From the NCBI GenBank assembly GCA_008632985.1, contig QPGO01000184.1, forward strand, positions 62,001 to 126,000: a stretch of DNA of 64,000 bases, in the 5' to 3' direction. The notes under the pieces are model-generated. The model was given only the letters and a program-made list of their open reading frames with translations. It was not told the DNA's origin and did not search any database. Positions 1-64,000 of the stretch are shown piece after piece. Positions within the stretch are counted from its first letter, which is position 1. Every line of letters begins with the position of its first letter. The position numbers and the translations under genes were made by a program. Source of the stretch: Psammoneis japonica (Eukaryota).

Positions 1-605
1 GCCATGAACTGGGAACTGGGATGGCACCATCTCGGCCAGAATCTTGGCATGCAAATGGTATTTGTGCATCCAAATGTATCGTATCTATTTGTTGTGCTTT
101 AGACAGTGCGATTTCATAGAAATGCAATCGCTCTGGTGAGAAAACGACAGGAATTCTGTACGGTTATTAAGATGCTTATTGTGATTGGGTTTTGTCTCAC
201 TGTGTTGCGCCACCTCGTTTGGTTTATCGATGATTGTAGGTTGCACCATTGTGGTCGGTTGGGGCGTTGCTCCGACCCGTACCCACACTGCACGACTTTG
301 TTTTCGGCCTTTGCTTGATGCTGTTGTCTACTCGAACGATGGCACGAATGTCCATGGCGTTCTTATTGGTGGCATACTGTGCAGTTTCTGTTATCAATAT
401 ACTCTGCGTGTTCAATTACTGGTTATGGCCAGAGACTGCCTCAGGTAACGCAAGCTACCTCTACTTCCAATGCCTTGCATACAACGTCTTTGCGGGCACT
501 CTTTTCTTAGATTTTGGCTCTTCGACTATGAAGAGAGATAAGGCTCTCCGACTGAGAGAGAAACCTGGGAATACAGCACCGACCCAACAGCCTGGATGCA
601 GCTGA
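1..605 (+). CDS. GPI transamidase subunit PIG-U-like, 3' part (last exon ~240-605; 5' end outside window; may be degenerate)
   Basis: Hydrophobic ORF with LRPVPTLHD and YWLWPETASGNASYLYFQCLAYNVF...FLDF...KRDK, resembling the PIG-U C-terminal (K)PYPT..D and GNANF motifs; acceptor tgtag at 235-239. Confidence 0.6.
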
Positions 606-1899
606 AATACTGCAATACTCTAGAGAGATTAGAACAGCATTTATCTATACTTTTGTAAGGGTTATCATACTACAGACTAGAGCAAATTGTGCCCGAATTG
701 TCTTGTCCACGCATTCAGTGACGGAGCTTCTTTCCCATTCGTGTGGTACTGAGGCCTTCTCCGCTCTCCTTGACGCGCTTGGATAGCTTTTCTCCCAACG
801 CCTCGAAAGTCTAAACTACTGCTATCACTGGATTTCTTCTCCTTCCTGTTCACTATTGCAGTCGTTGTTTCCAAGTCATATTTCAATCGCTTGTCCTTGT
901 TCTTATGAGAGGCGTCCAACTTTTTCCTAAACAATTTCTTGGAGTTCCGCTCCTGCTGCGAAACAGAGTACTCTCCCCTATCCAACTGTAAATCCACCTT
1001 GTGTGGGTCTGAGCTTGTGGAAAGGGTGTATATAGTTTCTTTCCTTTGCTCGTTTCTGTTTCCTTCCTCGGGACATTTTCTTTTGAAACTACTGCAAAAG
1101 CCTAGGCCAGTCCTCATTCTCAAAGTTGGGGTCCTTTTTCAGTTGTGTGGTGCTTGTATCAGCAGCTCAAGAAAGACCCCTGTCAAGGTGGGCATTGACC
1201 AATGTGTCTCAGGTCGCATCATCACTGCGGGGCAACTTTTTGGACATGCTGAAGCATCGACAGCAACTTGTTAGACCTGACGTCGATGCGCCGATCGTTG
1301 CAAGGGGTGATGAGGGGCAGAATGACGAACGAGTCGTTTTCGTCGCAGCATCATTATAGTGCTTCAAACGACACGTTACCAGCAGCAACATCAAACAAGG
1401 AGATGTCTGGAGGCCATGATATTGTTCGGTACTTAAGAGAATTGCTCTGGTTTTTGTTGGAGTACTACACTCGCCGCGGTAGAGATCGTCTTTCGCTCTC
1501 ATGTTCGTCCCAATTGCTGATTCGAAGCACGGAATATCTTGGTTTCCCTGCTGCGTGCCGATGATTGATCCGCTACGTCGCTTCTTGACGGACGGATACA
1601 GCTTTCGTGAAGTTCTTATAGACGATCAGCTCGGGTCTTTGTCAACATATCAAGCGGTTTCTGATACGGTAGCATAATGTCGATGCTGGAGAAGCCTACT
1701 TTGCATACCACGAGGACTAGTAAAAAACCGAATTGAGTCCTTACTGTTGCCATGTGCATAATTGCCATTTTTGCCTCGCATTGGCCTAAAACTTCCCATT
1801 AAGGCCATGAACGCGAGATCTGCCTTTTTTGAAAGCTGGGGTCGGTTTTGGAACAAGAACAGCGAGGAAGTGAGGTGATGGAGGAAGATCGTATTGCGT

Positions 1900-4640
1900 T
1901 TCAACTGATGTGAAACAGCCATGCCATGAGAGTCTGCAACTGGGTGCAGAGTGGTTGTCACCTGAAAGAAGAAATAAGAGGAAAACATGCCTCTGGAACG
2001 GACTGGAAATGGAGGCACATTGTCGCCACAAAAGAAGAAACAAGAGGACACTGCTCATCCCAACAAACCTCTTCTGAGCAGACTGGAAAGAGGATCAAGC
2101 AAGCTCTCCTCAAACTGCAACAGCAGCATTGGCGGACAAACTGTTGGCATGGTTGGCTTGGGTTTGAGCACAGCTGGCCTTCAAAGCATGTTGGCCTTGG
2201 CAATGTGCCCATCTGGACTTGAGTCAAACCAGGTTGCCAGGTTGGCTTGGGCAAATGAGAGGGTCTCCACACATCAGCCCCCCATCCAGCATCCGCCTTG
2301 TGTTTGTGGCAAGTTTGTTCTTCTCCCAACCATTGGAAAAGGCACGTGAGTCATTGTGCTGCTTCGTGACTGCAAACAAATGACAAGAGGCTGAAGCCTT
2401 TGTGTCTGCCCATCATTCCCCAACAGGTTGCCCCCACACTCTGGTGTTCTGCACTGTGAGATTGTGCATGAGTTTGTGCTGCTGCTTGAAGCCCGGAGGA
2501 CAATTGACAAGAGGCCATCTGGGATTGCCAGATTGAGTGCCACATCTGTCCAAGCCCTGACAAGCAACCCTGCTTCCACATTTGCACTGCCCCATGGCAG
2601 CAAAAGCTGCAGCAAGTTCAAGTGCAAGCTGATGCCACTGCTTTGGTTGGAGCAATTGACAAGAGGCCATCTCTCATTCCTGCTCAACTCCAGTGGGCGG
2701 CTTTGCATTGCTGCTGCTGTGCTTTTTAAAACATCCTCCTTGGTTGCTCTGACCCCAAACCACAATCAGCACATTGCCTCATCTCAAAGAACCACCCCCA
2801 GACTGCCAACTGCAACCCAGAAACCACTTTCTCAGATTCCCATCAGCACATGGTGTGCCCTTTTCTTGACCACACAACCACAGTGAAGTGACAATTCTGT
2901 CTCTGTGTGCAGGAAGGCAAGAGCAAGAGCAAGGTCAGCAGATGAAATGCAAAACAAAAATTGACAATGTGACACACCTTCACAACAAGAAAACACACAA
3001 ACACCTCACTTTCTGCAGCAACAAAGCCAGCAGCAAGCAGAGCACCCATGGCCACTGCAATGAGAGCCATGGTTAAAAGAGAGACACAAGAAACAACTCT
3101 TCCATTTTGCTTTCATGTTGTTTGAGTTGATTGTCAGAGTCATGAGCAAGTCAAGAGAAAACAGAAAATTAAGCATCGGATTGCACATGTGCCAGAAACA
3201 CACAAAATCCCATGGAGCCACCAGGCCTTGAGTCTTCCATGTCTTGGTGTGCTCTTGATGCCAGGCAGGTTTTGCTGACTTTCCCCAGTGGGGGATCAGA
3301 CATTTTCCAAATGTCAGAGCTGGTGCAGACATGACAAATTTTCCAGAAAAAGACAAGCAGCAAATTGATCTTACAAGCATTATGGTGAGGTTGCTTGTTC
3401 TTTGATTGTTGTTGTGGCAGAAATGCAGCATGTTCAACATTGCATGGTGGTTGCCAGTCGTGTGTGTTTGTTGGTTCTTGTCAGATCTTTGTGGATGCAT
3501 GCCAGATGCAGATTTTCAACATTTCCAAACAAATGATCCTGTGTGTTGCTTTCTGTTTTTGCATCTTTGCCTCTTCATTTGTGTTGCCAAAAGATGCTGC
3601 AAGGATCTTCAGTTCTTGCTGCTCACTGCAGAACTCTGCTTCATTCCGTGCGTTCAGCCCACGTCAAAGTCAATCTCTTTGGATTCGCCATGTGTGGTCT
3701 CAGCTTGATTTAAAATGAGGCAGGCGTTCCACATGCAGAAGGGCCAAATGACTCCATGCAGCAACAATTTGAGGCCATGTGCAATGTGCTCAAGCACTGA
3801 GTTTGCTGTTGTCTGCTGCCAGCAAGCCAAAAATGACATTTGTCATGCATGCTCTAGATTGCCTTTTTGCCTTTTTTGGGAGTTGCCCGAGTTGTGAGAA
3901 GCCCCGGGTGGACACCATGCAATGCATTGTGTTGAAAACCATGCATTGACAAGATGGGAAGAGCATCTCTTCCTTCTCAAAAAGACCCTGTGATGGACTT
4001 GAGCCATCTGCGGAAGTCTCAATGCGAGCTGCACACCAGCCTCAGGAATCCGACAACTGTCGTGAGCTGCTTTGCTTGTGATCAGGTAACCACTCAAACA
4101 GCAGACTCAGCTCAAGTGACCATGTGGTCAGGACACATGCTTGCCACAGCAGAGTTGTTCCCACTCTGCCAGCTCTGAGTCAAAAGAAGCATCAGAGAGA
4201 AGAGTATGCACAGTTGCTGTGGAGAAGAGCAAAAACTGATCATCTCTGGGTGTTGAATCAAATCACAGCCAATGTTCAACATGTCAATCACACAAGTGAG
4301 CAAGACAGCTCATGTGCACTCTTTGCTAGCCAGTCTGGTTTGAATTCTAGCTGTGCCGTGCTCTTTGTTCGACAAGGAGCTTTGCCAAAGTCCCGACCAC
4401 TTCTTAAATCTTTTCAATCACTCCATCAACTGTGGGAATTTTCAGCACCACTTTTTTGATTTTTCATAAGATGTTCTCAATCATGAACTTGCGTGCTGCT
4501 TGTGCTTGTCATTTGTGCGTGGACAGCTGCATCAAGTGCTTTTTGTGGCAGTGGAGCAGACAATGGCTCTCCGGCTGGTCCAAAGCATGTTGGATTGGGA
4601 CTTGCATCATCGCACCGAGTCTGGTTCAACCTTTAAAAGC
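1900..4640. other. TpA-depleted, TpG/CpA-rich hypermutated block A (degenerate sequence)
   Basis: TA nearly absent; survivors often in ttaa/ctag (e.g. ~2727, 3073, 3710, 3854, 4634); ORFs are short, Tyr-poor and Cys/His-rich; normal TA density resumes at ~4649. Confidence 0.85.
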
Positions 4641-4968
4641 TTGGTGCTGTACGATCCGTAGTTTTATGTCATTCCTGCTGTTACCGGAGACGATTACTAT
4701 GCTGTAGCCCTACAATTTGAAGTGCTCATTTATTTCGATTCTCTCGATAAAATACGAAGCTTGTGGTCTCTCCAAGGTGGATGTGCTTCTCATGTTGGAT
4801 CTAGAACAGCCCAACTATCTGTATCCCATCAAACTATCGAAACTGACAGAAAAACTGTTGGAAAGTAGCCTCTCTCTCTCTCTCTCTAGACCATATATGC
4901 TCCATTTAGAGTACTATATTATTTGAGTTTAGTATAACAAGGCGAACCATCAAAAAGCAAGGCATATT

Positions 4969-6024
4969 TTAGAGACTACCAAGCTTGTCCCACGCCACTT
5001 GTCCAATGGCTGCATCCTGGGCGCCAGTTCCGGTAAGATCCACGACAATGATTTCGTTTCCTTCACGACCCGGCTTGTCCCCATTGACAATGTCACCAAG
5101 CTCTGCGTACACATCATCCTCCGTCATGACGCCAGCCTGCAAAGCTCCTCGGAGTTCGCCTACTCTCGAAGTCTGCTTGGTAAGGTCCGGAATGTATTTC
5201 GATGCCTTGAGAACATCATTGGGAATTTCTTGCTTGGTGGGTTGGTCAGATCCAGACGCAATGATTGTGACACCCTTGGGATTAAGCCAATCTTTTTCCA
5301 ATACATGTTCTCCTCCTGGAGTTTGGGTAAAGATAACATCAGACGTTTCGCAGAGTTCTTTTGCGGAGGATGCGACTGTAAATGGCATTCCAAGCTCTTC
5401 TTCCATATCCTTGGCGAATTCTTCCGAGCCGGCAAGACCAAAGGCAATGCCCTTGAATGGACGAACGGCAGCAGCGGCGCGAGCCATGTTGCGAGCAATA
5501 GCTCCACAACCGATAAAGCCAATAACATCTTGTTCCGGCGAAGAGCAGTACTTCAAAGACACTGCACCCGCAGCCCCAGTACGTAGATCTGTCATGAATC
5601 GATTTTCTTGAAAGACTCCAAGCGGTGCACCCGTCACAGCATTTACAACAACAAAGATACCGGAACCTGGAGGAAGGTTCTTCTCGGCATTCTTGTAGAA
5701 CGAGACCATTGCCAACTTGACTGTAAAAGTTGGTGTTCCAGAAACATACCCACCCTTGATATGACAATCTCCGGGACCAGCCGCAGGAGACTCTTCAATT
5801 CCAATGTGCATGGGAAGTGGAACGTCCACCTTTCCTTTGGCTAACGCCTTGAAAGCCTCCTCGACACTGGAAATAGCATCGGCGACTGTAAGGTTTGAAG
5901 TTACCGTTTCGTAGTCAAACAACTTTGGTGGTGGAAATCCAGCAGTGGCAAAGGCTCTTGTCGCCACACCACTAGTCATGGCGGTGCGGCGAACGGCATG
6001 TCTCGCAAACGTTGACAGCAACAT
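4969..6024 (-). CDS. Ornithine cyclodeaminase/mu-crystallin family protein with N-terminal mitochondrial-type presequence
   Basis: 351 aa intact ORF; motifs HIKGG, TDLRTGAAGAVS, GFIGCGAIA (Rossmann), DLTGTGAQDAAI; Arg/Ala/Thr-rich N-terminus. Confidence 0.92.
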   Translation of the reverse strand: MLLSTFARHAVRRTAMTSGVATRAFATAGFPPPKLFDYETVTSNLTVADAISSVEEAFKALAKGKVDVPLPMHIGIEESPAAGPGDCHIKGGYVSGTPTFTVKLAMVSFYKNAEKNLPPGSGIFVVVNAVTGAPLGVFQENRFMTDLRTGAAGAVSLKYCSSPEQDVIGFIGCGAIARNMARAAAAVRPFKGIAFGLAGSEEFAKDMEEELGMPFTVASSAKELCETSDVIFTQTPGGEHVLEKDWLNPKGVTIIASGSDQPTKQEIPNDVLKASKYIPDLTKQTSRVGELRGALQAGVMTEDDVYAELGDIVNGDKPGREGNEIIVVDLTGTGAQDAAIGQVAWDKLGSL

Positions 6025-6227
6025 GGCGACAGTTCAAGCTCCGAAAGATTTGTGTCGGTTCATCAGCGACGACCAAAATTATTTGTACCTGATTTCTACG
6101 TAGATTCTACGTGATCCTATGAGGTAAAGATGACGGAATAGTGACGTAGACAGAGGCTGACGTCATATCATGCACACAGGTAATTGATTCATTCGACTGG
6201 TTGAGCACGGGAGGAACAGATGATAAG

Positions 6228-6330
6228 ACTCGAGACTCACTTTACTCTCTACTACTCTAGCTCTAGAGCTACTCTCTCTAGAGAGTAGAGAGTACCGGTA
6301 GAGACTACTCTCTCTACTCTCTAGAGAGTA
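6228..6330. promoter_or_regulatory. TA-rich palindromic CTAG/CTCTAC/TACCGGTA island upstream of the OCD gene
   Basis: ctctagctctagagctactctctctagagagtagagagtaccggtagagactactctctctactctctagagagta, ~200-300 bp upstream of the ATG at 6024; regulatory role is inference. Confidence 0.4.
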
Positions 6331-6631
6331 AAAAGATTTAGGTTGGCGAGCCTACTGGTACAGGAAACGCAAGAGCGCTACAGTACTGTATGTCTATCCA
6401 TTGTTCATAGCCTAATCATCATGTACAGTTGATATTCAAAAATGGAAAATAGTTGTAGCTGTCGCAGAAGACTTCAAAGAACCTACTGCTGTGGAACTCG
6501 TCTCATTTAGGCAGTAGCTTCTGGTTGGTTGTCTTGAAACTAGGTTTATCTTCAAATTATTGGCTTATTAATTAGCACTGTTGGAATCGGTGCGTAAAGG
6601 TAGCCGAATGAAAGAGAATATTTGCTGTCGT

Positions 6632-7162
6632 CTATTGTTTATGTCTTGAAGTCGCAACCGCGAAATAGTTTTCGCCTTTTCGTTTCACAGTCTTGTGTTT
6701 TAAATAGGAGCCCCAAATACTCTTGGCTTCTTCTTTTTCTTCCTCCTCAAATGGATCAGAATCGCTTCGTCTCAGAGGAGCAGCAGTGACGCCCCGCGGA
6801 AGGTCGTAAATCTCCTCGTTGCTCACGTCGGGCAGGTTCACCTTTTTGATTTGTTCCAAGCAATGCAACATGTTGGCTAAATCACGACGCATGGAACCCG
6901 TATCCTCGAGATATCGTATATCTAACAAACTCCGTTGTGCCAAGTTCTTCAATTCGTGCGTCGACACGGGTTCTTTGGCCGACGTGAGTTGCAAATCTTG
7001 AATCGACCATGTTGGCTCTGGTATCAGCACCTTATTTTCGTCGTTTTGTTTGCCGGAAGATAAGTTACGAAGTATTAACAACGTGAACTGTTTATTCTGG
7101 ATGCTACAGGCACGAATCGTGGCTTGTTTTGCCGAGCTCTGGAGTCGAACCATCAAAGGCAT
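6632..7162 (-). CDS. Glu-tRNA(Gln) amidotransferase subunit C (GatC/GatF)-like, probably mitochondrial
   Basis: 176 aa; PTWS, 'ELKNLAQRSLL', 'DLANMLHCLEQIKKV', 'PLRRSD', terminal 'YFAV' follow the GatC pattern. Confidence 0.6.
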   Translation of the reverse strand: MPLMVRLQSSAKQATIRACSIQNKQFTLLILRNLSSGKQNDENKVLIPEPTWSIQDLQLTSAKEPVSTHELKNLAQRSLLDIRYLEDTGSMRRDLANMLHCLEQIKKVNLPDVSNEEIYDLPRGVTAAPLRRSDSDPFEEEEKEEAKSIWGSYLKHKTVKRKGENYFAVATSRHKQ

Positions 7163-7365
7163 TATGCCACGACGCCGCTTTATGCTTGACTACTGTTAAA
7201 TTTTTTTAATATTCAGCAATTGTTGAGGTGCAAATGAATCATCCCTTTGCATTCAATATAGGCAAGTGAAGATCGCCGAAGCGAAGGAGTGGTCAGGGTT
7301 GTGTACAGTAATAATGGGGCCCTATCGCCGTCGCTTTCAACAGCGTCATACATGAATGATGAATG

Positions 7366-8602
7366 GCGATGGATTTTTTCATTATTTATATAAAAATAAG
7401 TTTGCGATTCTTAAAAATAAATTTCACGACTGGCCTCCACGTGGATCTCCAAACGGCCCCAAAGGAGGCAAGCCCTTTCCGTTTCAACGGCAGACGTTAT
7501 TTTTAAATTTATTTAGCCTCGCCGGAACTGTCATCCAACGCATCGTGCGTTGCTCTTCTCTCGTTTCTCGTTTTGTTTCTTGTACATGCAGTGTATGGAA
7601 TAACTTCCACGATGATGGTGTTCCATGTCTACATCATGGTCTCGAATCCCATATGCTGCCAGAGGGTCCGTTTGTTCAGGAACTACACAACGTCGGTGGA
7701 CAACGCTCGCACAGCAGTGGCATTTCGAATCTCAAGATGGCAGGGGTAAATCAAGACAGCGACGGTGCTCCTGACAACGAAGTTGAAGTTATTCAAGTCA
7801 TCCATCCCAATGATGGGAATACCGAGCAACACAACGAAGTTTCGAACAAGGATTCCGACGATGACATTGTTGACGTCTGCTCCAACAACGATGGCAGGAT
7901 CGAGTGCGACAACGATGATTCGATCTCGGATGATGAAGTTGAAGTCATTCAAGTCCACCATCACACCTTGAGAGCGTCTTTCAAGCCATTCCTAATTGCT
8001 GGTGCAGCGTCGGCCATGAGTGTTGTGGTGGGAAATGAATTCGGAGCTGCCTTGAGCGCCGCCTCGGCTGCAAACTTGAAGTCCTTGCCTTTTTCAGAAT
8101 TTGGTAACGCCATGATGACAGGATGGCAATGGCGCTCCGCGTCGTCCACACCCATCATTATCACTGGATAGCCGGAACTCAGTGGCTTGTACGTGCCATC
8201 TAAGTTGCACCTTGAAGTCAGTTGGAACTTTCGCAGTGGGCGCTTTGTCGACATGACAATTCCGAAATCGTCTTTTGATGTGATGTGACAATCAAGGATG
8301 AAAGGCTCATCGTCGCCCAAACCGGGATCATTGACATCTTTCTTCATCTCGTCGCAATGTCGTTGAATCTCTGACACGGCTCCTCCTTCACGTTTACGAC
8401 GGTTCTTCAAGCAAGTCTGGACTTCTTTGTGGCTTGGTAGATTGCCATCGTTGGAGAGAAGATTCTGCTCTGCTAGATGTTCGTGAGGCAAGCCAACCAA
8501 TTGACACAAGATTCCATCAGCCGTCTTGGCATCTACATTTTTCTCAATGTGCTGCTTCTGCTTGTAAGTCAATCCTTGCTGTCGAGTGCTGTGATCCTTT
8601 GT
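7366..8602 (-). mobile_element. Mutator-like (MULE) DNA transposon, partial; transposase fragment ~7961-8602
   Basis: Minus-strand peptide LDGTYKPLSSGYPVIMMGVDDAERHCHPVIMALPNSEKGKDF...LMADAAPAIRNG matches the MULE DDE core; AT-rich terminal segment 7366-7520; sequence absent at the equivalent site in copy 2 (10615). Confidence 0.85.
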
Positions 8603-8603
8603 N

Positions 8604-9274
8604 AGTTCTTTTGCGGAGGATGCGACTGTAAATGGCATTCCAAGCTCTTCTTCCATATCCTTGGCGAATTCTTCCGAGCCGGCAAGACCAAAGGCAATGC
8701 CCTTGAATGGACGAACGGCAGCAGCGGCGCGAGCCATGTTGCGAGCAATAGCTCCACAACCGATAAAGCCAATAACATCTTGTTCCGGCGAAGAGCAGTA
8801 CTTCAAAGACACTGCACCCGCAGCCCCAGTACGTAGATCTGTCATGAATCGATTTTCTTGAAAGACTCCAAGCGGTGCACCCGTCACAGCATTTACAACA
8901 ACAAAGATACCGGAACCTGGAGGAAGGTTCTTCTCGGCATTCTTGTAGAACGAGACCATTGCCAACTTGACTGTAAAAGTTGGTGTTCCAGAAACATACC
9001 CACCCTTGATATGACAATCTCCGGGACCAGCCGCAGGAGACTCTTCAATTCCAATGTGCATGGGAAGTGGAACGTCCACCTTTCCTTTGGCTAACGCCTT
9101 GAAAGCCTCCTCGACACTGGAAATAGCATCGGCGACTGTAAGGTTTGAAGTTACCGTTTCGTAGTCAAACAACTTTGGTGGTGGAAATCCAGCAGTGGCA
9201 AAGGCTCTTGTCGCCACACCACTAGTCATGGCGGTGCGGCGAACGGCATGTCTCGCAAACGTTGACAGCAACAT
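8604..9274 (-). CDS. Second (3'-truncated at the N) copy of the ornithine cyclodeaminase gene; probably allelic/assembly duplicate
   Basis: Same sequence as 5354-6024; cut at N8603. Confidence 0.7.
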
Positions 9275-9881
9275 GGCGACAGTTCAAGCTCCGAAAGATT
9301 TGTGTCGGTTCATCAGCGACGACCAAAATTATTTGTACCTGATTTCTACGTAGATTCTACGTGATCCTATGAGGTAAAGATGACGGAATAGTGACGTAGA
9401 CAGAGGCTGACGTCATATCATGCACACAGGTAATTGATTCATTCGACTGGTTGAGCACGGGAGGAACAGATGATAAGACTCGAGACTCACTTTACTCTCT
9501 ACTACTCTAGCTCTAGAGCTACTCTCTCTAGAGAGTAGAGAGTACCGGTAGAGACTACTCTCTCTACTCTCTAGAGAGTAAAAAGATTTAGGTTGGCGAG
9601 CCTACTGGTACAGGAAACGCAAGAGCGCTACAGTACTGTATGTCTATCCATTGTTCATAGCCTAATCATCATGTACAGTTGATATTCAAAAATGGAAAAT
9701 AGTTGTAGCTGTCGCAGAAGACTTCAAAGAACCTACTGCTGTGGAACTCGTCTCATTTAGGCAGTAGCTTCTGGTTGGTTGTCTTGAAACTAGGTTTATC
9801 TTCAAATTATTGGCTTATTAATTAGCACTGTTGGAATCGGTGCGTAAAGGTAGCCGAATGAAAGAGAATATTTGCTGTCGT

Positions 9882-10412
9882 CTATTGTTTATGTCTTGAA
9901 GTCGCAACCGCGAAATAGTTTTCGCCTTTTCGTTTCACAGTCTTGTGTTTTAAATAGGAGCCCCAAATACTCTTGGCTTCTTCTTTTTCTTCCTCCTCAA
10001 ATGGATCAGAATCGCTTCGTCTCAGAGGAGCAGCAGTGACGCCCCGCGGAAGGTCGTAAATCTCCTCGTTGCTCACGTCGGGCAGGTTCACCTTTTTGAT
10101 TTGTTCCAAGCAATGCAACATGTTGGCTAAATCACGACGCATGGAACCCGTATCCTCGAGATATCGTATATCTAACAAACTCCGTTGTGCCAAGTTCTTC
10201 AATTCGTGCGTCGACACGGGTTCTTTGGCCGACGTGAGTTGCAAATCTTGAATCGACCATGTTGGCTCTGGTATCAGCACCTTATTTTCGTCGTTTTGTT
10301 TGCCGGAAGATAAGTTACGAAGTATTAACAACGTGAACTGTTTATTCTGGATGCTACAGGCACGAATCGTGGCTTGTTTTGCCGAGCTCTGGAGTCGAAC
10401 CATCAAAGGCAT
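9882..10412 (-). CDS. Second copy of the GatC-like gene; probably allelic/assembly duplicate
   Basis: Identical translation to 6632-7162. Confidence 0.6.
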   Translation of the reverse strand: MPLMVRLQSSAKQATIRACSIQNKQFTLLILRNLSSGKQNDENKVLIPEPTWSIQDLQLTSAKEPVSTHELKNLAQRSLLDIRYLEDTGSMRRDLANMLHCLEQIKKVNLPDVSNEEIYDLPRGVTAAPLRRSDSDPFEEEEKEEAKSIWGSYLKHKTVKRKGENYFAVATSRHKQ

Positions 10413-10846
10413 TATGCCACGACGCCGCTTTATGCTTGACTACTGTTAAATTTTTTTAATATTCAGCAATTGTTGAGGTGCAAATGAATCATCCCTTTGC
10501 ATTCAATATAGGCAAGTGAAGATCGCCGAAGCGAAGGAGTGGTCAGGGTTGTGTACAGTAATAATGGGGCCCTATCGCCGTCGCTTTCAACAGCGTCATA
10601 CATGAATGATGAATGACGCTGGGCTCGCGGCTCATTCGACTCTCGTTTTCGAATTTATGGAATAGATCATTTCAGCAGATTTTCGTATTCTTTTGCCAGA
10701 CTCCTGTACTATTATTAGTATTACACTCGAAGATATTTCCCCGCCGCACTGCAGGTTATGTGTTGCCGCATGAGGACACGTCAAAGAAAGCCCTAACGTC
10801 TAATCTAAAGCCATCTGACATACTTCGTACCTTAGAAACATTTTAA

Positions 10847-13800
10847 CTACGATGATCCTGATCCAGAGCCCGAGCCCGAGCCAGAGCCTGAGCCAGAGCT
10901 TGACTTCATTTTCTGCACCTCCAAGTCAAGATCTTTCTTTAGTTCCTTTGCCTCGGCTTCCTCTTGCTTCTTTCTGGCTTCTGCCTCATCTTCCATTCTC
11001 GCAATAGCATCCTTCTCATCTCGCGAATCCAAGTCTGAATTCTTCATCGCTTTCTTTCTATCTTTCAGTGCATCCTCCGCCTTCTTGATCTCGTCTTCTT
11101 TCCAGGCCTTTACTTCTGACCAGACCATAAGTGAAAGCCTGTACTGATGTTTGCTAACCACGCGGTACTTGTACAAAGCTATGCAATAGTTCTTCAGGAC
11201 TTCGAGACCTTCTTCCGCGCTCTTTTTTGTTTCGCAGGCTTCGACAAATGTTATGTACTGCAGCATTTTGTCATAGTACTCGGTCCGAATTCCCGAGTTC
11301 TTCAACCTGTTGCACTTCGAACACTTGAAAGTTTCCTTGGGCGGCGCAGGCTCAGACAAGGCATCACCATCTAGTGACTTTTCGCATTGCCAAAGCTGCT
11401 GCCGGGAGTGGTGTAGGTTCTAGTGACGGCTTTCTTGTTGGCTCGGAAGGTGGAGACGGCGTTGGTTGCGGTGTTGGACCTGGCGATGGAGGTGGTGTAG
11501 GCGCAGGAGTTGGTCCAGCAGTTGGAAACTGTGTTGGCTCGTCTGTAATCCGTTTTGTTGGCTCTGACGTAGGATTCATGGTCGGAACAGGAGTTGGAAG
11601 AGGGGTAGGTCCAGGTGACGGCATTTTCCTAGGGAACGGAGTCGGCCTGGCCGAGGGCGGTAGTGAAGGTGCCGGAGTAGGATTCATGGTTGGAGGACGT
11701 GTAGGAAAGGAAGTCGGACCCGGTGACGGATTTTTGGTTGGCTCGAGTGATGGAGACGGCGTTGGTTGGGGTGTTGTTGGTGTTGGACCTGGCGATGGAG
11801 GTGATGTAGGCGCAGGAGTTGGTCCTTCTGTTGGGAACTGTGTTGGCTCGTCTGTTTTCCGTTTTGTTGGCTGTGACGTAGGATTCATGGTCGGAACGGA
11901 AGTTGGAAGAGGGGTAGGTTCAGGAGACGGTTCTTTCGTTGGGAGACTCGTCGGGAGCGGAGTCGGCCTGGCCGAGGGGGTGGTGAAGGTGATGGAGTAG
12001 GATTCATGGTTGGACCTCGCGATGGAGGTGGTGTAGAAGCAGGAGTTGGTCCTTCAGTTGGAAACTGTGTTGGCTTATTTGTTTCTCGGTTTGTTGGCTC
12101 TGGCGTAGGATTCATGGTCGGAACAGGAGTTGGAAGAGGGGTAGGTCCAGGAGACGGTTCTTTCGTTGGGATACTCGTCGGGAACGGAGTCGGCCTGGCC
12201 GAAGGCGGTGGTGAAGGTGCCGGAGTAGGATTCATGGTTGGAGGACGTGTGGGAAAGGAAGTCGGTCCCGATGACGGCTTTCTTGTTGGCTCGACCGATG
12301 GAGACGGCGTTGGTTGCGGTGTTGTTGGTGTTGGACGTGGCGATGGAGGTGTGGTAGGCTCAGGAGTTGGTCCTTCAGTTGGAAACTGTGTTGGCTCGTC
12401 TGTAATCCGTTTTGTTGGCTCTGACGTAGGATTCATGGACGGAACGGAAGTTGGAAGAGGGGTAGGTTCAGGAGACGGTGCTTTCGTTGGGAGACTCGTC
12501 GGGAGCGGAGTCGGCCTGGCCGAGGGCGGTGGTGAAGGTGATGGAGTAGGATTCATGGTTGGACCTCGCGATGGAGGTGGTGTAGAAGCAGGAGTTGGTC
12601 CTTCAGTTGGAAACTGTGTTGGCTTATTTGTTTCTCGGTTTGTTGGCTCTGACGTAGGATTCATGGTCGGAACGGGAGTTGGAAGAGGGGTAGGTCCATC
12701 AGACGGTTTCTTCGTTGGAGAACTAGTAGGGTGCGGCGTTGGCGACGATGATGGCGCCTGTGTTGGTTCGTCAGTAGGAAGCTTTGTAGGCTCTCTGGTG
12801 ACTGGTACTGAAGTTGGCCTCAGAGTAGACTGAATGGTTGGAGAGCCTGTCACATCTGAAGTTTCCGCGGTTTGTTCTGAGGTTCTCGTGAGGCCACAAT
12901 TTTCACATGTGGCGCGACAACCGTCAAATGCTGATACAGAGTTGTTCTCCGAGTCTATCCCAACCAGTTTGCATCGTCTATCTGTATTCCTAGCAACAAA
13001 CTTGCAGTTCCTTTTGGAACCATTGTTCATAACGTGCCTCCATTTTTTGTCATCGGTGCATGCTGATCCACTGTGTGGGTTGATTTCACCGTTCGAAGAA
13101 GGTTCTGTAGGTCGCCCCGTAGGTGAAAGTGAAGGAGCGCTGGTCAGAGAAGATGTTGGAGCCGTCGTAGGACTCGGAGTTTTGCCTGTCGGCGATGTCG
13201 TGGGTGACGCAGTCGGAGCTTTTGTCGGTGAACTTGTGGGAGGCATCGTTGGACTACGAGTCGGGGCACTTGTGTCTAGCGTTTTCTTAGAATCTGCTAA
13301 CGAACCTATTGAGCCCCAAGTATTCTGCTCGATCGCCACAGGGCATTCGCCAGGTGGGTCATACAGGCCGCGTTGTCTATCAAGGTCAAAGTAGTATTCA
13401 TTGTTCGATTTCTGCTTTTTGAAGGAGATGATCATCGGATCTACACCAACGTAGTCAGATACTTCGAACATTTGTTACTGTACAGAACACATCTGAGGCT
13501 CACCTGAAAAAGCACCCGCTTCAACCTCGATTGACGTAAACTTGTCGTTTCTAGGATCGGTCTGATATACACAAAATGTGTGTCCTACAGAGGTGAAACG
13601 AGATAGGGGAATGAATATCCGTGTCGTGTAAGCCAATCTCCACATCAACATTCATGTCATGAATCGACGGCTATTCAAGCGAGCGATGGCGTTCACCCTT
13701 TTAAGAAAAGAAAAAACTCACCATTTCCATGTAGATATAATGTTGGAAGTCCCGGGTAGTCATTGCGCATATGTCGTTGAAATGGTCGACCAAATTTCTC

Positions 13801-15161
13801 TTTCCTCACGGAGCGGAGGTCGGCGTGACCAAAAACAACAAGGCCTGTCAAGTTTCCTGTTTGATCCCAAGTTTCTAAATTTTCCTCGATCCATTTCATG
13901 TTTTCACGTAGTCTGTTGAGCTCATCACCCATCATCTCCATGCCGCCAACCAAGTTGACTCCTGTCGCAGTTGCAAGACGTCATAATGTTGAAATGTAAG
14001 CTTGAAAGAATGCTCCTCGTCCTGAAACGTTTGTTTCACTCACCAATGAACCCTACACCATTTTCAAAGAATGCAAAGTTTTCAGGTCGAGATGGCTGCC
14101 TTTTGATGTTGAACCTGATGAGTGGGCAAACGGTACAGTAGTCGTAAGAGGAAACAGACATTAGAAAATCGACTTCATTGACAATTCTTACCTGGAGGAT
14201 CTCCCAAAATCAAAGACACTATTTGGACCATAGTATTTGTTCCAAAACGAAAACGCTTCGTCCCTGTCTGCGCAATCCTTCCATTCGTTATCTCCTATAA
14301 ACACATTGATTGAATCATCGACGTGAGAGGCTGGAGCAAAGACGTCCATCAGCGATTGTAATAAAGGAACTCACCGATGACAAAAAAGAGATCCTCTGGA
14401 TTGTAGTTTAGCCTGTTGTCTCTATGAGCAAAGATTTCAGCAACATCACTGTATGCGTCCTCTGTACAGTTGCTTGGTCCATACTTTATGTCACCTACAT
14501 AATTCAAGGAAGCAATTTGTTTCGTGAGTCCTGGATCCAACAGAATTCGGATATGTAGAGGTACTGTAGTGCCGGTGCCTGAACGCATGACGACTCAAGT
14601 TTTTCCATGGATACCCTCATCTTACCTACGTGGATCATAAACGAAGGCCCGTCAATTTGGTTAAGGTTCATCTCACGAAGCTGGCCTGAAATCACAGGCA
14701 GAGAATCTGAGTTAGGAAGGAATGATACAACCTTGACGAAAAAATACGCTATTTCTTGTCCTACCATTCAAGCAGTATCTTTCTTCTGTGGAATAAGGAC
14801 TGTAAGAAGAAAAATAGGAAGGGTTAAATAATATATCATCAGTATAGTTCATTGCAACGCAGGGCCATTCTTACATGTCTCCCATTGCGACAAAGCTGAC
14901 AACAGTGTCAAAGGGTTCAGATGGATCCATCGTTTTAAGATTGGATAAGCTACACTGGTATTCAGCTTCAGCTTGCAGTATCCGGTAATCCTCGCTTTTC
15001 ATGTCGTCCGCCACTGATTTGGCGGTGCTGTGAACTGACGATAACCACGAGGGGCTTTCATTGTTGCTTTGACCCAACGACGGAAGCGATAGAAGTTTAC
15101 TAGCACCGCCATGAAAAGCCAAATGAAGAAATACCGCCTTTGCGGTAGCTTGGAGTTGCAT
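10847..15161 (-). CDS. Multi-exon, probably secreted protein: calcineurin-like metallophosphoesterase + Cys-containing module + long Pro/Thr/Ser mucin-like repeat + charged C-terminus ending in (SG)n
   Basis: Spliced motifs VAMGD-IPY (gtaag intron after ~14875), MIHVG/GDIK, FFVI-GDNEW-DC; PTxxPT repeats 11400-13300; apparent frameshifts near 11978 and ~11400 separate ORFs 11885-13471, 11364-11888 and 10847-11359. Confidence 0.7.
11400..12790 (-). repeat. Coding tandem repeat array (PTQFPTEGPTP / PTMNPT / PSARPTP units) with higher-order repeats
   Basis: Repeated gtaggattcatggt, gttggaaactgtgttggct and gtcggcctggccga modules. Confidence 0.9.
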
Positions 15162-15439
15162 CTTGACTACGATCTGCAGAAAGGGAGTTCACTAGAGAGT
15201 GAATGCTGATCGTATGGTGTGGTCTACGACTGTTTTCGGGGTTATCTTATGTATTTGCCACGACGGGATTTTGTGAAGTCATTTTGGCTCGGAGGGCGGC
15301 CGCGGGAACAATCGGACAGTGTCAAGTTTTTTGGGGGGTCATGGTCATTTTCGACACTGAGGATGCAGAGGAAACACAATGGGAGGCATAATGACTGAAT
15401 TGATGAGGGCTTAAATCAACAAATGTCGTCTTGTGTGTA

Positions 15440-15790
15440 TGAAATGCTACTCTCCACTAATCAATAGTAGAGCTAACTCTAGCTCTACCGGTAGCTACTC
15501 TCTAGCTAGAGCTATCTAGAGCTAGTATTTGCTAGCTACTACCTACTCTGGAGCCCTTTCGCGCCTTTTTGGCGGAATTCTCCAAAATCTATACTTGCAC
15601 AGAGTACCAGAACTACTGAACCACTCTAGCAGCAGCTACCATAATCTACGAGCAGTGAGGCTCTCTACTTTAGAGGAAAATAGTGTATCGAATCTTGTGA
15701 CGAACGAAGACCTCCGACTTAAAATTATTGACACTCTACTTGGATCAAGGGTAACACTCGTGAGCCTTAGATTCTATTCTCAGTGTGAAG
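15440..15790. promoter_or_regulatory. TA-rich CTAG/CTAC island between the phosphoesterase gene start and the 3' end of the next gene
   Basis: agtagagctaactctagctctaccggtagctactctctagctagagctatctagagctag; shares taccggta with 6293-6300. Confidence 0.4.
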
Positions 15791-15857
15791 CAGCCAACTG
15801 AATCATTACTGTAAAACGTTGTCGCCAAGAAGGAATGATTTTTGTTGCGTTTGAGTT

Positions 15858-16513
15858 TCATTGGTTGCTGCATATCTTCTTACAGTGACCGCATACTGTG
15901 CCACTTTCACCTGTGCATTTAGTTCTCTTGCAAATCCTACATGCTGCAGCGGGGCCTTTATGCTTCTTTGCGCCATCTTCAGCATTGTTTTTCTTGTTTT
16001 CGTGCTGAATCTTTACGTCGTGTCCTAGGTTGGGCTTCTTCTTCCCGTCATTGGCGCCTTCACGTTTCTTCTTAACATTTTGTCCCGGGCTATCTCTGTC
16101 GCTATCAACGACAGAAGCTACTTTCTTCTTTTTATTGTGTACTTTGCGCTTGCTCTTGTCGTCTTGAACTCGATGATGTTTTGCTCGATTTACCCCTTGG
16201 TTCTGGGCGCTATGCTTCCTCACGTTACTTGAGTGTTCCATTTCTTCGACGAAGTCATTTTCTCGTTTTCTTCCGGCTTCGTTGTCATGAGCAATATCTC
16301 CGTGAACTATGAAGCCCGTGATAGTGTCACCTACCACCGTATTATCATGTTACATGTAAGCAACAAGAACGCAGGTCAGAACTGAGATCGCAAACTCAAT
16401 TTTGAATCCATAGCATCGCTGCTCATGTGCATGCATCAATCACCTTTTGTAATTTTACAAGGCGCCATCAAGAACCAAAGAAACAAGATAATGTTTGAAT
16501 TCCTCATCATCAT
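15858..16513 (-). CDS. Small Lys/His-rich protein with putative signal peptide, two exons (16444-16513, 15858-16330)
   Basis: Exon 1 MMMRNSNIILFLWFLMAPCKITK-G; GT..AG intron joins in frame to GDTITG...; C-terminal CxxC..C..CxxC..C cluster. Confidence 0.55.
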
Positions 16514-16874
16514 GGAGAAATTCGAAACGTTTACATACAGTACACGACAATGATCAAGCTTCGGCGAAAATAAGAGGCTGATGATGTGAGATGTTACACT
16601 TCACGTTGAATGTCATGCTTGGACCAATGAATGACCAGGCCCTCCACGACCACGAGCAAGAGACATTTTGATTTTATCAATTTCGTTTTTCGGTCACAGT
16701 GCCTGTCCGCTCCCCCCGCCCATCGACGCGGAATGTTCCGTCAGCGCGCGGCAATCAAACTCTACCGTACGATAATAGTAGAGAGCTAAAGAGGGCCCTA
16801 TCTATTCTAGAGTCGTACTTATAGAGCGTTAGGTTAGTCCAAAAGAAAAGGAAGCGCATTTCAAAAAGCATTGG

Positions 16875-17939
16875 CTATGGTAAACCTCCCTCACTTCCCT
16901 TTGTACCCGCCACAGAGGAGCACTTCGAGATGACAAATTTCGGAAACGGTCGTTGCTCCATTGGTGGTCCCGGGTGCTCATGGAGCAATTCAAAGAGAGC
17001 GTCGTTTTCAGAAGACAAGACGTTTATAATCTTTTCTTGCTCCTTGCAGGGGGGTAACTCTACCTTTTCCTTGCTGCTGTGTTGATTTGCATGCTCCAGC
17101 TGTATGCCTTTCACTCCCTTGTTGAGTCCGAAGAATTCATGCAATCGCGTCAACACCTTATTTGGGTTTTCCTTGAGCTCGTCGTAGCTCAGAACAAGAA
17201 TCTGGCTGCGGTCAAACGCTGCCATCCACCTGCGCAAATTGTACGCGTACAGAGATTCTGACTTTTTAGACTTGATCTGTCGCATGGTGACTTTGTTTAC
17301 ATATTCCGAGAAATCCATAACTGATCCATCATCTTTGACCACGCTCCGCCACCAACCATCGGCACCCTTCGTTCGAGCAGTGTACGCCATATGATTGTAG
17401 ATGGATAACTCACGGGTAGCAGGATCCCTAACCGTGATCGCGATCTTGAGATTTTTTGCATGCTTGCCGCCAGCGTCGTCATACAGTTTCCGAACTCGTT
17501 CAGGAAATAGACTGTTATTTGGAGTTGCATCCAGCACCAGGGAACTCTGATTACAGCTGCGGTACAGAGAATGGTAGGCGCTTACGCCCTGTTGATATCT
17601 CTCCTGGTGATCAAAGAAATGCACTTCTTTTATATAGTTTGGGGGGCTTCCAGCACCGCACACACCATCGTGGCCAAAAATCCACTTCGCTAGGGATGTG
17701 GATCCACTTTTCTGCGTCCCAATCAAGAGTATGTTTGGTAACGTCACATTCTTGGACTCACCGTCAACATGCTCGTACGCACCAACATGACCGGGCGAGT
17801 CGGTATCTTTTGTGACCACCCCGGCCGGCTTTTCGCCAATGTCTCTGAAGTTACGACCACACAATATCACCACTGCGGCAAAAGAAAGAAGCAACGCCGG
17901 TCTCCAAACGCATCCGAAATTCTCATGCATGTTCGCCAT
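16875..17939 (-). CDS. Golgi-type sulfotransferase (heparan-sulfate 3-O/NDST sulfotransferase-like domain)
   Basis: PAPS 5'-PSB motif LPNILLIGTQKSGSTSL, KEVHFFD, DATP, 3'-PB RDPATRELS, FDRSQILVLSYDEL; N-terminal type II TM anchor. Confidence 0.9.
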   Translation of the reverse strand: MANMHENFGCVWRPALLLSFAAVVILCGRNFRDIGEKPAGVVTKDTDSPGHVGAYEHVDGESKNVTLPNILLIGTQKSGSTSLAKWIFGHDGVCGAGSPPNYIKEVHFFDHQERYQQGVSAYHSLYRSCNQSSLVLDATPNNSLFPERVRKLYDDAGGKHAKNLKIAITVRDPATRELSIYNHMAYTARTKGADGWWRSVVKDDGSVMDFSEYVNKVTMRQIKSKKSESLYAYNLRRWMAAFDRSQILVLSYDELKENPNKVLTRLHEFFGLNKGVKGIQLEHANQHSSKEKVELPPCKEQEKIINVLSSENDALFELLHEHPGPPMEQRPFPKFVISKCSSVAGTKGSEGGLP

Positions 17940-18346
17940 GACTGTTCGATATACCAACAACACTTACGGAGAAAGAACCGAAGCGATTTATGTTACAATG
18001 CGTTGCGTTGAAGGATGTGATTGATCCAGTCCAAGCTTTAGTAAGTATGCCACACGAGCATTTCACTCTAGAAACACGTGGTGAATCCACAAACGCATGC
18101 GAAGCGCTATGACACCGTCTTTTTCGCGATGACTTCTCAAAAAATTAAAAATTTCAAAATGGCCTCTGTTTTTGTAGTCTCCGTTGATCATCCGTTGAAC
18201 GCACGAGTAATGAGTCTTGCGTGACGTTTTCAGAACGCGTGTCTGTATGTACTTTATCCCTGCTTATGCACTCGTTGCTTTTGAGTCTCTTTTCAGCAGG
18301 CCATTTTGTATCTGACGTGGCCACCGAAAGGACGACTCGATGATTG

Positions 18347-20992
18347 ATGCGGCCGTCAATTTTGGAGTTTCGCTCACCTGGTCACAAAAACAAAAAGCAC
18401 CTGACCGTAGACATCCACAGTCTCTATCTTCCAACCATGTCATCGCCTTTCCTTCTTATCAAGCCATTGTGGTGTATTGCTTGGTCGTACAAACAAGTTG
18501 TGATCAGGCTAGTGTCCCTGTCGTGGGCGTGCATTCTTTTCAAGGAGATCGAGATGGCTGGGAAGTTCATCGATTTCGACAGAAGCGTCGTATCTCTCGC
18601 CTACTCAAGCCTGATCGATCAACCTCGACCGACCCTCGACATTTTGTCCGTTGGCTCCGTTTCAAGGCCCAAGTATCTGCAATCTCAGTTGGAAACTTGG
18701 GCGTCTCACTCATCGATTAGATCATTCATCGGAGTCACCGAGAAGGACGATTGTAATCAAACATGCTCCCAAATGAAAAAGGCAGAGACCCAGGCGTACA
18801 TCAACTCATGCCGGGCTAACCCAAGCTTCAGTACCCCCATCAAGGCATTTGCAGGTGAGCATTACTCTCACACAGAAGGAGAAACGCCAGACACGTACGT
18901 TGAAAGGACTGATCCCGGCTGGCATTGCGCCCAGAGACGCTTTGGTCAATCTCTACGAGTGCTCGAAAACAACATGCAGCATTCATCAGAAGAGGCTCTT
19001 GCAGACTATGTTGTCATGGTGGACGACGATACTTTCTTCAACGCTGACCTTTTCCATGATCACGTACAGTCTGCTGATCCGAGCGAAGCTCGAATGTATG
19101 CTGGATGTTTGTTTGAAGCAAACGAGACGATCAACATTCCATATGAATTCCCTTATGGTGGATTCGGTGTTGTTTTCTCCAAAGGAGCAGTGCAGCAAAT
19201 GATGAGACCCATTTTCTGCGGCAAGCGTGGCCTTCGCGGGAGCGGCGGGAGCGACTCTTCCGCAACTGCAATGGCAGGCGGTGATTCCTTAGTTCCACAA
19301 ACATGCAGCGCAATTCAAGCCAATCGCATTGGAGAACAGGTATTCTTCCGAGAGGGTATGTCGGTCATTGACCTCATTAGCGAATACTCAGCTCGAGCCA
19401 CGCGTTTTTGCGTCCACTCCGATTGGCTCATTGGATACATGGCAAAGTACTACCTCGATTTGAGCCCGCCGTTGGGTCTTGAAAGTAATGCCACAACGAT
19501 CCATCCAATACGAACCTGGCCCAATCAATGCGGCAACCACAGTCTAGTAGACACGTGCAGTTCGAAAGATATGTTTTGTCATCGTCAGTCTCCAGACGAT
19601 TTGAAGGCATTGACCGACGAAATACAAGCGCTAAGTCCGGGAGGCTTTCGCAATGCAAGCCTCGCCAACGATATGGCCAATACAAACATTGCTAACATTA
19701 CCGCTTTTCCGGCAAGCCTACCCAAGTCTTCCCAGCCACCAAGTGAGCAAGACTTACAAGTATCTGAAGCCGCAAAAGAATGGTTGAACGATTTCAAGTC
19801 GTCGCGGACAATGAAGATCAATGCGACCGAGATTGGTCAGAGATCCCCAGAGCAGGCCAAGGCCTGGATAGAAATGTTGAGGAATGACACAATCTTGCAA
19901 GAGCAACAAGAATCCTCCCACCGCGATCCAATGGTAGTCTGGAAAGCTCCATCCGAATGGATGACTCCAAGACAAGTCTTACCTGCGAATATTGATCACA
20001 ACGAGCTAGCTCATGTTGTTGAGCAACTACGCAACGGCAAGATCCTCAAGGCAACCTCAGCACCGGGGGGATCGCAGCTCAAGCTTCTCTTGGAACTTGA
20101 AGGCGGTCAACAAGTCATATTTAAACCTGAAAGAGAAGGTCCAGGAAACGACTTACACAACTCCGAGATTGCGGCTTTCCACGTCGCTCGACTCTTGGAT
20201 ATGAGACGGGCTCCCATTTCGGTCGGTCGTCGGATTGACATTGAAAAGGAGATCCTACCAGTGGCCACGCCCGAATTTCGTGATACTTTTACAGACGCTT
20301 TGGGCAGGACGAACTGTTTCTACGGAACCTGCGAGTTTTGCGACAATCCCGTGTGCCCTCGTGATGACGGAACAATGCATGGCGTTGTAATTTTGTTTTT
20401 GCCCAAGAAACTGCGCAACGGTTCCGACCTTGTCCTTGGGCACAAAAGTACGAGATTTCCACTCATGGCATGGAACGACAAGGATAGAGAACGGGTAGAG
20501 CTCATGAAGTCCAAGGATTACTGCGACGTTCACGTCAAGCCTGAGTTTCCCATGGAACCAAGGATTCTTGACGTCGTTGAGACGTCCATTTTTGACTTTC
20601 TTATTCAAAACGTTGACCGCCATACACACGAGTTTGTTGATGAAGAAGACAACGGTGCAGTGCTACTGATTGATCAAGGCAAGAGCTTTCTACCCGAGTC
20701 TGCAGAGAATGACGAGATGAAACTTTTGTTGCCTTTGACCAGCTGTTGCGTCGTGCGCGAAAAGTTGTATGAGCATCTCCAATGGATTGCAAGGTGGGAT
20801 GTGAACATGTCCGATGCCCTGCTTTATCTAACGTCGGTTGACATCGCAAGTCACGCAAGAGGGGAGGAGAAAATTCTGCCTGATGGTGAACTTGCTTCGT
20901 TGGATCGAAGGCTGAAAATTGTTCTGGACGCAGTGAATACTTGCGTTGAAGAGCGCGGTAGGGAGAACGTCTTGGTGGATTCTATTCCGTAG
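18347..20992 (+). CDS. Fusion of a Fringe/GT31-like glycosyltransferase and a Fam20 (Fam20B-like) secretory kinase
   Basis: Intronless ~880 aa ORF (start may be ATG 18437). N-half: VMVDDDTFFN, YAGC, FPYGGFGVVFS, HSDW. C-half: GSQLKLLLELEGGQQVIFKP, HNSEIAAFH, RRAPISVGR, CFYGTCEFC, IFDFLIQNVDRHTHE, LIDQGKSF, PLTSCCVVR. Confidence 0.9.
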   Translation: MRPSILEFRSPGHKNKKHLTVDIHSLYLPTMSSPFLLIKPLWCIAWSYKQVVIRLVSLSWACILFKEIEMAGKFIDFDRSVVSLAYSSLIDQPRPTLDILSVGSVSRPKYLQSQLETWASHSSIRSFIGVTEKDDCNQTCSQMKKAETQAYINSCRANPSFSTPIKAFAGEHYSHTEGETPDTYVERTDPGWHCAQRRFGQSLRVLENNMQHSSEEALADYVVMVDDDTFFNADLFHDHVQSADPSEARMYAGCLFEANETINIPYEFPYGGFGVVFSKGAVQQMMRPIFCGKRGLRGSGGSDSSATAMAGGDSLVPQTCSAIQANRIGEQVFFREGMSVIDLISEYSARATRFCVHSDWLIGYMAKYYLDLSPPLGLESNATTIHPIRTWPNQCGNHSLVDTCSSKDMFCHRQSPDDLKALTDEIQALSPGGFRNASLANDMANTNIANITAFPASLPKSSQPPSEQDLQVSEAAKEWLNDFKSSRTMKINATEIGQRSPEQAKAWIEMLRNDTILQEQQESSHRDPMVVWKAPSEWMTPRQVLPANIDHNELAHVVEQLRNGKILKATSAPGGSQLKLLLELEGGQQVIFKPEREGPGNDLHNSEIAAFHVARLLDMRRAPISVGRRIDIEKEILPVATPEFRDTFTDALGRTNCFYGTCEFCDNPVCPRDDGTMHGVVILFLPKKLRNGSDLVLGHKSTRFPLMAWNDKDRERVELMKSKDYCDVHVKPEFPMEPRILDVVETSIFDFLIQNVDRHTHEFVDEEDNGAVLLIDQGKSFLPESAENDEMKLLLPLTSCCVVREKLYEHLQWIARWDVNMSDALLYLTSVDIASHARGEEKILPDGELASLDRRLKIVLDAVNTCVEERGRENVLVDSIP

Positions 20993-21241
20993 GACTGGAT
21001 CCGCACGGAGAAATCGTCAAGTAACAGCACATTTGAAATGCCTCACAGGCATTTTTTATACATCATAATCAATAATAGACCGATTCGGCGTTGATACAGG
21101 TTTTTCCATTCAGTCCGCGGCGCGTCGAGACTCAAGTCCAATCAGAGATTGCGCAATTGCGACCCGTCATTTGTTGCCTCTTTCCAAAAAGGAAACGAAA
21201 TAGTGGATGGCGGTTATCCTTTTGTGTCGCATCAGGCATCA

Positions 21242-22020
21242 CTACGAAAAGTAGGTATTTTTCAAATTTGTCCCATTCCAACTCGGCGAAATAACAATCC
21301 CCAGCATGAAAGACATCAGCACCATCAACAAAATTGATGCCAACCTTTCACCCGTAGGTACCATACCAGAGCAGTCAAGACACCTCCGATTGCCTTTAAT
21401 AAAATGGGCCAACACGTCGACCACGTCCAATTTGAAAAGAATTTTGTTGTGGAAACACCACCCTTGCAAATATTAGAGAGAATGAATGCAAGTACTGAAC
21501 AGCCGATACTTCCATGGTATACAAGTACGCGTTTCGTCCTCCACACACGGTTTGTAAGCCTTTTGCGACAGTGCACCGGCAAGACCCGAGAAGAAGGCAG
21601 CAAACAAGCACGGAACAAACTCATGCAATAGTCTCTGTCGCTTCTTGTTATTGGTATTGCTCTTGTCGGCGGTGATGATAGCAGTGGTAGTAGTTGCATC
21701 GTCCTTATGATTCGAGTCATCGTCGTAGTCGCCACGTCGTTGTCGTCTTTTACGAAACAACCATGCAACTGTAGCAGTTTGATCAAACGCTCCTTGAAAC
21801 AGCATATGGCGGAGTATCCTACCAAGATCAAGGCCACAATCTGAGTCGGACTTTGAGTTTGGTGCAATAGCAACAAGTAACAAAGGGCCGCCCACGCCAT
21901 TTTCGTTTGTGAAACATGCCATTAAAGGTGACGGCATCTAAAGTCTGATACGAGTACAAATACAAAATACAGCTTAAGCGTATAGAGTACAGCTGGAAAT
22001 CCCGCCACCACGTTGTTGTT
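21242..22020 (-). pseudogene. SLC35A-type nucleotide-sugar transporter, multiply frameshifted and 5'-truncated
   Basis: Motifs scattered over frames: AGFPAVLY, YQTLDAVTFNG, TKMAWAALC, CLFAAFFSGLAGALSQK, RNAYLYTME, FFSNWTWSTCWPILLKAIGGVLTALV. Confidence 0.75.
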
Positions 22021-22119
22021 GCTCCAATACACGGCTGCTGCTGCTGCTGCTGTTTTGGCGTGTTGTTACAATTTCAACATTGTGCTTGCCAAGCAAGGTG
22101 CATAAAGTTATTGGTCCGT

Positions 22120-25100
22120 TGATGTGGCTGCGGTCAGCCGTGTGACAAGTGACAAGTCGACGCCGGGGAGGTACCCGGAGTCATGGCGGGTTCATTCATG
22201 CCCAACCCCAATCGAAAAATGCCGGCAGGGTTTTTCGACCACAACAAAAAGCGCAATGGCAACTTTTCATGATGCTCTTTGTTCGTTGCAAATGGTTCAT
22301 GGCGGTTCGTTTGGTGAAGAGAAAAGCACACCTTCATGATCTCGTTTTCGAGGCACGTTGTCATTTTGGGGGAAATGGATCTGGCCGGCTTTTTGCTGGA
22401 TGACACTGTCTGATGAACAAGTCGCAGCTGCCAGTGGAGCTTCAAACATGTGGCATTTGTTTCCACTGGAGTGGTGACATTGGTGGGTGGAGTTGGTGAG
22501 AGACATTGATGGGGGATGCCATGCTTGCACTGCCAATTGACCCATTTTGTTTGTTCATGAGATGACATTGTGGCACCATGACTTGACGGTTCCGGCTGAG
22601 GATTTGCAGCTGGGAGAGTGTTGGCCGACACGCTGAACAAGAAATTGTGCCCCATTTGTTGCTGTCCATGGGGGTGCACTGACTGCACACATTGTGAGAG
22701 TGAGTTTCCTTTGGATTTCATCATGGCACCCATGACAAAGACTTTTAAAAAGTGGAGCCACACATGGTCAACAAAACATGTCAGATTGATTGACAACATT
22801 TCTTCTTCCCTTTGACTTGTCTCATGTGCAGAATGCAGTGCATCATTTTTTCCTTCTTGTGTTGTGTGGTCACAAAAAATGCAAACCACAACGGCTCCAG
22901 AACAAAGGCCAAGGCAAAAACAGAGCTGCGCGTGAGCAATGTCAACATGTGTGATTTAGCGGCAAAGATGACATTGTCTGATGAGCAAGTCGCAGCTGCC
23001 AATGGAGCTTCAAACATGTGACGTGTGGCAACATTGGTGGGTGGAGTTGGTGAGAGACATTGGTGGGGGATGCCATGCTTGCACTGCCAATTGACCCATT
23101 TTGTTTGTTCATGAGATGACATTGTGGTGCCATGACTTGGTGGTTCCAGCTGAGGATTTGCAGCTGGGAGAGTGTTGGCCGACATGCTGAACAAGAAATT
23201 GCACCTCATTTGTTGCTGTCCATGGGGGTGCACTGACTGTGCACATTGTGAGAGTGAGTTTCCTTTGGATTTCATCATGGCACCCATGACAAAGACTTTT
23301 GAAAAGTGCAGAACAAAAAGAAGAAAACTTGTTGGGTTTGGTTGCATCCGGACCATTTTGCTCGGCAAGAAGATTTGGTGCACAGCAAGGGTCGATGGCG
23401 GATTGAGCCTTCTGTCTGGCACACATCAAAAGGTCCAGCGATGATGACCTGTCAAGAGCATGACCAAGGACATGACAAATGACATGTTCATCCGCCTGCA
23501 CATCCATGTTCAAATCTGCCCAGCAAAAGTGCTGATGTTGTTTTTGAGTGTGGGGCCCACCATGGAAGCACTTTGCACCCGGCACAATGTGACACCTGTT
23601 GCCCTTGCACCATCAGCTGTAGCTTGTTTCATTTGAAGGAGGTTTTCCATGCCTGGGTCATTTGGGAAATCTTGATTCCAGAATCACCTCTAAACAGGGA
23701 ACAAGCATGGACCCTCCTGTTGTTGTTGGCAGCCCTGCATTGGCTCGTCAATGTTTTTTGAATGGATGGAAGGGTGGTGCATCTGACGTTGAACCATCTG
23801 GAGTGTCAGCCATGCTGTGGTGTGCTTGAGTGCAATTGCACCTGAGCTGCAGCATTGATTTCAGGATGTGGCGGCTCCATCCTCACTCCTGTCCTCCTGA
23901 GACAGCTCTGCAGCTTTCTCCGGCTGGCCCAGATTCAATCATCTCACACATTCTTTGGAGTGAGGGGAGTCACACAGTTGCCAACAACCAAGCCATCCCA
24001 AACTGGCAATCCACAATTGTCATCAACACACAGCATTTGTGTCTGCTGGCAATGATGCGCCAAGTTGACATCATTGCCATGTGTTGGCTCAACACAGTTG
24101 CACTGCACTGAATTGTTGCTCATCTGTGGACCTTGTTCAAAATGACTGCTGCATGTCTGACTTGTGGCCTGTCCTCAAAAAGGACCAGTTCAAACAATTG
24201 TGCTCCAGCCAACATTGCAATCCATTCCCAGCTTTTGCATGGTGGGAGTCGCAGCAACCTTTTTTGTTTTAAAGCTGTGCCTGATTGTTTGTCTCCTTTC
24301 ATTTGAAATGCAGATGCCACACGAGGCACGTGCAACTTGTCTTGTTCATTGTCATCCATGTTGTTTGGCATCAGTGCAGCATGAAACTCTGTGGATGCAT
24401 CAGCATTGCCACTGGGAGAAGTCTCGAAATTGCCAACGTGGTTGTGACCATTTGGGGGGAGTCTCAAGCCAGCTGCTGCTAAAAAATGTCTGCTCCTCAG
24501 TGCCTTTGGGGGGTTGCCAGCACCTGGTGCAATTCTGCAGCACGTGCACAAGAAGATGACGAGTCTGTCCGCAGCTTTCACGGCTGGAGACTTCCCCCAC
24601 ATTGAACATTGATGGACCTGCACCATGATGACAGCCGCGCGGCCCTCATTCTTTCTCTGCCTTGTGGGTTTGGGTGGACAACATCACAAACATGAGAAAG
24701 ACAAAGTGTTGGTCCTGGTTTGGATTCAAAGGGACCAGCAACAGGGGACGGACTGTGTGGAAACAGCAGCAAGGAAGTCTTTGCAGCCACAGCACATTTT
24801 GCCATGAAGATGAGGGCAATGAGAGACGATTCGATGTGTCATGTGCAAACGAGCAAAAGTTGGCTTGTTGCTTTCCACTGCGCAGTGATGGTCCAAGCTC
24901 GATGGCATGTCTTGCTCTCGCGACAAGCTGGTTTCGAGAAAACCCCACCAGCAAAAGAAAGAGATTCATCGGAAAGCAATGCAACCTCATCCTTGCCATC
25001 ATCCTTTGTTGTTTCCATCAGATTCATTGTCGACAACTGATGCCCTTGTCAAGGAACAAATGAAGATGGCTGCACATGCCGACATGCGCGGGTCTGGAAT

Positions 25101-26440
25101 GAACAACAAAAAGATCAAATGGGTGTGTTTGCCGCTGAATGAATGCTTGATTGTGCTTTTCTCATGATGCTCTCAGATGTCTGTCGTTTGTCATGCAGGA
25201 ATTGTTGCAAGTTGGTTGACTGATTGGGACAAAGAAGAAACCAACAACAGCTCAATTGAGCCAGTTTTTAACTGCACACATTCTGCTGCCATTGCTGTCC
25301 GAATGCTTGACAACAAGGAAGTGTCTTCTCCTCTCAGTGGGTCATAAAATGAGCACGCACTTTGGGGCTGCAGTGGAAAGGAACACCTCGCGTTGATCAA
25401 CGCAGCCAGCTTAACAAGCTCGGGCAGAGGCATTCAATGCGGGAAGTCCTCAAAAAGGAGCTGGTCTCATGTGCGTCATGATGTGAGGTGTGCACGGTGC
25501 AGCACAACATTTGGAATTTTGAACATGCACTGTTGCATTTTTTGTTTTTGTTTTTCCAATTCTGTGCGCATCCTTGCATTCACACATCCGATGGGTTGGA
25601 CACTGTGTCGCTCAAAACCGAGTGCGGCAAGCAGTCCCAAGACCGCAAGGATTGTGCAAATTCAAATTGTCATTCACATGAAAAGGGCAGCCAACTCATC
25701 CATTTTGTTTGCCTTTAGCCTTTTCGCAGGTGGTTCCGCCAAATCCATTTGGCTGTCACTTGACTTCCTCTTTCTGGGGTTTGGGCTTGGGAAGGCCAGA
25801 CGGCGTCATGGAGCACACATCACAGTCGCTCCATGATGGCCACAAGGTTTGCAATCTTTGAAGAGACGACTGGCTTGGCAGGCCATTTCATGACAGGTGC
25901 CTCCTCACTCCTTTCAAATGGAGTTGTCGAGGAAGCTGTGAAGTGCGATTCTTCTGTGGAAGCAATGCTTGGTTCATCTGGAGCTGGTGTTTCAGAGGGT
26001 GTTGAAATTGCAAGCTTCTTGGTGGGCTTGGTCAATCCCCTTCCAGTCGTGATTTGCACTCGTCCAAAAAGGTCAGTTCGTTCGTCAATGTCTGCCTTGT
26101 CTTTTTCTGCTTGGGATGAAATTTCCATTCGTCTAAAACGTTCAACCAGGTCGTCTAACTCTCCATTGTCTTCTTCACCACTGGGCACTTGATTGTGCAG
26201 GGGCTTGGGGACTCTGTTGTTTGGTTCAACACGGGGTGCTAGATTGCACAGGGGTGCCGTAACAAGGACTGGAAAGCTGGACGGAAGCAGTCGATGCTGT
26301 GGTTTCATCTGACACAGGGGCGCCACAAGGAGTGGACAGCTGGACAGAAACTGCAGACGTTGTCGTTTAGTCCGACACAAGGGCGCCGCAAGGATGAGTG
26401 GAAGGGCCAGACAGAAATGGCCAATGTCATCGTTTAGTCC
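22120..26440. other. TpA-depleted hypermutated block B
   Basis: Only about 16 TA sites seen by eye over ~4.2 kb, about 13 of them YTAR. Confidence 0.9.
22400..23306. repeat. Diverged direct duplication (~22400-22752 vs ~22969-23306)
   Basis: Alignable throughout; substitutions are mostly transitions, many at TA/CG/TG/CA positions. Confidence 0.9.
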
Positions 26441-27350
26441 GATGCGGGTTGCAATGTCCATGGGTTGGGCATTCGCAGTTGATAAAATAGAACGCACAAC
26501 ATCAACCGTGAGGAGTTTTGCAGGCGATGTGACGCGCGCAAGAGGCGTTGGCATGTTTCCCGGCGTTGGACAATCATTTGAAAGCGGGAACTCGAAGATC
26601 GCCGCAGCCAAAACCGAGGGACTGGAACTCGTGTTGTCAAACTTAAGCAAAAAATTTCCACGGACGTTCAGATTGGGGGGCATGCGGAAGTTTTTGAGGC
26701 CTTTGGTGACGAAAGACTCGATTTGGCTCACGTTGGTCGCGGAGGATTTGAACTCAATCCCGACACAAACGGAGGTTGGAGCGCAAGCGAGAAAGACTTT
26801 CTTCGAGTCCAAGGTAGAATTGACAGCCTTGAAAGGCACATTGAGGGGATGGACTTTGCCAAGGGCTTGGGCGAGTCCGGAATTGGGCGTGATCGGAAGC
26901 CGGTGAATGCGCTCGACCTGGGTCGCGCATGATTTGAACTCATTCGCGACACAAACGGAGTTGGAGCGCAAGCGAGAAAGACTTTCTTCAAGTCCACGGT
27001 AAAATTGACAGCCTTTAAACGCACATTGAAGGAATGGACGTTGCCAAAGGCTTGGGCGAGTCCGGAATTGGGAGTGATCGGAAGCTGGTGAAGCCTCTGA
27101 GCCACGCCTCGTACGACATGCGGGTGGAGCTCTCATGTATAACAATCGACAGAGTCTTTTTTGTCGGCGTGGCAACAACGTCGTGAGTCGTGTCCGCTTC
27201 TTCATCGTCGCTGCGATTCGAGTTTGCTTTCAAAGCGAACAAGGTCAAGACGGAAACGGCGGCAAGAGGATCGTTGCGGGTCAAAGCAACGACACCACCA
27301 GAGATGATAGTAGAAGAGAGGATGGTAACGACGGTCGAAGAGAATTTCAT
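25820..27350 (-). pseudogene. Degenerate or frameshifted gene of unknown function with ~185-bp and ~60-bp internal repeats
   Basis: Signal-like N-terminus MKFSSTVVTILSS (27350) in a different frame from the 461-aa ORF; repeats 26745-26907 vs 26932-27092; 3' half lies in block B and lacks Tyr. Confidence 0.45.
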
Positions 27351-30168
27351 TGCTGTTGTACAAAGACGACAATGGTCTGATATTGTGTCTCGCTCTGAGA
27401 GTTTGTGCTCGCGCTGTTCAGACTTTGCGTGAGAAGGGCTTTCGTACTGAGGCTACGTAGATTCTACGACCACGTCGGAGCTCACAAAATTCTGTTTGCG
27501 ACTGGTTTCAGCAACGGGAATGGAAAGTGCCCCGCCCTGGAGCACGGGTTGGTTTCGTGAATTATTGGGCCAGCACCTCTTCTGGGAGGGCAAGGCATAC
27601 TCAAACCACTCACATCTCGTCAACGGCTTTGTGCGTTTCACTACAGTAGGGCCCTCTAGCTCTAGCAGTAGCTCTATTAGAGTAGCAAACGGCGGAAACG
27701 GAAATCCTTTGCAAACGAAAAATTTACGCAACAACACGATAACGCTGTCGAAGGTGTTGCGCGAATAAGTTCGTATGAAAGAGTGTACTGATAGAACCTT
27801 TGTCCAAGAAGTAGCTCGTCCAAATCTATTCAATTCCTTTATCGACAAACGAATTATAACGCTACAAAAATCAACTTGCAAATTTGTATTACGATACAGG
27901 AACGCTTTCTTCATGTGCCTGCCATAACATCGCACATCGTCAAAGAGAAATGGATGGTTTCTTGAATCTGTATTAATAGACTCCCTTGAGACATCGAGAG
28001 AGTTAAAACTAACTTGTTCTGCTTTCTTCACAAACCAACATTGGCTACAATATGTACAGTCTACATAAATCTCGTAAAGCGCATTCCAATTCGACTCGAC
28101 AACGCGTTGTTAGAAGAATCGCAACTTGTTGATTCGATGATCTCTTCCCAAAAAGGCGGTACAATCATCCTCCTTGCACAGAGATACTTGTTCAAGTGCA
28201 GCTTGTTGAATGCTCATTGGAACGGGCTGCTCGTCACTTGATTCTTTTTCATAATCTTGTTCTTCTTTTGACGACACTTGTAGAGTAATAGTGCTGGTGG
28301 TGCTATTGTTCAACGACGAGTCCTCGTCCACATGGGTGAAATTATCATGAAACACATTGTTTTCCCTTCGTCTCGTATTCCCATTTCGATTGGGATGTAA
28401 ATTTCCAGAAGTAGTACCATCACTCACATCGGTGGCGGAACTACCAAACACAAGTGGCTCTTCGGTTCCCTCGGTTAATGTTGAAATGATCTTCGTCGGA
28501 ATGTGGCAAGCCAAATCCGTGGCCCGATTCGTGGCACCTATAAATCATAGATGGATAGATGGATTATCGAGTACAGTAAGACACGGGTGAGGTGCGAAGA
28601 GCACCGAGTACCGAGACGTCCATACAGGAGGATGTTGTGCTCCATACTACGTATTGCATCGTCAAGTACATCGCTGAGAACGACCCATCTCATCCATGGC
28701 ACAAGTACTGCTCGAAGAACTAAGGGCGATACAAGTTCCAGATGGATTTGGCTCGAGAGATCATTAGCTGCGGGATAGCACTGGATTGGAAGGACCCTGC
28801 GGACGAAGAGTCAAAACCAAAATGGATGAGGAGACTTGGGTGTGCGCCATGTGACTGCAAGTGTTGCTTCTTCTTCGCCGATGGACTCACCCACGGGATC
28901 GACCACCGTAGGAGAACGCGTGCAGCTCCCCATGACGCACCAGCTATTGTTTGCCAGAATGACAGTAGCCAAGTTTCAGATTTCAATCCACAAGGTTCCA
29001 ATCATGCTACCAAAAGATTCTTGACATTTCTACTGAAAACTTGACGAAGGAAGAGATGAACAGGTTGTGCCGCTAGACGAGGCTTGGGTGCAGAACATGC
29101 GCGGACCACGAAGTGACGATCTGCGAGCCTTGCAGGCAACATACAACCATGATATGGGCTAAAATGGGGCAACGTTAAGAACTGCATGCAATAATGTAAA
29201 TGGATCTTCGTAGCGCTTGCCAGATTCGTGCTAAAGTAGAGGCCGTTTGAAAAGTTGGTTTTCACGATAATACAACAATGTGTTAGAAAACAAAAGCAGC
29301 CTATGCAGCATCAAGCATAGAAATGCACTTGCATTGCCGTATACATGTTACTGACTTACATTGTTCTTGCCCATAGCTGGGGCTGCCACCGTTCAAATGC
29401 TCGTGCACAGGAGTCATACGTCATACCATTAAAGCCCACGAATTTCGGTGAAAATGCCTCTTGTCGTTTTTCGTCGGACCCCCTCCCATCTCGAGATCAA
29501 AAAAATGCCAACAATCGGTATGGAAGTCCTTCGCATATTATTCTATTAGAGTAAGCCCTGGAGGTGTACGAAAGTCTACGAAACAAGTGAGAAATGAAAT
29601 ACAAACCTCGTTGGCGATCGGTGATTTTGAGAGAAAAGCGTGCGAGACTACTGCTCTCCACGCTTACGTCAAGCGAAACACAAGATAGATTTCGCACGGC
29701 GAGCCATCATTACGAAAAGGAGGACTTCTCCAATCTCTGTCCATTCCCATTCGCAGCACAAACAATCCTCAACATCGATAACATACACCAGTAGCAACAA
29801 GAAGATTGATGTCAGCGTAGTGCAACAGATAAGAAAATATTTTGAAATATTTGTATATAATAGCAACACAAATACTTATTGGTTTTGATGTTTTGCTTAT
29901 TGAAATTCAGAACCTCAGTCGTGCTTTCTCCGCAACGCCTCCACGATCGGACGACGACGGACGAAAAGATCGCGAAGATATATATCGCTAGCTATAGCTA
30001 GACTATGATAGACTACACCGGTACATAGCGATAGCTTGCCGTCACCTTCGCAGAGGGGCAGAGAGCAGAGACAGAAATTATTTGTGTTGCAATCACAACT
30101 TCCCCCTAACCAATAAAGAAACATCTTGGGCAGCGCAGTGTTGAAAAACAATCCAAGCGAACAATAAC

Positions 30169-31973
30169 ATGGCGGCGAAAGTCGAGGTTTCAGAATTGCC
30201 TTCTGTGCAAGTCGGCAAAGACGAGACGACGATTCGTTGCTTCTCACTCTCCACGCAGGGCATTTTCGTCGAGCTCTGTACTCTCGGTGCGTCCATTACC
30301 AAATTCATCGTTCCTTCCTTTGATAACAACAATACCGGTACACACGACATTTTACTTGGACACAAGTCTCCAAAAGAAATGTTTGAGTGTAAGAATCCTC
30401 CTTATTTTGGTGCAATTGTTGGACGGGTCGCTAATCGCATCGCCAAGGGAAAATTTACTCTATCAAACAAACAAGGAGAGAGGACAACTTATCAGCTTGA
30501 AACAAACTGTGGACCAAATCACTTACACGGCGGAAGCGGGGGCTTTAGTCATTGCATTTGGGATGCAGAGATTGTTGATATTTCCACGCAGGACGATGCA
30601 TCTTGCATGAAGGCTGTCAAATTTTCACTGCTGAGCAAAAACGGTAATCAGGGATACCCCGGAACTGTCCAAGCCACAGCCACCTACTCGCTCGTACCCA
30701 AAAAGCATTCTGGAGCTCTATTGCGTCTCGTCATGGCGGGCCATTTGCAAGATGACGACAATAAGGCAACGCCTTTTAATTTGGCACAGCATTCCTACTT
30801 TAATCTGGGCAACCACAGTGATCCAGACGGCGTTCTGAACCAACGACTGCTTCTTCCGTCTCGAGCATACACTCCTGTAGATGAAACGTTGATTCCAACC
30901 CGAGAGGTGAAGTCCCTTGATACAGATCCTGCCATGGATTGGCGTAAAGGCAAGTTCATCAAGGAAGCCCTCATTGGTTATGGCACCGAGAAGGCGGGCC
31001 TTTCCTTCGAGCAAGCCACTCGTAATGTTTCCACCACGGTAAGACAATCAACACCATACGTTGTGGCCACTGCAGGCGACAAGAGCCCCACGCCGGGTGA
31101 ACCTTATGGGTTTGATCACAATTACGTTATTGACAAAGGGACTAGTAGCAAGGACGGATTGAATTTGGCGGGTGTCCTCCAACACGACAAGACAAAACGA
31201 CAGTTGTCGATATGGACTGATGCACCCGGTGTCCAGCTATACACGGGAAACTTTCTCGACGGCGTTTCACTAGACAGCTCGTATTGCAAAGACAATGCCG
31301 CCTACAAGCAGTGGCAGAGTGTTTGTCTGGAAACACAGCACTATCCGGACTCCATCATGAGTGATGATGATACATCATACCGGAGGTATGTGAATAGTAG
31401 CGAACTTTTTTTCAGGATCGCCTCGCAGACCCCAAGACCCATATATCGGTGGAAAGCTCTCGACGAGCTGAACAAGGTCAAACGCATGTTGTATCGGTCG
31501 GAGTGAGCGGAAAGCGAATGTTTGTCGTTGAAAATTTGGTATTTATTTAAGGAAAAATAACGGTTATATTCGCCTTTTTCTAATTGATTTTTGTATTTAT
31601 ATACAAACATTAGTCGTATCATAAATTTGACATTTAATCCGGAGTTCCGAAATCTCATACAGGATTGTATACTATATAAATTACTTATGGGACACCTTGT
31701 TTCTATACTTTGCTCTTGCTCTACAGCTCTCACAACTGAAGATATCGAAAAAAGGCTTTCGTCAGTCGCTGCAACTGGGTGTGTTTTAGTGACTGACGAA
31801 AGCCGATTTTCGATAAGTATTTTTGTTGTCGAGATTTTTCAATAGCAAAAATAACTTCGCCACTATTTACATACCTCCGGTACATGGAGTTTGCCAGAGG
31901 CAAGTGCCCTATACTCCGTCCCGATGCACGAGATTACTCTCACGCTGTTGAATATCACGTGGAAGCAATGTGA
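30169..31973 (+). CDS. galM: Aldose 1-epimerase (galactose mutarotase), interrupted near its 3' end by a MITE
   Basis: Motifs YFGAIVGRVANRI, NHLHGG, GYPG, NLAQHSYFNL, GFDHNY, PGVQLYTGNFLDG, CLETQHYPDS; true C-terminus GKCPILRPDARDYSHAVEYHVEAM* at 31899-31973. Confidence 0.9.
31380..31880. mobile_element. 501-bp MITE with ~30-bp TIRs and TA target-site duplication (Tc1/mariner-type)
   Basis: Left TA|ccggaggtatgtgaatagtagcgaa; right end reverse-complement ccggaggtatgtaaatagtggcgaa, followed by TA at 31881-31882; AT-rich interior; removal restores ...TSYMEFARGKCPILRP. Confidence 0.93.
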
Positions 31974-32019
31974 ATTGCACTTCAGAATTATGCGGGTTGC
32001 GCATTTGGTGGCTTAGTGC

Positions 32020-35000
32020 AGAGAGAAGGAAGGAAGACACAGGATGCCATGAGGTTGCCAGCACCTCTGTTTTCTCTTGCTTGGTCAATTTTCCTTCTCA
32101 GCACCGACTGAAGAGACTGATGCCGCAACAGCAGCAGCACTTCACCTTGTCACACAGACAATGCTTGTGCTCCAAGCCAGAGCAATGGTTTGAACATCAA
32201 ACAACTTCTTTTGTCGGTGGCAAAGCAGACACAAGTCCTGCAGCATTTGAATGCAGTGACACGTGAGAAGCTACAAACAATGATGCCACGTGTTTGCTTT
32301 GATTGCGGTGCAGCAGCTTCACGCGATGTAGCGCCTTCTTAACCTCATCATGAAGACACGATCTCGAAAGAGTCGAAGCATGGCATGTTCTTCAGGTGGG
32401 ACCCATGGACCCATGCTAACCCGCTCCGACAGATTCAGACTGGGCAGTTCTCGTGGCAGGAGGATGCAATCGCCAGCTGCTGTTCTGTCGATTGTCGCAT
32501 CGTCATGCATCCCCTGCCCGAATCCCACAGATTCGCAAGTGGCAGTTCGCAATTAACGTTTTTCAAATGAGCCTCATTTCACGACTAAATTTTGTTCGAA
32601 CCTGCCTCATCAGCGACCCCTTTTGGCGAGGGCAAATGCTGGGCAAACCTGCAGCTTCAAAAAAATCACAACGTAGAAATGCGCAGAATCAGTGCCGCAA
32701 GCAATCCCATCAGAGGCCCATCACGGCACAATCGGCAAAATCAGTTCCGCTGCTGAAGCACTCACAATCCTCTTGCTCTTTGTAGAGTTGCGGTTGCACC
32801 CCTTGTTGCCATTGCAGTTGTGCTTTCTGTGCTGTTAACTCAACTTTGTGCCCAGCTTCATTCTGGCGTGGTGGGCACTGCAGCTCACAACCCACAACAA
32901 GGAACTGTGTTTGCTGCTGTGGTTTTCTTGCCTCAGCAGCACCCCTTTGCATTGATTGCTGGTGGACAACATTTGGCTTGCGCTGGGTTTCCCACCATCA
33001 TGACGGTCCCCATGGGATTCAGAATGAGATGTCCGCTGACTGCTGCTTTCTCGCCTGTCTTGAGTTCTTCTCTTGCAGTGGCTCAGAGGACCGTCGCCGG
33101 TTCTTGCAATTCTCCTCAAACTTTGTGACTCACCAGTGCTGTTTGTTCTTTTTTCTCTTCTGTGCAGATTGCACTGTGCCGCCCCACTTTCCCTCTCAGA
33201 TGGCTCTTGCTTTTGTTGGAATGTTGTCAGAAGATTGTTGAAAGAATCCAGGTGGTCCGAGCCGTTCAAGACTTTGCAGGCGAAAAGAAGAGATGAGTCG
33301 AGTCACTAGCCAACTTGATGAAAAAGTGCTCAGAGACATCAAGAAACTTTGCACAAAGAAGAAGTGCGGGCAAGACAAAGCGGACAAGGCTGCGATTGAA
33401 GATTGCACAGGCTCGGGCTGCTCGGAGATTGCAACAAGTTGCTTCGTGGTCATCAAACAATGCTGAATCCTGAAATGCTGAAGACACGAGCCAACCATGT
33501 GGATCAAGCCCTCCAATGCTGTCCAAAGCTGAAGTCTTTCAAGGGCATTGTGTGTCGTGGTGTGGAGCTTTTGCAAGAAATGTGCAGTTCATTGAAGCCT
33601 GGCAGCACATTTTTTGACCCAGCATTTTTGAGCACATCTTGCAAATGGGAAAAGTGCAAGAGCTTTCTTTCTGGCAAAGGTGGCTGCAGCACACTCTTTG
33701 AGATTGATTGTAAGATGGGTGTGGACGCAGAGCCACTGGCAAAGAAAAAGAACAAGTGCAAGTGCAAGACATTGTTTCGACCAAGTGCAAAGTTTCTCAT
33801 CAAGTCTGTTGAACAACGAGTTGATGCCTTCTTTGGAAAGATCACTTGTGTGTCCATGGAGCAACCAGCAAACTGGTGAGGGAAGTGAAGCAATGGGCAA
33901 GGCAAGCAAGGTGAGCACACCCACAGCAATTTGCAATTTACTTTTGCACATGCTCTCAGCTGGTTCTTTAGTTGCAAATTTAGATGCTGTCTCACCACAT
34001 GATGACGGTGCCAAAACAGTTGTGTTGATGTCCGGATCTCTGCAGTCAGCTTTGCAGTTCATGACTCCAGTTGGTGCCTTTCTCATTTTGTCTCTGGCAG
34101 AGAGTCAGCATTGTTGGTTGAATGATCACGAGCATGATGCCACAGTTGCATTGAAAAGCAAAGGTCTCCTGTGCATTGTCCTCTTCCAAAGCCTCGCAGC
34201 ATTCCGAATTGGGTGATCTGCCGTGTTGTTCTTCGAAGCCCATCATCTCTCTTTCTGTGCATCGTCAACAGCACTTTGAATGTTGCGCCCACTGTTTCTC
34301 TTCTTTGGTCTCATCATTCTGAGCTCCTCCAACCAGAGCAGTGCAGAATTGCCTGGTGGCCTGTCCATTTGTGAAATTGTCCACTTTCGAAACACAATTG
34401 TCTCCTCACTCAAGAAAGGCTTTCTTGTGACAACAGAGGCACCATCATCCAATTCTTTTCAAGCTTTGGCCTCCAACTTTTCCAAGCAGAGCAGTCCTTG
34501 GTGTTGACCCGGACACATGATTGTTCCATGTCTGTTGCAACCAGCGCAATCTCCCTCATGTGCATTTTGTCACAATCATGGTCGCGGACAAAAACCAGTT
34601 CCATCATTGGCAGTTTTCCCTGCAATCCAACACAACACACAATTTCAAATTGCTTCCAAAGAGTGTTCTTGTTGTTCATTGCAGTTCGCTTCATGCAAAA
34701 TGTGTCTTGCCACCGTGACAAGTGCCTCATCATCCCCACAATTGTGCCACGCTGCACCAAATGTGTCCGTCCCTCTTGAATTCTTGAATCAAGCACATCG
34801 CTCAAATTGACAATCCACAGCATCCTCCCACAGGATGATCATTCCACAAGCAGAGTTGTTTGCAAAATTTGTTTTGTGCTTGAAATGAGCAGAGTCACAC
34901 ATGTGTGGTTGCACTTTTCACAGGTGTTCCAATTTTTCAAAAACCAGCCAAGGCAGCCACTGTGGGCTCCAAACAATTTTTTGACACATTTTCAGCAGCA

Positions 35001-37500
35001 AATGTGGCACTGCACCAAAATTGTCATTTTTTGATGGGTTGACAGTCAATTTTTCTGAAGACCACATGTTTGCAATGCTTTGTTTTGCAGCCCAGCATCT
35101 TGTTTTTAGAGTCAGCTCACTCTTTGCTTGGAAGAGTTTCACCCCAACTGTCCGTTGCATGCATTTTTTTGTGTTTCTGCTGAATTCATTGCTTTGTCAC
35201 ATTAGACACCACACAACTCAGCTGCCAATCTGCTGATTGCACAACAGTTGTGTGCACCCATGTCCTCATTGCATGTCTGACAACAATGAAAAGACTCTCC
35301 TCTGACTCCTCATTGAACCAAGCTCCTTTTGACAGAAAACACCGCTGCAAAGTTGAGTCACAACAAAAACAATTGTGAAAGCTCAGTGCAAAGTGTGTGA
35401 GCCAAAGCAAGTTTGTTGGTCGAACGCACCACAGAAAGGGGGCACTGAAATGACCAGATGGCTCCACATTTGCCAGATGCTTTGAAGACAATCAATTCAA
35501 GGAGCCATGCAATGACAACCCTGATCCCTCAGCAGCGACACAAGCAGACAGCAACAAAACTGCAGCAGTGACACCCACTCTGCTTCCAGCAAGGAGATGG
35601 AAAAGACAGTCAGTCAAAATTCAAGCAACAATGACTGGAGTTGTGACAACCAGCTCAGAGATGGCACACATCATTTGGTGACTGATTTTTGAATGAAGTG
35701 GCCAAAACTGACAAAACAAGAGACTCAAACATGCGCGACATTTGGGATTTGGAAAAGCCTTCAGGTGTTGTGTTGACACAACAGGAGAAAATGACACATT
35801 CCAAAAAAGAGGGGAAAACTGTGCAGGGGCAAAGCCAGCCTTGTGCTCAACTGTGGACAGAGGCAAGTTGCAGAGCACAAGTGATGTGGGCTGAGTGCAC
35901 TGATGCAGTCCAGATGCCATTGAATGATCTTGGTGTGAGCTGCAAGTCCAACCTGCTCCATCTAAAAAAAAACACACGCATGTGGGCACATGCTGCTTGC
36001 ACTTCAACCAGCGCCACACACTGCACAGCAGAAAGCAAGCAAAGAAGAGCCAGAAAAGGTGGCAGCCACAAATGCAAATTTCAAAACACAGTTCATGGAA
36101 TGGGTTGCCAGTGTCAAACATGTGTCTCCTGGTCATGGTGGCACCCTGAAGTGCTCCTCCCTTGTGCCTTGCCGGGGTTTGGCATGTCTTTGAACTTCAC
36201 ACACAGCTTGCCAGTGGCACAACTGCAGGCTGACAAATGTGATGCCACCAAAGGAAAGGCACAAAGTTTTTGGTTTGTTGGCAACATGTCAAGCCACAGA
36301 TGGATCATCTGCCCAAGTGCAAAGTTCTGGCTGCTGCAAAAATCAGCCAAAGAAGTGAAAGCCTCTGCAGAAGAACCTGGCTGGTGGTTGCTGCTGCTGT
36401 GTGCTGGAAACAAGCNNNNNNNNNNNNNNNNNNNNNNNNNNNNNNNNNNNNNNNNNNNNNNNNNNNNNNNNNNNNNNNNNNNNNNNNNNNNNNNNNNNNN
36501 NNNNNNNNNNNNNNNNNNNGGGGGGGGGGGGGGGGGGGGGGGGAGAGTTGGGTGACATGATGTGTGTGCACTGCACACTGCCGCCATTTGCGCACAAACA
36601 TGACACAGGCATTTGACTTGAGTGGCAAGCTTGTGAACTTGACTCATGTTGAACAAATTGTGGGAAAAACAGTGCTTCAATTGCCATGATCTGCTCTGCT
36701 CTGCTCTCTGGTTGTTGGAGCCACCCATGGAACAAGTGGTTGCATGGATGTCTTGCAGGGAGGAGCAGAAAGAAACACCTTTTGACACACACTTAAGTCA
36801 GCTCTCAATGACAACATCTGGGCTGTCACAAGCAACTTTTTCATCAGCTGCCATCCTTTGTTGAATGGTGCAACATGGGAGGATGAGCCCAGAGGTCACA
36901 CAGAGATGCTGCTGGCAAGAGAAATGCAGCTGAAGTGTGGTGGTGAGAAAACCCAAGTGCTGAGTGCTGAGACAGATCACAACGTGTGGTCATGCACGAG
37001 CTGGCTTCAACAAGAACAGGGCATGAAGCAACACAATGGGCCAAAGACGGCTGGCACAAAAGAGTGGCAAAAGCTCAGGTCAAATTGCAGGTGGAACCCA
37101 ACATGCACCAGCACTCCAGCAGAAAACAGAGCAGACCAACTCACAGAGAGATCCGAGCAACCATGCCCGCAGCTGGGCATCTCGTCTCTCTGACGAACTC
37201 ATCAAGAAAGAGCTCCAAGCTGCTTTTTAAAAGAAGCAATGCTGTGCTTTGATTCTTGCATCAGTGTGAGTTTTAAATGCAATGAATGCATGTGCTGTAC
37301 GTGCCGCCGCCCACTCTGTGTTGTTTGGTCTGTCCCCAAGACCAAAACAGAAAACAGCCGTCAGAGCAAAGAGCAAAGGCGTCAGATGTGACCAACTCAA
37401 GACTCAAGTCGTCATCCGCCACCATCCACACGCCCGCCACGTCGCTCGTTCTTGCTCGTTTGCTTTTTTGAATCACGGAGCAACGGATCGGAGTCGAATG
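32020..37500. other. TpA-depleted hypermutated block C (contains assembly gap 36416-36519)
   Basis: TA nearly absent; survivors mostly ttag/ctaa/ttaa/ctag; many overlapping Cys/His-rich spurious ORFs. Confidence 0.9.
33290..33879 (+). pseudogene. ADP-ribosyltransferase (VIP2/C3-like R-S-E family) relic
   Basis: AAIEDCTGSGCSEI / NKLLRG ... VCRG ... FLSTSC ... LFEI ... NKCKCKTLFRP correspond to YT..GY..IN..LR, YRG, STS and ExE.L motifs with Tyr->Cys and Glu->Lys changes. Confidence 0.8.
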
Positions 37501-37541
37501 GCAAGAGCGTCAAAGCGGGACCGAGTCATTATTTCGACGCC

Positions 37542-40500
37542 ATGAGCAGCAACATCGGCGGCCTCAATGATGATACAGTGCAATTGGAGGATGCCAATGC
37601 ATCATGGTAAGTCTTACTTGATTCTTCATGAACACCAAATGTTGGGACTGAGCTCGAACTCTTACCTTCCAATAATGCCATGGTACGCCGTACTCGTTGT
37701 TCATCATGATGTGTGATACAGGCAACCGATATATGTGTCGATTGCGATTACAATAGTTGAAGGTGTTTTCTTTTTGGTGGTATTTGAATGCGCAAGAAGA
37801 AACAAGTTTGTGGAATCAGTTTATGACCGTCGACGGGAAGTTTATGCAAAGCGAATGCCACCACCTCTCAGAAAACGCAGTGGCCCGCTCAACGGTTGGT
37901 TGGGCTTTGAATGGTGGCGATTTCGTTTGGCAGATACAGAATACCGGAAACTATGTGTGGAAGAAGCTCGTAAGGAGCAAGAGCAGCGTCGATTAGCGCA
38001 GAATGATACCAAAAAATGGAACGATGATCCCTACTTAGAAAAAGCGGAGCGGGTCTGTTTCAGAGAGTCGCCGTTTTTTGACCCTTGCCAAGATGATGAC
38101 CGTGAGATTGAAGACATGGAGGCAATGTCATCTACGAGTACAGAACATGACATAGGATGTGAGTCATGCGATAAAAAACAATGCGAAGATTTCTGTGCTG
38201 ACAAACTCGGCGACGGCATGCTGACAAAGGACGAGACAATACCCGAGTCATTGTCCGAGTTTGGAGAAGGACACCAGCTAAAGTCCAAGAAAGAGAAGAA
38301 TACGAAACTAGGGAGTATCCTTCGAACGCACATTTGTGCGTCAAAGAGCGTTGATTCCACCTCGATTAAGTCGTCACTACGAGTTCGATTCAAGAACCGC
38401 ATGCGAAAATCAGTAAAGAGTGCTCAGAGCAACGACGGTGATATCACAATTGGAACAGAAGAAGCAAATAGACTTGCGAGACTGCGATTCTCACAGGAAA
38501 GGACTTCATCAGACTGGGACAGACGAGCAATATATGCTTTGCTCAAATTCATAAAGAGACGGGTGTTGCTGATTCAAGACAAGGAGCCTCGTACGGGTGA
38601 ACGACAAGACTATTTGTCTGAGGAAATAGCACGACGCCCCTTGTCAGCAGAGGATCAAGAGCTGTTGCGGTGTGTCGGGCTTGATGCGTTCATGACACTC
38701 CGATTCCTCCTATTCGGTTTCCATGCATCCCTTTGGCCTTTGTTTATTTCGCTTCCTCTTTTGCTTCCACTTTATCAAACAGGAAATGGTCAAGCTTCGT
38801 CTGGCTTTTATAGCACGACGATCATGGCTGTAGAGAGTGGAAGCTGGAGGTTTTGGATTGTGATGGCTCTGCTCTATATGCAGTTTCTGTATATTCTGCG
38901 ACGGCTGTGGACTGAATGGGAACTCTTCCTGCCACTGCGATACGACTTCCTTGAGAATGGTGACTTTTCTCAGGAGAATTACAAGAAACAGTATCGTGAG
39001 ACGGCTCTGGTAGAATACGTTCCGACTTTGCAGAGACATGATAAAGCTCTACATGCATTCTTTGATGACATCTTTCCGGGACAGATTAAACACGCAGAAG
39101 TGCTGTTGAACAATGAGCACCTCAGAAAACTGATCCAGACTCGCTTAAAACACATTGTGGCATATGAAAATGTGTATGCAAAGAAAGTACACAAGCTTGC
39201 GAATTACTTTCGGTACATAGATGAGAGCAATAAGAGTGGAGTCGTGAAGAGATGTTGTCTTGTCACCAAGCACCCGCACGAGCCGAAAGAACCAATGACG
39301 ATTGTCGTTCGAGAGGAGACTAGACATAACCACGGAAACAAAGTTCTCGACAGAACCCCAGTGAATGGGACCGTTCAAGACACAAGGACATATCCGGCGC
39401 TTCAGTACCACTACGAGTAAGTACAGTATACCAATTCGCAGTCGTCACGGATGAGATCTACTTGTTCTTACATTTCTGCTTTCCTCATCAACCATGCAGA
39501 ATAATTCAACAATTGAATCATGAAATTGATTCCGAATACATTCGGTTGGCACAAGAACAACGACGCGAGATTCCGAAAAAGAAGAAACCTTCTTTAGCTC
39601 GGAAGCTTGGATGGAACTATTTGACAGGTTCGGACAACGACGATGTTCATTCCAGTACGGCTTTTGTGGAGTTCCGATCACTTACTACGAAGCAACAAGC
39701 CATTCAGTGTAATATGGTGGGGACGAAGAAAAGAATGATTCTGACGCCTGTACCTGAAGTGCGAGATATCATATGGGGCAACGAGCACGTGTCTAGGTAT
39801 GTTTGTTGGTTTGCCCTTTTCTCTTCTCTGTTCATGTTATCTGTTGGTTGGTTCATCTCCTTTTATATTATTTTCCATAGAGCGCTGATCGTTACACGCA
39901 TGATGTGGGCAAGCGTTCTACTCACTGGAGGTTTGCTATTGTGGTCATTTCTGGTGTCGGTTATTCGTGGCTACAATGAGTATAGCGACTGGTTCAATGC
40001 TCAGAACGTATCTGTCGTTGCCCTTCTGAATGTGTATCTTCCCGCGCTATTAGTCGAAGCTCTTGTCAGAACAGTTCCGTTCTTGATTAAGCTTCTTTGC
40101 GAATGGGTTCGCTTCAAATCTGCTAGCGAGACCGACCATTTCATTCTTCGTTGGTACTTTGCCTTTCGGCTCTTTACCTTTATCTTTGTGATTATCGGTA
40201 ACGACTTAGTGGCTCAGAGTGATGACCTGATTGACGACCCCGTTGGGTGGCTGCTAGAGGTCAGCGAGAAGGTCGCATCCAGCTCTCAGTTTTTCATTTG
40301 CTATGTCATTATTACCGCGGCACTACTTCTCTTGAGACTGTCACAAATTCATAATGTAGTTGCCTTCTTCTACCTTCACAACATTGTGCGCGAAGAGTCT
40401 TTGTCTCAGCGAAGACTCGACAAACTGAGGACCAATATGAAGGTACACTTGATTTCCTCGCATTCCGTTTTTGTCCTTGTTTTGAAGCAGCATCTCACCG

Positions 40501-41334
40501 AAAGCCGAGGTACTCTTCTTTCTTTCGCAGATATTTCACAAGGACGAATTCATACCGTTGTTCGTTTTTGTTTTCATGGTGGGAGCCTTGTACGGGGTCA
40601 TTGCACCGCTCAGTGGCATCTTTGTGACAGGCTTCTTCCTGTTGGCGTACAAGGTTGTAAGGTATATGGCTCTCTACATCTACGGTAACAAGTACGAAGG
40701 CGGAGGGTTTCTATTCTACACACTTTCGACAATTCTGTTTTGGGTTCTGTACTTGATCATTCTCGTGTTAGCTGGCTACTTGTTCGCTCATGAATCACCG
40801 GCCACTGGTGGCATATTTCTATCACTACTCCTTATCACCTTTTACGTCCATTTTTATATTCATTTGACCTTTGTGGAGCCGTCAAGGACACTCTCCTTAG
40901 CAAAGGCTCGTGAATTTGACAAGAAGCATGATGGGCGCACTCCTTATGAGCAGAAATTGGGTGCATGGATGTCAGCCAAACAGGCTCTAGACGAAGAGGA
41001 GGAAAAGATTGCTGATGATTCGGATGAAGAGTATCAAAAGCAGCTATCTCAAACATCCGTATCGAACGCCATTATCGATGTCGGACCAAGCCTCGAGTTC
41101 TCGGACGACCACCACCTCACTGAAAGCGAGAAGCGCCAAAAAGCAGTCGATTGGTTACAACGACGTTACGAGGAAAAGAATGGTGACGGCTGCTCAGACC
41201 TTACTGACAGCGAGATATCCACTCCGAATGGTGATTTCTTCATCTACCGCCAGCCGTCGTTGAATCGAGCGACATGGGAGGTTGAGCCGAGACCTTATAG
41301 GAAGTGTGTAGATTTGAATGCAACGCTAGATTAA
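37542..41334 (+). CDS. OSCA/TMEM63 (CSC1-like) mechanosensitive cation channel, ~5 exons
   Basis: GLDAFMTLRFL, LLLPLY, STAFVEFRSL, PVPEVRDIIWGN, YGVIAPL, YIYGNKYEGGG; GT-AG introns at about 37608-37720, 39417-39499, 39797-39880 and 40443-40530. Confidence 0.88.
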
Positions 41335-41528
41335 AAGAAGTAAATGAGAGTATTAGAATTTAACGATCCAAAGTATCCCTTGCGACACAATCACTGCGCA
41401 AAGCAAGGCTACGCCATAACGGTAGTCAGAATCTCATATGCGACACAGAAATGTGCCCTCCCTTGACGAGGACGATTTTTCGTGCAATCTGCCCATGTTT
41501 TCCTTTGCGTAATATCAGCACATGCGCT

Positions 41529-43109
41529 TCATGATGATTCGCCCTCCGTCCGGCCCTCCCGCCTCATATTGTGCGCCTGAAACTGTTTCGAAAGCTCCTC
41601 AAGACTCTGCCGTGCTCTTTGTTCCGCCATAAACACCTTTTCATCCGACTTTCTCTCCATTTCAGCGACAATCGCTTGTATCTCCATGGCATTGGACTGC
41701 CTGGCGGTTTCCAACAAATCCAATGTTTCGCACAGCAACTCACTTCGTTCCTTTTCCAGCAACTCGTTACGGGCGTGCATTTTACGGAAAATATGGTTAA
41801 GCACAGGGTTTGCCAGGTTCTCTAACGCTTGCGATTCATCCACCGGAGCCAGCTCGGATACTTGTATATACGATGTCGTCAAACTATGCAGAAAGTCTTC
41901 TTCGTCCGAAGGATAGCACTTGGAATCTCGAATGGATGATTCATTCAATCGCGGGAGCTCTCCAACAACCGATACTTCCTCCTCCTCCTCTTCTTCTTGT
42001 TTTGTTTGACTGACCTCTTGTGCTGCGTCTTGTTGCATTCCTTCCATTAACCCCGCCAGCGACGCCAACCGCCCCAATGCAACATCCGCGTGTCTACCGC
42101 TTTCGTCTTCATCGTCCGTATTCATCATGTTTGTAAGAGCCTCCAAAACGGCAACAGACTCCTTGTACAGCGGAGTGGATGTTTCGTCCTTTTCACGAGA
42201 CGTGTGACTGTCGGATTCCAACCAAGACTGTTCCAGCTCCTCGCCCATGGCCTCTTCAAAAGCGTCCAGTGACTCGAAATAAGGATCCCTTGCTTCCTCC
42301 ACAGCACTCTTGTTTCGCTCCCGACCGATTACGTTGGGTTCCGTAGTATCCAATCGCTCGTGCATGCTCGGCTCGCTCAAGTTTCTACATTGTTCCATCC
42401 ACTCGTGTTCTTGAATTCGCTCGTCTCGTCTGCCAAGTTCTATTTGAAGCTCCTTCTTTTCTTGCCGGAGCTTACAAATTTCCGAATCTGACTCGTTTAC
42501 CAATCGGTTCAATTCCGACACTTGTCGACACAAGGAGTAATTCACCTCTTCCTGTACACTCACTTCATGTTGTAATTCCTCGCATTCTTGCAACTGTTGT
42601 TGTAATGCGGCATTGTTTTCTTCTTGCAATTCGGATAGTTGTTCCCTATAAATATCCAACTGCTCCTTGTGCTTCAACTCGAGTGCTTTTCTTTCCAAAA
42701 CAAACTCAGAAACAAGCCGCTTCGTGTCTTGTTGTTGTTGGCACAATTTGTGTTGTAGCACTTGAACACGTTCGGCCCAGTGTGTGACGGCTGCTTGATC
42801 GAGTGTATCTAAGTTATGATTGGTAGTAGTATGCCATGATGCAGTAGGGTCTTGCTGTGCCTTTGTTTTGTTGTTGTTGCGTATGTATTCTTCTTCCTTG
42901 CTCGTAGACGACGAGGAGGAGGACGAGGAGGAGGATTCGTTTGTTGGAGAGAGATCCAATAGGTACTGGTAATGTACGTCACGGTCTCCCAGTGCTTGAT
43001 GTAACATGCTGCTCATGGTTCTAGAAGTATGATCCACCATGGATGACAACGAAGACGATGATGCTTCGTCGTCGTTTATTTGTGGGGATTGCATTGTAGT
43101 AAATGGCAT
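41529..43109 (-). CDS. Hypothetical Glu/Gln-rich coiled-coil protein
   Basis: Long open ORF (~525 aa from ATG 43109) with heptad-like E/Q/L stretches and normal dinucleotide composition. Confidence 0.7.
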   Translation of the reverse strand: MPFTTMQSPQINDDEASSSSLSSMVDHTSRTMSSMLHQALGDRDVHYQYLLDLSPTNESSSSSSSSSSTSKEEEYIRNNNKTKAQQDPTASWHTTTNHNLDTLDQAAVTHWAERVQVLQHKLCQQQQDTKRLVSEFVLERKALELKHKEQLDIYREQLSELQEENNAALQQQLQECEELQHEVSVQEEVNYSLCRQVSELNRLVNESDSEICKLRQEKKELQIELGRRDERIQEHEWMEQCRNLSEPSMHERLDTTEPNVIGRERNKSAVEEARDPYFESLDAFEEAMGEELEQSWLESDSHTSREKDETSTPLYKESVAVLEALTNMMNTDDEDESGRHADVALGRLASLAGLMEGMQQDAAQEVSQTKQEEEEEEEVSVVGELPRLNESSIRDSKCYPSDEEDFLHSLTTSYIQVSELAPVDESQALENLANPVLNHIFRKMHARNELLEKERSELLCETLDLLETARQSNAMEIQAIVAEMERKSDEKVFMAEQRARQSLEELSKQFQAHNMRREGRTEGESS

Positions 43110-46100
43110 CGAATGTGATACGTACTTGCTATGATATGTAGATTGAGGTTTTGGACAGGAAGCAACCGACAACGCAGTCCATGACTGTCAACACGCGAGC
43201 GAATAACCATCGCCGTGCAGGATCTCATCGCATGCGGTGTGCAATTGGTTTCATATACAATCTTCAGTGACGAAGGATCTATCAAAATATCGAAAATCGC
43301 TTTCTTTAATAAGTTTTATAAAATCATGCATGCTAGTATAATAATTAAATAATTTGGCGCGAACGAAGATCGGAGCCAAGACGGTAGGCCCAGCACAAGG
43401 AGAGGATACCTTGTGGGCGGCTGAGCTCTTGGAGGAGTCACCGCGCGATAGTAGCGCGCAGTAGAAGGCAGACAGACAGACAGACGGACGACGATGAGAG
43501 GCCGCCCCAGTTCCCCTCATTGTGTTTGGCGGACTACCGGTGACGATGGGATCAGTTGCGTCGACCCGACATGGGCCGACAACGCTGAAAATGTCGTTTC
43601 TGCCGATTAGCATGCCTCACACAATCGCCCACAAGTTGCACTTTGGCACCGGTTGATCCATGGATTGGCTTGACCATCTGCAGAGCCTGCAAAACCATGA
43701 TGAATCAGCCGTCGGTCTGGATCCAGAAATGTTCCACAAGCCAAACCGACTGTGCATGATGCCTGCACTGCTCTCGCTGCTCTTGACTTGTCTCATCAGA
43801 GTGCGAACAATGCAGTCCGGTGTTTTGTTTTTTGGCAAATGAGGTTGCTCCTGCGCCGCAAACACCCCTTTGATCATTCTGGATCCGGATGACCTCCGCA
43901 AGCCAACTGATCGGGATTGAATTACAATCCACCTCGTTTCGTCTGATCTCATGTCAGAACGCAAGTGCATTGTCCACATGGCCCATCGCTGTCTGGGCGC
44001 GCAACCTTCTGTTGATTGGACACTCTGCATCTTCCAATTTTCTCTCTTGATTGCACTGGATCTGGACAACATCCACAAGCCAGTTGATCGAAAACATCAC
44101 TGCAATTACCTCGTGTGATCAACGCAGCCTGGTGTCACTTGGGTCCACCATCCTTCATTGTCAGGATGCCAAAAAATCGGCCTTTCAGACCGTCACTCTC
44201 TTCCTTTCGCCACCCGCCATTGCGGTCACCGATCTCACATCTGTCTCATGTGTGCTCATGTGCATGCAATGTTCTGGCCATTGCAATGGTTTCACATGAA
44301 TCATTTTTGTTGCATGTTGTGACATGAAAGAATTTGTGTTCTTTGCACTCAGAGGCGAGACATCCTCTTTTTTGCAATTTCGACGCAAATGTCAGCGCAC
44401 ATTGTTTGGCACAATCTTGTGTGTGTCTTCATTGTCAATCACCTCATCCGGGAGATTCCACAAGCATTCTATCCCAATCCGCAATTGGTGCACCATCTGC
44501 ATGTCCTGCATCCTCCCGCCCAAAAATCACGACCACAACTCCCCCAATTTTCAAACTCTTAGACTCCATTTTCTTTCCGTTCGTCAAAATTTGACGATGC
44601 TCCGTCTGCTGCTCAGTCTTGTAGACCTGCACTCACATGACCCTGGTCGTGCAAAGTGGATCTCGCCGACTCACCATGAGTTTTCGGCAGGATTTCAACG
44701 TGATTCCATGTCGAAATCCCCGCTAGAAAAACTCGTTTCCTCTCACAAAACCCCGGTTTTGCCTTTTTGCACTCAGCTTCTTCGTCTCCTTCCAAGCCTC
44801 CAACCCACCATGGCCGCCAACATCCTCACCGCCATTGAGCATGGCAAAGCTTCTCCCATCAAGCACTGTTCCCAATTGGGAGCACAGTCTGAGTTTGCTC
44901 TTAACCAGCCCAAGCTGGTCCTCCTTCGTGACACCAACGGCACTCTTGCTGACCATGTCTGCGGTCAGTTCGACCAATTCCTCATGTTCTGTGAGGGCCG
45001 TGTCGTTCCCGTTACGAAGCCAATTCCCTTTGTCAATGATGGGAACCAAGTCAAGTTCCTGTCAAACTTTTCTGACACTGTCGGGGACGTTGTCCCCATG
45101 TCAGGTGCTCACCAACATTTCCGAGGACACTTCGCAACCCTCGTGCGTCGTGAGGACATTGTCACGTGCAACTTGCCTCGTGCCGAGACTCCTCCAGATG
45201 ACATTGAAGGTCCGCTTCTTGTGGATGGCAATCAAGATGCGGCGTCCCTTGAGCATCTCCATTTTGGCAACCCCGCTGCTCAAGATGATCAACCGGTTGT
45301 TGCCGCTCTTCCGATGGCATTCCCCGTGCCTCCAGGCTGCTCCTGCCCCTTGGACTTTGTTGGTTGAGGCCAACATGGGATTTCCCCACCCACGCAGCCT
45401 CCAAGGGAAAATTCATCATGGGTCAATCAACACAGGCATTCGGCATCTCACGTGACTCAACGTGACACGACAACACACCATGCATGACAACAACAACTTG
45501 TTGACATGTGGTGATGACCCGCTCCCTCCTCGACATTTGCTTTTTGCAGGCACCGCTGGAAACAAGCAAAAAGAGGCTGCTGAAAGCTTTGCGCCCAAGC
45601 ACGGCAGCGGGTGCTTCTGCAGCAGCGACCAAACTTGGTCAAACACATCCCAGTTTTCCATGGATGGGTGGATGCAGAGGCAGCAAAACAAAAAGCCATT
45701 GCATTTTCTTGTTGGGGTCAGCTTTGTGCTCCTGGCTTGCTTTTTGTTGCTCTCAGCCTCTGTCTGTGCTTTTGCACAGTGAAGTGCGTTCGGCTTCAAA
45801 CCAAACTTTTGAGCCACGTCCGACCGGTGGACACCCGTCTTGAGACACTGTCCACCTTGCCACCAACAATCAATTGACCCTCCAGCAAATGCCCATTGTG
45901 AACATTGGCCACGGTGTCAACCAGCTTGTTGGGACAAATGACATTTTTGTTTGCGCTTGAACGATGAGCAATGTTTCACACAAAGTGTCATGCTCCCTTT
46001 GCACAAGACATCTTCGGATCCCATGGGAAAAATGGTGCACAGTCAAAAGATGAACAGGCAGCCATGTGGACCGGTCCTTCTTGCGCAACTTGCACCATGT

Positions 46101-49100
46101 CTGCCGGGTCCACCTTGACTGGATCACACACCCAAGCTTGCATTTTGTCACCGCACCTTGAGACCTTGGGCACCGTTTAAAAAGCAGGAATCCAGTTGCA
46201 CCCAAGAAACGCATTGCTCCTGTGTCTGCTCCCCCGGCATTTGCTGTCTCCAGTTTGCTGCACATCCATTTCATTGCAGATGTCCAGTCCATGAAAGGCA
46301 GCGCACTTTTGCACAAAGGGTCAATCAAAAAAGTCCCAGTCATCCATTGGTCACGACAATTTGCAGACTGGGTTGTTGGCATTTGGCAAAGAATTGTTTT
46401 AAGAGCGCTTCTTCCGACTCTTCATTGAAAATGGCAAATGGCCCGGGATGCGACGGCTTGGGCGTGTGCTAAAAGTCGGTCACATCCTGTGACATGACAC
46501 CATGAGACAAAAGTGGATGTCCTTGTTCATTGACCATGTGCAAAATCACAAAGATGGAATCCACCATCGCATCGGGCACTCAACATCAAAGGCCAGAAAG
46601 GATGGATTGGCCTTGGTTTCGGCATCTTGATTGCACATTCGATGCCCGCATTGTGTGCATTGTGGGCATCACAGTGCACCGTGTTCCAGCACAAATGTTC
46701 AAGTCAACACAAACGCAAGCCAACAGGGGACATTGTGCTCTCTAACATCCGCCAAGGTGTCTGAGACATTTTTGGGTGCAGGGCAGGTTCGATTGCATCG
46801 AAACACATGCCTGGTTTTGGTTGGAGTTTTTGATTGTTTTGAATCAATTCCTTGAGAGGTTTGCAGACTTCACAAGCATGGGCCGTCCATGACCCAGTTT
46901 GGGATCCAGATGGTCAGGCTGATCTAGACACAACCTGGGAACCACACCCACCCTTTGGAGAGACTGTGAGCTTCGCAAATTTTCAAGATGTTCAAAATGA
47001 GCACTTCAAATTGCACCGTGTGATCATCTCTAGCAACAACGGGAATGACATGAAACTGCCGGCACAGGTCGCACAGCACCGAGCTTCTGCACACAAGTGA
47101 AAGTCCAGTCTGGCTTGTTCTAGACCAGCCGGAGATTCATCTTTTGTTCCACTGCCGACAGAAGCATTTGATGCAATTTTCGATGCATGAACAACAAGCA
47201 CAATCAGCACAGGTGTGATTGAGAATGTCTCATGAAAAATCAAGAAAGTGCTGATCATTCTCACAGTGTCGACTTGCCATCGGGGCAACATGTTGAACAG
47301 CCATCTGCGGTTCAGAGGATGCAGCGAGATTGCGTTGTTCATGCCCAAACTGTTGACTCCGTTTCACCTTGAACCTTGAGCATGATGTTTGCGACTTCTT
47401 GCTTGTTTTTTTCTGCATCTGGTTGCGAGTGTCCGCATCCAATTTGTGTTCTTTGGTTTTGTTGTTGTCGTCAATGATGCCAAGAGAGAAGCGACTGCAA
47501 CAGGCAACATTGTGAATTGTTGCTGTTCAAATGTTCATCTTGAATCTGCAAGAATGCAGTGCATGGCAAATGGCATGAAATTCTCTGACGCAACACGTGC
47601 ATGAGACGCTTCTCAAACAACAACTGCACCGCACATGGATTTGGCTCATTGTGGCACGTTGTGAACCTGCTCGGTGCACTGCGACGCATGCTGCCATTGT
47701 TTGGAATCAATTTTGATTTTTAAGGTGGAGGGACACATCCAAAGAGATTGACTCTTTTGCTTTTTCAACTTGTTCTGCCTCCTTCCTGACCATGATGACA
47801 AACAGTTTCTTCACGGAATGGACACTCACCTTGTGTGTCTGGGCTGCCTTGGCTTGCTCAGAGACAGGCTGCATGGCCTGGGTGGTTTCAACAACAAAAT
47901 TGCAGAGAACTCTGCTGCTGCTTCAAAAGTCAGATCCAGGAGCAGAGCCAAGTGTTTTTCTTTTTTGACTGGCAAAATCCTTGCTTGGTGGGGTCAGCGG
48001 GGCCTGGGAAGTGGAGCCCGGCCTTGCAAGTGTTTGTTTCTCACAAAGAGTGCTGCCATGCTTGTCAAGGTCATCATAAAAAAACTTTCAAGGCATTGTC
48101 AACTGTAAATCGCAGGAAGGGAGAGAGTGCTTTTGTGCACCTCCTGTCTGTCAAAATGCAACAAAAATTTAGAGCGTGAAGCCTGGTGCACATCTGCACA
48201 TGAGCGTGCACACAGGACAGACTGAGTGATGAAACATGAGAGTTGTTCAAGGCACTGCTTGCCTTTCAATTTCCATCAAGTGCAAAAAGATCATCGCATG
48301 ATCTGGGATCCAAGATTTGATTGAGATCTCAAGTTGCAAGATGAAGCAAGGTGAACTTTGATTGAGCAAAAAGGGGCATGGCCATGTGATGAGCAAGCAC
48401 AGCTGCAGCCTGCAAAAATTGGCTTGCAACTGAAATGCAAAAACATCACAGGGAGAATTCAGGCTCTTGTCATGCAAAAAATGGTCAATCATGATGCAGC
48501 AAATGTGGTTGGTGTGGTGTGCTGGCGCTGCAGGAGACTTGCCACAGCAGCTGGTTTGATGTGCCACAGTGTCAAAAATGCAGCAGTGTGTGAAAATTCT
48601 CAAGAGCTCAAGCCAGTTGGCGCGGTGACTTGGTCATTCCACAATGGCCTGGCTGCACACTTGAAGAGATCTCCAATCTCCAAGGCAGCACACAAAAAGG
48701 TGAACAAACCATGTGTTGAGAGTTGACACAACATCATCAACAATCTCAGCAGGAAGGTTGTGATGGATGTGGATGTCACCAAAACATTCAGAGGAGTTGT
48801 GTCTTTGCATTTGGTCAGGAGTCTGCTGCAATGACATCTGTCACAAGATTTTGGGAAGGGCATGCTTCATTTGGGATGTGTGCTTGGGTCTTGTCATGCA
48901 ACAATCCAAGTGGGGCTGTTGCTGCAAATGTGGTGCAGTCACATCAATCTGGCAAAAGACTTCAGAAAACATGCTGCACTCTGATTGGAGCAGCGGCAGT
49001 TGCTCAAACAACACCTTTTCATTCCAATCAGTTTGCTTGTGCAAGAAAGCATGCTGCGAGTTGGCAAAGACAAGCCTGATGTCACTGAGTGATGCCAAGA

Positions 49101-49749
49101 TGGAAGCACATGGAACAAATGAAATGCGCTCATTTTCCAGCTGATTCCAACTCTTCAAACTGATTCTCCAACCCCAGACACCAGACAGAACACTTCACAG
49201 TTGCAACACTTTGAAAGTTGCTCCAGTCGGAAATGATGCAAAAATCAGTCACCAAGTCATTTGTGGATGGGAGTGCCAGTTGATTTGAGTTCCTGCACTC
49301 AATTGGCATCTGGCCACACTCTTTTGCAACCAAAGACCACAGCTTTCCCACCTTTTCCAAGGATCTCTGCTCAGCACATTTGGCAAGATGCGCAAACCCA
49401 GTGTTCCAAGCAACGGAGACAGATGCTGGGCAAAGTGCAGTCAAAGTTGCATCTCCTCCCAGATTGGAAAATGTGCAGCAACATTCAATTTCATCATTGC
49501 CTTTGGCGCTGCATTCTTCGTTTGATCTGATGACTGCATTGTCGCCGCCATTTGTTGTGTCCCAGCTGCCATCACTCCCACAGCCCACCTGATTGTTGCC
49601 TCCAGCACCCCAATCAACTTCCATCCAAAATCTTTGTGCAAGCAACCAACAGCCAAGGTGGGCTTTGACCTGCAGTGTCACATCCAGCTTGTTTTGCTCA
49701 AGCCTTGCCAAAGGTTGCTGCACTTGTTCTGTTGCTGTTGTTGCATCTC

Positions 49750-50620
49750 ATGCAGCTGCCATGAGAGATTTAAACATCTTGCAACAGGTTTTGACCAAAC
49801 CAAATCCAAGTGAGATCCACAGCATCTGGCTTTTTGAGCATGATTTCGTGGATGGCATTGCACAATTGTGCCCATCCTTCCATCCTTTGGCAACTTGCGG
49901 AGCCTTTGTTTGAGAGCCCAGCGGCACACCATCAGCAACATCAGCCCCAAAGAAATCTGCCGTTTGCATCAAATGCTTGTTTTGCTTCTCCAAGGCTGTC
50001 CAAGGCTGAAAACACTTTGGATTTAACAGAAACCAACATCGGGGACAAAGGTGACCTTGGCAACAGCGCATTGGCCCCAAAGGTGCAAAGTTGTTCTTTT
50101 CAGAATTGGCGCAGAACACACGAATGACTCATGATGTCTGCTTCTTTTCTCAAATCCAGCTGGGGATGAGGGTGCAGAGTGCATCGGAGACTGACTGCAG
50201 AAGAGTTCCTCTGTCAAACAACAAATCTCTGCATTTGCGGCATGGCTCCATTGAAGATGAGGGAGCCAAATTGTTGGCAAAAATGCTTGAAAACAACACA
50301 TCAATTGAACATTTTTACCTTTGTGGGAACAACGTTGGAGATGAAGGTGCAAAAGCATTGGGCGAGATGTTTGTGCAAAACGATTTTGAGAAAAACTCTG
50401 TTGGTGACATTGTCAAGGCCACGCTGGCAAAAGGTGTGAAGCAGAATCTGACCATTGAATGTTGAGGTTTGTGGGAAGGCATGGATGAGGACCTGAGGGC
50501 TGAAATCGAACAGTGCCGCCACATTTTGCGAGTGTGGTGCATGATCAAGAGGCATCTGATGGCATTTGGGCACGCATGTTGGAGCAAGCTCGCAACAACC
50601 CAAACCTTGCTTTCCACACT
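49750..50620 (+). pseudogene. RNI-like leucine-rich-repeat protein relic
   Basis: LDLTETNIGDKG; LHLRHGSIEDEGAKLLAKMLENNTSIEHFYLCGNNVGDEGAKALGEM; frameshifts and stops. Confidence 0.75.
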
Positions 50621-51299
50621 GTCAAGGCAAAAGTGGAGCATTTCAACCGTGAACGTCAGGTGCTTTGTTGGTGGAAGCAAGCGATGCAACTGCAATTGCC
50701 CACACATCATTGTCCTGCTGCCGGCACAGTTGTCATCCACTTGCGATGGAAAAGCCTTGGAACTGTGCACGTTGCACCCTGCCGGGTCACCAAAGGATTC
50801 CTTTGAGCCACTTTACACCTGAACCCAGTGGCCCTGCAAAAACAAAGAAACATTGCGCTCGATTGTTGGCGTGGCAGTTGTCTCAATCATTGCGGTGTCA
50901 CACAGACGGCATCACAAACGGAGGACTCCTTCGACATTCTAGACCCAAAGGTTTCTTCAAACATAACCTCTTTGGCGCCATTGTTTCCGTTCTTGAAAAA
51001 TGAATGCCTCCTGCAGAACAGCAGTCAGCTTCATCGGGTGCGAAGAAAGCTTTTTCGATGGACGAGATGGAGCTCTTCCACGACAATGTGATTGGCATCA
51101 CCAGTGTTGCAGTGTGTGACATGAGTGCTTCATCTGGCAACACCATTGAGTGGGTTTTTGTTGCAGCAGTCTCTGCCAGAGAGGACAAACAATGAGCGAC
51201 GAGTTCCGTGCAGAGGCGAAACCTCACAGATTGTTGTCCAGTCCACCACCATTGGGCATGGTGACGTCTCGGTCTTGATGAAAACTGCTGTTTCGACCA

Positions 51300-51740
51300 C
51301 CAGCATCACTCTCAACGACACGTTCATCTTGTTCGTTTTGCACAAAGCTGCAGCACGGATTCGTGGCAACGTGGTGATCGTCATCATCATAGAAAATGGC
51401 ATGGCCCACACCCAAACCAAGCACCACGCTCATTTTAAAAAAGCTCCAAGGAAAAGGTCATGGTCACCAACATTAGAATGCACCCACAAAAGGCTTGGAG
51501 TGTGTGCAAGAGTGCAGCGAACATTCGTAGTGGTGGAGAGCCACCGCGACTGCTTGTTTGCTTGTTGTCATTGTGACGCCTCTTGTGGAGCACCTGTCGC
51601 CACTTGGCAACACCCTCGGTCACAATGACCAGAGCAAATGCCAGAACAAGAGCACCGCTAAATTTGACACGAGAATCTAGAATCCAACTGAGAAAGAACA
51701 AATTGAGGCAGTGTTGGTTGCCCTTGAGCGACAACCGAAA
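51300..51740 (-). pseudogene. Ctr-family copper transporter relic
   Basis: CLNLFFLSWILDSRVKF...LHTLQAFCGCILMLVTMTFSLELF / SVVLGLGVGHAIF: MxxxM and GxxxG motifs, with GY->GC and GY->GH; frameshift/stop at ~51435. Confidence 0.8.
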
Positions 51741-52199
51741 GCCTGCATTGTTTTACAGCACGTGAATCGAAATGTGCAACAGGTGTGTGAGAGAAGGAGG
51801 GAGAATGACAGATCATTTAGAAACATCGTTCATCAGAGACAACAGAATGCAACAAGTCCATCCCCAGCTCAGTGAGCTTGCGAGTGCGCGGGAGAACAAG
51901 AGTTCGAGTTGCACCTCGAGTTGTTTGAGGATGCAAAATCTCGGAGACCGTCGTTGAGAGGGTGGTCACCAAACACGAGAGACTTGACTTCAAAAAGACC
52001 CATCTTTCGATTTCAACACAACCACAACACCGTTTCTCTCCAAACCAAGGCCCTTGCGTGACCCGTCGACATCCTGAAAGTAACATCCGTGTCTTCCATG
52101 AATGAAAACGATGAAGAATAGCTCAAACAAGGCCGAGTGTGGGTCGGCGCTGCGTCATCTCCAACTGCCGCAGAGAGAGGGTGCCATTGGGCCCCGGAG

Positions 52200-53368
52200 G
52201 AATTTTGGGTCCCGGAGGAATTTTGGAAACTGTGCGGAAGCCAATGAAAGCTTTCTGCTTGTTGCAACAGCGGCCCTTTCTGTCATGTCATGTGTGCTCC
52301 AATTGCTGGGGAGCTCCACTTGGCTGATTCTTGCATCCAACCGGCCACTCCAACAAGAGCAAAATGCACTCTTTTTGGGAAGCGTTGAGTTTCTACCCAA
52401 TTACAGGAAGAATGCGTTGAGCTTGGGCCTCCTATTATTAACCTTTCCTCTGCTCCTTCGGCAATATGTGCTATTCTCTATTCCTATGAAGCCATTTACC
52501 TAATTTTACCGGCTGAGTCTGCCATGAAAGAACCACAACAGTTCCAAAAGGTGTTTGTTTCGGCTATGGCGTTTGTCGCTTTTGTTCTGGCCACTGTGTC
52601 GTGTACTTGTGCTTGGGTATTTGGAAAGGTGACCAAGAAAAGTGTAACTGCCTTTCTTTTCGAAACATGTCGAGACGATCCTTCAATTGCGGGGTGGCTC
52701 ATGGTGGCAAATACGTTAAACTCTTTCCCGCCTTGGAACTCATCGGGCCATGGCTATCAAGAAAGCTACTCCACTATTTCAATCGACCTGACGGAACTAC
52801 GGAGGAAGACAATGATCTATCAGCGTTTGAGCCGCTACCGCCGCTTTAAGAGCATAGACCGGTATCGCCCTCAGAGATGACCCCGTGGGAACACCAATAT
52901 TGTGGACAAATGAATGGTGACGCTGAAAGCGACGAGATTGACTCAAGTACAAACTCGCGTACCTCATCTTTGAATGGCATTTTGATATAGCCACACAACT
53001 CCCAAAAAATGACCAGGCCGGGAGACTCCCCAATCTTGCGAGCACTGCTGGTCATGTTGGCGTACTTGCTGGCAGTCATCGTACCAAATGTAAAAGCCCT
53101 AATCTCGCTAGCAGGTGCCTTGGCTGGATCGTCATCGGCTCTACTGATTCCGCCCCTTTTGGAGCTCGCCTGGATTAAACGCTTGGACTATGGCAATGAT
53201 GACTTGGTCGAGTCGCAACGGATTTGTATTCCCGTACCGAATTCTTTGAATTTACACTGACCACAATTGATCAAGTGCTACCTTTTGTTCTTGGCTGGAC
53301 TTGTGTTTCTCGTCATTGGTACCTATGCCTCTATCGCGGATATCATCAAAGTATACACTGGAAACTAG
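52200..53368 (+). pseudogene. Amino acid/auxin permease (SLC36-like) transporter, frameshifted and 5'-eroded
   Basis: YSYEAIYLILPAESAMKEPQQF, LFPALELIG, LAVIVPNVKALISLAGALAGSSSALLIPP, GTYASIADII in different frames. Confidence 0.75.
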
Positions 53369-55297
53369 TCAAGGGCACGAAGCCTATAAAGAAATCCAAC
53401 CACTTGTTTGCAGGAGTACCTTTACAGGAGAGCTGTACGGTAGTATCTCATGTCGGGGCAGAATCGAGTTTTCGACAGATCGCGCCAACAGATGACGATC
53501 CACCCTTCTTCTTGTGGCGCCGTCGATTACCACTTTCTATGGCGCAGCCGTAGGCGAATGCAAAGATCATGTAAACGCGGTCGTACAACTCCTGAAGGTT
53601 CGATTAAGTAGAGTTTGCGGCTGCTAACTTACTAAAGTTCTAGTCATCCCTCGCTAGCCTCCAGATTCCTTTTGCTTCCATCTCCAAACCCCATATCATG
53701 ATGTACACCTTCTCATAGACTACCTATGACACGCGTCGCCTCTTATTTGGCAGCTGACTCTCGCCATCCTCGCTAATCGAACGCTTCTTCCTCCCGAAAA
53801 CAGTGTGCCACTTCTTGAAAACCCACGCGGCCAACCGACTATGAATGCCCTTACCGAACCTTGCTTCGGCCGCCTCTTGTGCAGCAACGCGTTTTAAGTG
53901 CCCCTCCAATGTGATTATGGTTTGGCCAGAAAAGCGAGCACGAAGCGCCCCCCCCCNCACGAAGCGCCCCCAAAATGGCCTGCGCATTGCGACGTAGTGC
54001 GGTCCTATTCCCTTCTGCTTCACGTTCAGCAACCATAAATGTAGTGCCATCAACCCAAACGGGCTCGTAGTCTCCAATGACAGACAAACAACCCAGTAAT
54101 GTCCCGTGTGGAGACAGTGCTATCAATGCCGCAAACACAATAGGTGAATTCTTTTGACATGCCCGATTTCAACGGATCCATTTCAGGTTCTTCAAGATCG
54201 ATTGTGTACAGGCCAATGAAGAAGAAAACCTAGATTTGGCGAGAAACAATACGCAAGGGATAAGCTGAAGACGGGTGACTTTTCGTGAAACGATTGAGAA
54301 GACACAAGTAATGCTGTACCGACCTTGTTGCGTCCAAATAGTGTCTAACGTATTGATCATGCGTCGGCGCCAGCAGATGGACCAAGCTACCAAACCACGT
54401 TTGGAAGAATCGTCTTGTACGAAAGAAACGTCCGATTAGTTCGATGCGTCTGAATTGTCGGCATTATTATCGTCATCCTTAGAGTTTGCTTGCGCCTCGT
54501 CGATGCATCTAAATCATGATATTTGGCTCTAAACGTTCACCTTTCAAATCAAGGGTATTCTTGCACAAGGTCGCAAAAATGGTACCCGTCATGAAATCAT
54601 CAAACTTGGCCTCGTGTTCTTGTGTCGACAGGGGAGCTTCGTCATTTCCTTGATTGTGAAAAACAACGAGTGCTATGGATTCCAATTCAACTTGTCTTGT
54701 ACAATCAGCGTTTCATGCAGTTTCCGCAACGTTGTACCGTACTGTCACTACGAACCGTAAAATCCAAGCAGTACTCGCTCGAAAAGGACTTTGGTATCAT
54801 ACGCTGAGGGAAAGAAATCGTGAACAAGTCTCTTGGTTTCCTCGTACGAGTCGGGCAGCTTCTGGCATTGAAAAGTGCGACAACATAAACATCAAATCCA
54901 TCCATCCCATTATGAACCACAATTGGAACTTGGCGTCCCGTCCTGGTTACGGATACGTCACGTTCCAAATCAATCTCCTCATGCAGGCCTCGACAGGCAT
55001 TGGAGAGTGTGCGTAAAAGACACGCCAAAAGCTGACTTGTTCCAACATTAGGTTTTTTTCACTTTTCCTTGGCAAGTCGGATAGGACGTTGTTCTTGCTG
55101 CTCCGGATTCAACCGCCAAACCCGAATTTGATTGTGTGCGTCCGTTACCCCTCGTTCCAAAGTCAAGGCGGACATTCGGTTTGAATCGACTCGTAGAGGG
55201 TACGACAAAGATGAGTTGCACCGAGGCAACAAAAAGGTCATGGATCCAGAGCAGCAGCATCGCCTTGTCGTTGTGCTGCTCTTGCGGCGGCTCGGTT

Positions 55298-55422
55298 GGA
55301 CGAATCGATCCATTCACGGAGACTGGGCATGGCTCGTGCATGAAAGCCGATATCATCAATGGACGAATCGATCCATTCACGGAGATTGGCCATGGCTCGT
55401 GCATGAAAGCCGATGTCATCAA
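55298..55422. repeat. 63-bp tandem duplication
   Basis: ggacgaatcgatccattcacggaga...gcatgaaagccgat at 55298 and 55361. Confidence 0.9.
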
Positions 55423-56239
55423 GTCGTGTCAGTACCACCTTGCGGCAATTCTTACCATTGGGCATGGGCGACTCTTGTCCCTCGGCCTCTTTTTGCAACT
55501 GAATCAATTCCTCTTTATGCTTGGACATTAACATTTCGGCTCGTCCCGTCTCCAAATCATAAGGGGTATGCCTTCCTTGGGTTAGGGTTACCTCAACTAA
55601 AAAGTACCGCCGTAATAATCAGCGCCAGAGAAAGATCCTTTTCACTTTGCTTATTGAAATGTAGAGTCGACTGCACTCTAGAAGAAAAGGATAACTGGAA
55701 CTGGTTTCATCGTTGGTCAGGTACACATTGGAGACTATATCGTCTTTGTAAGCGGAGACGACACAGATATAATTCCTCCAATCCGGGTACCGTGATTACC
55801 GAGTTACATCACTCCGTCTCCTCGTCTTTACGGACACTGTGAAAAATCAACAGCTCATAAATCACTTGATGATGATTCAGTACTGCCATTGGATATCTCT
55901 GTCACATCGTCCTTGTGCTTCAGCTCGTACGTACAAGTATTATACCTCCAGTGCACGGCGACCTCATGCGATAGTCTTGTTCTTATTCTTGTCGATACAG
56001 CCACGCCATTGACAACCACTGCCACGAGTTCAATGATCAGTCAGCACATGTTGCCTCTACAATATGTCGGTGTTGCTGTTGTTGTTGCATAACGAAAATG
56101 ACGGGGCGCTGCGTTTGGGTTGAGGACATTGTCAAGATCGACTTTCCCCGTTTGCACTGAAAATATGCGTGGGTGGCGGCAATTCCTCATGGTTGATGTC
56201 GGTGTGTTTGGATGGTTGCATCTCAAAATTTAGTTAGTA

Positions 56240-56790
56240 CCCGTTTTTTTTTTTCGAAGAAAAACAAGAAATTCTCAACAACGCGCGCCAAATTTTCATT
56301 TTTTCCAGATTTTTCTGAGATTTTTTCAAAAAAAGAGTTCTATTACATATTCCTTCATTAAGAAGTGTANNNNNNNNNNNNNNNNNNNNNNNNNNNNNNN
56401 NNNNNNNNNNNNNNNNNNNNNNNNNNNNNNNNNNNNNNNNNNNNNNNNNNNNNNNNNNNNNNNNNNNNNNNNNNNNNNNNNNNNNNNNNNNNNNNNNNNN
56501 NNNNNNNNNNNNNNNNNNNNNNNNNNNNNNNNNNNNNNNNNNNNNNNNNNNNNNNNNNNNNNNNNNNNNNNNNNNNNNNNNNNNNNNNNNNNNNNNNNNN
56601 NNNNNNNNNNNNNNNNNNNNNNNNNNNNNNNNNNNNNNNNNNNNNNNNNNNNNNNNNNNNNNNNNNNNNNNNNNNNNNNNNNNNNNNNNNNNNNNNNNNN
56701 NNTTTTTTTTTGAAAAAATCACAGAAAAATCTAAAAAAATGAAAATTTGTGTTGGCGCTGGAGAATTTCTTTTTTTTCTACACAAAATTA
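56240..56790. mobile_element. AT-rich element with imperfect ~70-bp inverted repeats flanking an assembly gap (56370-56702); MITE/foldback-like
   Basis: aagaaattctc...caaattttcatttttt...gatttttctgagattttttcaaaaaaa (56266-56335) mirrored at 56703-56778. Confidence 0.6.
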
Positions 56791-57509
56791 GTAGGAACCT
56801 ACTAGATTTTTGGCAACCATCAAAAACACACCGATATCAACCATGAGGACCTCCGCCGCTCCGCCGCCAAGCGGCCCGCAACCAGCCAACCAGAACACGA
56901 TATTCGTGCATCTAAACAAAGTACAAAACATTCTGTCATCGATTTGGACTCGTGTGATTCAGAAGAGGGCTCAAAAAGCCCACGAGAAACCGAGGGTAAA
57001 GCAACATGCGAAAATCATCATTCACTTCGACAAACCGTGTTTGTTCCAAGCAAAAAGGGGTCTTCCAAAGAACCAAAGCCTAAAATCTCAGATGCAAGTT
57101 TGAAACTTTGAAGCCGAGTCAATAGTTTAACACAACTGCATCATTCACCCAGGAAATAGTGCCTTTTATCACTGTGTGCACATTGAAACCGATGGTTACT
57201 CCGGTTACGACGAGCTTCCCGGCGGTGCTTTCACACTCACAAAGACGAAGGTTGTTCGGAATTCTTTCTTCAAGTTGAAGGTGATGATTAACCTGTTTTG
57301 ACTGGAAAAGACAAAACAAGTTTTTGGTCATCTGGAAACTCCGGCGAGCATTCAAATTGAAAGAATGGTTTGGTTTGTTGTTAGATTTTGATTCTGCAGC
57401 AGCGAAAGACAAGCCGCACTCTTGATCCAACGTACTCTAGCATACTTTAGACTAACTATAAGAAGATTGCATTGGGGATTCATCTTATAGCAAAACTGCT
57501 GCTCTACAT

Positions 57510-58125
57510 ACGACTCGAGACTCTAGATATTTACTACTAGAGATGATACCACTCGAGACTACGAGTAGACGATGCCACTCGGGACTAGACGATACCACTC
57601 GACATGATACGATACCACTTGAGACTAGTAGAAATTTACTTCTTGAGACAAGGCCACTCGAGATTAGAAGTATATACAGTATTTACTACTCGAGACAACA
57701 CAGTACTACTCGAGACACTAGATATTTACTACTCGAGATGATACGATACCACTCGAGACTAGAAATTTTCTACTCGAGAGAATACCACTCGGGACGATAC
57801 CACTTGAGATTAGATACTGTACTTCTATTTACTACTCGAGACAACACAGTACCACACGAGACGATATTTGCTACTCGAGATGATGCCACTCGAGATTAGA
57901 CGCTACCATTTTGAGACGAGACGATACCACTTGAGCCGAGATATTTACTACTCGAGACGATACCACTCGAGATAAGATATTCACTACTCGAGACAACGTA
58001 GTGCCACTCGAGACAAAATTTACTACTATTCGAGACGACACCACTCGAAACTAGATGTGTGCTACTCGAGACAATGCAATTTCCACTCGAAACGGTACTA
58101 CTCAAGACGACACTACTCAAGATTT
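57510..58125. repeat. Irregular minisatellite built on CTCGAG (gataccactcgaga / atttactactcgaga units)
   Basis: Many ctcgag cores with short variable linkers; TA- and CG-rich. Confidence 0.85.
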
Positions 58126-58149
58126 TCAAATCACTAGTTACATCCATTC

Positions 58150-58674
58150 TTACAACTGTCCCTTGGCACGAACGATTTCCTTTAGCATAAAGTGCTTCTT
58201 CTTGCTAATACGCTGACAGGGCACAATCATGACTAAATCACCCAAGTTGGCCACCTCGTTTTCATCGTGTGCCATGAATTTCCTCGTGTATCGCTGTCGC
58301 TTTCGAATTTTCGGAACGATACGGTACCGATCCACGGCAACGTTGACCGTCTTGGTCATTTTGTCGCTCACCACCGTCCCCACAAGAGCGCCACGAGGAT
58401 AATCGCGTGGGGGGGAATGAATCAGGTCCCAACCCGGAATCGTGGACGTGTCGGCCAACTGATCATTCGACATTTCGGATAACTCCTCGGCTTGTGTGGA
58501 AAAGAAGAGATTTTTGTTCTGAAACAAGTGGCTAGCAGTGGCGGGGTTTCGTACTGACATGAGAGAACGGCTCTGAGGCGGTAGCGCAGTAGAAATGCTT
58601 CGTCGCGACGCCATGGATATCATCGATTTGCCTTGTCGCAAAAGATGTTCGCAACGAAGCATTAAGGATGACAT
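58150..58674 (-). CDS. rpsQ: Bacterial-type ribosomal protein uS17, nucleus-encoded, probably mitochondrial
   Basis: LVGTVVSDKMTKTVNVAVDR...KFMAHDENEVANLGDLVMIVPCQRISKKKHF; Arg/Ser-rich presequence. Confidence 0.92.
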   Translation of the reverse strand: MSSLMLRCEHLLRQGKSMISMASRRSISTALPPQSRSLMSVRNPATASHLFQNKNLFFSTQAEELSEMSNDQLADTSTIPGWDLIHSPPRDYPRGALVGTVVSDKMTKTVNVAVDRYRIVPKIRKRQRYTRKFMAHDENEVANLGDLVMIVPCQRISKKKHFMLKEIVRAKGQL

Positions 58675-58869
58675 TGTATATCAAATAAGGGTCGTTTACG
58701 TAGAGACGCAGCACAAAGACAGTGTTGATTTGTTTAGCTAAAGGCCGCTTCCCCGTCGCCGCGTTCGTCATGGGCACAGACCTTTCGCTCTCGCTCGGCG
58801 CTCGGCCTCTCAGCACAGCGCGCGGTGGATGGGCCATTCAGCTTTCTTACCAGAGGAGTCCCCCCCCCA

Positions 58870-61800
58870 AACAAAACTGTCTCAGTGACGCACTCCTGCT
58901 TGACGTCGAGCGACCCACAAGCGGATCTTGCCGTCATCCACTGCCCGCCAATTTCTCGTGCACCGCGCAGTGATGCTGTCTTCTGTTTCCAGTGTGGTGA
59001 TGACAAAAACACAGGCAATGACAACCTGTGGACATCCTTCTGTCCTGTTGCGTTCATGTCATTTGCCCGTGCTGCTTCCACTTGTCTGCAGTCTTTGACC
59101 GCAGGACACACTGTCTTTGTTTTGCTTTCCTGCAGCTGCTTTGTCCTGTGGCTGACCTTGGAGCGAAACCTTTGCTGAGTTTCCGGCCCTGCAATTGTGG
59201 ATGGGGCAAATGGTTGCCCTTCTCATGGAAGAGTGAACAGACAGAGTGAAAAGTGTTTGATGTTTACAAGGGCAACGGGATGTGCCGACTGTTTTTCCAA
59301 TTGTGCAAAAATGTCATCTCAAGCAGTGGAAGCTCAGGCAACACGTTGAAAGAATGGGTGGATGGGGTGTCACAGTGGAAGTTTAAAAGAGTCGTTCCGG
59401 CACATTTGGATGCTCCAATCAAGGTGGACCCTTCCAGAATTTTTCAATGTCTTTGCCTTTCTCCAAAAGGTGCAGAATGAAGTTTGCTTTCGTGGTGAGA
59501 TGCTCCATTCCTTCAGAAGGCTGAAGAAGGCCTTTTGAGCTTCTTGGTTTTCAAATCAAAGCTTGGCACCTTGAGGAGTCCAACGTGCAACATTTCATGT
59601 TTCATTTGGATCTTATGATGGAATGCAGAAAGCACACAGTGCATGTTTGCACAGCATCCAAGAACTGCTCTCACCAGCTGCCACCGCGCTGCTGCCGTCT
59701 CTGTTGAGTGCTGTCGTGTGCAACCCCTTTGGCGAGGAGCAATTGCTGCCCTGCTGGTGCCAAGGCACTTCTCACACTGCTGCTTTCACGGCATCATAGA
59801 CCAAGTCATGCTCTTGTTAAATGGACTCAACTGATGGCCTCGGATTGATTGCTTCGAGTCGATCACAGCAGGTTGACAACTGAATCAACAAAGATCAATC
59901 ACAACACCTCCCTGAGCAAGAGCCCAGGAACAGCAATGAGGTCATTCTCTTTCTTCCACACTGCGTGATGACAAAGTTTGAGCAACAACAATGGCGGTGG
60001 CAGCAATTTGTTTGTGACATTGTCTGCCCAGATGTGATCTCTCTTTAAACAACAGAAGCTGCTCATTTCTCATTCTTTTCAAGCACAATCTTGCTGACAA
60101 CCATGACAACATGATGCTGGGATGGATGCGCACTTGTGCTTCCCATGGCTTGGAGATGCTTGCAAAAATTTGCCAAAGTGTGTCACGGCTGTGCCTGGAG
60201 AGGGAGGCTCCAAAAATTCATCCTTTCTCAACAAGAAGAAAAAAGGAGAGTGTGCGGGGATTTTACAGCAGCATGACCCAACAACTTCAAGGATTGCAGG
60301 ACTTTTTGAATCATGACTCCCATGAGTGTCAGACAATGGTTTGTTTTGCAGTTGCTTTTGTTTGTTTTGTTGTTGTGAAAGGCTGTGGCAACGGGCAACA
60401 TGTTCCTTGTTGTTTCTTTCTTGTTGCAAGCTCATCTGTCTTGTTCCTGCAACAGTGGTGGCTTGTGTTGCTTTTCATTTTAAAGAGAGGTGGAAAAGTC
60501 CAAACCACTCTTGCACACATTGAAACATTGCACACTGGTTGTGCCTGTTGCCATTGCTCCACTGGCGAGAGCAGAGGAGACAAGTGCCCCTGCCAGAGAA
60601 AATCAAAGCTGCAGAGAATCTAGAGAGAATCTCTCTGTGACAGTGGCTTGATCTAGAGAGAGCAGTCATCACAAGCTCAATGTTTTAGAGCATGTTCCTG
60701 CACAGTTCGGATGCATGAAATGATGAAATGGTGCCGTCGTGTTTCATGCCCACAGCCAGCAGATTGCACTCACGAAGCGAAAGAAGCACGGTGGCTGCAC
60801 TGGGCAATGCGGAGAAATGTCAATTGATCAAAGCAAACAAACACATGGAAGGTGATCTCTCACCTGAATGTGTGGCTGAAGAAAACACAAGCCAAATTGC
60901 CGTCACTTCCAAATCTCCCTCTGACTCCCACAACATTGGCCAAAACAAACACCAAAACCTGCCATTGTTCTGCAGCCCCGGTTCCTTTCAGAAGAATCAC
61001 ACATCATGTCCAGCCACATGTTGAACATTGTAAAAGGTGACAACACCATCTTTGCCTCTCTCTGGCTGCACGATCGACATGGGTGATTCTTGGTTTTGGT
61101 GCGTTTCACACAGAATTCTGCATGTCTGGCACTTGACGTTGATGCTTCCTCTCGATGGATGCCTCAAAATTTGCTCTCGATTCTCTCACAATCTCTTCTT
61201 TGACGAGGAAAGCAGCACATTAAAGTCATCACCATGATTGCTTTCATGAACAATGTTGCTGTCATCTCACTTGGCATTGCTGCCAGTGCCGTTGGCACTG
61301 GTCCCTTGGCCTGCCCGCTTTTGGCTGTCTTTGATGCAACGGCGCAAGGTGTGTTGATTGCTGTGAAAGCAAGTCAAGACATGCTTCGCAGTTCTTTGGC
61401 TACAACCACGATTCATGTGCCAATCTCGAAAGCCATGATGACTCCTTTGTCTGCCTCCAGAACATCCTGCGCAACACCACACCAATGAGTGTGCCCATTG
61501 AAGCTCAAATCAGGTCGAGCATTCATTGTGTGTCTTTTGACCACAAGGACTTCAACTCCACCCTTCTTCACAACACCATTTGAAACTGCACGCCTCCAGA
61601 TGACATGCCTGTTGATGCTCTGAAAGCCTCGAGCTCTGTCTGCCAGCCCTCCTTCGACCTGTCCTTCAAGCACGAAATCGATTTGTCCAGCCGTTTTCAA
61701 AATGTCCTTCGAGAGAACACGCCCGCCGCAATGACTGCCATCCAGACGTTTTCCAAAACTTGCCAGATTTTGTCAAATTTCACCAGTGAGACCACATTGA

Positions 61801-64000
61801 GGCTTCACACTACATTCCATGAGTTCTCTTTGAAGACCAAGACTGTTCGTGAAACTGCTTCGACCTTGCACGAGATCATCCATGACTCCTTGAAGACCTT
61901 TGTCATGAAAGCACAAATTCGGGCTTGCATTTGGAAAGAATGTGTGATGATGACGTTTCAGACACCAAGATTGAAGAATTGAGTGACAGCTTTGTCACAC
62001 TTGTTCAAACTCAGGCTCGCACTCTGTGTGACAAACACGAGACAATGCCATTTCGGACACCCAAATCCAAGCATGTGGCTCGAACGATTTTCAGCATGGA
62101 CGAATCTTGAGGGACCCATCGCGACGGAGATTTTCATTCGCAATCAAAATGGGCCCCAGCCAGAAGCCGGAAATGTCAATGCTGTGCTGGGGATCAATGG
62201 TTTGACCACACAATGAGAGCGACGAGCATCAGCGTGCAATTCAGCTTGACACAGAATTTGTTCATTTGCTTCAGTGGAAAACTGAACTGTCGCAACCCTT
62301 CCTGAGCATGAAGCTAGAACTTGAAGGAAAAACCAGCTGCTGGGCCCTGTGCTCATCAAGATGATGACTTTGTTGCAGCAACTCAAGGATGACCACATCA
62401 TAAAATGGAGTCTGCTTGCCAAATGCACAGCACCAAAAGGAAGTCTTTCCTGCAACAAAAACATGGGATGGCGTGCCCCTTTTTCTGTCCAACCGCAGTT
62501 TAAAAAGCGGCTCGTCTCCTCATCATGGCGTGAGTCATGTTGGTCAATTACGACAACGGAAATGCTGGAAATGGATCTCATGCAGATCATGTGATTCATC
62601 CATCGTGTGTTGGAACGTGCGTCAAAACGATGTGCTTGTTCTTGAGAGAAGATCCAACAACAAATGCTTGTTGTTGTTGCACTCGACATGGCGACACTTG
62701 TCCCGGCATTGTGGGTCAGTGCCGTTGCAATGAAGTGTGGCTGCGATTGGTTTTTGTCGATGCTGCTGCCAAACGACATCTCTGGCAAGCAACAACATCG
62801 TCGTCCCATCACGAGGAAGCTGCTTTGTTCTTTGTTCGACTCGACTGTACAGTGCCGGCAAATGCACCGGCAACACCATGCTGTCACGCACTGTCAGCCA
62901 CTGTCACTCGCACTGATGCGTTCCAGCCCCAGGTGGGACTCCGTGTGACATTGGGCCCGTAGAATTCTACGTGCGAGCTCCACAGTGCAAGAATTTAATC
63001 AATGGATGTGTTTGTCTTCAACATCAAACAAACGGCCAAGTTTGTGGTGCAATCATGCCTCTTGCCACTCGACGTTTTTGCAACTTCGCCTGCCCTGCGC
63101 GATTCTTAAGACATTGTAGAATCGCGCTGCAACAAAAAATGTCAAAAGTTGTTGGATGGATCGCTCAATGAGTGTGCCGTAAAATGACACAAAATGTCAA
63201 AAAAATCACGTAGAAATCTGTGTGCGCGACATACGACGAGACTCAAAAAACTGTCGATGTCACAGTTCAGCAGTGCGAGGTCCCACCTGGACCTGGAGCG
63301 CATCCACTGTGACACTTCAGATGACACGCTTCCTGTTGTAAACCATGACACTGACTTTGTTTTGTCGTGTGATTGTTTTGTGCCTCCACAGATGATTGGA
63401 GTCAAGTCCCTTGACACCGGCGGCGGACTGCAAGCCGGCGAAATCAGAGAGCGCACATTCCACTGTGCAATGTCACCATTTTCGCCTTGAAAACGACCTC
63501 AAACTTGTTCGTTGAGAGTCCTTCACTCATGTGAGCGTAAAAGCTTTGGTCTGTAAGATCAGAAAAGTCCCCTTTTTTTAGACAGTCTAATCTCGTGAGA
63601 TGCCGGGAGAGCCTGTCGTCAGACAACAGACAACGCAACATGACGTCGACTGCACAGGCCCACGAATCCTTTGCCATGTGTGGAAGAATCACGCACATGA
63701 TTTGCATTGAACTTTTGGAAACATCCATCTCTGGGTGTTTTGCTTCCGGAAAAGAGCTGTCAGAACGCAAGCAACAGGCGCGACGAATGCTCGCCACTCA
63801 CCGGGAACGACTGCCCTGTCTCTTGGAATTGGCAATGCACCTCTGACCCAATGGCATCATGAAGGATGCAGCCATGAGAAGCAGGGCACTTGCAGCACCA
63901 TCAATGCCGCTCTGATGACAGCCGCACCTCATCGATTTGATCGCCATCGTGGGCACTGCAGGTGTGGGTTGCCGGGCAGGGACGGACAAGGCCGGAGAGG
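58870..64000. other. TpA-depleted hypermutated block E (runs off the window)
   Basis: TA nearly absent except ttaa/ctag-type sites; somewhat weaker after ~62800. Confidence 0.85.
59160..59480 (+). pseudogene. DUF4336-like protein C-terminal relic
   Basis: WGKWLPFSW...KEWVDGVSQWKFKRVVPAHLDAPI resembles the DUF4336 W.F.RIIPAH..AP motif; in-frame stops. Confidence 0.5.

Follow-up and report, generated by a model that had tools for sequence, protein, structure and literature searches.

TA-erased blocks in the window

The window analyzed here is a stretch of 64,000 nt whose gene homologues are diatom, and all of our evidence is a standing footprint within this single 64-kb sequence. Dinucleotide profiles reproduce the five blocks, poor in TA and rich in TG and CA, that a preliminary description had reported, and we placed their edges by the spacing of consecutive TAs. 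Block 1 (1976-4634, 2659 nt) holds 13 TAs, an observed/expected ratio (o/e) of 0.07, with o/e values of 0.19 for CG, 1.80 for TG, and 1.77 for CA. Block 2 (22173-26134, 3962 nt) holds 10 TAs (o/e 0.04; CG 0.40, TG 1.67, CA 1.86), and block 3 (32015-37530), which has an N gap inside and measures 5412 nt without N, holds 21 (o/e 0.06; CG 0.37, TG 1.72, CA 1.74). Block 4, the largest (43609-52394, 8786 nt), holds 35 TAs (o/e 0.06; CG 0.52, TG 1.66, CA 1.67), and block 5 (58849-64000, 5152 nt), truncated by the window end, holds 33 (o/e 0.10; CG 0.59, TG 1.71, CA 1.53). Block 2 is followed by a TA-depleted extension from 26135 to ~27300 (1166 nt) with 14 TAs (o/e 0.22) and normal CpG (CG 1.09, TG+CA 1.20). 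TA loss in the extension is weaker than in block 2 proper, and the extension contains a 185-nt tandem duplicate. An open reading frame at 25820-27205 (minus strand, 461 amino acids) has no Pfam family and only 2 Tyr.

Pooled over their 25,971 nt without N, the five blocks contain 116 TAs (o/e 0.07), 690 CGs (o/e 0.45), 2735 TGs (o/e 1.70), and 2763 CAs (o/e 1.69). The rest of the window (37,590 nt), a comparison sequence that is mostly coding, has 1649 TAs (o/e 0.62) with CG at 1.00, TG at 1.11, and CA at 1.16, and GC content is near-equal between the two (0.485 in blocks versus 0.468). The longest TA-free run in the window, 1601 nt, lies within block 4 (48170-49771); when the same 1765 TAs were placed at random (n = 1000), the longest run was 286 nt on average and 577 nt at most, and in local base shuffles it averaged 122 nt with a maximum of 176 nt. 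TA-free runs of at least 150 nt number 61, whereas random placement gave 27 on average and 39 at most. The boundaries are as sharp as first described, and the genes between the blocks keep ordinary TA content: TA spacing goes from ~20 nt to hundreds of nt over 100-200 nt, and at the right edge of block 1 TAs lie at -167 and 0 and thereafter once per 10-30 nt. The reduction in CpG that had also been reported stands for the blocks as a whole but is uneven, since across 50 within-block segments of 500 nt CpG o/e ranges from 0.04 to 0.93, versus 0.00 to 0.28 for TA.

The loss depends on flanking bases and is symmetrical between strands. Within the blocks TTAA is almost immune and ATAT has been erased completely. 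AA/TT o/e is 1.26 in blocks versus 1.11-1.15 in the rest of the window, and AG/CT is 0.98/0.95 versus 0.97. TG and CA are balanced in the pooled counts and also locally, with a chi-square per degree of freedom of 1.13 at 500 nt and 1.21 at 1 kb. A simulation in which context-dependent TA conversion and 55% CG conversion were applied to the rest of the window gave, unfitted, a TG/CA o/e of 1.69 (observed, 1.70) and a GC content of 0.477 (blocks, 0.485); it misses GpC (1.02 versus 1.21 observed) and ApA (1.16 versus 1.26 observed).

Gene fragments and repeats within the blocks

Six-frame Pfam scans found no transposon or virus domains in any of the five blocks, and Pfam scans together with repeat comparison found no reverse transcriptase, integrase, or LTR there. 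Blocks 1 and 2 gave no Pfam domain in the six-frame scan, and the sole Pfam match in block 3 was PRIMA1, at 20.1 bits below a cut-off of 38.6. All that Pfam and structure-sequence searches recognized within the blocks were pieces of POLE, LRR, Ctr, and DUF4336 genes. In block 4 these include a weak match to a leucine-rich-repeat gene (LRR_6, PF13516; 50292-50360, plus strand; E 8.5e-05, 22.8 bits versus a cut-off of 23.4) and a Ctr copper-transporter fragment with in-frame stops, which were entered as X when the frame was translated (PF04145; 51438-51701, minus strand; E 9.9e-06, 26.6 bits versus a cut-off of 25.3). Block 5 holds a C-terminal fragment of a DUF4336-family gene (PF14234; 59337-59441, plus strand; E 1.9e-06, 27.8 bits versus a cut-off of 28.5, spanning positions 281-315 of the 321 in the profile). 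A homologue search with the open reading frame at 44300-45364, in block 4, returned no match.

The most informative fragment, also in block 4, is a frameshifted and hypermutated piece of the DNA polymerase epsilon catalytic subunit, from the exonuclease-domain region (45758-46591, minus strand), found with phmmer. It matches human POLE residues 281-575 among solved structures (9f6d_A, E 1.6e-21), and in a second frame the match is to yeast Pol2 378-564 (E 1.4e-08); a third frame gave no match. We examined the columns that are Tyr in 50% or more of 70-78 orthologues, a small set (n = 9). The fragment has His at six of them (CAC, CAT), Cys at one (TGC), Val at one, Phe at one, and Tyr at none, so that each of the seven His or Cys codons has the form CAY or TGY. 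Residues conserved at other columns have mostly been kept (Phe 8/10, Leu 8/10, Gly 9/11, Cys 3/3; 67 of 125 conserved columns overall), and at the Arg columns the fragment shows His (CAT), Gln (CAA), Cys (TGC), Leu, and Arg. At position 46468 a CAC His codon occupies a column that is Tyr in 91% of orthologues, and other contigs of the same organism carry a plus-strand A at this position, giving TAC (X1, 177.5 of 281 depth, 3 contigs; X2, 40.2 of 40.2).

Repeated sequences within the window carry the same kind of change. A repeat copy at 4400-4860 (plus strand) lies across the right edge of block 1, and its partner (46870-47300, minus strand) lies inside block 4; the two agree at 309 of 405 aligned positions. 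To the right of 4634 the first copy has 15 TAs, at which the block 4 copy has TG or CA in 7, TA in 1, and something else in 2, with 5 gapped, so that 7 of 10 ungapped TA sites outside the block are TG/CA in the copy inside it, a small sample. The edge of the erased domain at 4634 thus cuts through a repeat copy. Block 2 contains an internal duplicate (22399-23311, plus strand) with halves at 22399-22757 and 22967-23311 that are ~90% identical, and 4 of the 25 difference events between them are TG in one half against CA in the other at a single dinucleotide. Other repeats are intact: a perfect duplicate (5354-6400 and 8604-9650; 100% over at least 1047 nt), possibly of very recent origin or created by the assembly, is unmutated, and a TA-rich satellite at 57.5-58.1 kb has been spared. 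Both weaken the earlier suggestion that repeated DNA is the target, and duplication does not seem to be a sufficient trigger here, with the same caution about the age and origin of the perfect duplicate.

Read-derived contigs and other copies

Could the pattern be a sequencing, assembly, or polishing artefact, or contaminant DNA? Three runs contain the window, all from one sample and possibly the source of the assembly, so that they exclude an assembler or polishing artefact and not a read-level one; the window also has N gaps. However, independent read contigs at least 99% identical to the window reproduce the TA-free sequence, at a depth of ~50-75 that is similar to that of gene contigs. In block 4 they account for 47174-50096 (3 differences) and 51485-52127 (none), a contig at 52104-52700 spans the right edge of that block with none, and 59214-61057 in block 5 is covered with none. 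The pattern moreover starts and stops over 100-200 nt beside normal genes, and a platform error that changes TA alone, hits both strands, and spares TTAA is not known to us. An artefact or contaminant, which the preliminary description had named as a possible refutation, is therefore extremely unlikely in light of these contigs from one sample.

Many further read contigs that are 80-99% alike map onto the blocks, which are therefore multi-copy, at least in parts. We examined the best-supported of 2056 differences between other copies and the window, a small set of 33 inside blocks and 7 outside. In 20 of these 33 the window has TG or CA where the other copy has TA (9) or CG (11); 5 run in the opposite direction, and 8 are of other kinds. 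Among these best-supported differences, those of the TA class comprise 9 with TA in the other copy versus 1 in reverse, and none of the 7 outside blocks belongs to the TA or CG class.

Taken together, the Tyr columns of the POLE fragment, the copies on other contigs, the repeat pair, and the double differences of TG against CA give the direction of change as TpA to TpG or CpA. This bears on a reading that treats the blocks as foreign or otherwise special DNA in which TA was always absent, or that has TA selected against, for instance as a way to escape TA-targeting transposons or nucleases. Most block sequence is without a homologue, the open reading frame at 44300-45364 among it, and the Pfam scans are nearly empty, as such a reading would have it. 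Yet the fragment in block 4 of POLE, a host gene conserved universally, has CAY or TGY at 7 of 9 conserved Tyr columns and TAY at none, copies from the same organism keep TA at the same sites, and blocks and genes are alike in read depth. The excess of TG and CA also matches the deficit of TA plus CG, which counts against blocks that never had TA. We regard a native composition or selection of this kind as very improbable.

A second possibility is that the change was made in RNA, by an ADAR-like enzyme that hyper-edits retroelement transcripts, with a preference for 5' U, before reverse transcription and insertion. The blocks are at least partly multi-copy, and ADAR enzymes do prefer a 5' U, as cited in the available text of a preprint on Bigelowiella natans (bioRxiv 10.64898/2026.01.13.699255). 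However, this route predicts A-to-G change on one strand, whereas TG equals CA (2735 versus 2763) at all scales tested. It also fits poorly with blocks that lack reverse transcriptase, integrase, and LTR, with an erased domain that ends within a repeat copy, and with host gene fragments that were hit too. Editing at the RNA level is thus a highly unlikely source of the blocks.

Relation to CpG decay

TpA has been converted to TpG and CpA on both strands, in addition to a separable decay of CpG. Deamination of 5-methylcytosine turns CpG into TpG or CpA and cannot remove TpA. It likewise accounts for the part of the change here that runs from CpG to TpG/CpA, but it leaves TpA unaffected, and the blocks are nearly without TpA. 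The extension of block 2, at 26135-27300, has low TA (0.22) at normal CpG (1.09), so the two losses can be uncoupled, and since TA loss exceeds CpG loss in places, a simple coupling to cytosine methylation fails. We therefore rejected 5-methylcytosine decay as the whole explanation: given the fall of TpA to 0.07 and the loss of TA at normal CpG, it is one component. Cytosine methylation is known for diatom transposable elements, according to the available part of PMC9998398. The earlier claim of a domain-confined A:T-to-G:C process beyond cytosine deamination is borne out by the POLE pseudogene, the contig copies, the repeat pair, and the internal duplicate.

A proposed mechanism

These blocks are very probably the product of a regional, DNA-level hypermutation that turns the A:T pair of TpA into G:C on both strands, in sharply bounded, gene-free domains, together with CpG decay. 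What the window supports directly is the conversion, its direction, its strand symmetry, the sharp edges, the dependence on flanking bases, and the separability from CpG decay. Under such a process, TpA in a diatom nuclear genome would become TpG, or CpA through action on the other strand, until TpA is nearly gone. Both strands would be hit about equally, over domains that range from 2.7 kb to above 8.8 kb, and the same domains would lose CpG to TpG/CpA to a variable degree, with the ordinary signature of 5-methylcytosine deamination. We infer that an enzyme may deaminate the adenine of 5'-TA-3' in DNA, leaving hypoxanthine that is then read as G. Such an enzyme might be recruited to silenced DNA through a chromatin or small-RNA mark, and its role could be that of a genome-defence or gene-killing system, by analogy with what is proposed for B. 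natans; the blocks, however, show no transposon or virus gene that the Pfam scans could recognize. Genes are disabled by missense change (Tyr to His or Cys) with no new stop codons, because the sole route to TGA is from TAA, itself a stop.

The other candidate named in the preliminary description was error-prone repair, in which a Pol eta-type Y-family polymerase working at methylated or damaged chromatin misinserts opposite T at WA, with no adenine deaminase. WA is the A:T mutation hotspot of Pol eta in antibody hypermutation, and CpG decay in the same domains would give T:G mismatches able to start patch repair. However, WA covers ApA, and AA/TT is undepleted (1.26 versus 1.11-1.15) with no rise in AG/CT, which weakens this candidate. 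TA loss is also near total and uniform (0.00-0.28) while CpG varies (0.04-0.93), and TA was lost where CpG is intact (26135-27300). Repair of this kind is unlikely, and we prefer direct, TpA-specific hypermutation.

Comparison with known systems

The hypermutation proposed here can be set beside several known systems. RIP (repeat-induced point mutation) in ascomycete fungi changes CpA to TpA, which makes TA and stop codons and raises the TpA/ApT index, and it is triggered by sequence duplication of about 0.4 kb or more. The likeness lies in regional, dinucleotide-specific transitions on both strands of non-genic DNA, which leave sharply bounded, skewed blocks. The direction is opposite, as the POLE Tyr columns, the repeat pair, and the TpA o/e of 0.07 indicate, and we rejected fungal RIP on these grounds: here TA is destroyed, CpA and TpG are enriched, and no new stops arise. 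As for the trigger, the perfect duplicate (at least 1047 nt) carries no such changes here, though its origin may be very recent or lie in the assembly.

AID/APOBEC enzymes, with the Pol eta phase of antibody hypermutation, are likewise agents of enzyme-driven local hypermutation in defence or diversification. Their target is C, within WRC or TC contexts, and the changes often form strand-coordinated clusters, whereas here the change is at A:T in TA only and strand coordination is absent at 500 nt or more. Closer in chemistry are TadA/ADAT2-3, ADAR, and engineered TadA base editors, which make A-to-I changes read as A-to-G with U or T preferred 5' of the A. The natural enzymes act on RNA, whereas here the footprint is in DNA, and to our knowledge no natural enzyme has been demonstrated to edit chromosomal DNA at TA across kilobases.

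The closest match is B. natans, for which mutation accumulation has revealed TpA-specific regional hypermutation (Mettrop et al., bioRxiv 10.64898/2026.01.13.699255). According to the available text of that preprint, two hypermutable regions together gained 231 mutations, 230 of them A-to-G or T-to-C, the GC-biased ones all at TpA, and the candidate enzyme named is an ADAT2 homologue. The phenomenon, first thought undescribed, has thus already been shown in that organism, but for diatoms our literature searches found no report of a TpA-erasing signature. Scored with the thresholds of the preprint, 23 of 64 windows pass, in 4 clusters of at least three windows and one run of two. As far as the available text describes it, the B. 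natans process is alike in making A-to-G or T-to-C changes at TpA, which give TpG or CpA by strand, in particular regions of the nuclear genome. B. natans is a chlorarachniophyte, whereas our sequence is from a diatom, and the erasure here is far more complete (TA o/e 0.07, versus a rho of 0.45 for its NCLDV region). Its process targets integrated giant-virus and virophage DNA, while our blocks hold host gene fragments and no recognizable virus or transposon gene, and its mutations were seen de novo, while ours are a footprint alone. In term searches of the preprint text, CpG is unmentioned and flanking bases are analyzed no further than TpA; our blocks also lose CpG and spare TTAA.

It is possible, as a tentative extension of this comparison, that an old system is common to diatoms (stramenopiles) and chlorarachniophytes (rhizarians), in which an adenine deaminase edits chromosomal DNA in silenced domains and permanently erases TpA. 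If so, the system would amount to a sequence-specific editor that occurs in nature, makes A-to-G changes in double-stranded DNA, and follows an extended flanking rule (ATAT best, TTAA immune). It would inactivate genes and repeats beside cytosine methylation, as a second layer that is irreversible and acts by missense rather than by stops.

Blocks, edges and host

Five blocks poor in TA and rich in TG and CA, proposed in the preliminary description, were reproduced by a sliding dinucleotide profile and by pooled counts. With edges placed from the gaps between successive TAs, they span 1976-4634 (block 1), 22173-26134 (block 2), 32015-37530 (block 3), 43609-52394 (block 4) and 58849-64000 (block 5). 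The pooled blocks (25,971 nt) hold only 116 TpA, an observed/expected ratio (o/e) of 0.07, and the other 37,590 nt stand at 0.62, in line with the ordinary TA content described for the genes between the blocks. The claim that CpG is also lowered holds (o/e 0.45 versus 1.00 in the rest), and TpG and CpA stand at 1.70 and 1.69 in the blocks versus 1.11 and 1.16 in the rest, with G+C alike at 0.485 and 0.468. TA-free runs reach 1601 nt; when the 1765 TAs were placed at random, the mean maximum was 286 nt and never exceeded 577 nt in 1000 trials. Likewise, there are 61 TA-free runs of at least 150 nt, against a random mean of 27 and maximum of 39. The boundaries, first described as often sharp, are so throughout: at every edge, TA spacing rises from about 20 nt to hundreds within 100-200 nt. 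By the thresholds from the study of TpA hypermutation in Bigelowiella natans, 23 of the 64 1-kb windows pass, in four clusters.

The genes between the blocks are ordinary eukaryotic genes with long unbroken ORFs, namely ornithine cyclodeaminase (twice), a PT-repeat protein, a sulfotransferase, a Fam20C-like kinase, an aldose 1-epimerase and an OSCA/CSC1-type channel. Every named homolog of the epimerase is from a diatom (Seminavis, Fragilaria, Mayamaea, Cyclotella, Thalassiosira, Skeletonema and others; best match, 60% identity), which identifies the window as nuclear DNA of a diatom rather than of B. natans. The PT-repeat protein gene (11374-13471, minus strand) has repeat units 227-321 nt apart (reference copy, 266 nt), a strong GC skew of +0.30 and an AT skew of -0.23, with ordinary TA content. 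Rfam gave no match anywhere in the window, and metagenome contigs yielded seven loci of related diatom DNA at 28-43% identity, none useful.

Recovery of the blocks in sequencing reads

Three public runs of one sample contain the stretch; they are possibly the source of the assembly and are thus not independent of it. We compared read-derived contigs with the window over 43001-63000. They repeat the TA-free sequence at 47174-50096 and at 50579-51433 with three differences each, and at 51485-52127 and 59214-61057 with none. Block contigs have depths of ∼39-74, similar to those of contigs over adjacent genes, and one contig spans the right edge of block 4 (52104-52700, no differences). This match, edge included, rules out an assembler or polishing artefact, as well as a contaminant joined by mis-assembly; an artefact already present in the reads is, formally, still conceivable.

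Among 1993 read-derived contigs (set X1) on this 20-kb stretch, non-block DNA included, 304 are at least 99% alike and 1689 are 80-99% alike, which means that diverged copies of much of the stretch exist at other places in the genome. At 62344-63000, the summed contig depth is 42,840, versus ∼50-75 for single contigs elsewhere, and many loose ends fall at 62914-62985; together these suggest that the sequence joins a very high-copy element there.

Direction of change

The central claim, a targeted conversion of TA to TG or CA, is supported, and comparisons with a decayed gene, other copies in the same organism, a repeat pair and an internal duplicate give the change a polarity. The gene is a frameshifted DNA polymerase epsilon (POLE) fragment on the minus strand of block 4 (45758-46591). 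One of its frames aligns with human POLE (residues 281-575, E = 1.6e-21) and another with yeast Pol2 (residues 378-564, E = 1.4e-08). An exhaustive profile-free search gave 150 relatives, of which 79 with at least 1700 amino acids were retained; 78 yielded a region of at least 250 amino acids and were aligned to the DNA by tblastn. Where at least half of 70-78 orthologs have Tyr, the nine codons are now CAC, CAT, CAC, CAT, CAT and CAT (His), TGC (Cys), GTG and TTT. None still encodes Tyr, and seven are single-step products of TAY. Other conserved residues are mostly retained (Phe, 8/10; Leu, 8/10; Gly, 9/11; Cys, 3/3), as are 67 of 125 conserved columns overall. Conserved Arg columns now read CAT, CAA, TGC, CTG and CGG, which is what CpG decay of CGN codons would do. 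A search for the parent gene among longer proteins returned a single distant match (25% identity).

The other copies point the same way. Position 46468 holds the first base of a His codon whose column is 91% Tyr; with the base read there in other contigs of the organism, the codon is TAC. We classified the 40 best of 2056 differences between read contigs and the window, 33 in blocks and 7 outside. Among the 33, the other copy has TA and the window TG or CA in 9, and the other copy has CG and the window TG or CA in 11; the window has CG and the other copy TG or CA in 4, the window has TA and the other copy CA in 1, and 8 differ in other ways. No difference of these TA/CG and TG/CA classes occurs among the seven outside the blocks.

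In addition, the right edge of block 1 cuts through a repeat (4400-4860) whose partner is inside block 4. The 15 TAs of this repeat to the right of the edge correspond in the block 4 copy to seven TG or CA, one TA, two other dinucleotides and five gaps. An internal duplicate in block 2 shows 25 difference events, 4 of which are TG in one half versus CA at the matching dinucleotide of the other, as would follow from separate conversion of an ancestral YpR step in each copy. Simulated context-dependent TA conversion, plus conversion of 55% of CG, turned the rest into DNA with a TG/CA value of 1.69, versus 1.70 observed. Native composition of the blocks is ruled out by the polarity tests.

Contents of the blocks

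The blocks are not copies of one another; blastn between them found small shared pieces only. We found no LTRs or terminal inverted repeats flanking them, and no transposon or virus domains in a six-frame Pfam search of all five blocks with stops read as X. This search gave nothing usable in blocks 1-3 and weak gene fragments only in blocks 4 and 5. The cellular gene fragments are an LRR, a Ctr copper transporter with in-frame stops, a DUF4336 tail and, clearest, DNA polymerase epsilon. The targeted domains are not recognizably foreign DNA.

Across both strands, the stops left in the blocks are 1243 TGA, 108 TAA and 64 TAG. Long ORFs are to be expected in TA-free DNA because TGA is nearly the sole remaining stop, and first-order Markov simulations of such DNA reached the observed ORF length in 95, 14, 29, 1 and 17 of 200 trials for blocks 1-5. 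The outlier, a 355-amino-acid stop-to-stop ORF in block 4 (44300-45367, plus strand), exceeds 199 of 200 simulations; it has no homolog at E ≤ 0.01 and no Pfam family. Another ORF, of 461 amino acids (25820-27205, minus strand), has no Pfam family, only two Tyr and a 185-nt tandem duplicate; TA o/e around it is 0.22, with normal CpG (1.09).

Properties of the process and candidate mechanisms

Both strands are hit equally (2735 TG versus 2763 CA), with a strand chi-square per degree of freedom of 1.13 at 500 nt and 1.21 at 1 kb, and slight excess scatter at 250 nt (1.36). Editing of RNA followed by retrotransposition is disfavored by this symmetry and by the lack of detected retroelement features.

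The loss of TA depends strongly on flanking bases. Relative to the rest, NTAN survival in the blocks is 0.71 for TTAA, 0.26 for CTAA/TTAG, 0.25 for CTAG and 0.15 for GTAA/TTAC, then 0.07 for CTAC/GTAG, 0.05 for ATAA/TTAT, 0.03 for ATAG/CTAT, 0.02 for GTAC and 0.01 for ATAC/GTAT, reaching 0 for ATAT (0 versus 248, strand-counted). These values are fitted by a product of per-strand escape values set by the base before TA (T, 0.84; C, 0.50; G, 0.145; A, 0.054). In the survival values, recognition of a purine at the second base 5′ of the A looks the same as recognition of a pyrimidine on its 3′ side, because each is the mirror image of the other across strands. NTGC words show the largest gain in the blocks, and a purine precedes every His codon at the POLE Tyr columns. 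Regression of block tetranucleotides on the rest was uninformative, with a negative CG coefficient.

We consider regional, TpA-specific A:T-to-G:C hypermutation of DNA, on top of CpG decay, to be the best-supported reading and very probably correct. The preliminary description named Pol eta-type error-prone repair, with its WA hotspot, as a candidate; ApA is not depleted in the blocks, which counts against such repair. In the other candidate chemistry, an enzyme would deaminate adenine in DNA at an A with a 5′ T, on either strand. Such deamination would be the simplest chemistry for exclusive A-to-G change beside a 5′ T, and we regard it as about equally likely to be right or wrong.

The loss of TA is separable from that of CpG. 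In 50 windows of 500 nt, CpG o/e varies from 0.04 to 0.93 and TA o/e stays at 0.00-0.28; at 26135-27300, TA o/e is 0.22 while CpG is 1.09; and CpG thins gradually inside the TA edges. The targeted domains are not strictly CpG-depleted, presumably methylated, DNA. TA is near zero throughout, even where CpG is barely lowered: TA conversion either far outpaces CpG decay or is still going on. Otherwise, ordinary mutation would presumably bring TA back in old sequence. By the logic of the genetic code, no new stop codons are made, as TGA is reachable only from TAA, already a stop. Genes are consequently disabled by missense changes.

Which DNA is targeted

Silenced or repeated DNA had been suggested as the target, and here the suggestion needs qualifying: mere duplication does not seem to suffice, as a perfect duplicate and a satellite are both spared. 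The duplicate is direct, at least 1047 nt long and 100% identical (5354-6400 and 8604-9650, copies 3250 nt apart), and shows no hypermutation; it could have arisen very recently or be a product of the assembly. The satellite (57519-58146, units of ∼36-51 nt) has a TA o/e of ∼1.0 and CpG of 1.2-1.4 and has escaped TA erasure.

The duplicate carries the ornithine cyclodeaminase gene, and the ORF of its second copy (7961-9274, minus strand) continues into a MULE transposase fragment. Around this fragment (7500-8750), TA o/e is 0.21-0.37 and TG+CA ∼1.3 with normal CpG, the TAs being too few for a context fingerprint; TA erasure may be at an early or mild stage here, or codon usage alone may account for these values. 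The satellite adjoins an N gap (55.6-56.7 kb), directly before block 5.

Implications

In 2026, regional TpA-to-TpG/CpA hypermutation was described from one alga. A second lineage that is distantly related, ecologically dominant and far more saturated suggests that such hypermutation is widespread. Every protist genome can be scanned for so simple a signature, and two lineages make phylogenetic profiling for the responsible gene possible. Its product, potentially the first natural enzyme that edits adenine in chromosomal DNA, would be of interest for base editing. In diatom genomes, “ghost” DNA may make up as much as a third of a region; its long ORFs are a by-product of TAA and TAG loss, and homology searches do not reveal where it came from. 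This has consequences for gene prediction, repeat annotation and molecular dating. The process also biases mutation toward G:C, counter to the usual bias toward A:T.

Comparison with known systems

The preliminary description knew of no account of this pattern in diatoms, and our literature search, which covered few subscription journals, likewise found none. The sole description of TpA hypermutation that it returned is the 2026 B. natans preprint (bioRxiv 10.64898/2026.01.13.699255). According to its main text, a giant-virus region is integrated in the nuclear genome, and mutation-accumulation lines acquired 302 nuclear mutations, 231 of them in this region and a virophage region. All but one of these 231 were A-to-G or T-to-C, all 230 stated to be at TpA, and an ADAT2 homolog is proposed as the candidate enzyme. 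The main text mentions neither diatoms nor CpG, and we found in it no flanking-base analysis beyond TpA, though the supplements may contain one. Fungal RIP differs from what we see in the blocks, where genes are disabled by missense; in the accessible part of PMC9998398, RIP is mentioned only in connection with DNMT4. PMC3417536 supplied no more than general deaminase background, and PMC9258296 had no bearing on the question. The diatom footprint belongs to the kind of system described months earlier in this rhizarian alga. Compared with B. natans, however, it is much more saturated, and it shows a flanking-base rule and an accompanying, separable CpG decay.

What the first reader, a model, noticed from the sequence alone, without database searches (positions are those of the whole stretch)
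22120..26440. Surviving TA sites are mostly YTAR, implying a sequence-context rule
Seen: of about 16 TA sites left in block B, about 13 are TTAA, CTAA, TTAG or CTAG (e.g. ~22746, 22957, 23690, 24270, 24480, 25412, 25716, 26134, 26156, 26240). The same bias appears in blocks C and D (repeated tctaga, tttaaa). YTAR is the class that reads YTAR on both strands. Inference: the mutator targets TAY and/or RTA, as expected of an enzyme with a motif preference rather than generic GC-biased drift. Tyr codons (TAY) would be hit preferentially. Counts are by eye.
Basis: partly seen in the sequence, partly recalled or inferred. Interest (0 to 1): 0.85.

Follow-up and report, generated by a model that had tools for sequence, protein, structure and literature searches.

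The report
TpA-erasing hypermutation blocks in a diatom
Kilobase blocks of this diatom's DNA have had almost every TA step turned into TG or CA by a context-dependent mutation process that spares TTTAAA-like sites, a signature that runs opposite to fungal repeat-induced point mutation and that I could not find described in print.

Summary
In five core blocks, 48 of 75 TA are YTAR and 1 is RTAY. Outside the blocks the counts are 229 and 443 of 1473 (Fisher p 8e-20).

The blocks have TA o/e 0.07, CG 0.45 and CA/TG 1.70, with unchanged G+C. In a purine/pyrimidine alphabet they match the rest of the window, so only transitions occurred.

Three lines show the direction is TA to TG/CA:
- A paralogue has TA where block D has 5 CA, 5 TG and 1 TA, out of 13 aligned sites.
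- Every Tyr (4 of 4) in the closest homologue of a block D ORF faces Cys or His.
- Another database protein of that family, P0125, has Cys at family Tyr positions.

TAY is hit about 4 times faster than TAR. TYTARA sites, above all TTTAAA, resist. Both strands are hit equally.

The best reading is a regionally targeted, DNA-level, motif-dependent A:T>G:C mutator acting on silenced or decayed DNA. It is functionally like RIP but chemically its reverse. The enzyme and the trigger are unknown. Eight literature searches found no precedent.

The parts
22173..26482 (.). Block B, the finding. TA-erased core at 22218-26110. The left edge is sharp at 22109/22172. The right edge fades through 26111-27300.
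   Evidence: TA positions and gaps; 17 TA of which 13 YTAR in 22120-26440; the fading zone 26111-27300 has 15 TA, 7 of them YTAR, with normal CpG (87 CG)
1893..4466 (.). Block A. TA-erased, and CpG-poor throughout.
   Evidence: 0-6 TA and 1-8 CG per 500 bp; 9 TA, 5 of them YTAR; edges
32015..37529 (.). Block C. Core 32737-37465. The left edge fades (32015-32736) and the right edge is sharp. Contains an N gap at 36416-36519.
   Evidence: 14 TA, 10 of them YTAR
43536..52393 (.). Block D. Core 43603-51378. Sharp left edge and a fading right zone 51379-52393. TA is near zero throughout, while CpG is close to normal in 43500-47500 and very low in 48000-50000.
   Evidence: TA 0-4 per 500 bp; CG 12-29 against 4-5 per 500 bp; 26 TA, 16 of them YTAR
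58849..64000 (.). Block E. Core 58852-62399. Sharp left edge just past a mitochondrial-type ribosomal protein S17 gene (my reading of the translated ORF; no family search was run on it). A partly depleted zone runs from 62400 to the end of the window.
   Evidence: 16 TA, 9 of them YTAR
22399..23311 (+). Tandem duplication inside block B (22399-22757 and 22967-23311, 90% identical), belonging to a multi-copy family.
   Evidence: alignment; 4 adjacent TG/CA double differences and one TTAA against TTGA; summed contig depth 1083 in 22334-23000 against 67-70 in 23001-24334
4429..4828 (+). Paralogue of block D segment 46900-47267 (minus strand). Its left part lies in block A. Its right part, from about 4634, has normal TA.
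   Evidence: 68% over 408 bp; alignment A2; of 13 gap-free TA sites, D has CA 5, TG 5, TA 1 (TCTAGA), AA 1 and GA 1
46900..47267 (-). The hypermutated copy of the same segment, inside block D.
   Evidence: translated frame FHVIPVVARDDH against FYVIPAVTGDDYY in the normal copy
44300..45364 (+). 355-codon open frame in block D. Residues 168-351 (44804-45349) are a relic of the N-terminal domain of an orphan diatom protein family of about 760 aa. It contains no Tyr.
   Evidence: 82 relatives, best E 3.8e-32; 4 of 4 Tyr face C or H; tblastn finds only this piece in the window
49133..49747 (-). DUF6940-like fragment inside block D.
   Evidence: Pfam PF22086, E 1e-6, 29.6 bits against a cut-off of 27
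50055..50462 (+). Leucine-rich-repeat (LRR_6) fragment inside block D.
   Evidence: Pfam PF13516, E 4e-9
51224..51752 (-). Copper-transporter (Ctr) gene relic in the fading zone of block D. It is split over two frames (51435-51752, then 51224-51457).
   Evidence: Pfam PF04145, E 8e-10 and read-through hit; frames
59337..59441 (+). C-terminal 35 residues of a DUF4336 domain; a gene fragment in block E.
   Evidence: Pfam PF14234, E 2e-6, 27.7 bits against a cut-off of 28.5 (just below it), profile positions 281-315 of 321; ORF

Best explanation
The window is nuclear DNA of a diatom. About 40% of it lies in five blocks of 2.5-9 kb made of decayed sequence: fragments of a multi-copy orphan-protein family, gene relics and a multi-copy repeat.

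These blocks have been swept by a DNA-level mutation process that converts the dinucleotide step 5'-TA-3' into TG or CA. This is an A:T to G:C transition at either of the two base pairs of the step.

The process acts on both strands about equally and nearly to completion. It has a sequence rule. An A (or its paired T) is hit about four times faster when the strand reads T-A-pyrimidine than when it reads T-A-purine. RTAY sites therefore vanish, mixed sites fall to about 5%, and YTAR sites fall to about 30%. The palindrome T-Y-T-A-R-A, above all TTTAAA, is practically resistant.

The process is confined to regions with one sharp edge, and it often fades over 0.3-1.2 kb at the other edge. It is separable from CpG decay, which affects only parts of the same blocks.

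I infer, but have not shown, that this is the footprint of a dedicated, regionally targeted enzyme system that inactivates silenced or repeated DNA. Its function would resemble fungal repeat-induced point mutation, with the reverse chemistry.

The most likely chemistry is deamination of adenine in DNA (A to hypoxanthine, read as G) by a deaminase that needs a 5' T. This would resemble the tRNA adenosine deaminases, whose natural substrate is U33-A34 (recalled, not tested). Modification of the thymine of R-T-A would give the same footprint.
For: Shown:
- TA o/e is 0.07, CG 0.45 and CA/TG 1.69/1.70 in the blocks, against 0.62, 1.00 and 1.16/1.12 outside.
- Only transitions occurred. Pyrimidine-purine steps are 24.3% inside and 24.0% outside. 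Totals per flank class are conserved: 2842 against 2833, 2482 against 2519, and 2528 against 2335.
- The distance between the 4-mer spectra of blocks and outside is 0.011 in the R/Y alphabet, below the yardstick of 0.023 from comparing the two halves of the outside sequence. It is 0.079 in the S/W alphabet and 0.119 in the K/M alphabet.
- Direction, from a paralogue: 10 of 13 aligned TA in the normal paralogue are TG or CA in block D and 1 is kept. Other dinucleotides are kept in 30-71% of cases.
- Direction, from homologues: all 4 Tyr of homologue P0121 face C, C, C and H. Opposite the Tyr of 81 homologues, the block ORF has C 28, H 20 and Y 0 of 153. Five normal homologues used as query give a C+H share of 6-8% and a Y share of 17-34%.
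- A second case elsewhere: P0125 (761 aa, another contig) has Y at 0.5% and C at 3.7%. The Cys share opposite family Tyr is 0.26, against a family median of 0.007.
- Both strands are hit. TG/CA per block is 247/259, 466/394, 497/524, 797/851 and 376/351.
- The context rule is supported. The share of mixed-site hits on the TAY strand is 0.81 (0.75-0.86) when predicted from survival, and 0.89 by mass balance.
- Dose series: the fading zones have 5-7 TA per 500 bp, normal CpG, 24 of 53 YTAR and 5 of 53 RTAY.
- Same genome: the unitigs on block B have depth 62-71, and those on flanking genes 53-62.
- The raw-read assembly of run X1 holds 89% of the sampled words of block B.
- No TE or other complete domain is found in any block.

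Inferred: the enzyme, the targeting and the defence function.
Against: - No enzyme, no trigger and no timing is shown, and no whole genome was available. I could not test whether affected DNA is repeated genome-wide. I also could not build family consensus spectra.
- Most of block B looks single-copy at 80% likeness or more (depth 67-104 in 23001-25001).
- A 2-kb duplicate at 99.9% identity (5354-7372 and 8604-10622) is not mutated, so duplication alone does not trigger the process. That duplicate may instead be an assembly artefact, or very recent.
- The retained fractions assume that the blocks once resembled the outside sequence. The internal control and the R/Y spectra ease this assumption but do not remove it.
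- TTTAAA is three times denser in the blocks than outside (12 against 6). Survival alone does not explain this.
- In the paralogue pair, the strand hit at mixed sites followed the TAY rule at 2 sites and broke it at 4.
- The TG/CA double differences between repeat copies could equally come from ancestral CG.
- The mass-balance share falls to 0.52 if all CpG decay went to one strand.
- The P0125 evidence is protein-only. Its DNA could not be fetched.
Confidence: 0.6

Rival explanations
1. The footprint is a by-product of error-prone repair synthesis rather than a dedicated system. Methylated CpG in silenced DNA deaminates and gives T:G mismatches. Long-patch non-canonical mismatch repair then resynthesises the region with a Y-family polymerase (Pol eta type), whose known error is G opposite T at WA sites. 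TA would drift to TG/CA over long times. The Pol eta WA>WG signature is recalled from the somatic-hypermutation literature; the papers appeared only in a search listing.
For: The blocks overlap CpG-depleted, presumably methylated, DNA. The change is A>G after T on both strands. Depletion fades gradually into the flanks.
Against: AA is not depleted (o/e 1.25 inside against 1.12 outside), although WA includes AA. TA loss is near-complete (RTAY retained 0.003) and uniform across block D, where CpG is close to normal in 43500-47500 (CG 12-29 per 500 bp) and nearly absent in 48000-50000. The fading zones have normal CpG but 4-fold fewer TA. Left edges are sharp within about 100 bp.
Confidence: 0.12
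2. The regional system is the same, but the modified base is the thymine of R-T-A. For example, a TET/JBP-type dioxygenase oxidises it to 5-hydroxymethyl- or 5-formyl-uracil, which mispairs with G and gives T>C. This is the complement of TAY>TGY. That dinoflagellate 5hmU prefers TpA and TpC, and that 5-formyluracil is mutagenic, are both recalled and not tested.
For: Sequence alone cannot tell A>G on one strand from T>C on the other. All the evidence for the main reading fits this one equally.
Against: Nothing here speaks for thymine over adenine. No such enzyme or base is known to me in diatoms, and the genome could not be searched.
Confidence: 0.15
3. RNA-level A-to-I editing (ADAR- or ADAT-like) of element transcripts, followed by reverse transcription and insertion. 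The blocks would then be retro-copies of hyper-edited RNA.
For: The change is A>G with a strict 5' U/T. In P0125, Tyr becomes Cys but not His (C share 0.26; H 0.05, equal to the family median), as one-strand editing would give.
Against: In the window, TG and CA rise equally in every block and in most 500-bp bins. One-strand editing would raise only one of them. No reverse transcriptase, integrase or LTR is found in any block. Depletion fades into flanking host sequence. A tandem duplicate and host gene relics are affected alike.
Confidence: 0.04
4. The blocks are foreign or viral DNA whose native composition avoids TA, or host DNA under selection against TA, for example to escape a TA-cutting nuclease or TA-targeting transposons.
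For: There is a weak DNA polymerase B exonuclease hit in block D (E 5.6e-4, below cut-off). The blocks have discrete borders.
Against: In R/Y terms the blocks are indistinguishable from host DNA. They hold host-type gene relics (Ctr, LRR_6, DUF4336, DUF6940). A normal-TA paralogue sits in the same window. Family Tyr positions are Cys or His, which is damage, not codon choice. Frames are broken. Unitig depth equals that of the flanking genes.
Confidence: 0.04
5. Sequencing or assembly artefact, for example systematic miscalling of a modified base at TA, or a chimeric assembly.
For: Only one sequencing run holds the block, and it may be the data that the assembly was made from.
Against: An independent unitig assembly of that run reproduces block B with 0-2 differences over 725-1163 bp pieces. 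Sized N gaps suggest short-read scaffolds (my inference). Miscalls would not turn family Tyr into Cys in an unrelated database protein. They would also not produce frame decay and CpG loss in the same places.
Confidence: 0.03

Closest known systems
Repeat-induced point mutation (RIP) of Neurospora and other ascomycetes, and RIP-like TCG/CpG hypermutation in basidiomycetes. Search listings and abstracts only: PMC7296669, PMC3318451, PMC5381629; the rest is recalled.
   Same: Kilobase blocks of decayed mobile or duplicated DNA lie between normal genes. Transitions only. Both strands are hit. There is a dinucleotide context rule. Conversion of target sites is near-complete. Depletion leaks into flanking sequence. 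It occurs together with cytosine-methylation decay.
   Different: The direction is reversed. RIP makes TpA from CpA, whereas here TpA is destroyed and CpA/TpG are made. TpA/ApT is 0.06 and (CpA+TpG)/(ApC+GpT) is 1.89 in the blocks, the opposite of RIP indices. G+C does not fall. Cytosine deamination cannot give A:T>G:C, so a different enzyme class is needed. Dependence on duplication is not shown. The host is a diatom, not a fungus.
tRNA adenosine deaminases (TadA; ADAT2/ADAT3), their use in fungal sexual-stage mRNA editing, and laboratory adenine base editors (recalled).
   Same: A to inosine (read as G) with a 5' U/T immediately before the edited A. Bacterial TadA reads U-A-C, matching the strongest context here: TAC>TGC, with T_C flanks gaining 228 TG against 47 CA.
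   Different: Natural members act on RNA loops, not on chromosomal DNA on both strands. No member is known to hypermutate genomic regions. As I recall, fungal mRNA editing favours UAG, which is among the better-surviving contexts here.
ADAR hyper-editing of double-stranded RNA and of retrotransposon transcripts (recalled).
   Same: Clustered A>G changes in repeats.
   Different: It acts on RNA, so DNA copies carry A>G on one strand only. The neighbour preference is loose (5' U or A, not G), not a strict TA. It is restricted to animals.
APOBEC3 editing of retroelement cDNA (PMC4866542, abstract only).
   Same: A deaminase with a short motif preference inactivates mobile DNA and leaves fossil hypermutated copies.
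   Different: It causes C>U (G>A on the plus strand) on single-stranded cDNA and is strand-asymmetric. Here the change is A:T>G:C and strand-symmetric.
Polymerase eta WA>WG errors in immunoglobulin somatic hypermutation (recalled; papers seen only in the listing).
   Same: A>G at A preceded by T, regionally confined.
   Different: It also hits AA, at low per-site frequency, with a strand bias and in one locus of vertebrate B cells. Here AA is untouched and TA is erased.

Membership tests
RIP / RIP-like hypermutation | C:G to T:A transitions that raise TpA and lower CpA/TpG (TpA/ApT above about 0.89; (CpA+TpG)/(ApC+GpT) below about 1.03; thresholds recalled) | tested here: not met
   Blocks give 0.06 and 1.89; outside gives 0.69 and 1.17. 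TA o/e is 0.07 and CA/TG 1.70.
RIP / RIP-like hypermutation | Transitions only, on both strands, in blocks, with leakage into flanks | tested here: met
   R/Y spectra are unchanged. TG and CA are balanced in every block. Fading zones are present.
RIP / RIP-like hypermutation | Triggered by sequence duplication | tested here: inconclusive
   Part of block B is multi-copy (depth 1083 against about 67), and block D carries a multi-copy family fragment. However, most of block B looks single-copy, and a 99.9% identical 2-kb duplicate is untouched. No genome was available to search.
RIP / RIP-like hypermutation | Depends on a RID/Masc1-type or DIM-2 cytosine methyltransferase | not testable with these tools
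   No genome is held. Passages of PMC9998398 state that a DNMT4 related to RID exists in many diatoms with unknown function. Cytosine chemistry cannot produce this change.
ADAR-type RNA hyper-editing fixed by retro-copying | A>G on the transcribed strand only, in retro-copies | tested here: not met
   TG and CA gain equally. No reverse transcriptase or LTR is found.
APOBEC-type cytosine deamination | C>T / G>A changes | tested here: not met
   TA sites become TG/CA. G+C is unchanged.
CpG methylation decay | Loss of CpG to TpG/CpA in methylated DNA | tested here: met
   CG o/e is 0.45 in the blocks. It covers only parts of them and cannot remove TA. It is a co-occurring process, not the cause.
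TadA/ADAT-type adenine deamination | Edited A directly preceded by U/T | tested here: met
   Only TA is depleted among NA dinucleotides: AA 1.25, CA 1.69, GA 1.02.
TadA/ADAT-type adenine deamination | CDA-fold zinc deaminase encoded by the host and acting on the substrate | not testable with these tools
   No genome is held, and no such gene lies in the window.
Polymerase eta WA>WG signature | Both TA and AA are hotspots | tested here: not met
   AA o/e is 1.25 in the blocks against 1.12 outside.

The most novel reading that the evidence does not exclude
Diatoms possess a natural, regionally targeted hypermutation system that acts on chromosomal duplex DNA at adenine (or its paired thymine). 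It has a 4-6 bp recognition rule: R-T-A-Y is best and T-Y-T-A-R-A is immune. In effect this is a 'reverse RIP' that erases TpA, turns Tyr codons into Cys or His, and removes TAA and TAG stop codons. It would be run by a so-far undescribed DNA adenine deaminase or thymine modifier that is aimed at silenced or repeated DNA.
Probability: 0.45. Interest if true: 0.95.

Novelty: categorically new. Interest (0 to 1): 0.87.

Why it matters
All known genome-defence hypermutation systems (RIP, APOBEC) deaminate cytosine, and natural enzymes that mutate adenine in chromosomal DNA are not known (from recall). Adenine base editors had to be evolved in the laboratory from a tRNA enzyme. A natural A:T>G:C mutator with a tight motif would have several consequences:

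- It would be a new kind of genome defence, in a major group of marine primary producers.
- It would explain how diatoms neutralise mobile DNA. It removes Tyr codons, and it also removes TAA and TAG stops.
- It would give a simple genomic marker, TA-free blocks, for silenced DNA in diatom assemblies.
- It would point to a candidate enzyme with biotechnological value.
- It would warn annotators that TA-free blocks yield long spurious open frames, because only TGA stops remain.

Tried and rejected
- Whole-genome search: not possible, because no genome is held.
- Earlier notes of this scan: nothing relevant in 4 look-ups.
- Pfam on 95 ORFs of 100 aa or more in the blocks, and on all six read-through frames of all five blocks: no transposase, reverse transcriptase, integrase or capsid. 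Only fragments were found: LRR_6, Ctr, DUF6940, DUF4336 and a sub-threshold DNA_pol_B_exo1.
- Rfam on the whole window: 0 matches.
- Self-BLAST for LTRs or terminal inverted repeats at block edges: none.
- I first read the TG/CA double differences in the tandem duplicate as proof of TA ancestry. I then set that reading aside, because ancestral CG gives the same pattern.
- Fold of the orphan family: the AlphaFold2 model of P0134 has pLDDT 84. No Foldseek match at E 0.001 or better in the PDB or BFVD libraries. The Atlas look-up gave only unnamed diatom clusters at 0.84. Pfam on 8 family members gave nothing.
The metagenome scan gave only two distant loci, L001 and L002 (22% and 36% identity, G+C 60%, TA o/e 0.57 and 0.35, not comparable). 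The word-index search found only P0125 itself. The viral-contig scan with P0121 found nothing, and the scan with alignment A3 could not be run.
- DUF6940-like ORF as a second Tyr test: no homologue at E 0.001.
- Ctr ORF against PDB sequences: only a chance hit at E 0.41.
- No RNA holder was listed for block B, so expression is untested.
- In the multiple alignment of the family, no column has Tyr at 30% or more, so the column-wise Tyr test gave nothing. Pairwise tallies replaced it.
- Eight literature searches found no report of TA>TG/CA hypermutation in diatoms or elsewhere. Subscription journals and supplementary files were not searched.

Full report
WHAT THE WINDOW IS

The long open frames outside the blocks encode ordinary eukaryotic enzymes: ornithine cyclodeaminase, sulfotransferase, a Fam20C-like kinase, aldose 1-epimerase and an OSCA/RSN1 channel. 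The epimerase is closest to diatom proteins. Named hits are Seminavis and Fragilaria at 50-52% identity, and the best unnamed hit is at 60%. The window is therefore intron-poor nuclear DNA of a diatom whose own proteins are not in the collections. No whole genome is held.

THE OBSERVATION

Counting TA per 500 bp shows five stretches with 0-6 TA where 27-40 are expected from base composition. The rest of the window has 8-56.

From the positions of TA, the blocks are as follows:
- A: 1893-4466.
- B: 22173-26482, fading to about 27300.
- C: 32015-37529, fading on the left.
- D: 43536-52393, fading on the right from 51379.
- E: 58849 to the window end, fading from 62400.

Across the five core blocks (22,207 bp), 48 of 75 TA are YTAR, 26 are mixed (RTAR or YTAY) and 1 is RTAY. 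Outside (33,453 bp) the figures are 229, 801 and 443 of 1473. Chi-square p is 1e-26, and Fisher p for YTAR is 8e-20. The bias holds in every block: 5/9, 8/10, 10/14, 16/26 and 9/16.

One control needs no outside reference. Of all pyrimidine-purine steps inside the core blocks, 23.2% have Y_R flanks and 23.6% have R_Y flanks. The surviving TA are 48/75 Y_R and 1/75 R_Y (p 6e-14 and 4e-8).

IT IS A MUTATIONAL FOOTPRINT MADE OF TRANSITIONS

In the blocks, the dinucleotide observed/expected ratios are TA 0.07, CG 0.45, CA 1.69 and TG 1.70. Outside they are 0.62, 1.00, 1.16 and 1.12. AT, AA, TT and the other dinucleotides hardly differ, and G+C is 48.6% inside against 46.7% outside.

The sum of the four pyrimidine-purine steps is the same inside and outside (24.3% and 24.0%). 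It is also conserved within each flank class: 2842 against 2833 expected, 2482 against 2519, and 2528 against 2335.

Rewritten in a purine/pyrimidine alphabet, the blocks cannot be told from the rest of the window. The 4-mer total variation distance is 0.011, smaller than the 0.023 between the two halves of the outside sequence. In the S/W and K/M alphabets the blocks differ by 0.079 and 0.119.

This is what one expects if host-like DNA was changed only by transitions that move TA and CG into TG/CA. The size of the CA+TG excess is about what the lost TA plus the lost CG would supply (my arithmetic; per flank class).

THE DIRECTION OF CHANGE

First, a 400-bp segment of block D (46900-47267, minus strand) has a paralogue at 4429-4828. 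The right half of that paralogue has normal TA density.
- Of the paralogue's 17 TA, 13 align without gaps. In block D these sites are CA 5, TG 5, TA 1 (a TCTAGA), AA 1 and GA 1.
- Other dinucleotides are kept in 30-71% of cases.
- In the translated frame, FYVIPAVTGDDYY corresponds to FHVIPVVARDDH.

Second, the 355-codon frame 44300-45364 in block D has 82 relatives in the 1.84-billion-protein library (best E 3.8e-32). It is a relic of the N-terminal domain of an orphan family of about 760 aa.
- Against the best relative, all four Tyr in the 183 aligned residues face Cys (3) or His (1). The Cys codons are TGT, TGC and TGC.
- Across 81 relatives, the block frame shows Cys 28, His 20 and Tyr 0 of 153 opposite their Tyr.
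- Five normal family members used as query show Cys+His at 6-8% and Tyr at 17-34%.

Third, one database protein of the family, P0125 (761 aa, on another contig), is a second case.
- It has Tyr at 0.5% and Cys at 3.7%.
- Opposite family Tyr it has Cys in 26% of positions, against a family median of 0.7%. His is at the median.

TA was therefore the ancestral state, and Tyr codons were converted, mostly TAY>TGY. The process is not confined to this window.

THE CONTEXT RULE

Relative to outside density, YTAR is retained at 0.32, mixed sites at 0.049 and RTAY at 0.003. By tetramer the order runs from TTAA at 0.65, through TTAG, CTAG and CTAA at 0.15-0.26, down to ATAT, ATAC and GTAT at 0.

The two strands of a TA step can be treated as independent half-sites. 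This gives a rate of 0.58 for T-A-R and 2.4-2.8 for T-A-Y, a ratio of 4.2 (95% 2.9-6.3). The model predicts mixed-site retention of 0.033 against 0.049 observed. It also predicts that 81% (75-86%) of hits at mixed sites fall on the TAY strand.

An independent estimate agrees. In R_R flanks, 501 TA and 371 CG were lost while CA gained 630 and TG only 252. This is 89% on the TAY strand if CpG decay is strand-symmetric, with bounds of 52-100%. The strongest single context is TAC>TGC: T_C flanks gain 228 TG against 47 CA. TGCA, GTGC/GCAC and CTGC/GCAG are among the most enriched tetramers. The near-exclusive Tyr>Cys pattern in P0125 points the same way.

Survivors show a wider pattern: T at -2 (56% against 28%) and pyrimidine at -1. 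This is the palindrome T-Y-T-A-R-A. TTTAAA occurs 12 times in the blocks and 6 times outside, TCTAGA 7 and 16 times, and TCTAAA/TTTAGA 8 and 14 times.

The fading zones behave like a lower dose. They have 5-7 TA per 500 bp, 24 of 53 YTAR, 5 of 53 RTAY, and normal CpG.

YTAR is slowed, not spared, and the resistant motif is six bases wide.

One result runs against the rule. In the divergent paralogue pair, the strand hit at mixed sites followed the TAY rule twice and broke it four times. The sample is small, and at 68% identity the ancestral state is uncertain.

DNA LEVEL, BOTH STRANDS, AND SEPARATE FROM CpG DECAY

TG and CA are balanced in each block: 247/259, 466/394, 497/524, 797/851 and 376/351. 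Only block B deviates mildly (p 0.015). One-strand RNA editing followed by retro-copying would raise only one of the two.

TA loss and CpG loss do not coincide. In block D, TA is 0-4 per 500 bp throughout. CG is 12-29 per 500 bp in 43500-47500 and 4-5 per 500 bp in 48000-50000. The fading zones have normal CpG.

WHAT THE BLOCKS CONTAIN

No transposase, reverse transcriptase, integrase or capsid domain was found in ORFs or in read-through frames. The hits are fragments only: LRR_6, a frame-split Ctr copper transporter, DUF6940, the last 35 residues of DUF4336, and a sub-threshold polymerase B exonuclease hit. No LTRs or terminal inverted repeats were found.

Part of block B (22334-23000) is multi-copy. 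Summed unitig depth there is 1083, against 67-70 just beside it. Differences among the laid copies are mostly transitions (273-288 for each of the four transition types, against 50-71 for each transversion type).

The orphan family gives a confident model (pLDDT 84) with no match among solved or viral structures. Its nature is unknown.

The blocks therefore look like old, fragmentary, partly repetitive DNA, partly methylated to judge from CpG loss. The unitigs on block B have the same depth (62-71) as those on flanking genes (53-62), and an independent unitig assembly reproduces the sequence. This argues against contamination or an assembler artefact.

MECHANISM

Shown: a regional, strand-symmetric, TA-specific A:T>G:C transition process with the context rule above.

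Inferred: it is the work of a dedicated enzyme system aimed at silenced or repeated DNA. The reasons are near-complete conversion, edges sharp within about 100 bp, a six-base resistance motif, and independence from CpG decay.

The chemistry could be adenine deamination in T-A-Y, or modification of the thymine in R-T-A. Sequence cannot tell these apart. I favour adenine deamination because the tRNA adenosine deaminases always edit an A preceded by U, and bacterial TadA reads U-A-C. This is recalled, not tested.

The trigger is open. It could be duplication, chromatin state or methylation. A 99.9% identical 2-kb duplicate in the window is untouched, and most of block B looks single-copy.

The excess of TTTAAA suggests either a recurrent process, in which newly arising TA persist only in resistant contexts, or an AT-rich ancestry. 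I cannot decide between them.

COMPARISON WITH KNOWN SYSTEMS

Functionally the closest system is RIP: blocks of mobile or duplicated DNA, transitions only, both strands, a dinucleotide rule and leakage into flanks. Its defining feature was tested and not met. RIP creates TpA from CpA, and the RIP indices here are inverted (0.06 and 1.89).

APOBEC editing (C>U), ADAR editing (RNA, one strand) and polymerase eta WA errors (AA also hit; here AA o/e is 1.25) each fail a tested defining feature.

Diatoms are reported to carry a DNMT4 related to the RIP enzyme RID, with unknown function (PMC9998398, passages read). Cytosine chemistry cannot give this footprint.

Eight full-text searches found no report of such a signature. 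Subscription journals and supplementary files were not covered.

VERDICT

The footprint is real and strong, and as far as I could search it is undescribed. Its enzymatic basis and its trigger remain to be found.

Noticed in passing
window 5354-7372 and 8604-10622: A 2019-bp direct duplicate at 99.9% identity whose second copy begins right after a single N at 8603. It carries an ornithine cyclodeaminase/mu-crystallin gene, and the second copy's frame also shows a MULE transposase domain. TA density is normal. It is either a very recent duplication or an assembly or haplotype artefact.
   Followed up: partly
window 11423-12743: A tandem array of units of about 290 bp (83-90% identical) inside a 529-codon frame with PT-repeat hits. 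The region has strong G>C and T>A skew (GC skew +0.24 to +0.36).
   Followed up: no
window 56000-58123: An AT-rich stretch (G+C 25-30%) around a 333-N gap, flanked by an inverted repeat (56184-56334 and 56849-56705, 79%). It is followed by diverged tandem repeats at 57508-58123, where TA is above expectation (56 per 500 bp).
   Followed up: no
proteins P0121-P0202; window 44804-45349: An orphan diatom protein family of about 760 aa with a conserved C-terminal Cys/His motif. The AlphaFold2 model is confident (pLDDT 84) but has no Pfam, PDB or BFVD match. There are many diverged copies in public data, so it may be encoded by a mobile element.
   Followed up: partly
protein P0125 (not in the window): A full-length 761-aa predicted protein in which family Tyr positions are Cys but not His. 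It looks like a hypermutated yet still open copy on a 22-kb contig of another assembly. Its DNA could not be fetched.
   Followed up: partly
window 25823-27229 (minus strand): A 469-codon open frame with an internal 182-bp tandem repeat (26726-26907 and 26911-27092) and no Pfam hit. It spans the fading edge of block B. Contigs of run X1 skip 169 bp here (26922-27092), so the repeat number varies between copies or alleles.
   Followed up: no
window 4400-4634 against 47030-47300: In the half of the paralogue pair where both copies lie in TA-poor blocks, there are 6 adjacent TG/CA double differences in about 235 columns. In the half where only block D is depleted, TA faces TG or CA instead. The edge of block A therefore cuts through a repeated element rather than ending with it.
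   Followed up: partly

Follow-up and report, generated by a model that had tools for sequence, protein, structure and literature searches.

The 64-kb stretch of Psammoneis japonica DNA analysed here (the window) consists of normal gene blocks interspersed with five sharply bounded intergenic blocks that are nearly free of TpA, as delimited by a two-state TA model, and the TA-free share amounts to about 37-43% of its length. Within these blocks TpA and, in part, CpG have been converted into CpA and TpG, on both strands alike and with GC content unchanged at 0.47-0.50. The best explanation, to which we give a probability of about 0.8, would be a silenced intergenic domain subject to two strand-symmetric, context-specific transition processes, one at TpA and the other at CpG. 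A direct duplication inside one of the blocks had drawn attention to this region, and the evidence for the direction of the change comes mainly from elsewhere in the window.

Results

TA-free blocks and their gene context

The edges of the blocks (Table 1) are less than 100 bp wide and lie 60-500 bp away from the ORFs of the flanking genes. For block 2, which spans about 3.8 kb, the Viterbi path extends to 27307, and the added interval 25900-27307 is an ORF rich in GC and CpG, poor in TA and lacking an excess of CA/TG. The genes are spared: TpA o/e across codon positions 3 and 1 is 0.60 in eight ORFs, and RTAY is the commonest class there. Pfam searches of the 111 block ORFs of at least 90 aa gave weak or small matches alone, with no TE or viral domains (reverse transcriptase, integrase or other) in any of them; the relics that can be recognised belong to an uncharacterised CCCH-finger family, DUF6940, LRR_6 and Ctr, and old degraded viral or TE elements may be present in the blocks. 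Similarity among the blocks within the window was limited to two small pairs, also in a purine/pyrimidine-coded self-search. Logan contigs from runs X1 and X2, which probably derive from the sample behind the window and were aligned to it at 80% likeness, match 23242-25867 with 0-2 differences and have a depth near single copy across most of blocks 2 and 3, with high depth over 22671-23337. Among the differences listed between the window and these contigs, a further CA-to-TG double difference lies at 35198-99.

Table 1. Blocks, duplicate copies, informative columns and relics in the window
Feature	Position	Strand	Observation
TA-free block 1	1801..4633		15 TA in 2833 nt; TpA o/e 0.08, CpG 0.22, CA/TG 1.76; sharp edges
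TA-free block 2	22110..25900		contains the duplication
TA-free block 3	32015..37529		21 TA in 5515 nt; TpA 0.06, CpG 0.37, CA/TG 1.76
TA-free block 4	43463..52393		37 TA in 8931 nt; TpA 0.06, CpG 0.53, CA/TG 1.66
TA-free block 5	58740..64000		34 TA in 5261 nt; TpA 0.10, CpG 0.62, CA/TG 1.60; continues past window
Copy A of direct duplication	22399..22757	.	aligned with 22967-23311
Copy B of direct duplication	22967..23311	.	aligned with copy A
CA/TG double difference	22475..22476		A = TG, B = CA (23029-30); flanks G__A; ancestry ambiguous
CA/TG double difference	22574..22575		A = CA, B = TG (23128-29); flanks G__C
CA/TG double difference	22648..22649		A = TG, B = CA (23202-03); flanks G__C
CA/TG double difference	22686..22687		A = CA, B = TG (23240-41); flanks G__C
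Surviving TA in copy A (TTTTAAAA)	22746..22747		TG in copy B (23300-01); resistant context TTAA
Relic, N-terminal domain of uncharacterised ~760-aa protein family	44804..45350	+	in block 4; polarises mutations
Repeat copy across edge of block 1	4429..4828	+	edge at 4634; TA-free inside, TA-rich outside
Partner of straddling repeat	46900..47267	-	wholly within block 4, TA-free; 68% identity, 84% in purine/pyrimidine coding

Conversion of TpA and CpG

We compared 23,696 nt of pooled block sequence with 33,298 nt of normal sequence, 7,006 nt of transition zones and gaps being excluded; the baseline taken as untouched is neighbouring, mostly genic DNA. The share of YR steps is equal in both (0.244 in blocks, 0.239 in normal sequence) and the non-YR dinucleotide classes are nearly unchanged, and the shift takes place within the YR steps, where CA rises from.29 to.44 and TG from.30 to.44 as CG falls from.23 to.11 and TA from.18 to.02. 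TpA o/e in the blocks is 0.06, CpG is halved, and CpA/TpG (1.7) is up by the matching amount. A two-parameter conversion of normal sequence (90% of TA, 55% of CG) reduces the RMS error of the dinucleotide composition from 0.0186 to 0.0046.

The loss of TpA obeys a precise context rule. Survival is 0 of 71 expected for ATAT, 0.007 for ATAC, 0.024 for GTAC, 0.21 for CTAG, 0.31 for CTAA and 0.77 for TTAA, so RTAY survives at 0.00-0.02 and TTAA is spared. The mutated base can be written as the A of 5'-TAY-3' (or the T of 5'-RTA-3'), with a relative intensity by 3' base of T 2.7 > C 1.8 > G 0.9 >> A 0.16. A multiplicative per-strand model fits these data well (deviance 1.98, 6 df, p=0.92) and a context-free one does not (deviance 141, 9 df, p=6e-26); the context order is identical in all five blocks, and the TAY fit holds with a non-genic baseline. 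The product trinucleotides TGY/RCA increase as predicted, with a trinucleotide RMS error of 0.0068 under no conversion, 0.0021 under flat conversion, 0.0015 under T[A>G]Y and 0.0027 when the neighbour effect is placed alternatively. Both strands are struck equally, as the pooled blocks hold 2537 CA and 2531 TG, the imbalance between CA and TG varies as a binomial count would (1.1-1.4) over scales of 100-1000 bp, and a step has the same type as its neighbour in 50.4% of cases.

CpG is reduced to 610 from the roughly 1,233 expected if untouched (survival ratio 0.49), and the deficit is matched by a TpG/CpA excess in the same region, which is the pattern of methyl-CpG decay. The loss is partial, graded within blocks and faster beside A/T flanks, as expected of 5-methylcytosine deamination. 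The fit of the per-strand model to CpG survival is poor (deviance 21.5, p=0.0015). Across 19 windows, the residual counts of TA and CG rise and fall together (Spearman 0.60, p=0.007). In the blocks TA and CG, the two palindromic YR steps, both decay into CA/TG, as the preliminary description of this DNA had proposed.

Direction of the change outside the duplicate

The relic ORF in block 4 has 82 homologues at E<=1e-3 (best 3.8e-32) and serves to polarise the mutations. All four Tyr of the closest homologue align with His or Cys codons (CAT, TGT, TGC, TGC), five of nine Arg align with CAT/CAA, and at position 319, an Arg that 96% of 25 homologues keep, the relic has CAT. Because the family has no majority-Tyr column, the Tyr test relies on the closest homologue and on pooled cells. 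The family gave no Pfam family among the 15 of 82 homologues scanned, no names in 10 clusters, ESM Atlas neighbours that are all 'hypothetical protein', and no PDB relative at E<0.3.

The repeat that straddles the edge of block 1 contains one TA in 4429-4633 versus 14 in 4634-4828, and eight of the 11 TA that can be aligned with its partner in block 4 are opposite CA/TG. The choice of CA or TG contradicts the per-strand prediction at about four of eight TA columns of this old pair, a point against the model that the divergence of the copies weakens. The change A->G / T->C at TpA is present as a footprint in the mass balance, the product trinucleotides and the Tyr-to-His/Cys replacements of the relic ORF.

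The duplicated segment

Of the 341 ungapped columns in the alignment of the two copies in block 2, 19 differ, 18 by a transition and one by a transversion; there is also a 14-nt indel zone near 22453-22470, and Tandem Repeats Finder returned no rows on 20000-26000. Every difference that had been listed for them (TA/TG, four CA/TG doubles, CG/TG, CG/CA) was recovered at its position, with CG facing TG at 22587 and 22631 and CA at 22594. YR steps contain 12 of the 19 differences, and six of 165 non-YR columns differ, giving a background transition divergence of 3.6%. The pattern exceeds chance, since five adjacent-difference pairs were seen versus 1.0 expected (P=0.0017, 19 differences randomly placed in 100,000 permutations). 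The class counts are 2 CG/CG, 3 CG/x and 4 CA/TG.

The duplicate had been thought to record the direction of mutation, and by itself it does not: there are two copies and no outgroup, and decay of CG alone at ~70% also fits the class counts. Methyl-CpG decay could then have produced all four CA/TG columns from CG, the TA purge having been finished before the duplication, which we regard as improbable. This reading draws on a hand calculation in which CG-only decay of ~70% per copy expects 0.8/4.7/3.5 against the counts 2/3/4, and on a CpG o/e near the duplicate of merely 0.2-0.3. It is opposed by the flanks of the columns, three of the four being G__C, as GCGC is among the most resistant CpG contexts (43 observed versus 46.5 if untouched), and by the TA/TG difference that persists at 22747. 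With rates measured on the blocks, the probability of opposite outcomes in two copies is 0.47 (0.474) for GTAC versus 0.030-0.092 for GCGC, and the opposite-outcome doubles expected per 341 bp are 0.60 and 0.02-0.06, respectively; three were seen. These rates favour an ancestral GTAC over GCGC at the three G__C columns, for which the duplicate alone is no proof, and three of four doubles in G__C also exceed the 0.60 that the TA model expects at normal GTAC density. The result that would have left only methyl-CpG decay, namely descent of all columns from CG, was not obtained, because the change of TA to CA/TG is demonstrated independently of the duplicate.

Opposite-strand mutation of one ancestral palindrome, the origin first suggested for the CA/TG doubles, would best account for three of the four columns and does not extend to the G__A column, where the probability of opposite outcomes is 0.108 for GTAA and 0.078-0.179 for GCGA. 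In that column a flip in two steps within a single lineage, from TG through a transient TA to CA, is plausibly the better reading. If such flips through short-lived TA or CG, resolved on the opposite strand, were the main source of the doubles, an ancestral palindrome would be unnecessary, and the background divergence of 3.6% does predict ~1.9 flips in the duplicate (~1.1 through TA and 0.8 through CG), which with the better fit of the G__A column speaks for this view. We nevertheless consider it unlikely as a general account, as the seven G__C steps expect 0.11 flips and three doubles were seen there.

Discussion

Mechanism and alternative explanations

We propose that the duplication lies within a silenced intergenic domain of the diatom nuclear genome, in which one process would change A:T to G:C at TpA, striking the A of 5'-T-A-Y-3' on each strand independently and almost to saturation, and a second process of the 5-methylcytosine-deamination type would change CpG partially to TpG/CpA. 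Under either process a palindromic YR step would become CA or TG, according to the strand struck, and the same site resolved on opposite strands in two copies would therefore appear as a CA/TG double difference. The agent would be an enzyme that works on double-stranded DNA or attacks the two strands alike, and it may be drawn to the very chromatin or methylation domain in which 5mC is located. As a candidate class we favour a DNA adenine deaminase, whose product hypoxanthine is read as G, at a little less than even odds. TadA, ADAT2-3 and ADAR convert A to I, which is read as G, and have a strong 5' U/T preference and RNA substrates; the natural site of TadA is U-A-C, and ADAR prefers a 3' G. 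The target in the window differs in being genomic DNA, on both strands, with the 3' order T>C>G>>A. The preference for T over C at the 3' base is unlike the 3' G of ADAR and unlike known ADAT substrates, which counts against the deaminase model.

The motif can equally be written R-T-A, and the struck base may instead be the thymine of 5'-RTA-3', modified to 5-hydroxymethyluracil or a base-J type, or subject to biased T:G repair, and so changed from T to C. TpA is the preferred place of 5hmU in dinoflagellates, and in kinetoplastid telomeres base J is likewise located at TpA, which lends this idea some weight. However, 5hmU made from T pairs with A and, to our knowledge, near-pure T-to-C change from it has no precedent, whereas hypoxanthine yields exactly A->G. 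The authors of a recent preprint on a similar mutator, in the parts available, likewise prefer adenine deamination (bioRxiv 10.64898/2026.01.13.699255). We judge a struck thymine to be unlikely, though less so than the explanations that follow. That the blocks were born TA-free as foreign DNA of unusual composition, or that selection acting against, for instance, sites of cleavage or insertion removed their TA, is very improbable. Their sharp, insertion-like edges would suit such an origin, and the window offers a footprint only; yet the mass balance and product trinucleotides match a conversion of normal sequence, the TA loss obeys the multiplicative per-strand rule, the edge-straddling repeat is TA-rich only outside the block, and the Tyr codons of the relic gene now read His/Cys.

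A-to-I RNA editing of the ADAR or ADAT type, fixed by reverse transcription of retroelements, would draw on the 5' U/T preference of adenosine deaminases, which the Discussion of the same preprint also describes (bioRxiv 10.64898/2026.01.13.699255). It is even harder to credit than a TA-free origin, given that the strands are struck equally at every scale from 100 bp, the block ORFs lack TE and viral domains, each block is single-copy within the window, also when compared in purine/pyrimidine code, and the 3' preference is T>C>G>>A. Least probable of all is an error of sequencing or assembly, for instance modified bases that were miscalled systematically. The assembly is indeed a draft and contains four N gaps; against this, the X1/X2 contigs agree closely with it (same sample, platform not recorded), an unrelated metagenome contig carries the same signature, and the duplicate copies differ in the expected pattern.

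Comparison with known systems

The closest parallel to the proposed TpA process is the chlorarachniophyte Bigelowiella natans, in which TpA mutates de novo to TpG/CpA, within two regions of integrated viral DNA, at a rate of ~6e-7 per site per generation, some 1000-fold above background in living lines; the hypermutated DNA is integrated giant-virus and virophage sequence, and TpA-depleted, CpA+TpG-enriched clusters occur elsewhere in the genome (bioRxiv 10.64898/2026.01.13.699255). That study lists 231 de novo mutations. According to the text of that preprint, the two systems share A:T-to-G:C change only at TpA, giving TpG or CpA by strand, kb-scale confinement with lasting TpA depletion and CpA+TpG enrichment, and genes elsewhere left untouched. 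They differ in that B. natans belongs to Rhizaria and the window to a diatom stramenopile, and in that its rate was measured de novo whereas the window is known from its footprint alone. The preprint gives a moderate depletion, with Rho 0.45 for the virus region and a cluster cut-off of 0.43, in contrast to near-total loss in the window (0.06), and its targets are viral inserts, whereas the 111 block ORFs have no viral or TE signature. CpG loss accompanies TA loss in the window, and the word CpG is absent from the preprint text; its main text likewise describes neither the TAY rule nor boundaries at gene edges. A second organism, represented by the metagenome contig L006, which encodes a 44%-identical aldose epimerase, carries a ~2-kb block of the same kind, and such blocks were absent from 31 of the 32 diatom-like loci from metagenomes (178 kb in all, several of them redundant).

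RIP in ascomycetes resembles the window in producing regional, strand-symmetric, dinucleotide-specific transitions that ruin non-genic DNA and leave a compositional mosaic. However, RIP changes CpA to TpA, yields AT-rich and TpA-rich DNA and needs duplicated sequence, whereas the process here destroys TpA, leaves GC as it was and affects blocks that are single-copy within the window. Fungal RIP was rejected on the TpA o/e of 0.06, the CpA/TpG of 1.7, the unchanged GC and the lack of duplication beyond two small pairs. ADAR-type editing with retrotransposition was also rejected, strand asymmetry and a 3' G being replaced here by even strands (CA 2537 vs TG 2531) and T>C>G>>A. Very-short-patch repair, associated with CTAG scarcity in enterobacteria, turns a TA-containing word into CA/TG words in a repair-driven, genome-wide manner at one pentanucleotide, and cannot produce regional, near-total TA loss as in the window. 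In diatoms, methylation of TEs is on record (PMC9998398). Methyl-CpG decay in methylated repeats, as in vertebrates and plants, shares the CG->TG/CA half, graded and faster with A/T flanks, but is incapable of removing TA.

Meaning for diatom genomes

Regionally targeted mutators are rare, the main examples being RIP, AID/APOBEC and methyl-CpG decay. A full-text literature search gave no report of a TpA-destroying mutator in diatoms; the SPLASH paper (PMC9258296) proved irrelevant to diatom hypermutation, and, judging by the text available, such a mutator had been reported in the one 2026 preprint alone, for chlorarachniophyte viral inserts (bioRxiv 10.64898/2026.01.13.699255). A wider and tentative idea, which we rate as possible but rather unlikely, is a diatom 'inverse RIP', in which a TAY-specific DNA adenine deaminase would be brought to heritable silent-chromatin/5mC domains spanning long stretches of untranscribed DNA and erase information up to the edges of transcription units; as the same signature arises de novo in a chlorarachniophyte, it would then be an ancient, widespread genome-defence mutator of the SAR lineage and not the quirk of one alga. 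Because TGA is the sole remaining stop, the blocks present gene finders with long false ORFs. The window would represent the end state of a TpA-erasing process in a second lineage, distant from the first and of major ecological importance, and the precise TAY rule, the knife-sharp gene-edge boundaries and the coupled CpG loss are handles for the enzyme and its targeting signal, with a bearing on how diatom genomes dispose of non-genic DNA.

Results

Over the whole window, TpA has an observed/expected ratio (o/e) of 0.41 and CpA/TpG one of about 1.37, and the 1-kb profile resolves these averages into a mosaic of normal stretches (TpA 0.5-0.8, CpG about 1, about 45 TA per kb) and five blocks with 0-10 TA per kb, CpG of 0.1-0.75 and CpA/TpG of 1.6-2.1. 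Block borders were called by a two-state Viterbi path, which assigned 27,738 of the 64,000 nt to blocks; the edges are less than 100 bp wide, with 60-500 bp between them and the ORF ends of the flanking genes. The last part of block 2 is an ORF that is GC-rich, CpG-rich and TA-poor without CA/TG excess. The 469-aa ORF adjoining this block (no Pfam family; TA o/e 0.14-0.28, CpG 1.0-1.3) likewise shows no surplus of CA/TG and does not look converted.

Features of the window
Feature	Position	Strand	Remark
Block 1	1801-4633		Viterbi
Block 2	22110-27307		Viterbi; 25900-27307 not counted as converted
Block 3	32015-37529		Viterbi
Block 4	43463-52393		Viterbi
Block 5	58740-64000		Viterbi
Duplication copy A	22399-22757		direct repeat; start-to-start spacing to copy B 554-568 nt
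Duplication copy B	22967-23311		direct repeat
CA/TG double differences (n=4)	22475-76, 22574-75, 22648-49, 22686-87
CG/TG differences between copies	22587, 22631
CG/CA difference between copies	22594
TA/TG difference between copies	22747		within TTAA, the resistant context
Short element in spacer	22784-22877		36-nt relative at 59941-59976 in block 5
Relic ORF	44300-45364		block 4; homology over residues 168-351
Relic of protein family	44804-45350	+	family uncharacterised
DUF6940 match	49133-49747	-	1e-6; in or at edge of block 4
LRR_6 match	50055-50462	+	4e-9; in or at edge of block 4
Ctr copper transporter match	51438-51752	-	8e-10; in or at edge of block 4
400-nt repeat	4429-4828		spans block 1 edge at 4634
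Partner of 400-nt repeat	46900-47267		reverse complement; entirely within block 4
CA/TG double difference	35198-35199		block 3; flanks T__C
469-aa ORF	25820-27229	-	internal tandem repeats at 26246-26448 and 26726-27117
2-kb direct duplicate	5354-7372, 8604-10622		single N at 8603
Tandem repeats, about 230-550 nt	11416-12743		within Pro/Thr-rich (PT repeat) ORF; strong GC and AT skew
N gap	56370-56702		flanked by inverted repeat 56171-56336 / 56703-56861
Tandem array	57508-58124		TpA o/e about 1.0; adjoins ribosomal protein S17 gene
Stop-to-stop ORFs, examples	22134-22955, 62144-62893		in blocks

The normal stretches hold ORFs that are long and mostly uninterrupted and encode ordinary cellular proteins: a Fam20C/Fringe-like protein, two ornithine cyclodeaminases, a sulfotransferase, an RSN1/OSCA-type channel, an aldose 1-epimerase, PIG-U, an amino-acid transporter and ribosomal protein S17. 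For the epimerase, 7,997 of the 8,000 candidates scored were relatives, the best of the 120 listed having 60% identity, and those among the 120 with species names are diatoms only (Seminavis, Fragilaria, Mayamaea, Cyclotella, Amphora, Skeletonema and Thalassiosira; 43-52% identity). The source is accordingly taken to be a diatom-like stramenopile. Eight ORFs, examined at the boundaries between codon positions 3 and 1, have a TpA o/e of 0.60 there, with RTAY (R, purine; Y, pyrimidine) as the commonest class (55/170), indicating that the genes keep their TA regionally and not through selection on protein sequence. The 2-kb direct duplicate (99.9% identity) carries an ornithine cyclodeaminase ORF; its second copy begins directly after the single N, and the ORF of that copy runs on into a weak match to a MULE transposase. 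The pair could stem from haplotypes or from the assembly, or reflect a segmental duplication of very recent date.

Composition was compared in pooled cores (block 23,696 nt, normal 33,298 nt; 7,006 nt at transitions and gaps excluded), and the sequence neighbouring the blocks served as the baseline for untouched sequence. The YR share of dinucleotides is alike in block and normal cores (0.244 and 0.239), and RY and RR/YY steps are nearly unchanged, whereas within YR steps the shares of CA, CG, TA and TG are.290,.226,.181 and.303 in normal sequence against.439,.106,.018 and.438 in blocks. A model turning 90% of TA and 55% of CG of normal sequence into CA/TG reproduces the block dinucleotides with an RMS of 0.0046, against 0.0186 unconverted, and as one conversion compensates for the other, the GC content of blocks is unchanged. 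Across 19 block windows of 1 kb, leftover TA and CG counts correlate (Spearman 0.60, p=0.007). Since CA and TG are equally frequent overall (2537 vs 2531), their local imbalance over 100-1000 bp does not exceed the binomial (variance 1.1-1.4) and adjacent CA/TG steps agree in type in 50.4% of cases, there are neither strand-coordinated runs nor transcription-type asymmetry. In block 3, one step is CA in the window and TG in two contigs assembled from reads of the same sample; here alleles or close paralogues differ by a CA/TG double change.

TA survival in blocks depends strongly on the neighbouring bases: ATAT 0 of about 71 expected, ATAC 0.007, GTAC 0.024, ATAG 0.026, ATAA 0.065, CTAC 0.075, GTAA 0.14, CTAG 0.21, CTAA 0.31 and TTAA 0.77. 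In a per-strand model, the A of each strand mutates independently of the other, with an intensity that depends on its 3' neighbour (A 0.16, G 0.86, C 1.82, T 2.74). This model fits the ten classes (deviance 1.98, 6 df, p=0.92), whereas a context-free model does not (deviance 141, 9 df, p=6e-26). The survival order is common to all five blocks (RTAY 0-0.03, mixed 0.04-0.15, YTAR 0.33-0.44), and the result holds when 12.7 kb free of Pfam-supported ORFs serve as the baseline instead (0.27, 1.05, 1.82, 2.96; deviance 3.2). The products indicate that the neighbour acts beside the mutated base, as T[A>G]Y (equal to R[T>C]A) predicts block trinucleotides best (RMS 0.0015, against 0.0021 for a flat model and 0.0027 for the alternative placement). 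CpG loss is milder than TA loss and faster with A/T flanks, and the per-strand model fits it more poorly (deviance 21.5, p=0.0015).

The direction of change was tested by two independent polarisations, a relic gene and a repeat across a block edge. A search of 1.84 billion representatives with residues 168-351 of the relic ORF gave 82 homologues at E<=1e-3 (best 3.8e-32). When 14 of these were used as queries in a local tblastn, the match fell at about 44753-45451. Against the closest homologue (BLASTP, 38% identity over 183 nearly ungapped residues), all four of its Tyr stand opposite His (CAT) or Cys (TGT, TGC, TGC), and its nine Arg stand opposite CAT (3), CAA (2), retained Arg (CGT, CGA) or other residues (2); an Arg conserved in 96% of 25 aligned homologues (of the 82) is CAT in the relic. 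Tyr cells pooled over these 25 have His/Cys opposite in 39% of 61, vs 7.8% overall, though the Tyr evidence rests on few sites, as the family has no majority-Tyr column. This family of about 750-850 aa (82 clusters at 50% identity, without names; one cluster on 5 contigs) has no Pfam domain except a weak C-terminal CCCH zinc finger. The DUF6940, LRR_6 and Ctr matches of block 4 are probably gene relics as well.

The 400-nt repeat matches its partner at 68% identity, or 84% in purine/pyrimidine coding. It has one TA inside block 1 and 14 outside, which makes the TA-free state a property of the place and not of the element; the partner is TA-free, with CA or TG opposite 8 of 11 aligned TA. For this old pair, the prediction of which product arises, CA or TG, is wrong at about half of the sites.

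The preliminary description had itemised differences between copies A and B, and all were present on re-checking, which confirms the duplicate and its differences. The copies differ at 19 of 341 ungapped columns (18 transitions, 1 transversion), 12 of the 19 in YR steps, with 5 cases of neighbouring differing columns where 1.0 is expected (P=0.0017). The claim that the duplicate records the mutation direction is not supported in that form, as two copies alone cannot polarise and a CG-only model with about 70% decay, calculated by hand, predicts 0.8, 4.7 and 3.5 for CG/CG, CG/x and CA/TG, compatible with the 2, 3 and 4 counted. The flanks are more telling: three of the four CA/TG columns have G__C flanks, where opposite outcomes have P=0.474 for GTAC (block-derived intensities) and P=0.030 for GCGC, rising to 0.092 if the pooled CpG rate is doubled. 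At normal site density, the expected doubles per 341 bp are 0.60 for GTAC and 0.02-0.06 for GCGC, and two-step flips within one lineage are predicted at about 1.9 in the whole duplicate, of which 0.11 in its seven G__C steps. This favours ancestral TA at the three G__C columns, even if their number is above what the TA model itself predicts; the G__A column is ambiguous. The idea that CA/TG pairs arose by opposite-strand hits on one ancestral palindrome is thus partly supported, for the G__C columns.

The short element in the spacer between the copies reaches a depth of up to about 3,100 at 22874 vs about 55 for single copy, in read-derived contigs with reads from the probable source sample only. 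It has loose contig ends on both sides and is possibly a dispersed short repeat.

An alignment of the window's aldose epimerase with 29 of its 120 listed matches led to 61 metagenome loci, 32 of them diatom-like (at least 40% identity; 178,213 nt, several redundant). One diatom-like contig from another organism contains, adjoining normal sequence, a roughly 2-kb block (about 1250-3200) with 2-8 TA per 500 bp vs 25-35 alongside, CA/TG up to 2.06 and CpG of 0.45-0.86; survival there is 0.08 for RTAY vs 0.23-0.25 for the other classes (17 TA in all). No TA-poor block was present in the other 31 diatom-like loci or the 29 remaining, mostly bacterial, loci of the scan.

Discussion

The blocks of the window show saturated, regionally targeted, TpA-destroying hypermutation together with CpG decay in a diatom-like genome. 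The comparisons show its direction, motif, strand independence, regional confinement and co-occurrence with CpG loss. The agent would be an enzyme sensitive to the bases flanking its target on either side and with equal access to the two strands of chromosomal DNA. We consider adenine deamination, in which hypoxanthine pairs with C, the best explanation of the pure A->G outcome, at a probability of about 45%, while a route through thymine modification seems rather unlikely. Targeting may follow a chromatin or methylation domain, and not sequence repetition or foreign origin, as suggested by the blocks being single-copy within the window, by the lack of matches to viral or TE families among 111 block ORFs of at least 90 aa, and by the edge that cuts through a repeat. 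Methyl-CpG decay in silent diatom DNA is unsurprising given the DNMT5-dependent TE methylation in Phaeodactylum and the RID-like DNMT4 in many diatoms described by Hoguin et al. (PMC9998398).

A full-text literature search found no report of such TpA loss in diatoms. The closest case is a preprint on mutation-accumulation lines of Bigelowiella natans (bioRxiv 10.64898/2026.01.13.699255), in which integrated giant-virus and virophage regions hold 231 of 302 nuclear point mutations. Nearly every one is A->G or T->C, with TpA the site in each such case, and the rate is about 6e-7 per site per generation. In 124 clusters of that genome TpA is depleted and CpA+TpG enriched, and the authors propose an ADAT2-type DNA adenine deaminase. 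The main text of that preprint deals with neither wider sequence context nor CpG, whereas the window shows both a TAY rule and CpG loss.

The loss of TAA and TAG leaves abundant stop-to-stop ORFs of 150-355 aa on both strands of all blocks. Their translations lack Tyr and are His- and Cys-rich, and such ORFs are a trap for gene prediction. TpA hypermutation itself is already known from that single recent preprint; what is new here, as far as its main text goes, is the resolved TAY rule.

Follow-up and report, generated by a model that had tools for sequence, protein, structure and literature searches.

In fungal RIP, CpA is converted to TpA in duplicated DNA, and TA is enriched as a result. 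Enzymes of the ADAT/TadA type naturally act on A34, which follows U33 in tRNA anticodon loops and is itself followed by C in tRNA-Arg(ACG), a context that resembles T-A-Y; ADARs prefer a G on the 3' side. A preprint on Bigelowiella natans (Mettrop et al., bioRxiv 10.64898/2026.01.13.699255) describes hypermutation of TpA to TpG or CpA in NCLDV and virophage DNA that has integrated into the genome. The main text of that preprint gives 124 clusters depleted in TpA and enriched in CpA+TpG in a genome of ~94 Mb (callable 85 Mb, or 90%), with coding-sequence means of 0.041 for TA and 0.137 for CA+TG and a low-TpA subset at 0.0018. It also draws the comparison with RIP and cites dual activity on A and C for the ADAT2 of amphioxus and trypanosomes.

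The B. natans process as set out in that main text is the closest published match to a set of islands in the 64-kb stretch of eukaryotic, probably algal, DNA analyzed here (the window). A segment in one of these islands had been predicted to be the relic of an ADP-ribosyltransferase (ART) gene that could be restored by reversing TA-to-TG and CG-to-CA changes on one strand. We consider it very probable that the relic is a small, single-exon, arginine-type (R-S-E) mono-ADP-ribosyltransferase pseudogene that was driven to near saturation, together with ~5.2 kb of DNA, by a local, dinucleotide-specific hypermutation.

TA and CG are depleted together in sharply bounded islands

Profiles in 1-kb windows and the positions of TA delimited five islands, to none of which a strand is assigned:

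1976..4204, no strand, island of the same kind as that with the ART relic (1-kb profile, TA positions)
22173..26130, no strand, island of the same kind (1-kb profile, TA positions)
32015..37227, no strand, island with the ART relic (observed/expected TA 0.00-0.16, CG 0.12-0.58, TG and CA 1.5-2.4)
43536..51390, no strand, island of the same kind, holding a mutated copy (46850-47320) of the sequence at 4380-4880
58849..64000, no strand, island of the same kind, reaching the window end (1-kb profile, TA positions)

In the five islands, TA had fallen to 8% of its normal density and CG to 44% (3.4 TA per kb versus 43.9 in the rest of the window, and 23.9 CG per kb versus 54.0), and the combined loss of TA and CG (7.07% of dinucleotides) was balanced by the gain of CA and TG (7.33%). 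When the cut-offs given for B. natans in the main text of bioRxiv 10.64898/2026.01.13.699255 were applied, 23 of the 64 1-kb windows passed, with 4 clusters of at least 3 (22001-26000, 32001-37000, 44001-52000, and 59001-63000). The 1-kb window at 33001-34000 had a rho of 0.07 for TA and 1.58 for CA+TG. Rho for CG was 0.41 in the passing windows and 1.00 in the others, and rho TA was correlated with rho CG across the 1-kb windows (Spearman 0.78).

The island at 32015-37227 has sharp edges and is flanked by an intact aldose 1-epimerase gene (30145-31503, + strand) and an RSN1/CSC1-like gene (from 37717, + strand). Hypermutation is confined to sharply bounded islands of this kind, and leaves the neighboring genes untouched. 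Around the ART island there were neither terminal repeats, whether direct or inverted, nor tandem repeats, and no poly-A was found at it. Within the window, no further copy of the relic or of the segment 32500-34700 was detected, nor were any Rfam family or tRNA.

Open reading frames longer than 120 amino acids were present in every frame of the islands. Such frames are expected there by chance because TAA and TAG hardly occur (15 and 13 per strand, versus 99 and 109 TGA, in 4.4 kb). This calls for caution in annotation, since islands that lack TAA and TAG yield long, Cys-rich, Tyr-free frames that may be mistaken for genes. No viral or transposon Pfam domain was found among 147 island open reading frames; the recognizable domains of the relics were ART, Ctr, LRR_6, DUF4336, and DUF6940, which are of cellular or toxin type.

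One island contains a dead R-S-E ADP-ribosyltransferase gene

A check of the sequence placed all four codon stretches that the original prediction had quoted exactly where it had put them, each in one reading frame:

33401-33421, + strand, gat tgc aca ggc tcg ggc tgc
33550-33561, + strand, gtg tgt cgt ggt
33631-33642, + strand, agc aca tct tgc
from 33751, + strand, aac aag tgc aag tgc aag aca ttg ttt

The first of these motifs and the other three lie in different frames, a point absent from the prediction. From an ATG at 33293 to a TGA at 33877-33879, the relic is laid out as follows:

33293..33430, + strand, frame A, from the ATG to just before the conserved Asn, with the first motif
33431..33432, + strand, frameshift between frames A and B (two surplus bases or, equally, one missing)
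33433..33879, + strand, frame B, from Asn-x-x-Leu-Arg to the TGA, the main body of the catalytic domain
33553..33558, + strand, Cys codon on a family aromatic column, then the retained catalytic Arg codon (family alignment)
33631..33639, + strand, retained Ser-Thr-Ser motif (S 64/64, T 48/64, S 52/64)
33754..33759, + strand, two-codon insertion Lys-Cys, found only in the relic, before the E-x-E position
33760..33768, + strand, Lys-Cys-Lys at the family Glu-x-Glu, catalytic motif lost (E 63/64 at both outer columns)

The position of the frameshift follows from the match to the family HMM, which reaches position 36 in frame A and resumes at position 35 in frame B, and from the spacing of the family, in which exactly three residues separate the second motif Tyr from the invariant Asn; the relic also has three residues there once bases 33431-33432 are skipped. 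Frame A aligned to HMM positions 6-36, a match that is weak taken alone (E 0.41), and has Cys at both family-Tyr positions (33404-33406 and 33419-33421). Frame B matched positions 35-168 with an E value of 3.4e-34, which is not independent evidence because the model was built from proteins retrieved with the relic as the query. The Pfam models themselves returned 0 families with either observed frame, even at E<=10, and again 0 at E<=0.01. A word-indexed protein search with the relic gave 13 candidates, 0 of them significant.

When the 159-amino-acid translation of frame B was compared by phmmer with 1.84 billion representative proteins, 66 were retrieved at E<=1e-3 and 9 at E<=1e-10, the best at 1.1e-23. 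Upon scanning of the top matches with Pfam, PF03496 or PF01129 was found in 28 of 28 at E<=0.01, with 27 of the 28 above the curated cut-off. A PDB search with frame B retrieved the Vis ART (4xzj; E 4.8e-4), with cRG aligned on yRG, STS on STS, and KcK on EaE. A profile made from 20 family members matched Vis (5.9e-31) and Tre1 (6dre/6drh; 1.4e-29), as well as XopAI, ExoT/S, HopU1, SpvB, Vip2, C2-I, iota Ia, and C3. The resemblance of the relic to ARTs is far above chance, and 33293-33879 (+ strand) is, as judged from its sequence, a dead copy of an R-S-E ADP-ribosyltransferase gene, as had been predicted.

Relatives of the relic were at most 49% identical. The nearest (35-49%) came from assemblies that are environmental or eukaryote-like; several of these proteins carry a long N-terminal extension or have five ART domains in tandem. 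A homolog search with one intact protein, P0006, gave only 4 ENA/JGI proteins, and a pattern scan of 185,579 prokaryote genomes revealed no close relative of P0006. IMG/VR yielded 24 loci that were just 23-35% identical to the ART family, and the ART clusters in the ESM Atlas, which belong to eukaryotes (rotifers) as well as to bacteria, gave no signal of origin.

The relic was then compared, column by column, with 64 family domains. It has Cys at three columns that are predominantly Tyr in the family (Y 60/60; Y40/F10/H4 of 61; Y49/F8/W3/H1 of 64), the third of which directly precedes the catalytic Arg. The codon for this Arg is retained (33556-33558; R 64/64), and Lys occupies both Glu columns of E-x-E (E 63/64 each). 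At these five columns, 0 family members have the Cys or Lys that would argue for native residues, in agreement with the predicted ancestral Tyr in the YT..GY and YRG motifs and ancestral Glu in E-x-E. The Tyr predicted after S-T-S and those predicted inside and before E-x-E were not supported. The column after S-T-S is not a Tyr column (T17/K10/S8/R5/Y4/C1 of 64), and the intact homolog P0006 itself reads STSC. The middle column of E-x-E is A29/K10/D6/E5/C3/Y1, and the Lys-Cys placed before E-x-E is the insertion, which resembles a 6-nt tandem duplication and lies in columns that are occupied in only 2 of 64 family segments. Moreover, the relic cannot simply be restored, as the two rules account neither for the frameshift nor for 8 or more further residues that differ from the family majority; it matches the family majority at 42 of 57 columns and carries transversions besides the frameshift and the insertion.

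Tyr was found at 0 of 195 positions in the relic (family mean, 3.3%), and Cys at 15 of 195, or 7.7% (family mean, 0.9%; maximum, 2.8%). Hypermutation removed every Tyr codon, turned the motif Tyr into Cys, and turned both catalytic Glu into Lys. The frameshift also breaks the gene, and therefore an active enzyme cannot be encoded; given the lost E-x-E, transferase activity of the relic would in any case be expected to be absent. The relic provides polarity at the protein level, since the Tyr, Arg, Ser, and Glu of this well-defined family hardly vary and reveal the ancestral residues. These independently confirm that TA and CG were lost to TG and CA, and therefore it is ruled out that the blocks arrived with an odd composition.

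Changes occur on both strands and depend on the 3' neighbor

Direction was read from the paralogous pair at 4380-4880 and 46850-47320. Twelve TA sites had become TG in 5 cases and CA in 4, with 1 kept and 2 changed otherwise; 10 CG sites had become TG in 5 cases, CA in 1, and TA in 1, with 3 kept. Both TG and CA outcomes thus occurred inside 400 nt. Inside the islands, both dinucleotides give way to TG or CA, TA quickly and CG at a slower pace, and the changes affect both strands. In all five islands, the loss of TA also depended on the following base. Relative to the rest of the window, the density in the five islands was 0.18-0.28 for TAA, 0.05-0.13 for TAG, 0.01-0.05 for TAC, and 0-0.02 for TAT (0.66 for TTAA, 0.19 for CTAG, and 0.00 for RTAY), values that derive from surviving sites compared with other DNA of the window and not from observed mutations.

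Such a pattern would be produced by deamination of adenine to inosine, read as G, that prefers 5'-T-A-Y (3' neighbor T > C >> G > A) on either strand. The sense-strand A of a Tyr codon (TAY) would always be a good target and the antisense A a good one only after a purine, so that Tyr codons would mostly end as Cys and not His. That Cys is found in the relic is probably due to this preference for TA before C or T. The loss of CG may reflect a slower deamination of cytosine, probably methylated, in silenced DNA or, alternatively, a side activity of the enzyme that acts on TA.

The same pseudogene could also have arisen if the TA process acted on thymine, with T changed to C at 5'-R-T-A, for example if a modified thymine paired wrongly with G. 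An A before a pyrimidine equals a T after a purine on the other strand, which makes this scheme the mirror image of adenine deamination, and sequence alone has no power to discriminate between the two. Nothing in the window counts against it; the main text of bioRxiv 10.64898/2026.01.13.699255 prefers an adenine deaminase similar to ADAT2, a choice based only on candidate genes. We regard action on thymine as rather unlikely.

The pair of rules originally proposed, TA to TG and CG to CA on the + strand only, is improbable. It would fit an mRNA-derived copy, with A changed to G on the RNA and G to A via cDNA before insertion, or else a transcription-coupled process on one strand. The relic does show three Tyr columns that are all Cys, with no His, and Lys at both Glu columns. 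In a context regression over the 584-nt relic, TG arose from TA with a coefficient of 0.90 and CA from TA with 0.26, and CA arose from CG with 0.34 and TG from CG with 0. However, the coefficients of this tetranucleotide regression sum to more than 1 and its residuals are large on short segments, so it is a weak hint only, and the 1.6 kb that follow lean in the other direction. Judged against relatives that are at most 49% identical, the relic shows 4 changes of TA to TG and 2 of CG to CA versus 1 of CG to TG (majority residues), together with 2 possible changes of TA to CA; the CG to TG change is a Met on a family Thr column, and Ala or Thr on family Val/Ile columns fits TA to CA. TG and CA are nearly even in the ART region as a whole (590 nt; TG 64, observed/expected 1.73; CA 58, 1.65), in which TA occurs 2 times (0.05) and CG 12 times (0.39). 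Two of the three motif Tyr codons follow a pyrimidine, where the T-A-Y preference predicts only Cys, and the paralogous pair shows both outcomes. A runs test for strand-coordinated blocks of TG and CA was not significant in any island (z -1.7 to +1.3). Finally, the island reaches well beyond the ART gene, by 1.3 kb on its upstream side and 3.3 kb on its downstream side, with neither poly-A nor terminal repeats. The changes inferred in the relic and its regression both lean to one strand, and therefore some local strand bias is possible. The CG-to-CA change is incomplete: 12 CG remain, among them those of both conserved Arg codons.

It is highly improbable that the locus is a live, divergent ART-like gene encoding a catalytically dead pseudo-enzyme with native Cys and Lys. 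Frame B is open over 159 codons, the Arg, the S-T-S, and most majority residues are kept, and one intact homolog has Cys after S-T-S. Nevertheless, a frameshift falls within the first motif, Tyr is absent and Cys exceeds the family maximum, the loss of TA and CG is the same whatever the frame or strand and extends through 5 kb of flanking DNA, and open frames of this length are expected in the islands by chance. An artefact of assembly or base calling in densely base-modified DNA, with TA and CG still present in the true sequence, would suit changes limited to two self-complementary dinucleotides in sharp-edged blocks, but this too is very unlikely, given the frameshift, insertion, and transversions in the relic, a loss of CG that is partial and unequal among islands, runs of N (1, 104, 1, and 333 bases) that suggest a short-read or Sanger scaffold in which such modifications should be read correctly, and the TpA changes that, per the main text of bioRxiv 10.64898/2026.01.13.699255, arose de novo in Illumina-sequenced mutation-accumulation lines.

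Comparison with known systems

The window extends the published account of TpA hypermutation in three respects: the blocks that lose TpA also lose CpG, with a dinucleotide balance that closes; the base 3' of the edited A counts, which narrows the search for the enzyme and accounts for the turn of Tyr into Cys; and the recognizable victims are nonviral. Tentatively, the islands may record a RIP-like genome defense broader than that published, with fast deamination of A in 5'-T-A-Y and slower deamination of C in CpG, strongest at W-C-G, by one dual ADAT2-like enzyme or a methylation-coupled deaminase that erases any block marked as foreign or silent, toxin-type ART genes and copies of cellular-type genes included. 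We consider this possible, if doubtful; if true, hypermutation would cover ~40% of the DNA in some regions. Should the window come from an organism other than B. natans, this system would exist in a second organism.

With the R-S-E mono-ADP-ribosyltransferases (PF03496, ADPrib_exo_Tox; PF01129, ART), the relic shares domain length, motif order, and the Y-x-x-x-x-Y-x-x-[ILM]-N-x-x-L-R region, and it keeps the Arg of [YF]-R-G, the S-T-S, and the [IV]-L-F-x-P tail 3' of the catalytic motif. It differs in having K-x-K for E-x-E, Cys for the motif Tyr, and a broken frame, and it goes unreported by the Pfam models themselves. Its nearest relatives are not known bacterial toxins.

As in fungal RIP, discrete blocks beside untouched genes decay by point mutation, with dead genes left behind. 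Unlike the products of RIP, the islands are depleted in TA and enriched in CA, and the ART block is single copy in the window, with no duplication found. With the adenine deaminases of the ADAR/ADAT/TadA type and the cytosine deaminases of the AID/APOBEC type, which act on viral or repeat nucleic acids, the process shares transition-only, neighbor-dependent editing, with a T or U 5' of the edited A, and possibly a dual activity on A and C like that cited for ADAT2 in the B. natans preprint. In contrast to these deaminases, however, it operates at the DNA level and is heritable, saturating, and confined to blocks, and no enzyme has been tied to it; its 3' preference is for a pyrimidine, in contrast to the 3' G of ADARs.

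In the literature searched, no paper on 5-methylcytosine in B. natans was found; Bigelowiella does occur there together with DNA methylation and DNMT. Papers in that literature that mention both B. natans and ADP-ribosyltransferases concern PARPs or ubiquitin. The main text of bioRxiv 10.64898/2026.01.13.699255 contains neither the co-decay of CpG nor the 3'-neighbor effect nor an ART relic, although its Fig. 2B may show a neighbor effect like the T-A-Y effect seen here. Going by that main text, the islands resemble the B. natans process in that TA gives way to TG and CA on both strands, in that the 1-kb windows passing the cut-offs are clustered, and in that the content is mostly unannotatable and degraded. 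The window background (TA 0.044, CA+TG 0.141) is near the B. natans coding-sequence means, and the islands, at a TA of 0.0034, compare with the low-TpA subset of B. natans. The 4 to 5 clusters in one 64-kb window indicate a high local density or hint at a different organism. In contrast to the published process, the islands described here also lose 56% of their CG, with a gain of CA and TG that balances the loss of both dinucleotides, and the relics are of cellular or toxin type, not viral or transposon ones.

An ADP-ribosyltransferase gene interrupted by a frameshift

The relic begins with an ATG at 33293, ends with a TGA at 33877-33879, and is divided as follows.

33293-33430 (+), frame A, carrying the first motif
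33431-33432, two surplus bases that form the frameshift
33433 onward (+), frame B, carrying the remaining motifs

The four codon strings quoted in the original prediction were all located, from the window sequence and the codon table, exactly where it had placed them, but it had overlooked the separate frame of the first motif. Pfam models did not match either observed frame, even at an E value of ≤10, and a word-indexed protein search with the relic likewise returned no match. An exhaustive phmmer search with the frame-B translation (P0001) recovered 66 proteins at E ≤ 1e-3, 9 of them at E ≤ 1e-10 (best, 1.1e-23), with identities of 28 to 49%. When the top matches were scanned with Pfam, PF03496 (ADPrib_exo_Tox) and PF01129 (ART) were found in 28 of 28 at E ≤ 0.01; the curated cutoff was exceeded by 27 of these, the 90-aa homologue P0024 falling slightly under it. 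Among proteins of known structure (PDB), the relic itself matched the arginine ART Vis (4xzj; 4.8e-4), Tre1 (0.013), and HopU1 (0.54). A 20-member family profile matched Vis at 5.9e-31 and Tre1 at 1.4e-29, with 52 sequences at E ≤ 1e-3, and also matched XopAI, ExoT/S, HopU1, SpvB, Vip2, C2-I, iota Ia, CDTa, C3, and ART2.2. These phmmer, Pfam, PDB, and profile matches bear out the proposed R-S-E ART identity. Moreover, since a homologue-built HMM (not independent of the query) aligned with frame A over model positions 6 to 36 (E = 0.41 alone) and with frame B over positions 35 to 168 (E = 3.4e-34), a single ART domain was broken by the frame change at 33431-33432. No second ART copy was found elsewhere in the window.

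Altered and conserved motif positions

With a single X inserted at the frameshift, the relic was translated as one sequence and aligned with 66 domain segments (64 unique) from 63 of the 66 phmmer matches; it carried the family majority residue at 42 of 57 majority columns.

Motif positions of the relic and the corresponding family residues
33404: Cys in the relic; Y in 60/60
33419: Cys in the relic; Y40/F10/H4 of 61, corrected for a one-column shift from the X
33553: Cys in the relic; Y49/F8/W3/H1 of 64
33556: Arg, kept; R in 64/64
33631-33639: S-T-S, kept; S 64/64, T 48/64, S 52/64
33760: Lys in the relic; E in 63/64
33766: Lys in the relic; E in 63/64

The original prediction had named intact, expressed homologues with Cys or Lys at the altered positions as evidence against itself. 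Since neither residue occurs in any family member (64 unique segments) at the five altered motif columns, that objection does not apply there, and the family columns uphold ancestral Tyr at three positions and ancestral Glu at two. Other proposed Tyr residues were not supported: the one after S-T-S lies in a variable column (T17/K10/S8/R5/Y4/C1; the intact homologue P0006 has S-T-S-C), the one inside E-x-E lies in a column of A29/K10/D6/E5/C3/Y1, and the K-C just before E-x-E is an insertion in the relic only. The relic contains no Tyr among 195 residues (family mean, 3.3%) and 2 His, whereas Cys accounts for 15 (7.7%, versus a family mean of 0.9% and a maximum of 2.8%).

Loss of TA and CG in five islands

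A 1-kb composition profile showed the window to be a mosaic with five TA-poor islands.

About 1976-4204, hypermutated island
About 22173-26130, hypermutated island (island 2)
About 32015-37227, hypermutated island with the relic, occupying the gap between the aldose 1-epimerase and RSN1-like genes
About 43536-51390, hypermutated island
About 58849-64000, hypermutated island

The DNA between them holds intact, mostly single-exon genes.

30145-31503, aldose 1-epimerase
From 37717, RSN1/CSC1-like
Also ornithine cyclodeaminase, sulfotransferase, Fam20C-like, and ribosomal protein S17 genes

Observed/expected (o/e) ratios in the islands were 0.00 to 0.16 for TA, 1.5 to 2.4 for TG and CA, and mostly 0.06 to 0.75 for CG, which climbed towards 1 across the final 2 kb of the window; between islands, TA was mostly 0.5 to 0.8 and CG about 1. 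Island edges were sharp, with TA sites about 20 nt apart on the outer side and hundreds of nt apart on the inner side. Per kb, pooled islands retained 3.4 TA (8% of the 43.9 found elsewhere in the window) and 23.9 CG (44% of 54.0). The 590-nt relic region had 2 TA (o/e, 0.05), 12 CG (0.39), 64 TG (1.73), and 58 CA (1.65). Because the loss of TA plus CG in the islands (7.07% of dinucleotides) nearly equaled the gain of CA plus TG (7.33%), both TA and CG were turned into TG/CA. Rho TA and rho CG were correlated over the 64 1-kb windows (Spearman, 0.78). A 469-aa open frame lacking a Pfam match (25823-27229, -) at the right-hand margin of island 2 had low TA (o/e, 0.17 to 0.28) and normal to high CG (0.98 to 1.28), and thus the two losses were uncoupled there. 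Island 2 also contains a 359-nt direct repeat (22399-22757 and 22967-23311; 90% identity), differences within which could time the duplication relative to hypermutation.

Over 32015-36415 (4.4 kb), TAA and TAG numbered 15 and 13 per strand, compared with 99 and 109 TGA. This near absence of TAA/TAG leaves long Cys-rich, Tyr-free open frames in all six frames of islands, which could be wrongly annotated as genes; one is 44300-45364 (+), of 355 aa.

Direction, strand, and sequence context of the changes

Relative to the family majority, the relic showed three TA>TG changes, plus the second motif Tyr in its shifted column, two CG>CA changes, and one CG>TG change (Thr in the family, Met in the relic), along with three transversions, one other transition, and five differences needing at least two steps. 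TA>CA fits two more columns (V30/I30 to Ala and V47/I16 to Thr). The predicted TA->TG and CG->CA changes are therefore present but represent only one half of a symmetric two-strand process, and the gene cannot be restored by reversing them, since the frameshift and further changes also break it. In a paralogue pair of 68% identity, the 12 TA of the less mutated copy at an island edge (4380-4880) corresponded to 5 TG, 4 CA, 1 TA, and 2 others in the copy inside an island (47320-46850), and its 10 CG corresponded to 5 TG, 1 CA, 3 CG, and 1 TA; six TG/CA swaps suggest that each copy was mutated independently. In runs tests, TG and CA did not form strand-coordinated blocks in any island (z between -1.7 and +1.3). 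In a crude context regression with large residuals, the relic leaned to the predicted direction and the next 1.6 kb to the opposite one, and a modest local strand bias may exist in the relic.

Survival of island TA, expressed as density in the islands over density elsewhere in the window, depended on the 3' base (TAA, 0.18 to 0.28; TAG, 0.05 to 0.13; TAC, 0.01 to 0.05; TAT, 0 to 0.02), in the same order in all five islands, the fifth being taken here as 58849-62300. Remaining sites were chiefly TTAA (0.66), CTAG (0.19), and TTAG/CTAA (0.24), while GTAC, ATAT, and GTAT/ATAC (RTAY) were all at 0.00, which implies that editing of an A depends on its 3' neighbor (T > C >> G > A). These values fit a putative model in which A on either strand is hit according to this preference. 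In a Tyr codon (TAY), the sense-strand A would always be a good target, giving Cys, and the antisense target, giving His, would be good only if a purine precedes the codon; the three motif Tyr-column codons are preceded by T, C, and G. The model would thus explain the Tyr-to-Cys outcome. CG survival ranged from 0.29 (TCGT/ACGA) to about 0.8 (GCGC and CCGG).

Origin of the relic and other features of the window

Nearest homologues of the relic were ENA/JGI proteins. In IMG/VR, ART relatives (24 loci) were only 23 to 35% identical to the family, and prokaryote genomes, scanned by pattern with P0006, yielded no relative. Among 147 island ORFs, none had a viral or transposon-related Pfam domain; four domains exceeded curated cutoffs, and two more matches fell under the cutoff.

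49133-49747 (-), DUF6940
50055-50462 (+), LRR_6
51438-51752 (-), Ctr copper transporter, near island edge
59250-59477 (+), DUF4336, near island edge

All four are cellular-type relics or edge genes; the Ctr and DUF4336 ORFs sit where TA loss is only partial.

In DNA of normal composition, 5354-7372 and 8604-10622 form a 2,019-nt direct duplicate (99.9% identity) with a single N at the junction (8603). Of its ornithine cyclodeaminase-like ORFs, 4972-6033 (-) is full length and 7964-9283 (-) has a C-terminal part resembling a MULE transposase. Recent duplication, gene capture by a transposon, or an assembly join may account for the duplicate. Tandem repeats of about 230 to 300 nt (11300-13500; 83 to 90% identical) show strong GC skew and a large excess of TG over CA (106 versus 22 per kb), and contain a low-complexity, PT-repeat-like ORF (11888-13474, -). 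GC content is low in the region 56000-58100 (0.345 for 56001-58000). Within it, inverted similarity (56184-56334 versus 56849-56705) spans a gap of 333 N at 56370-56702, and diverged tandem repeats occupy 57500-58120.

Comparison with known hypermutation systems

Fungal RIP enriches TA, the opposite direction from the islands, which lose it. A literature search on TpA/TpG/CpA hypermutation gave Mettrop et al. alone as relevant. Their main text reports that 231 of 302 de novo mutations in Bigelowiella natans fell within two integrated viral regions, that these were A>G or T>C except one, all of those on TpA, and that there are 324 TpA-poor CDS and 124 TpA-depleted/CpA+TpG-enriched clusters; an ADAT2-like enzyme was put forward as a candidate (bioRxiv 10.64898/2026.01.13.699255). 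Under their cutoffs, 23 of our 64 1-kb windows passed, with four clusters of at least 3, and rho CG was 0.41 in passing windows versus 1.00 in the others. Background TA (0.044) and CA+TG (0.141) were close to the B. natans CDS means reported there (0.041 and 0.137). The words "CpG," "ADP-ribos," "trinucleotide," "context," and "tyrosine" do not occur in that main text; its Fig. 2B and supplementary tables may cover the motif and a Pfam list. The feature is a dead R-S-E ART gene in a block where hypermutation is near saturation at TA and partial at CG. Publication of the underlying process already exists for one alga; relative to that main text, CpG co-decay, the 3'-neighbor effect, and non-viral relics are additions worth testing.
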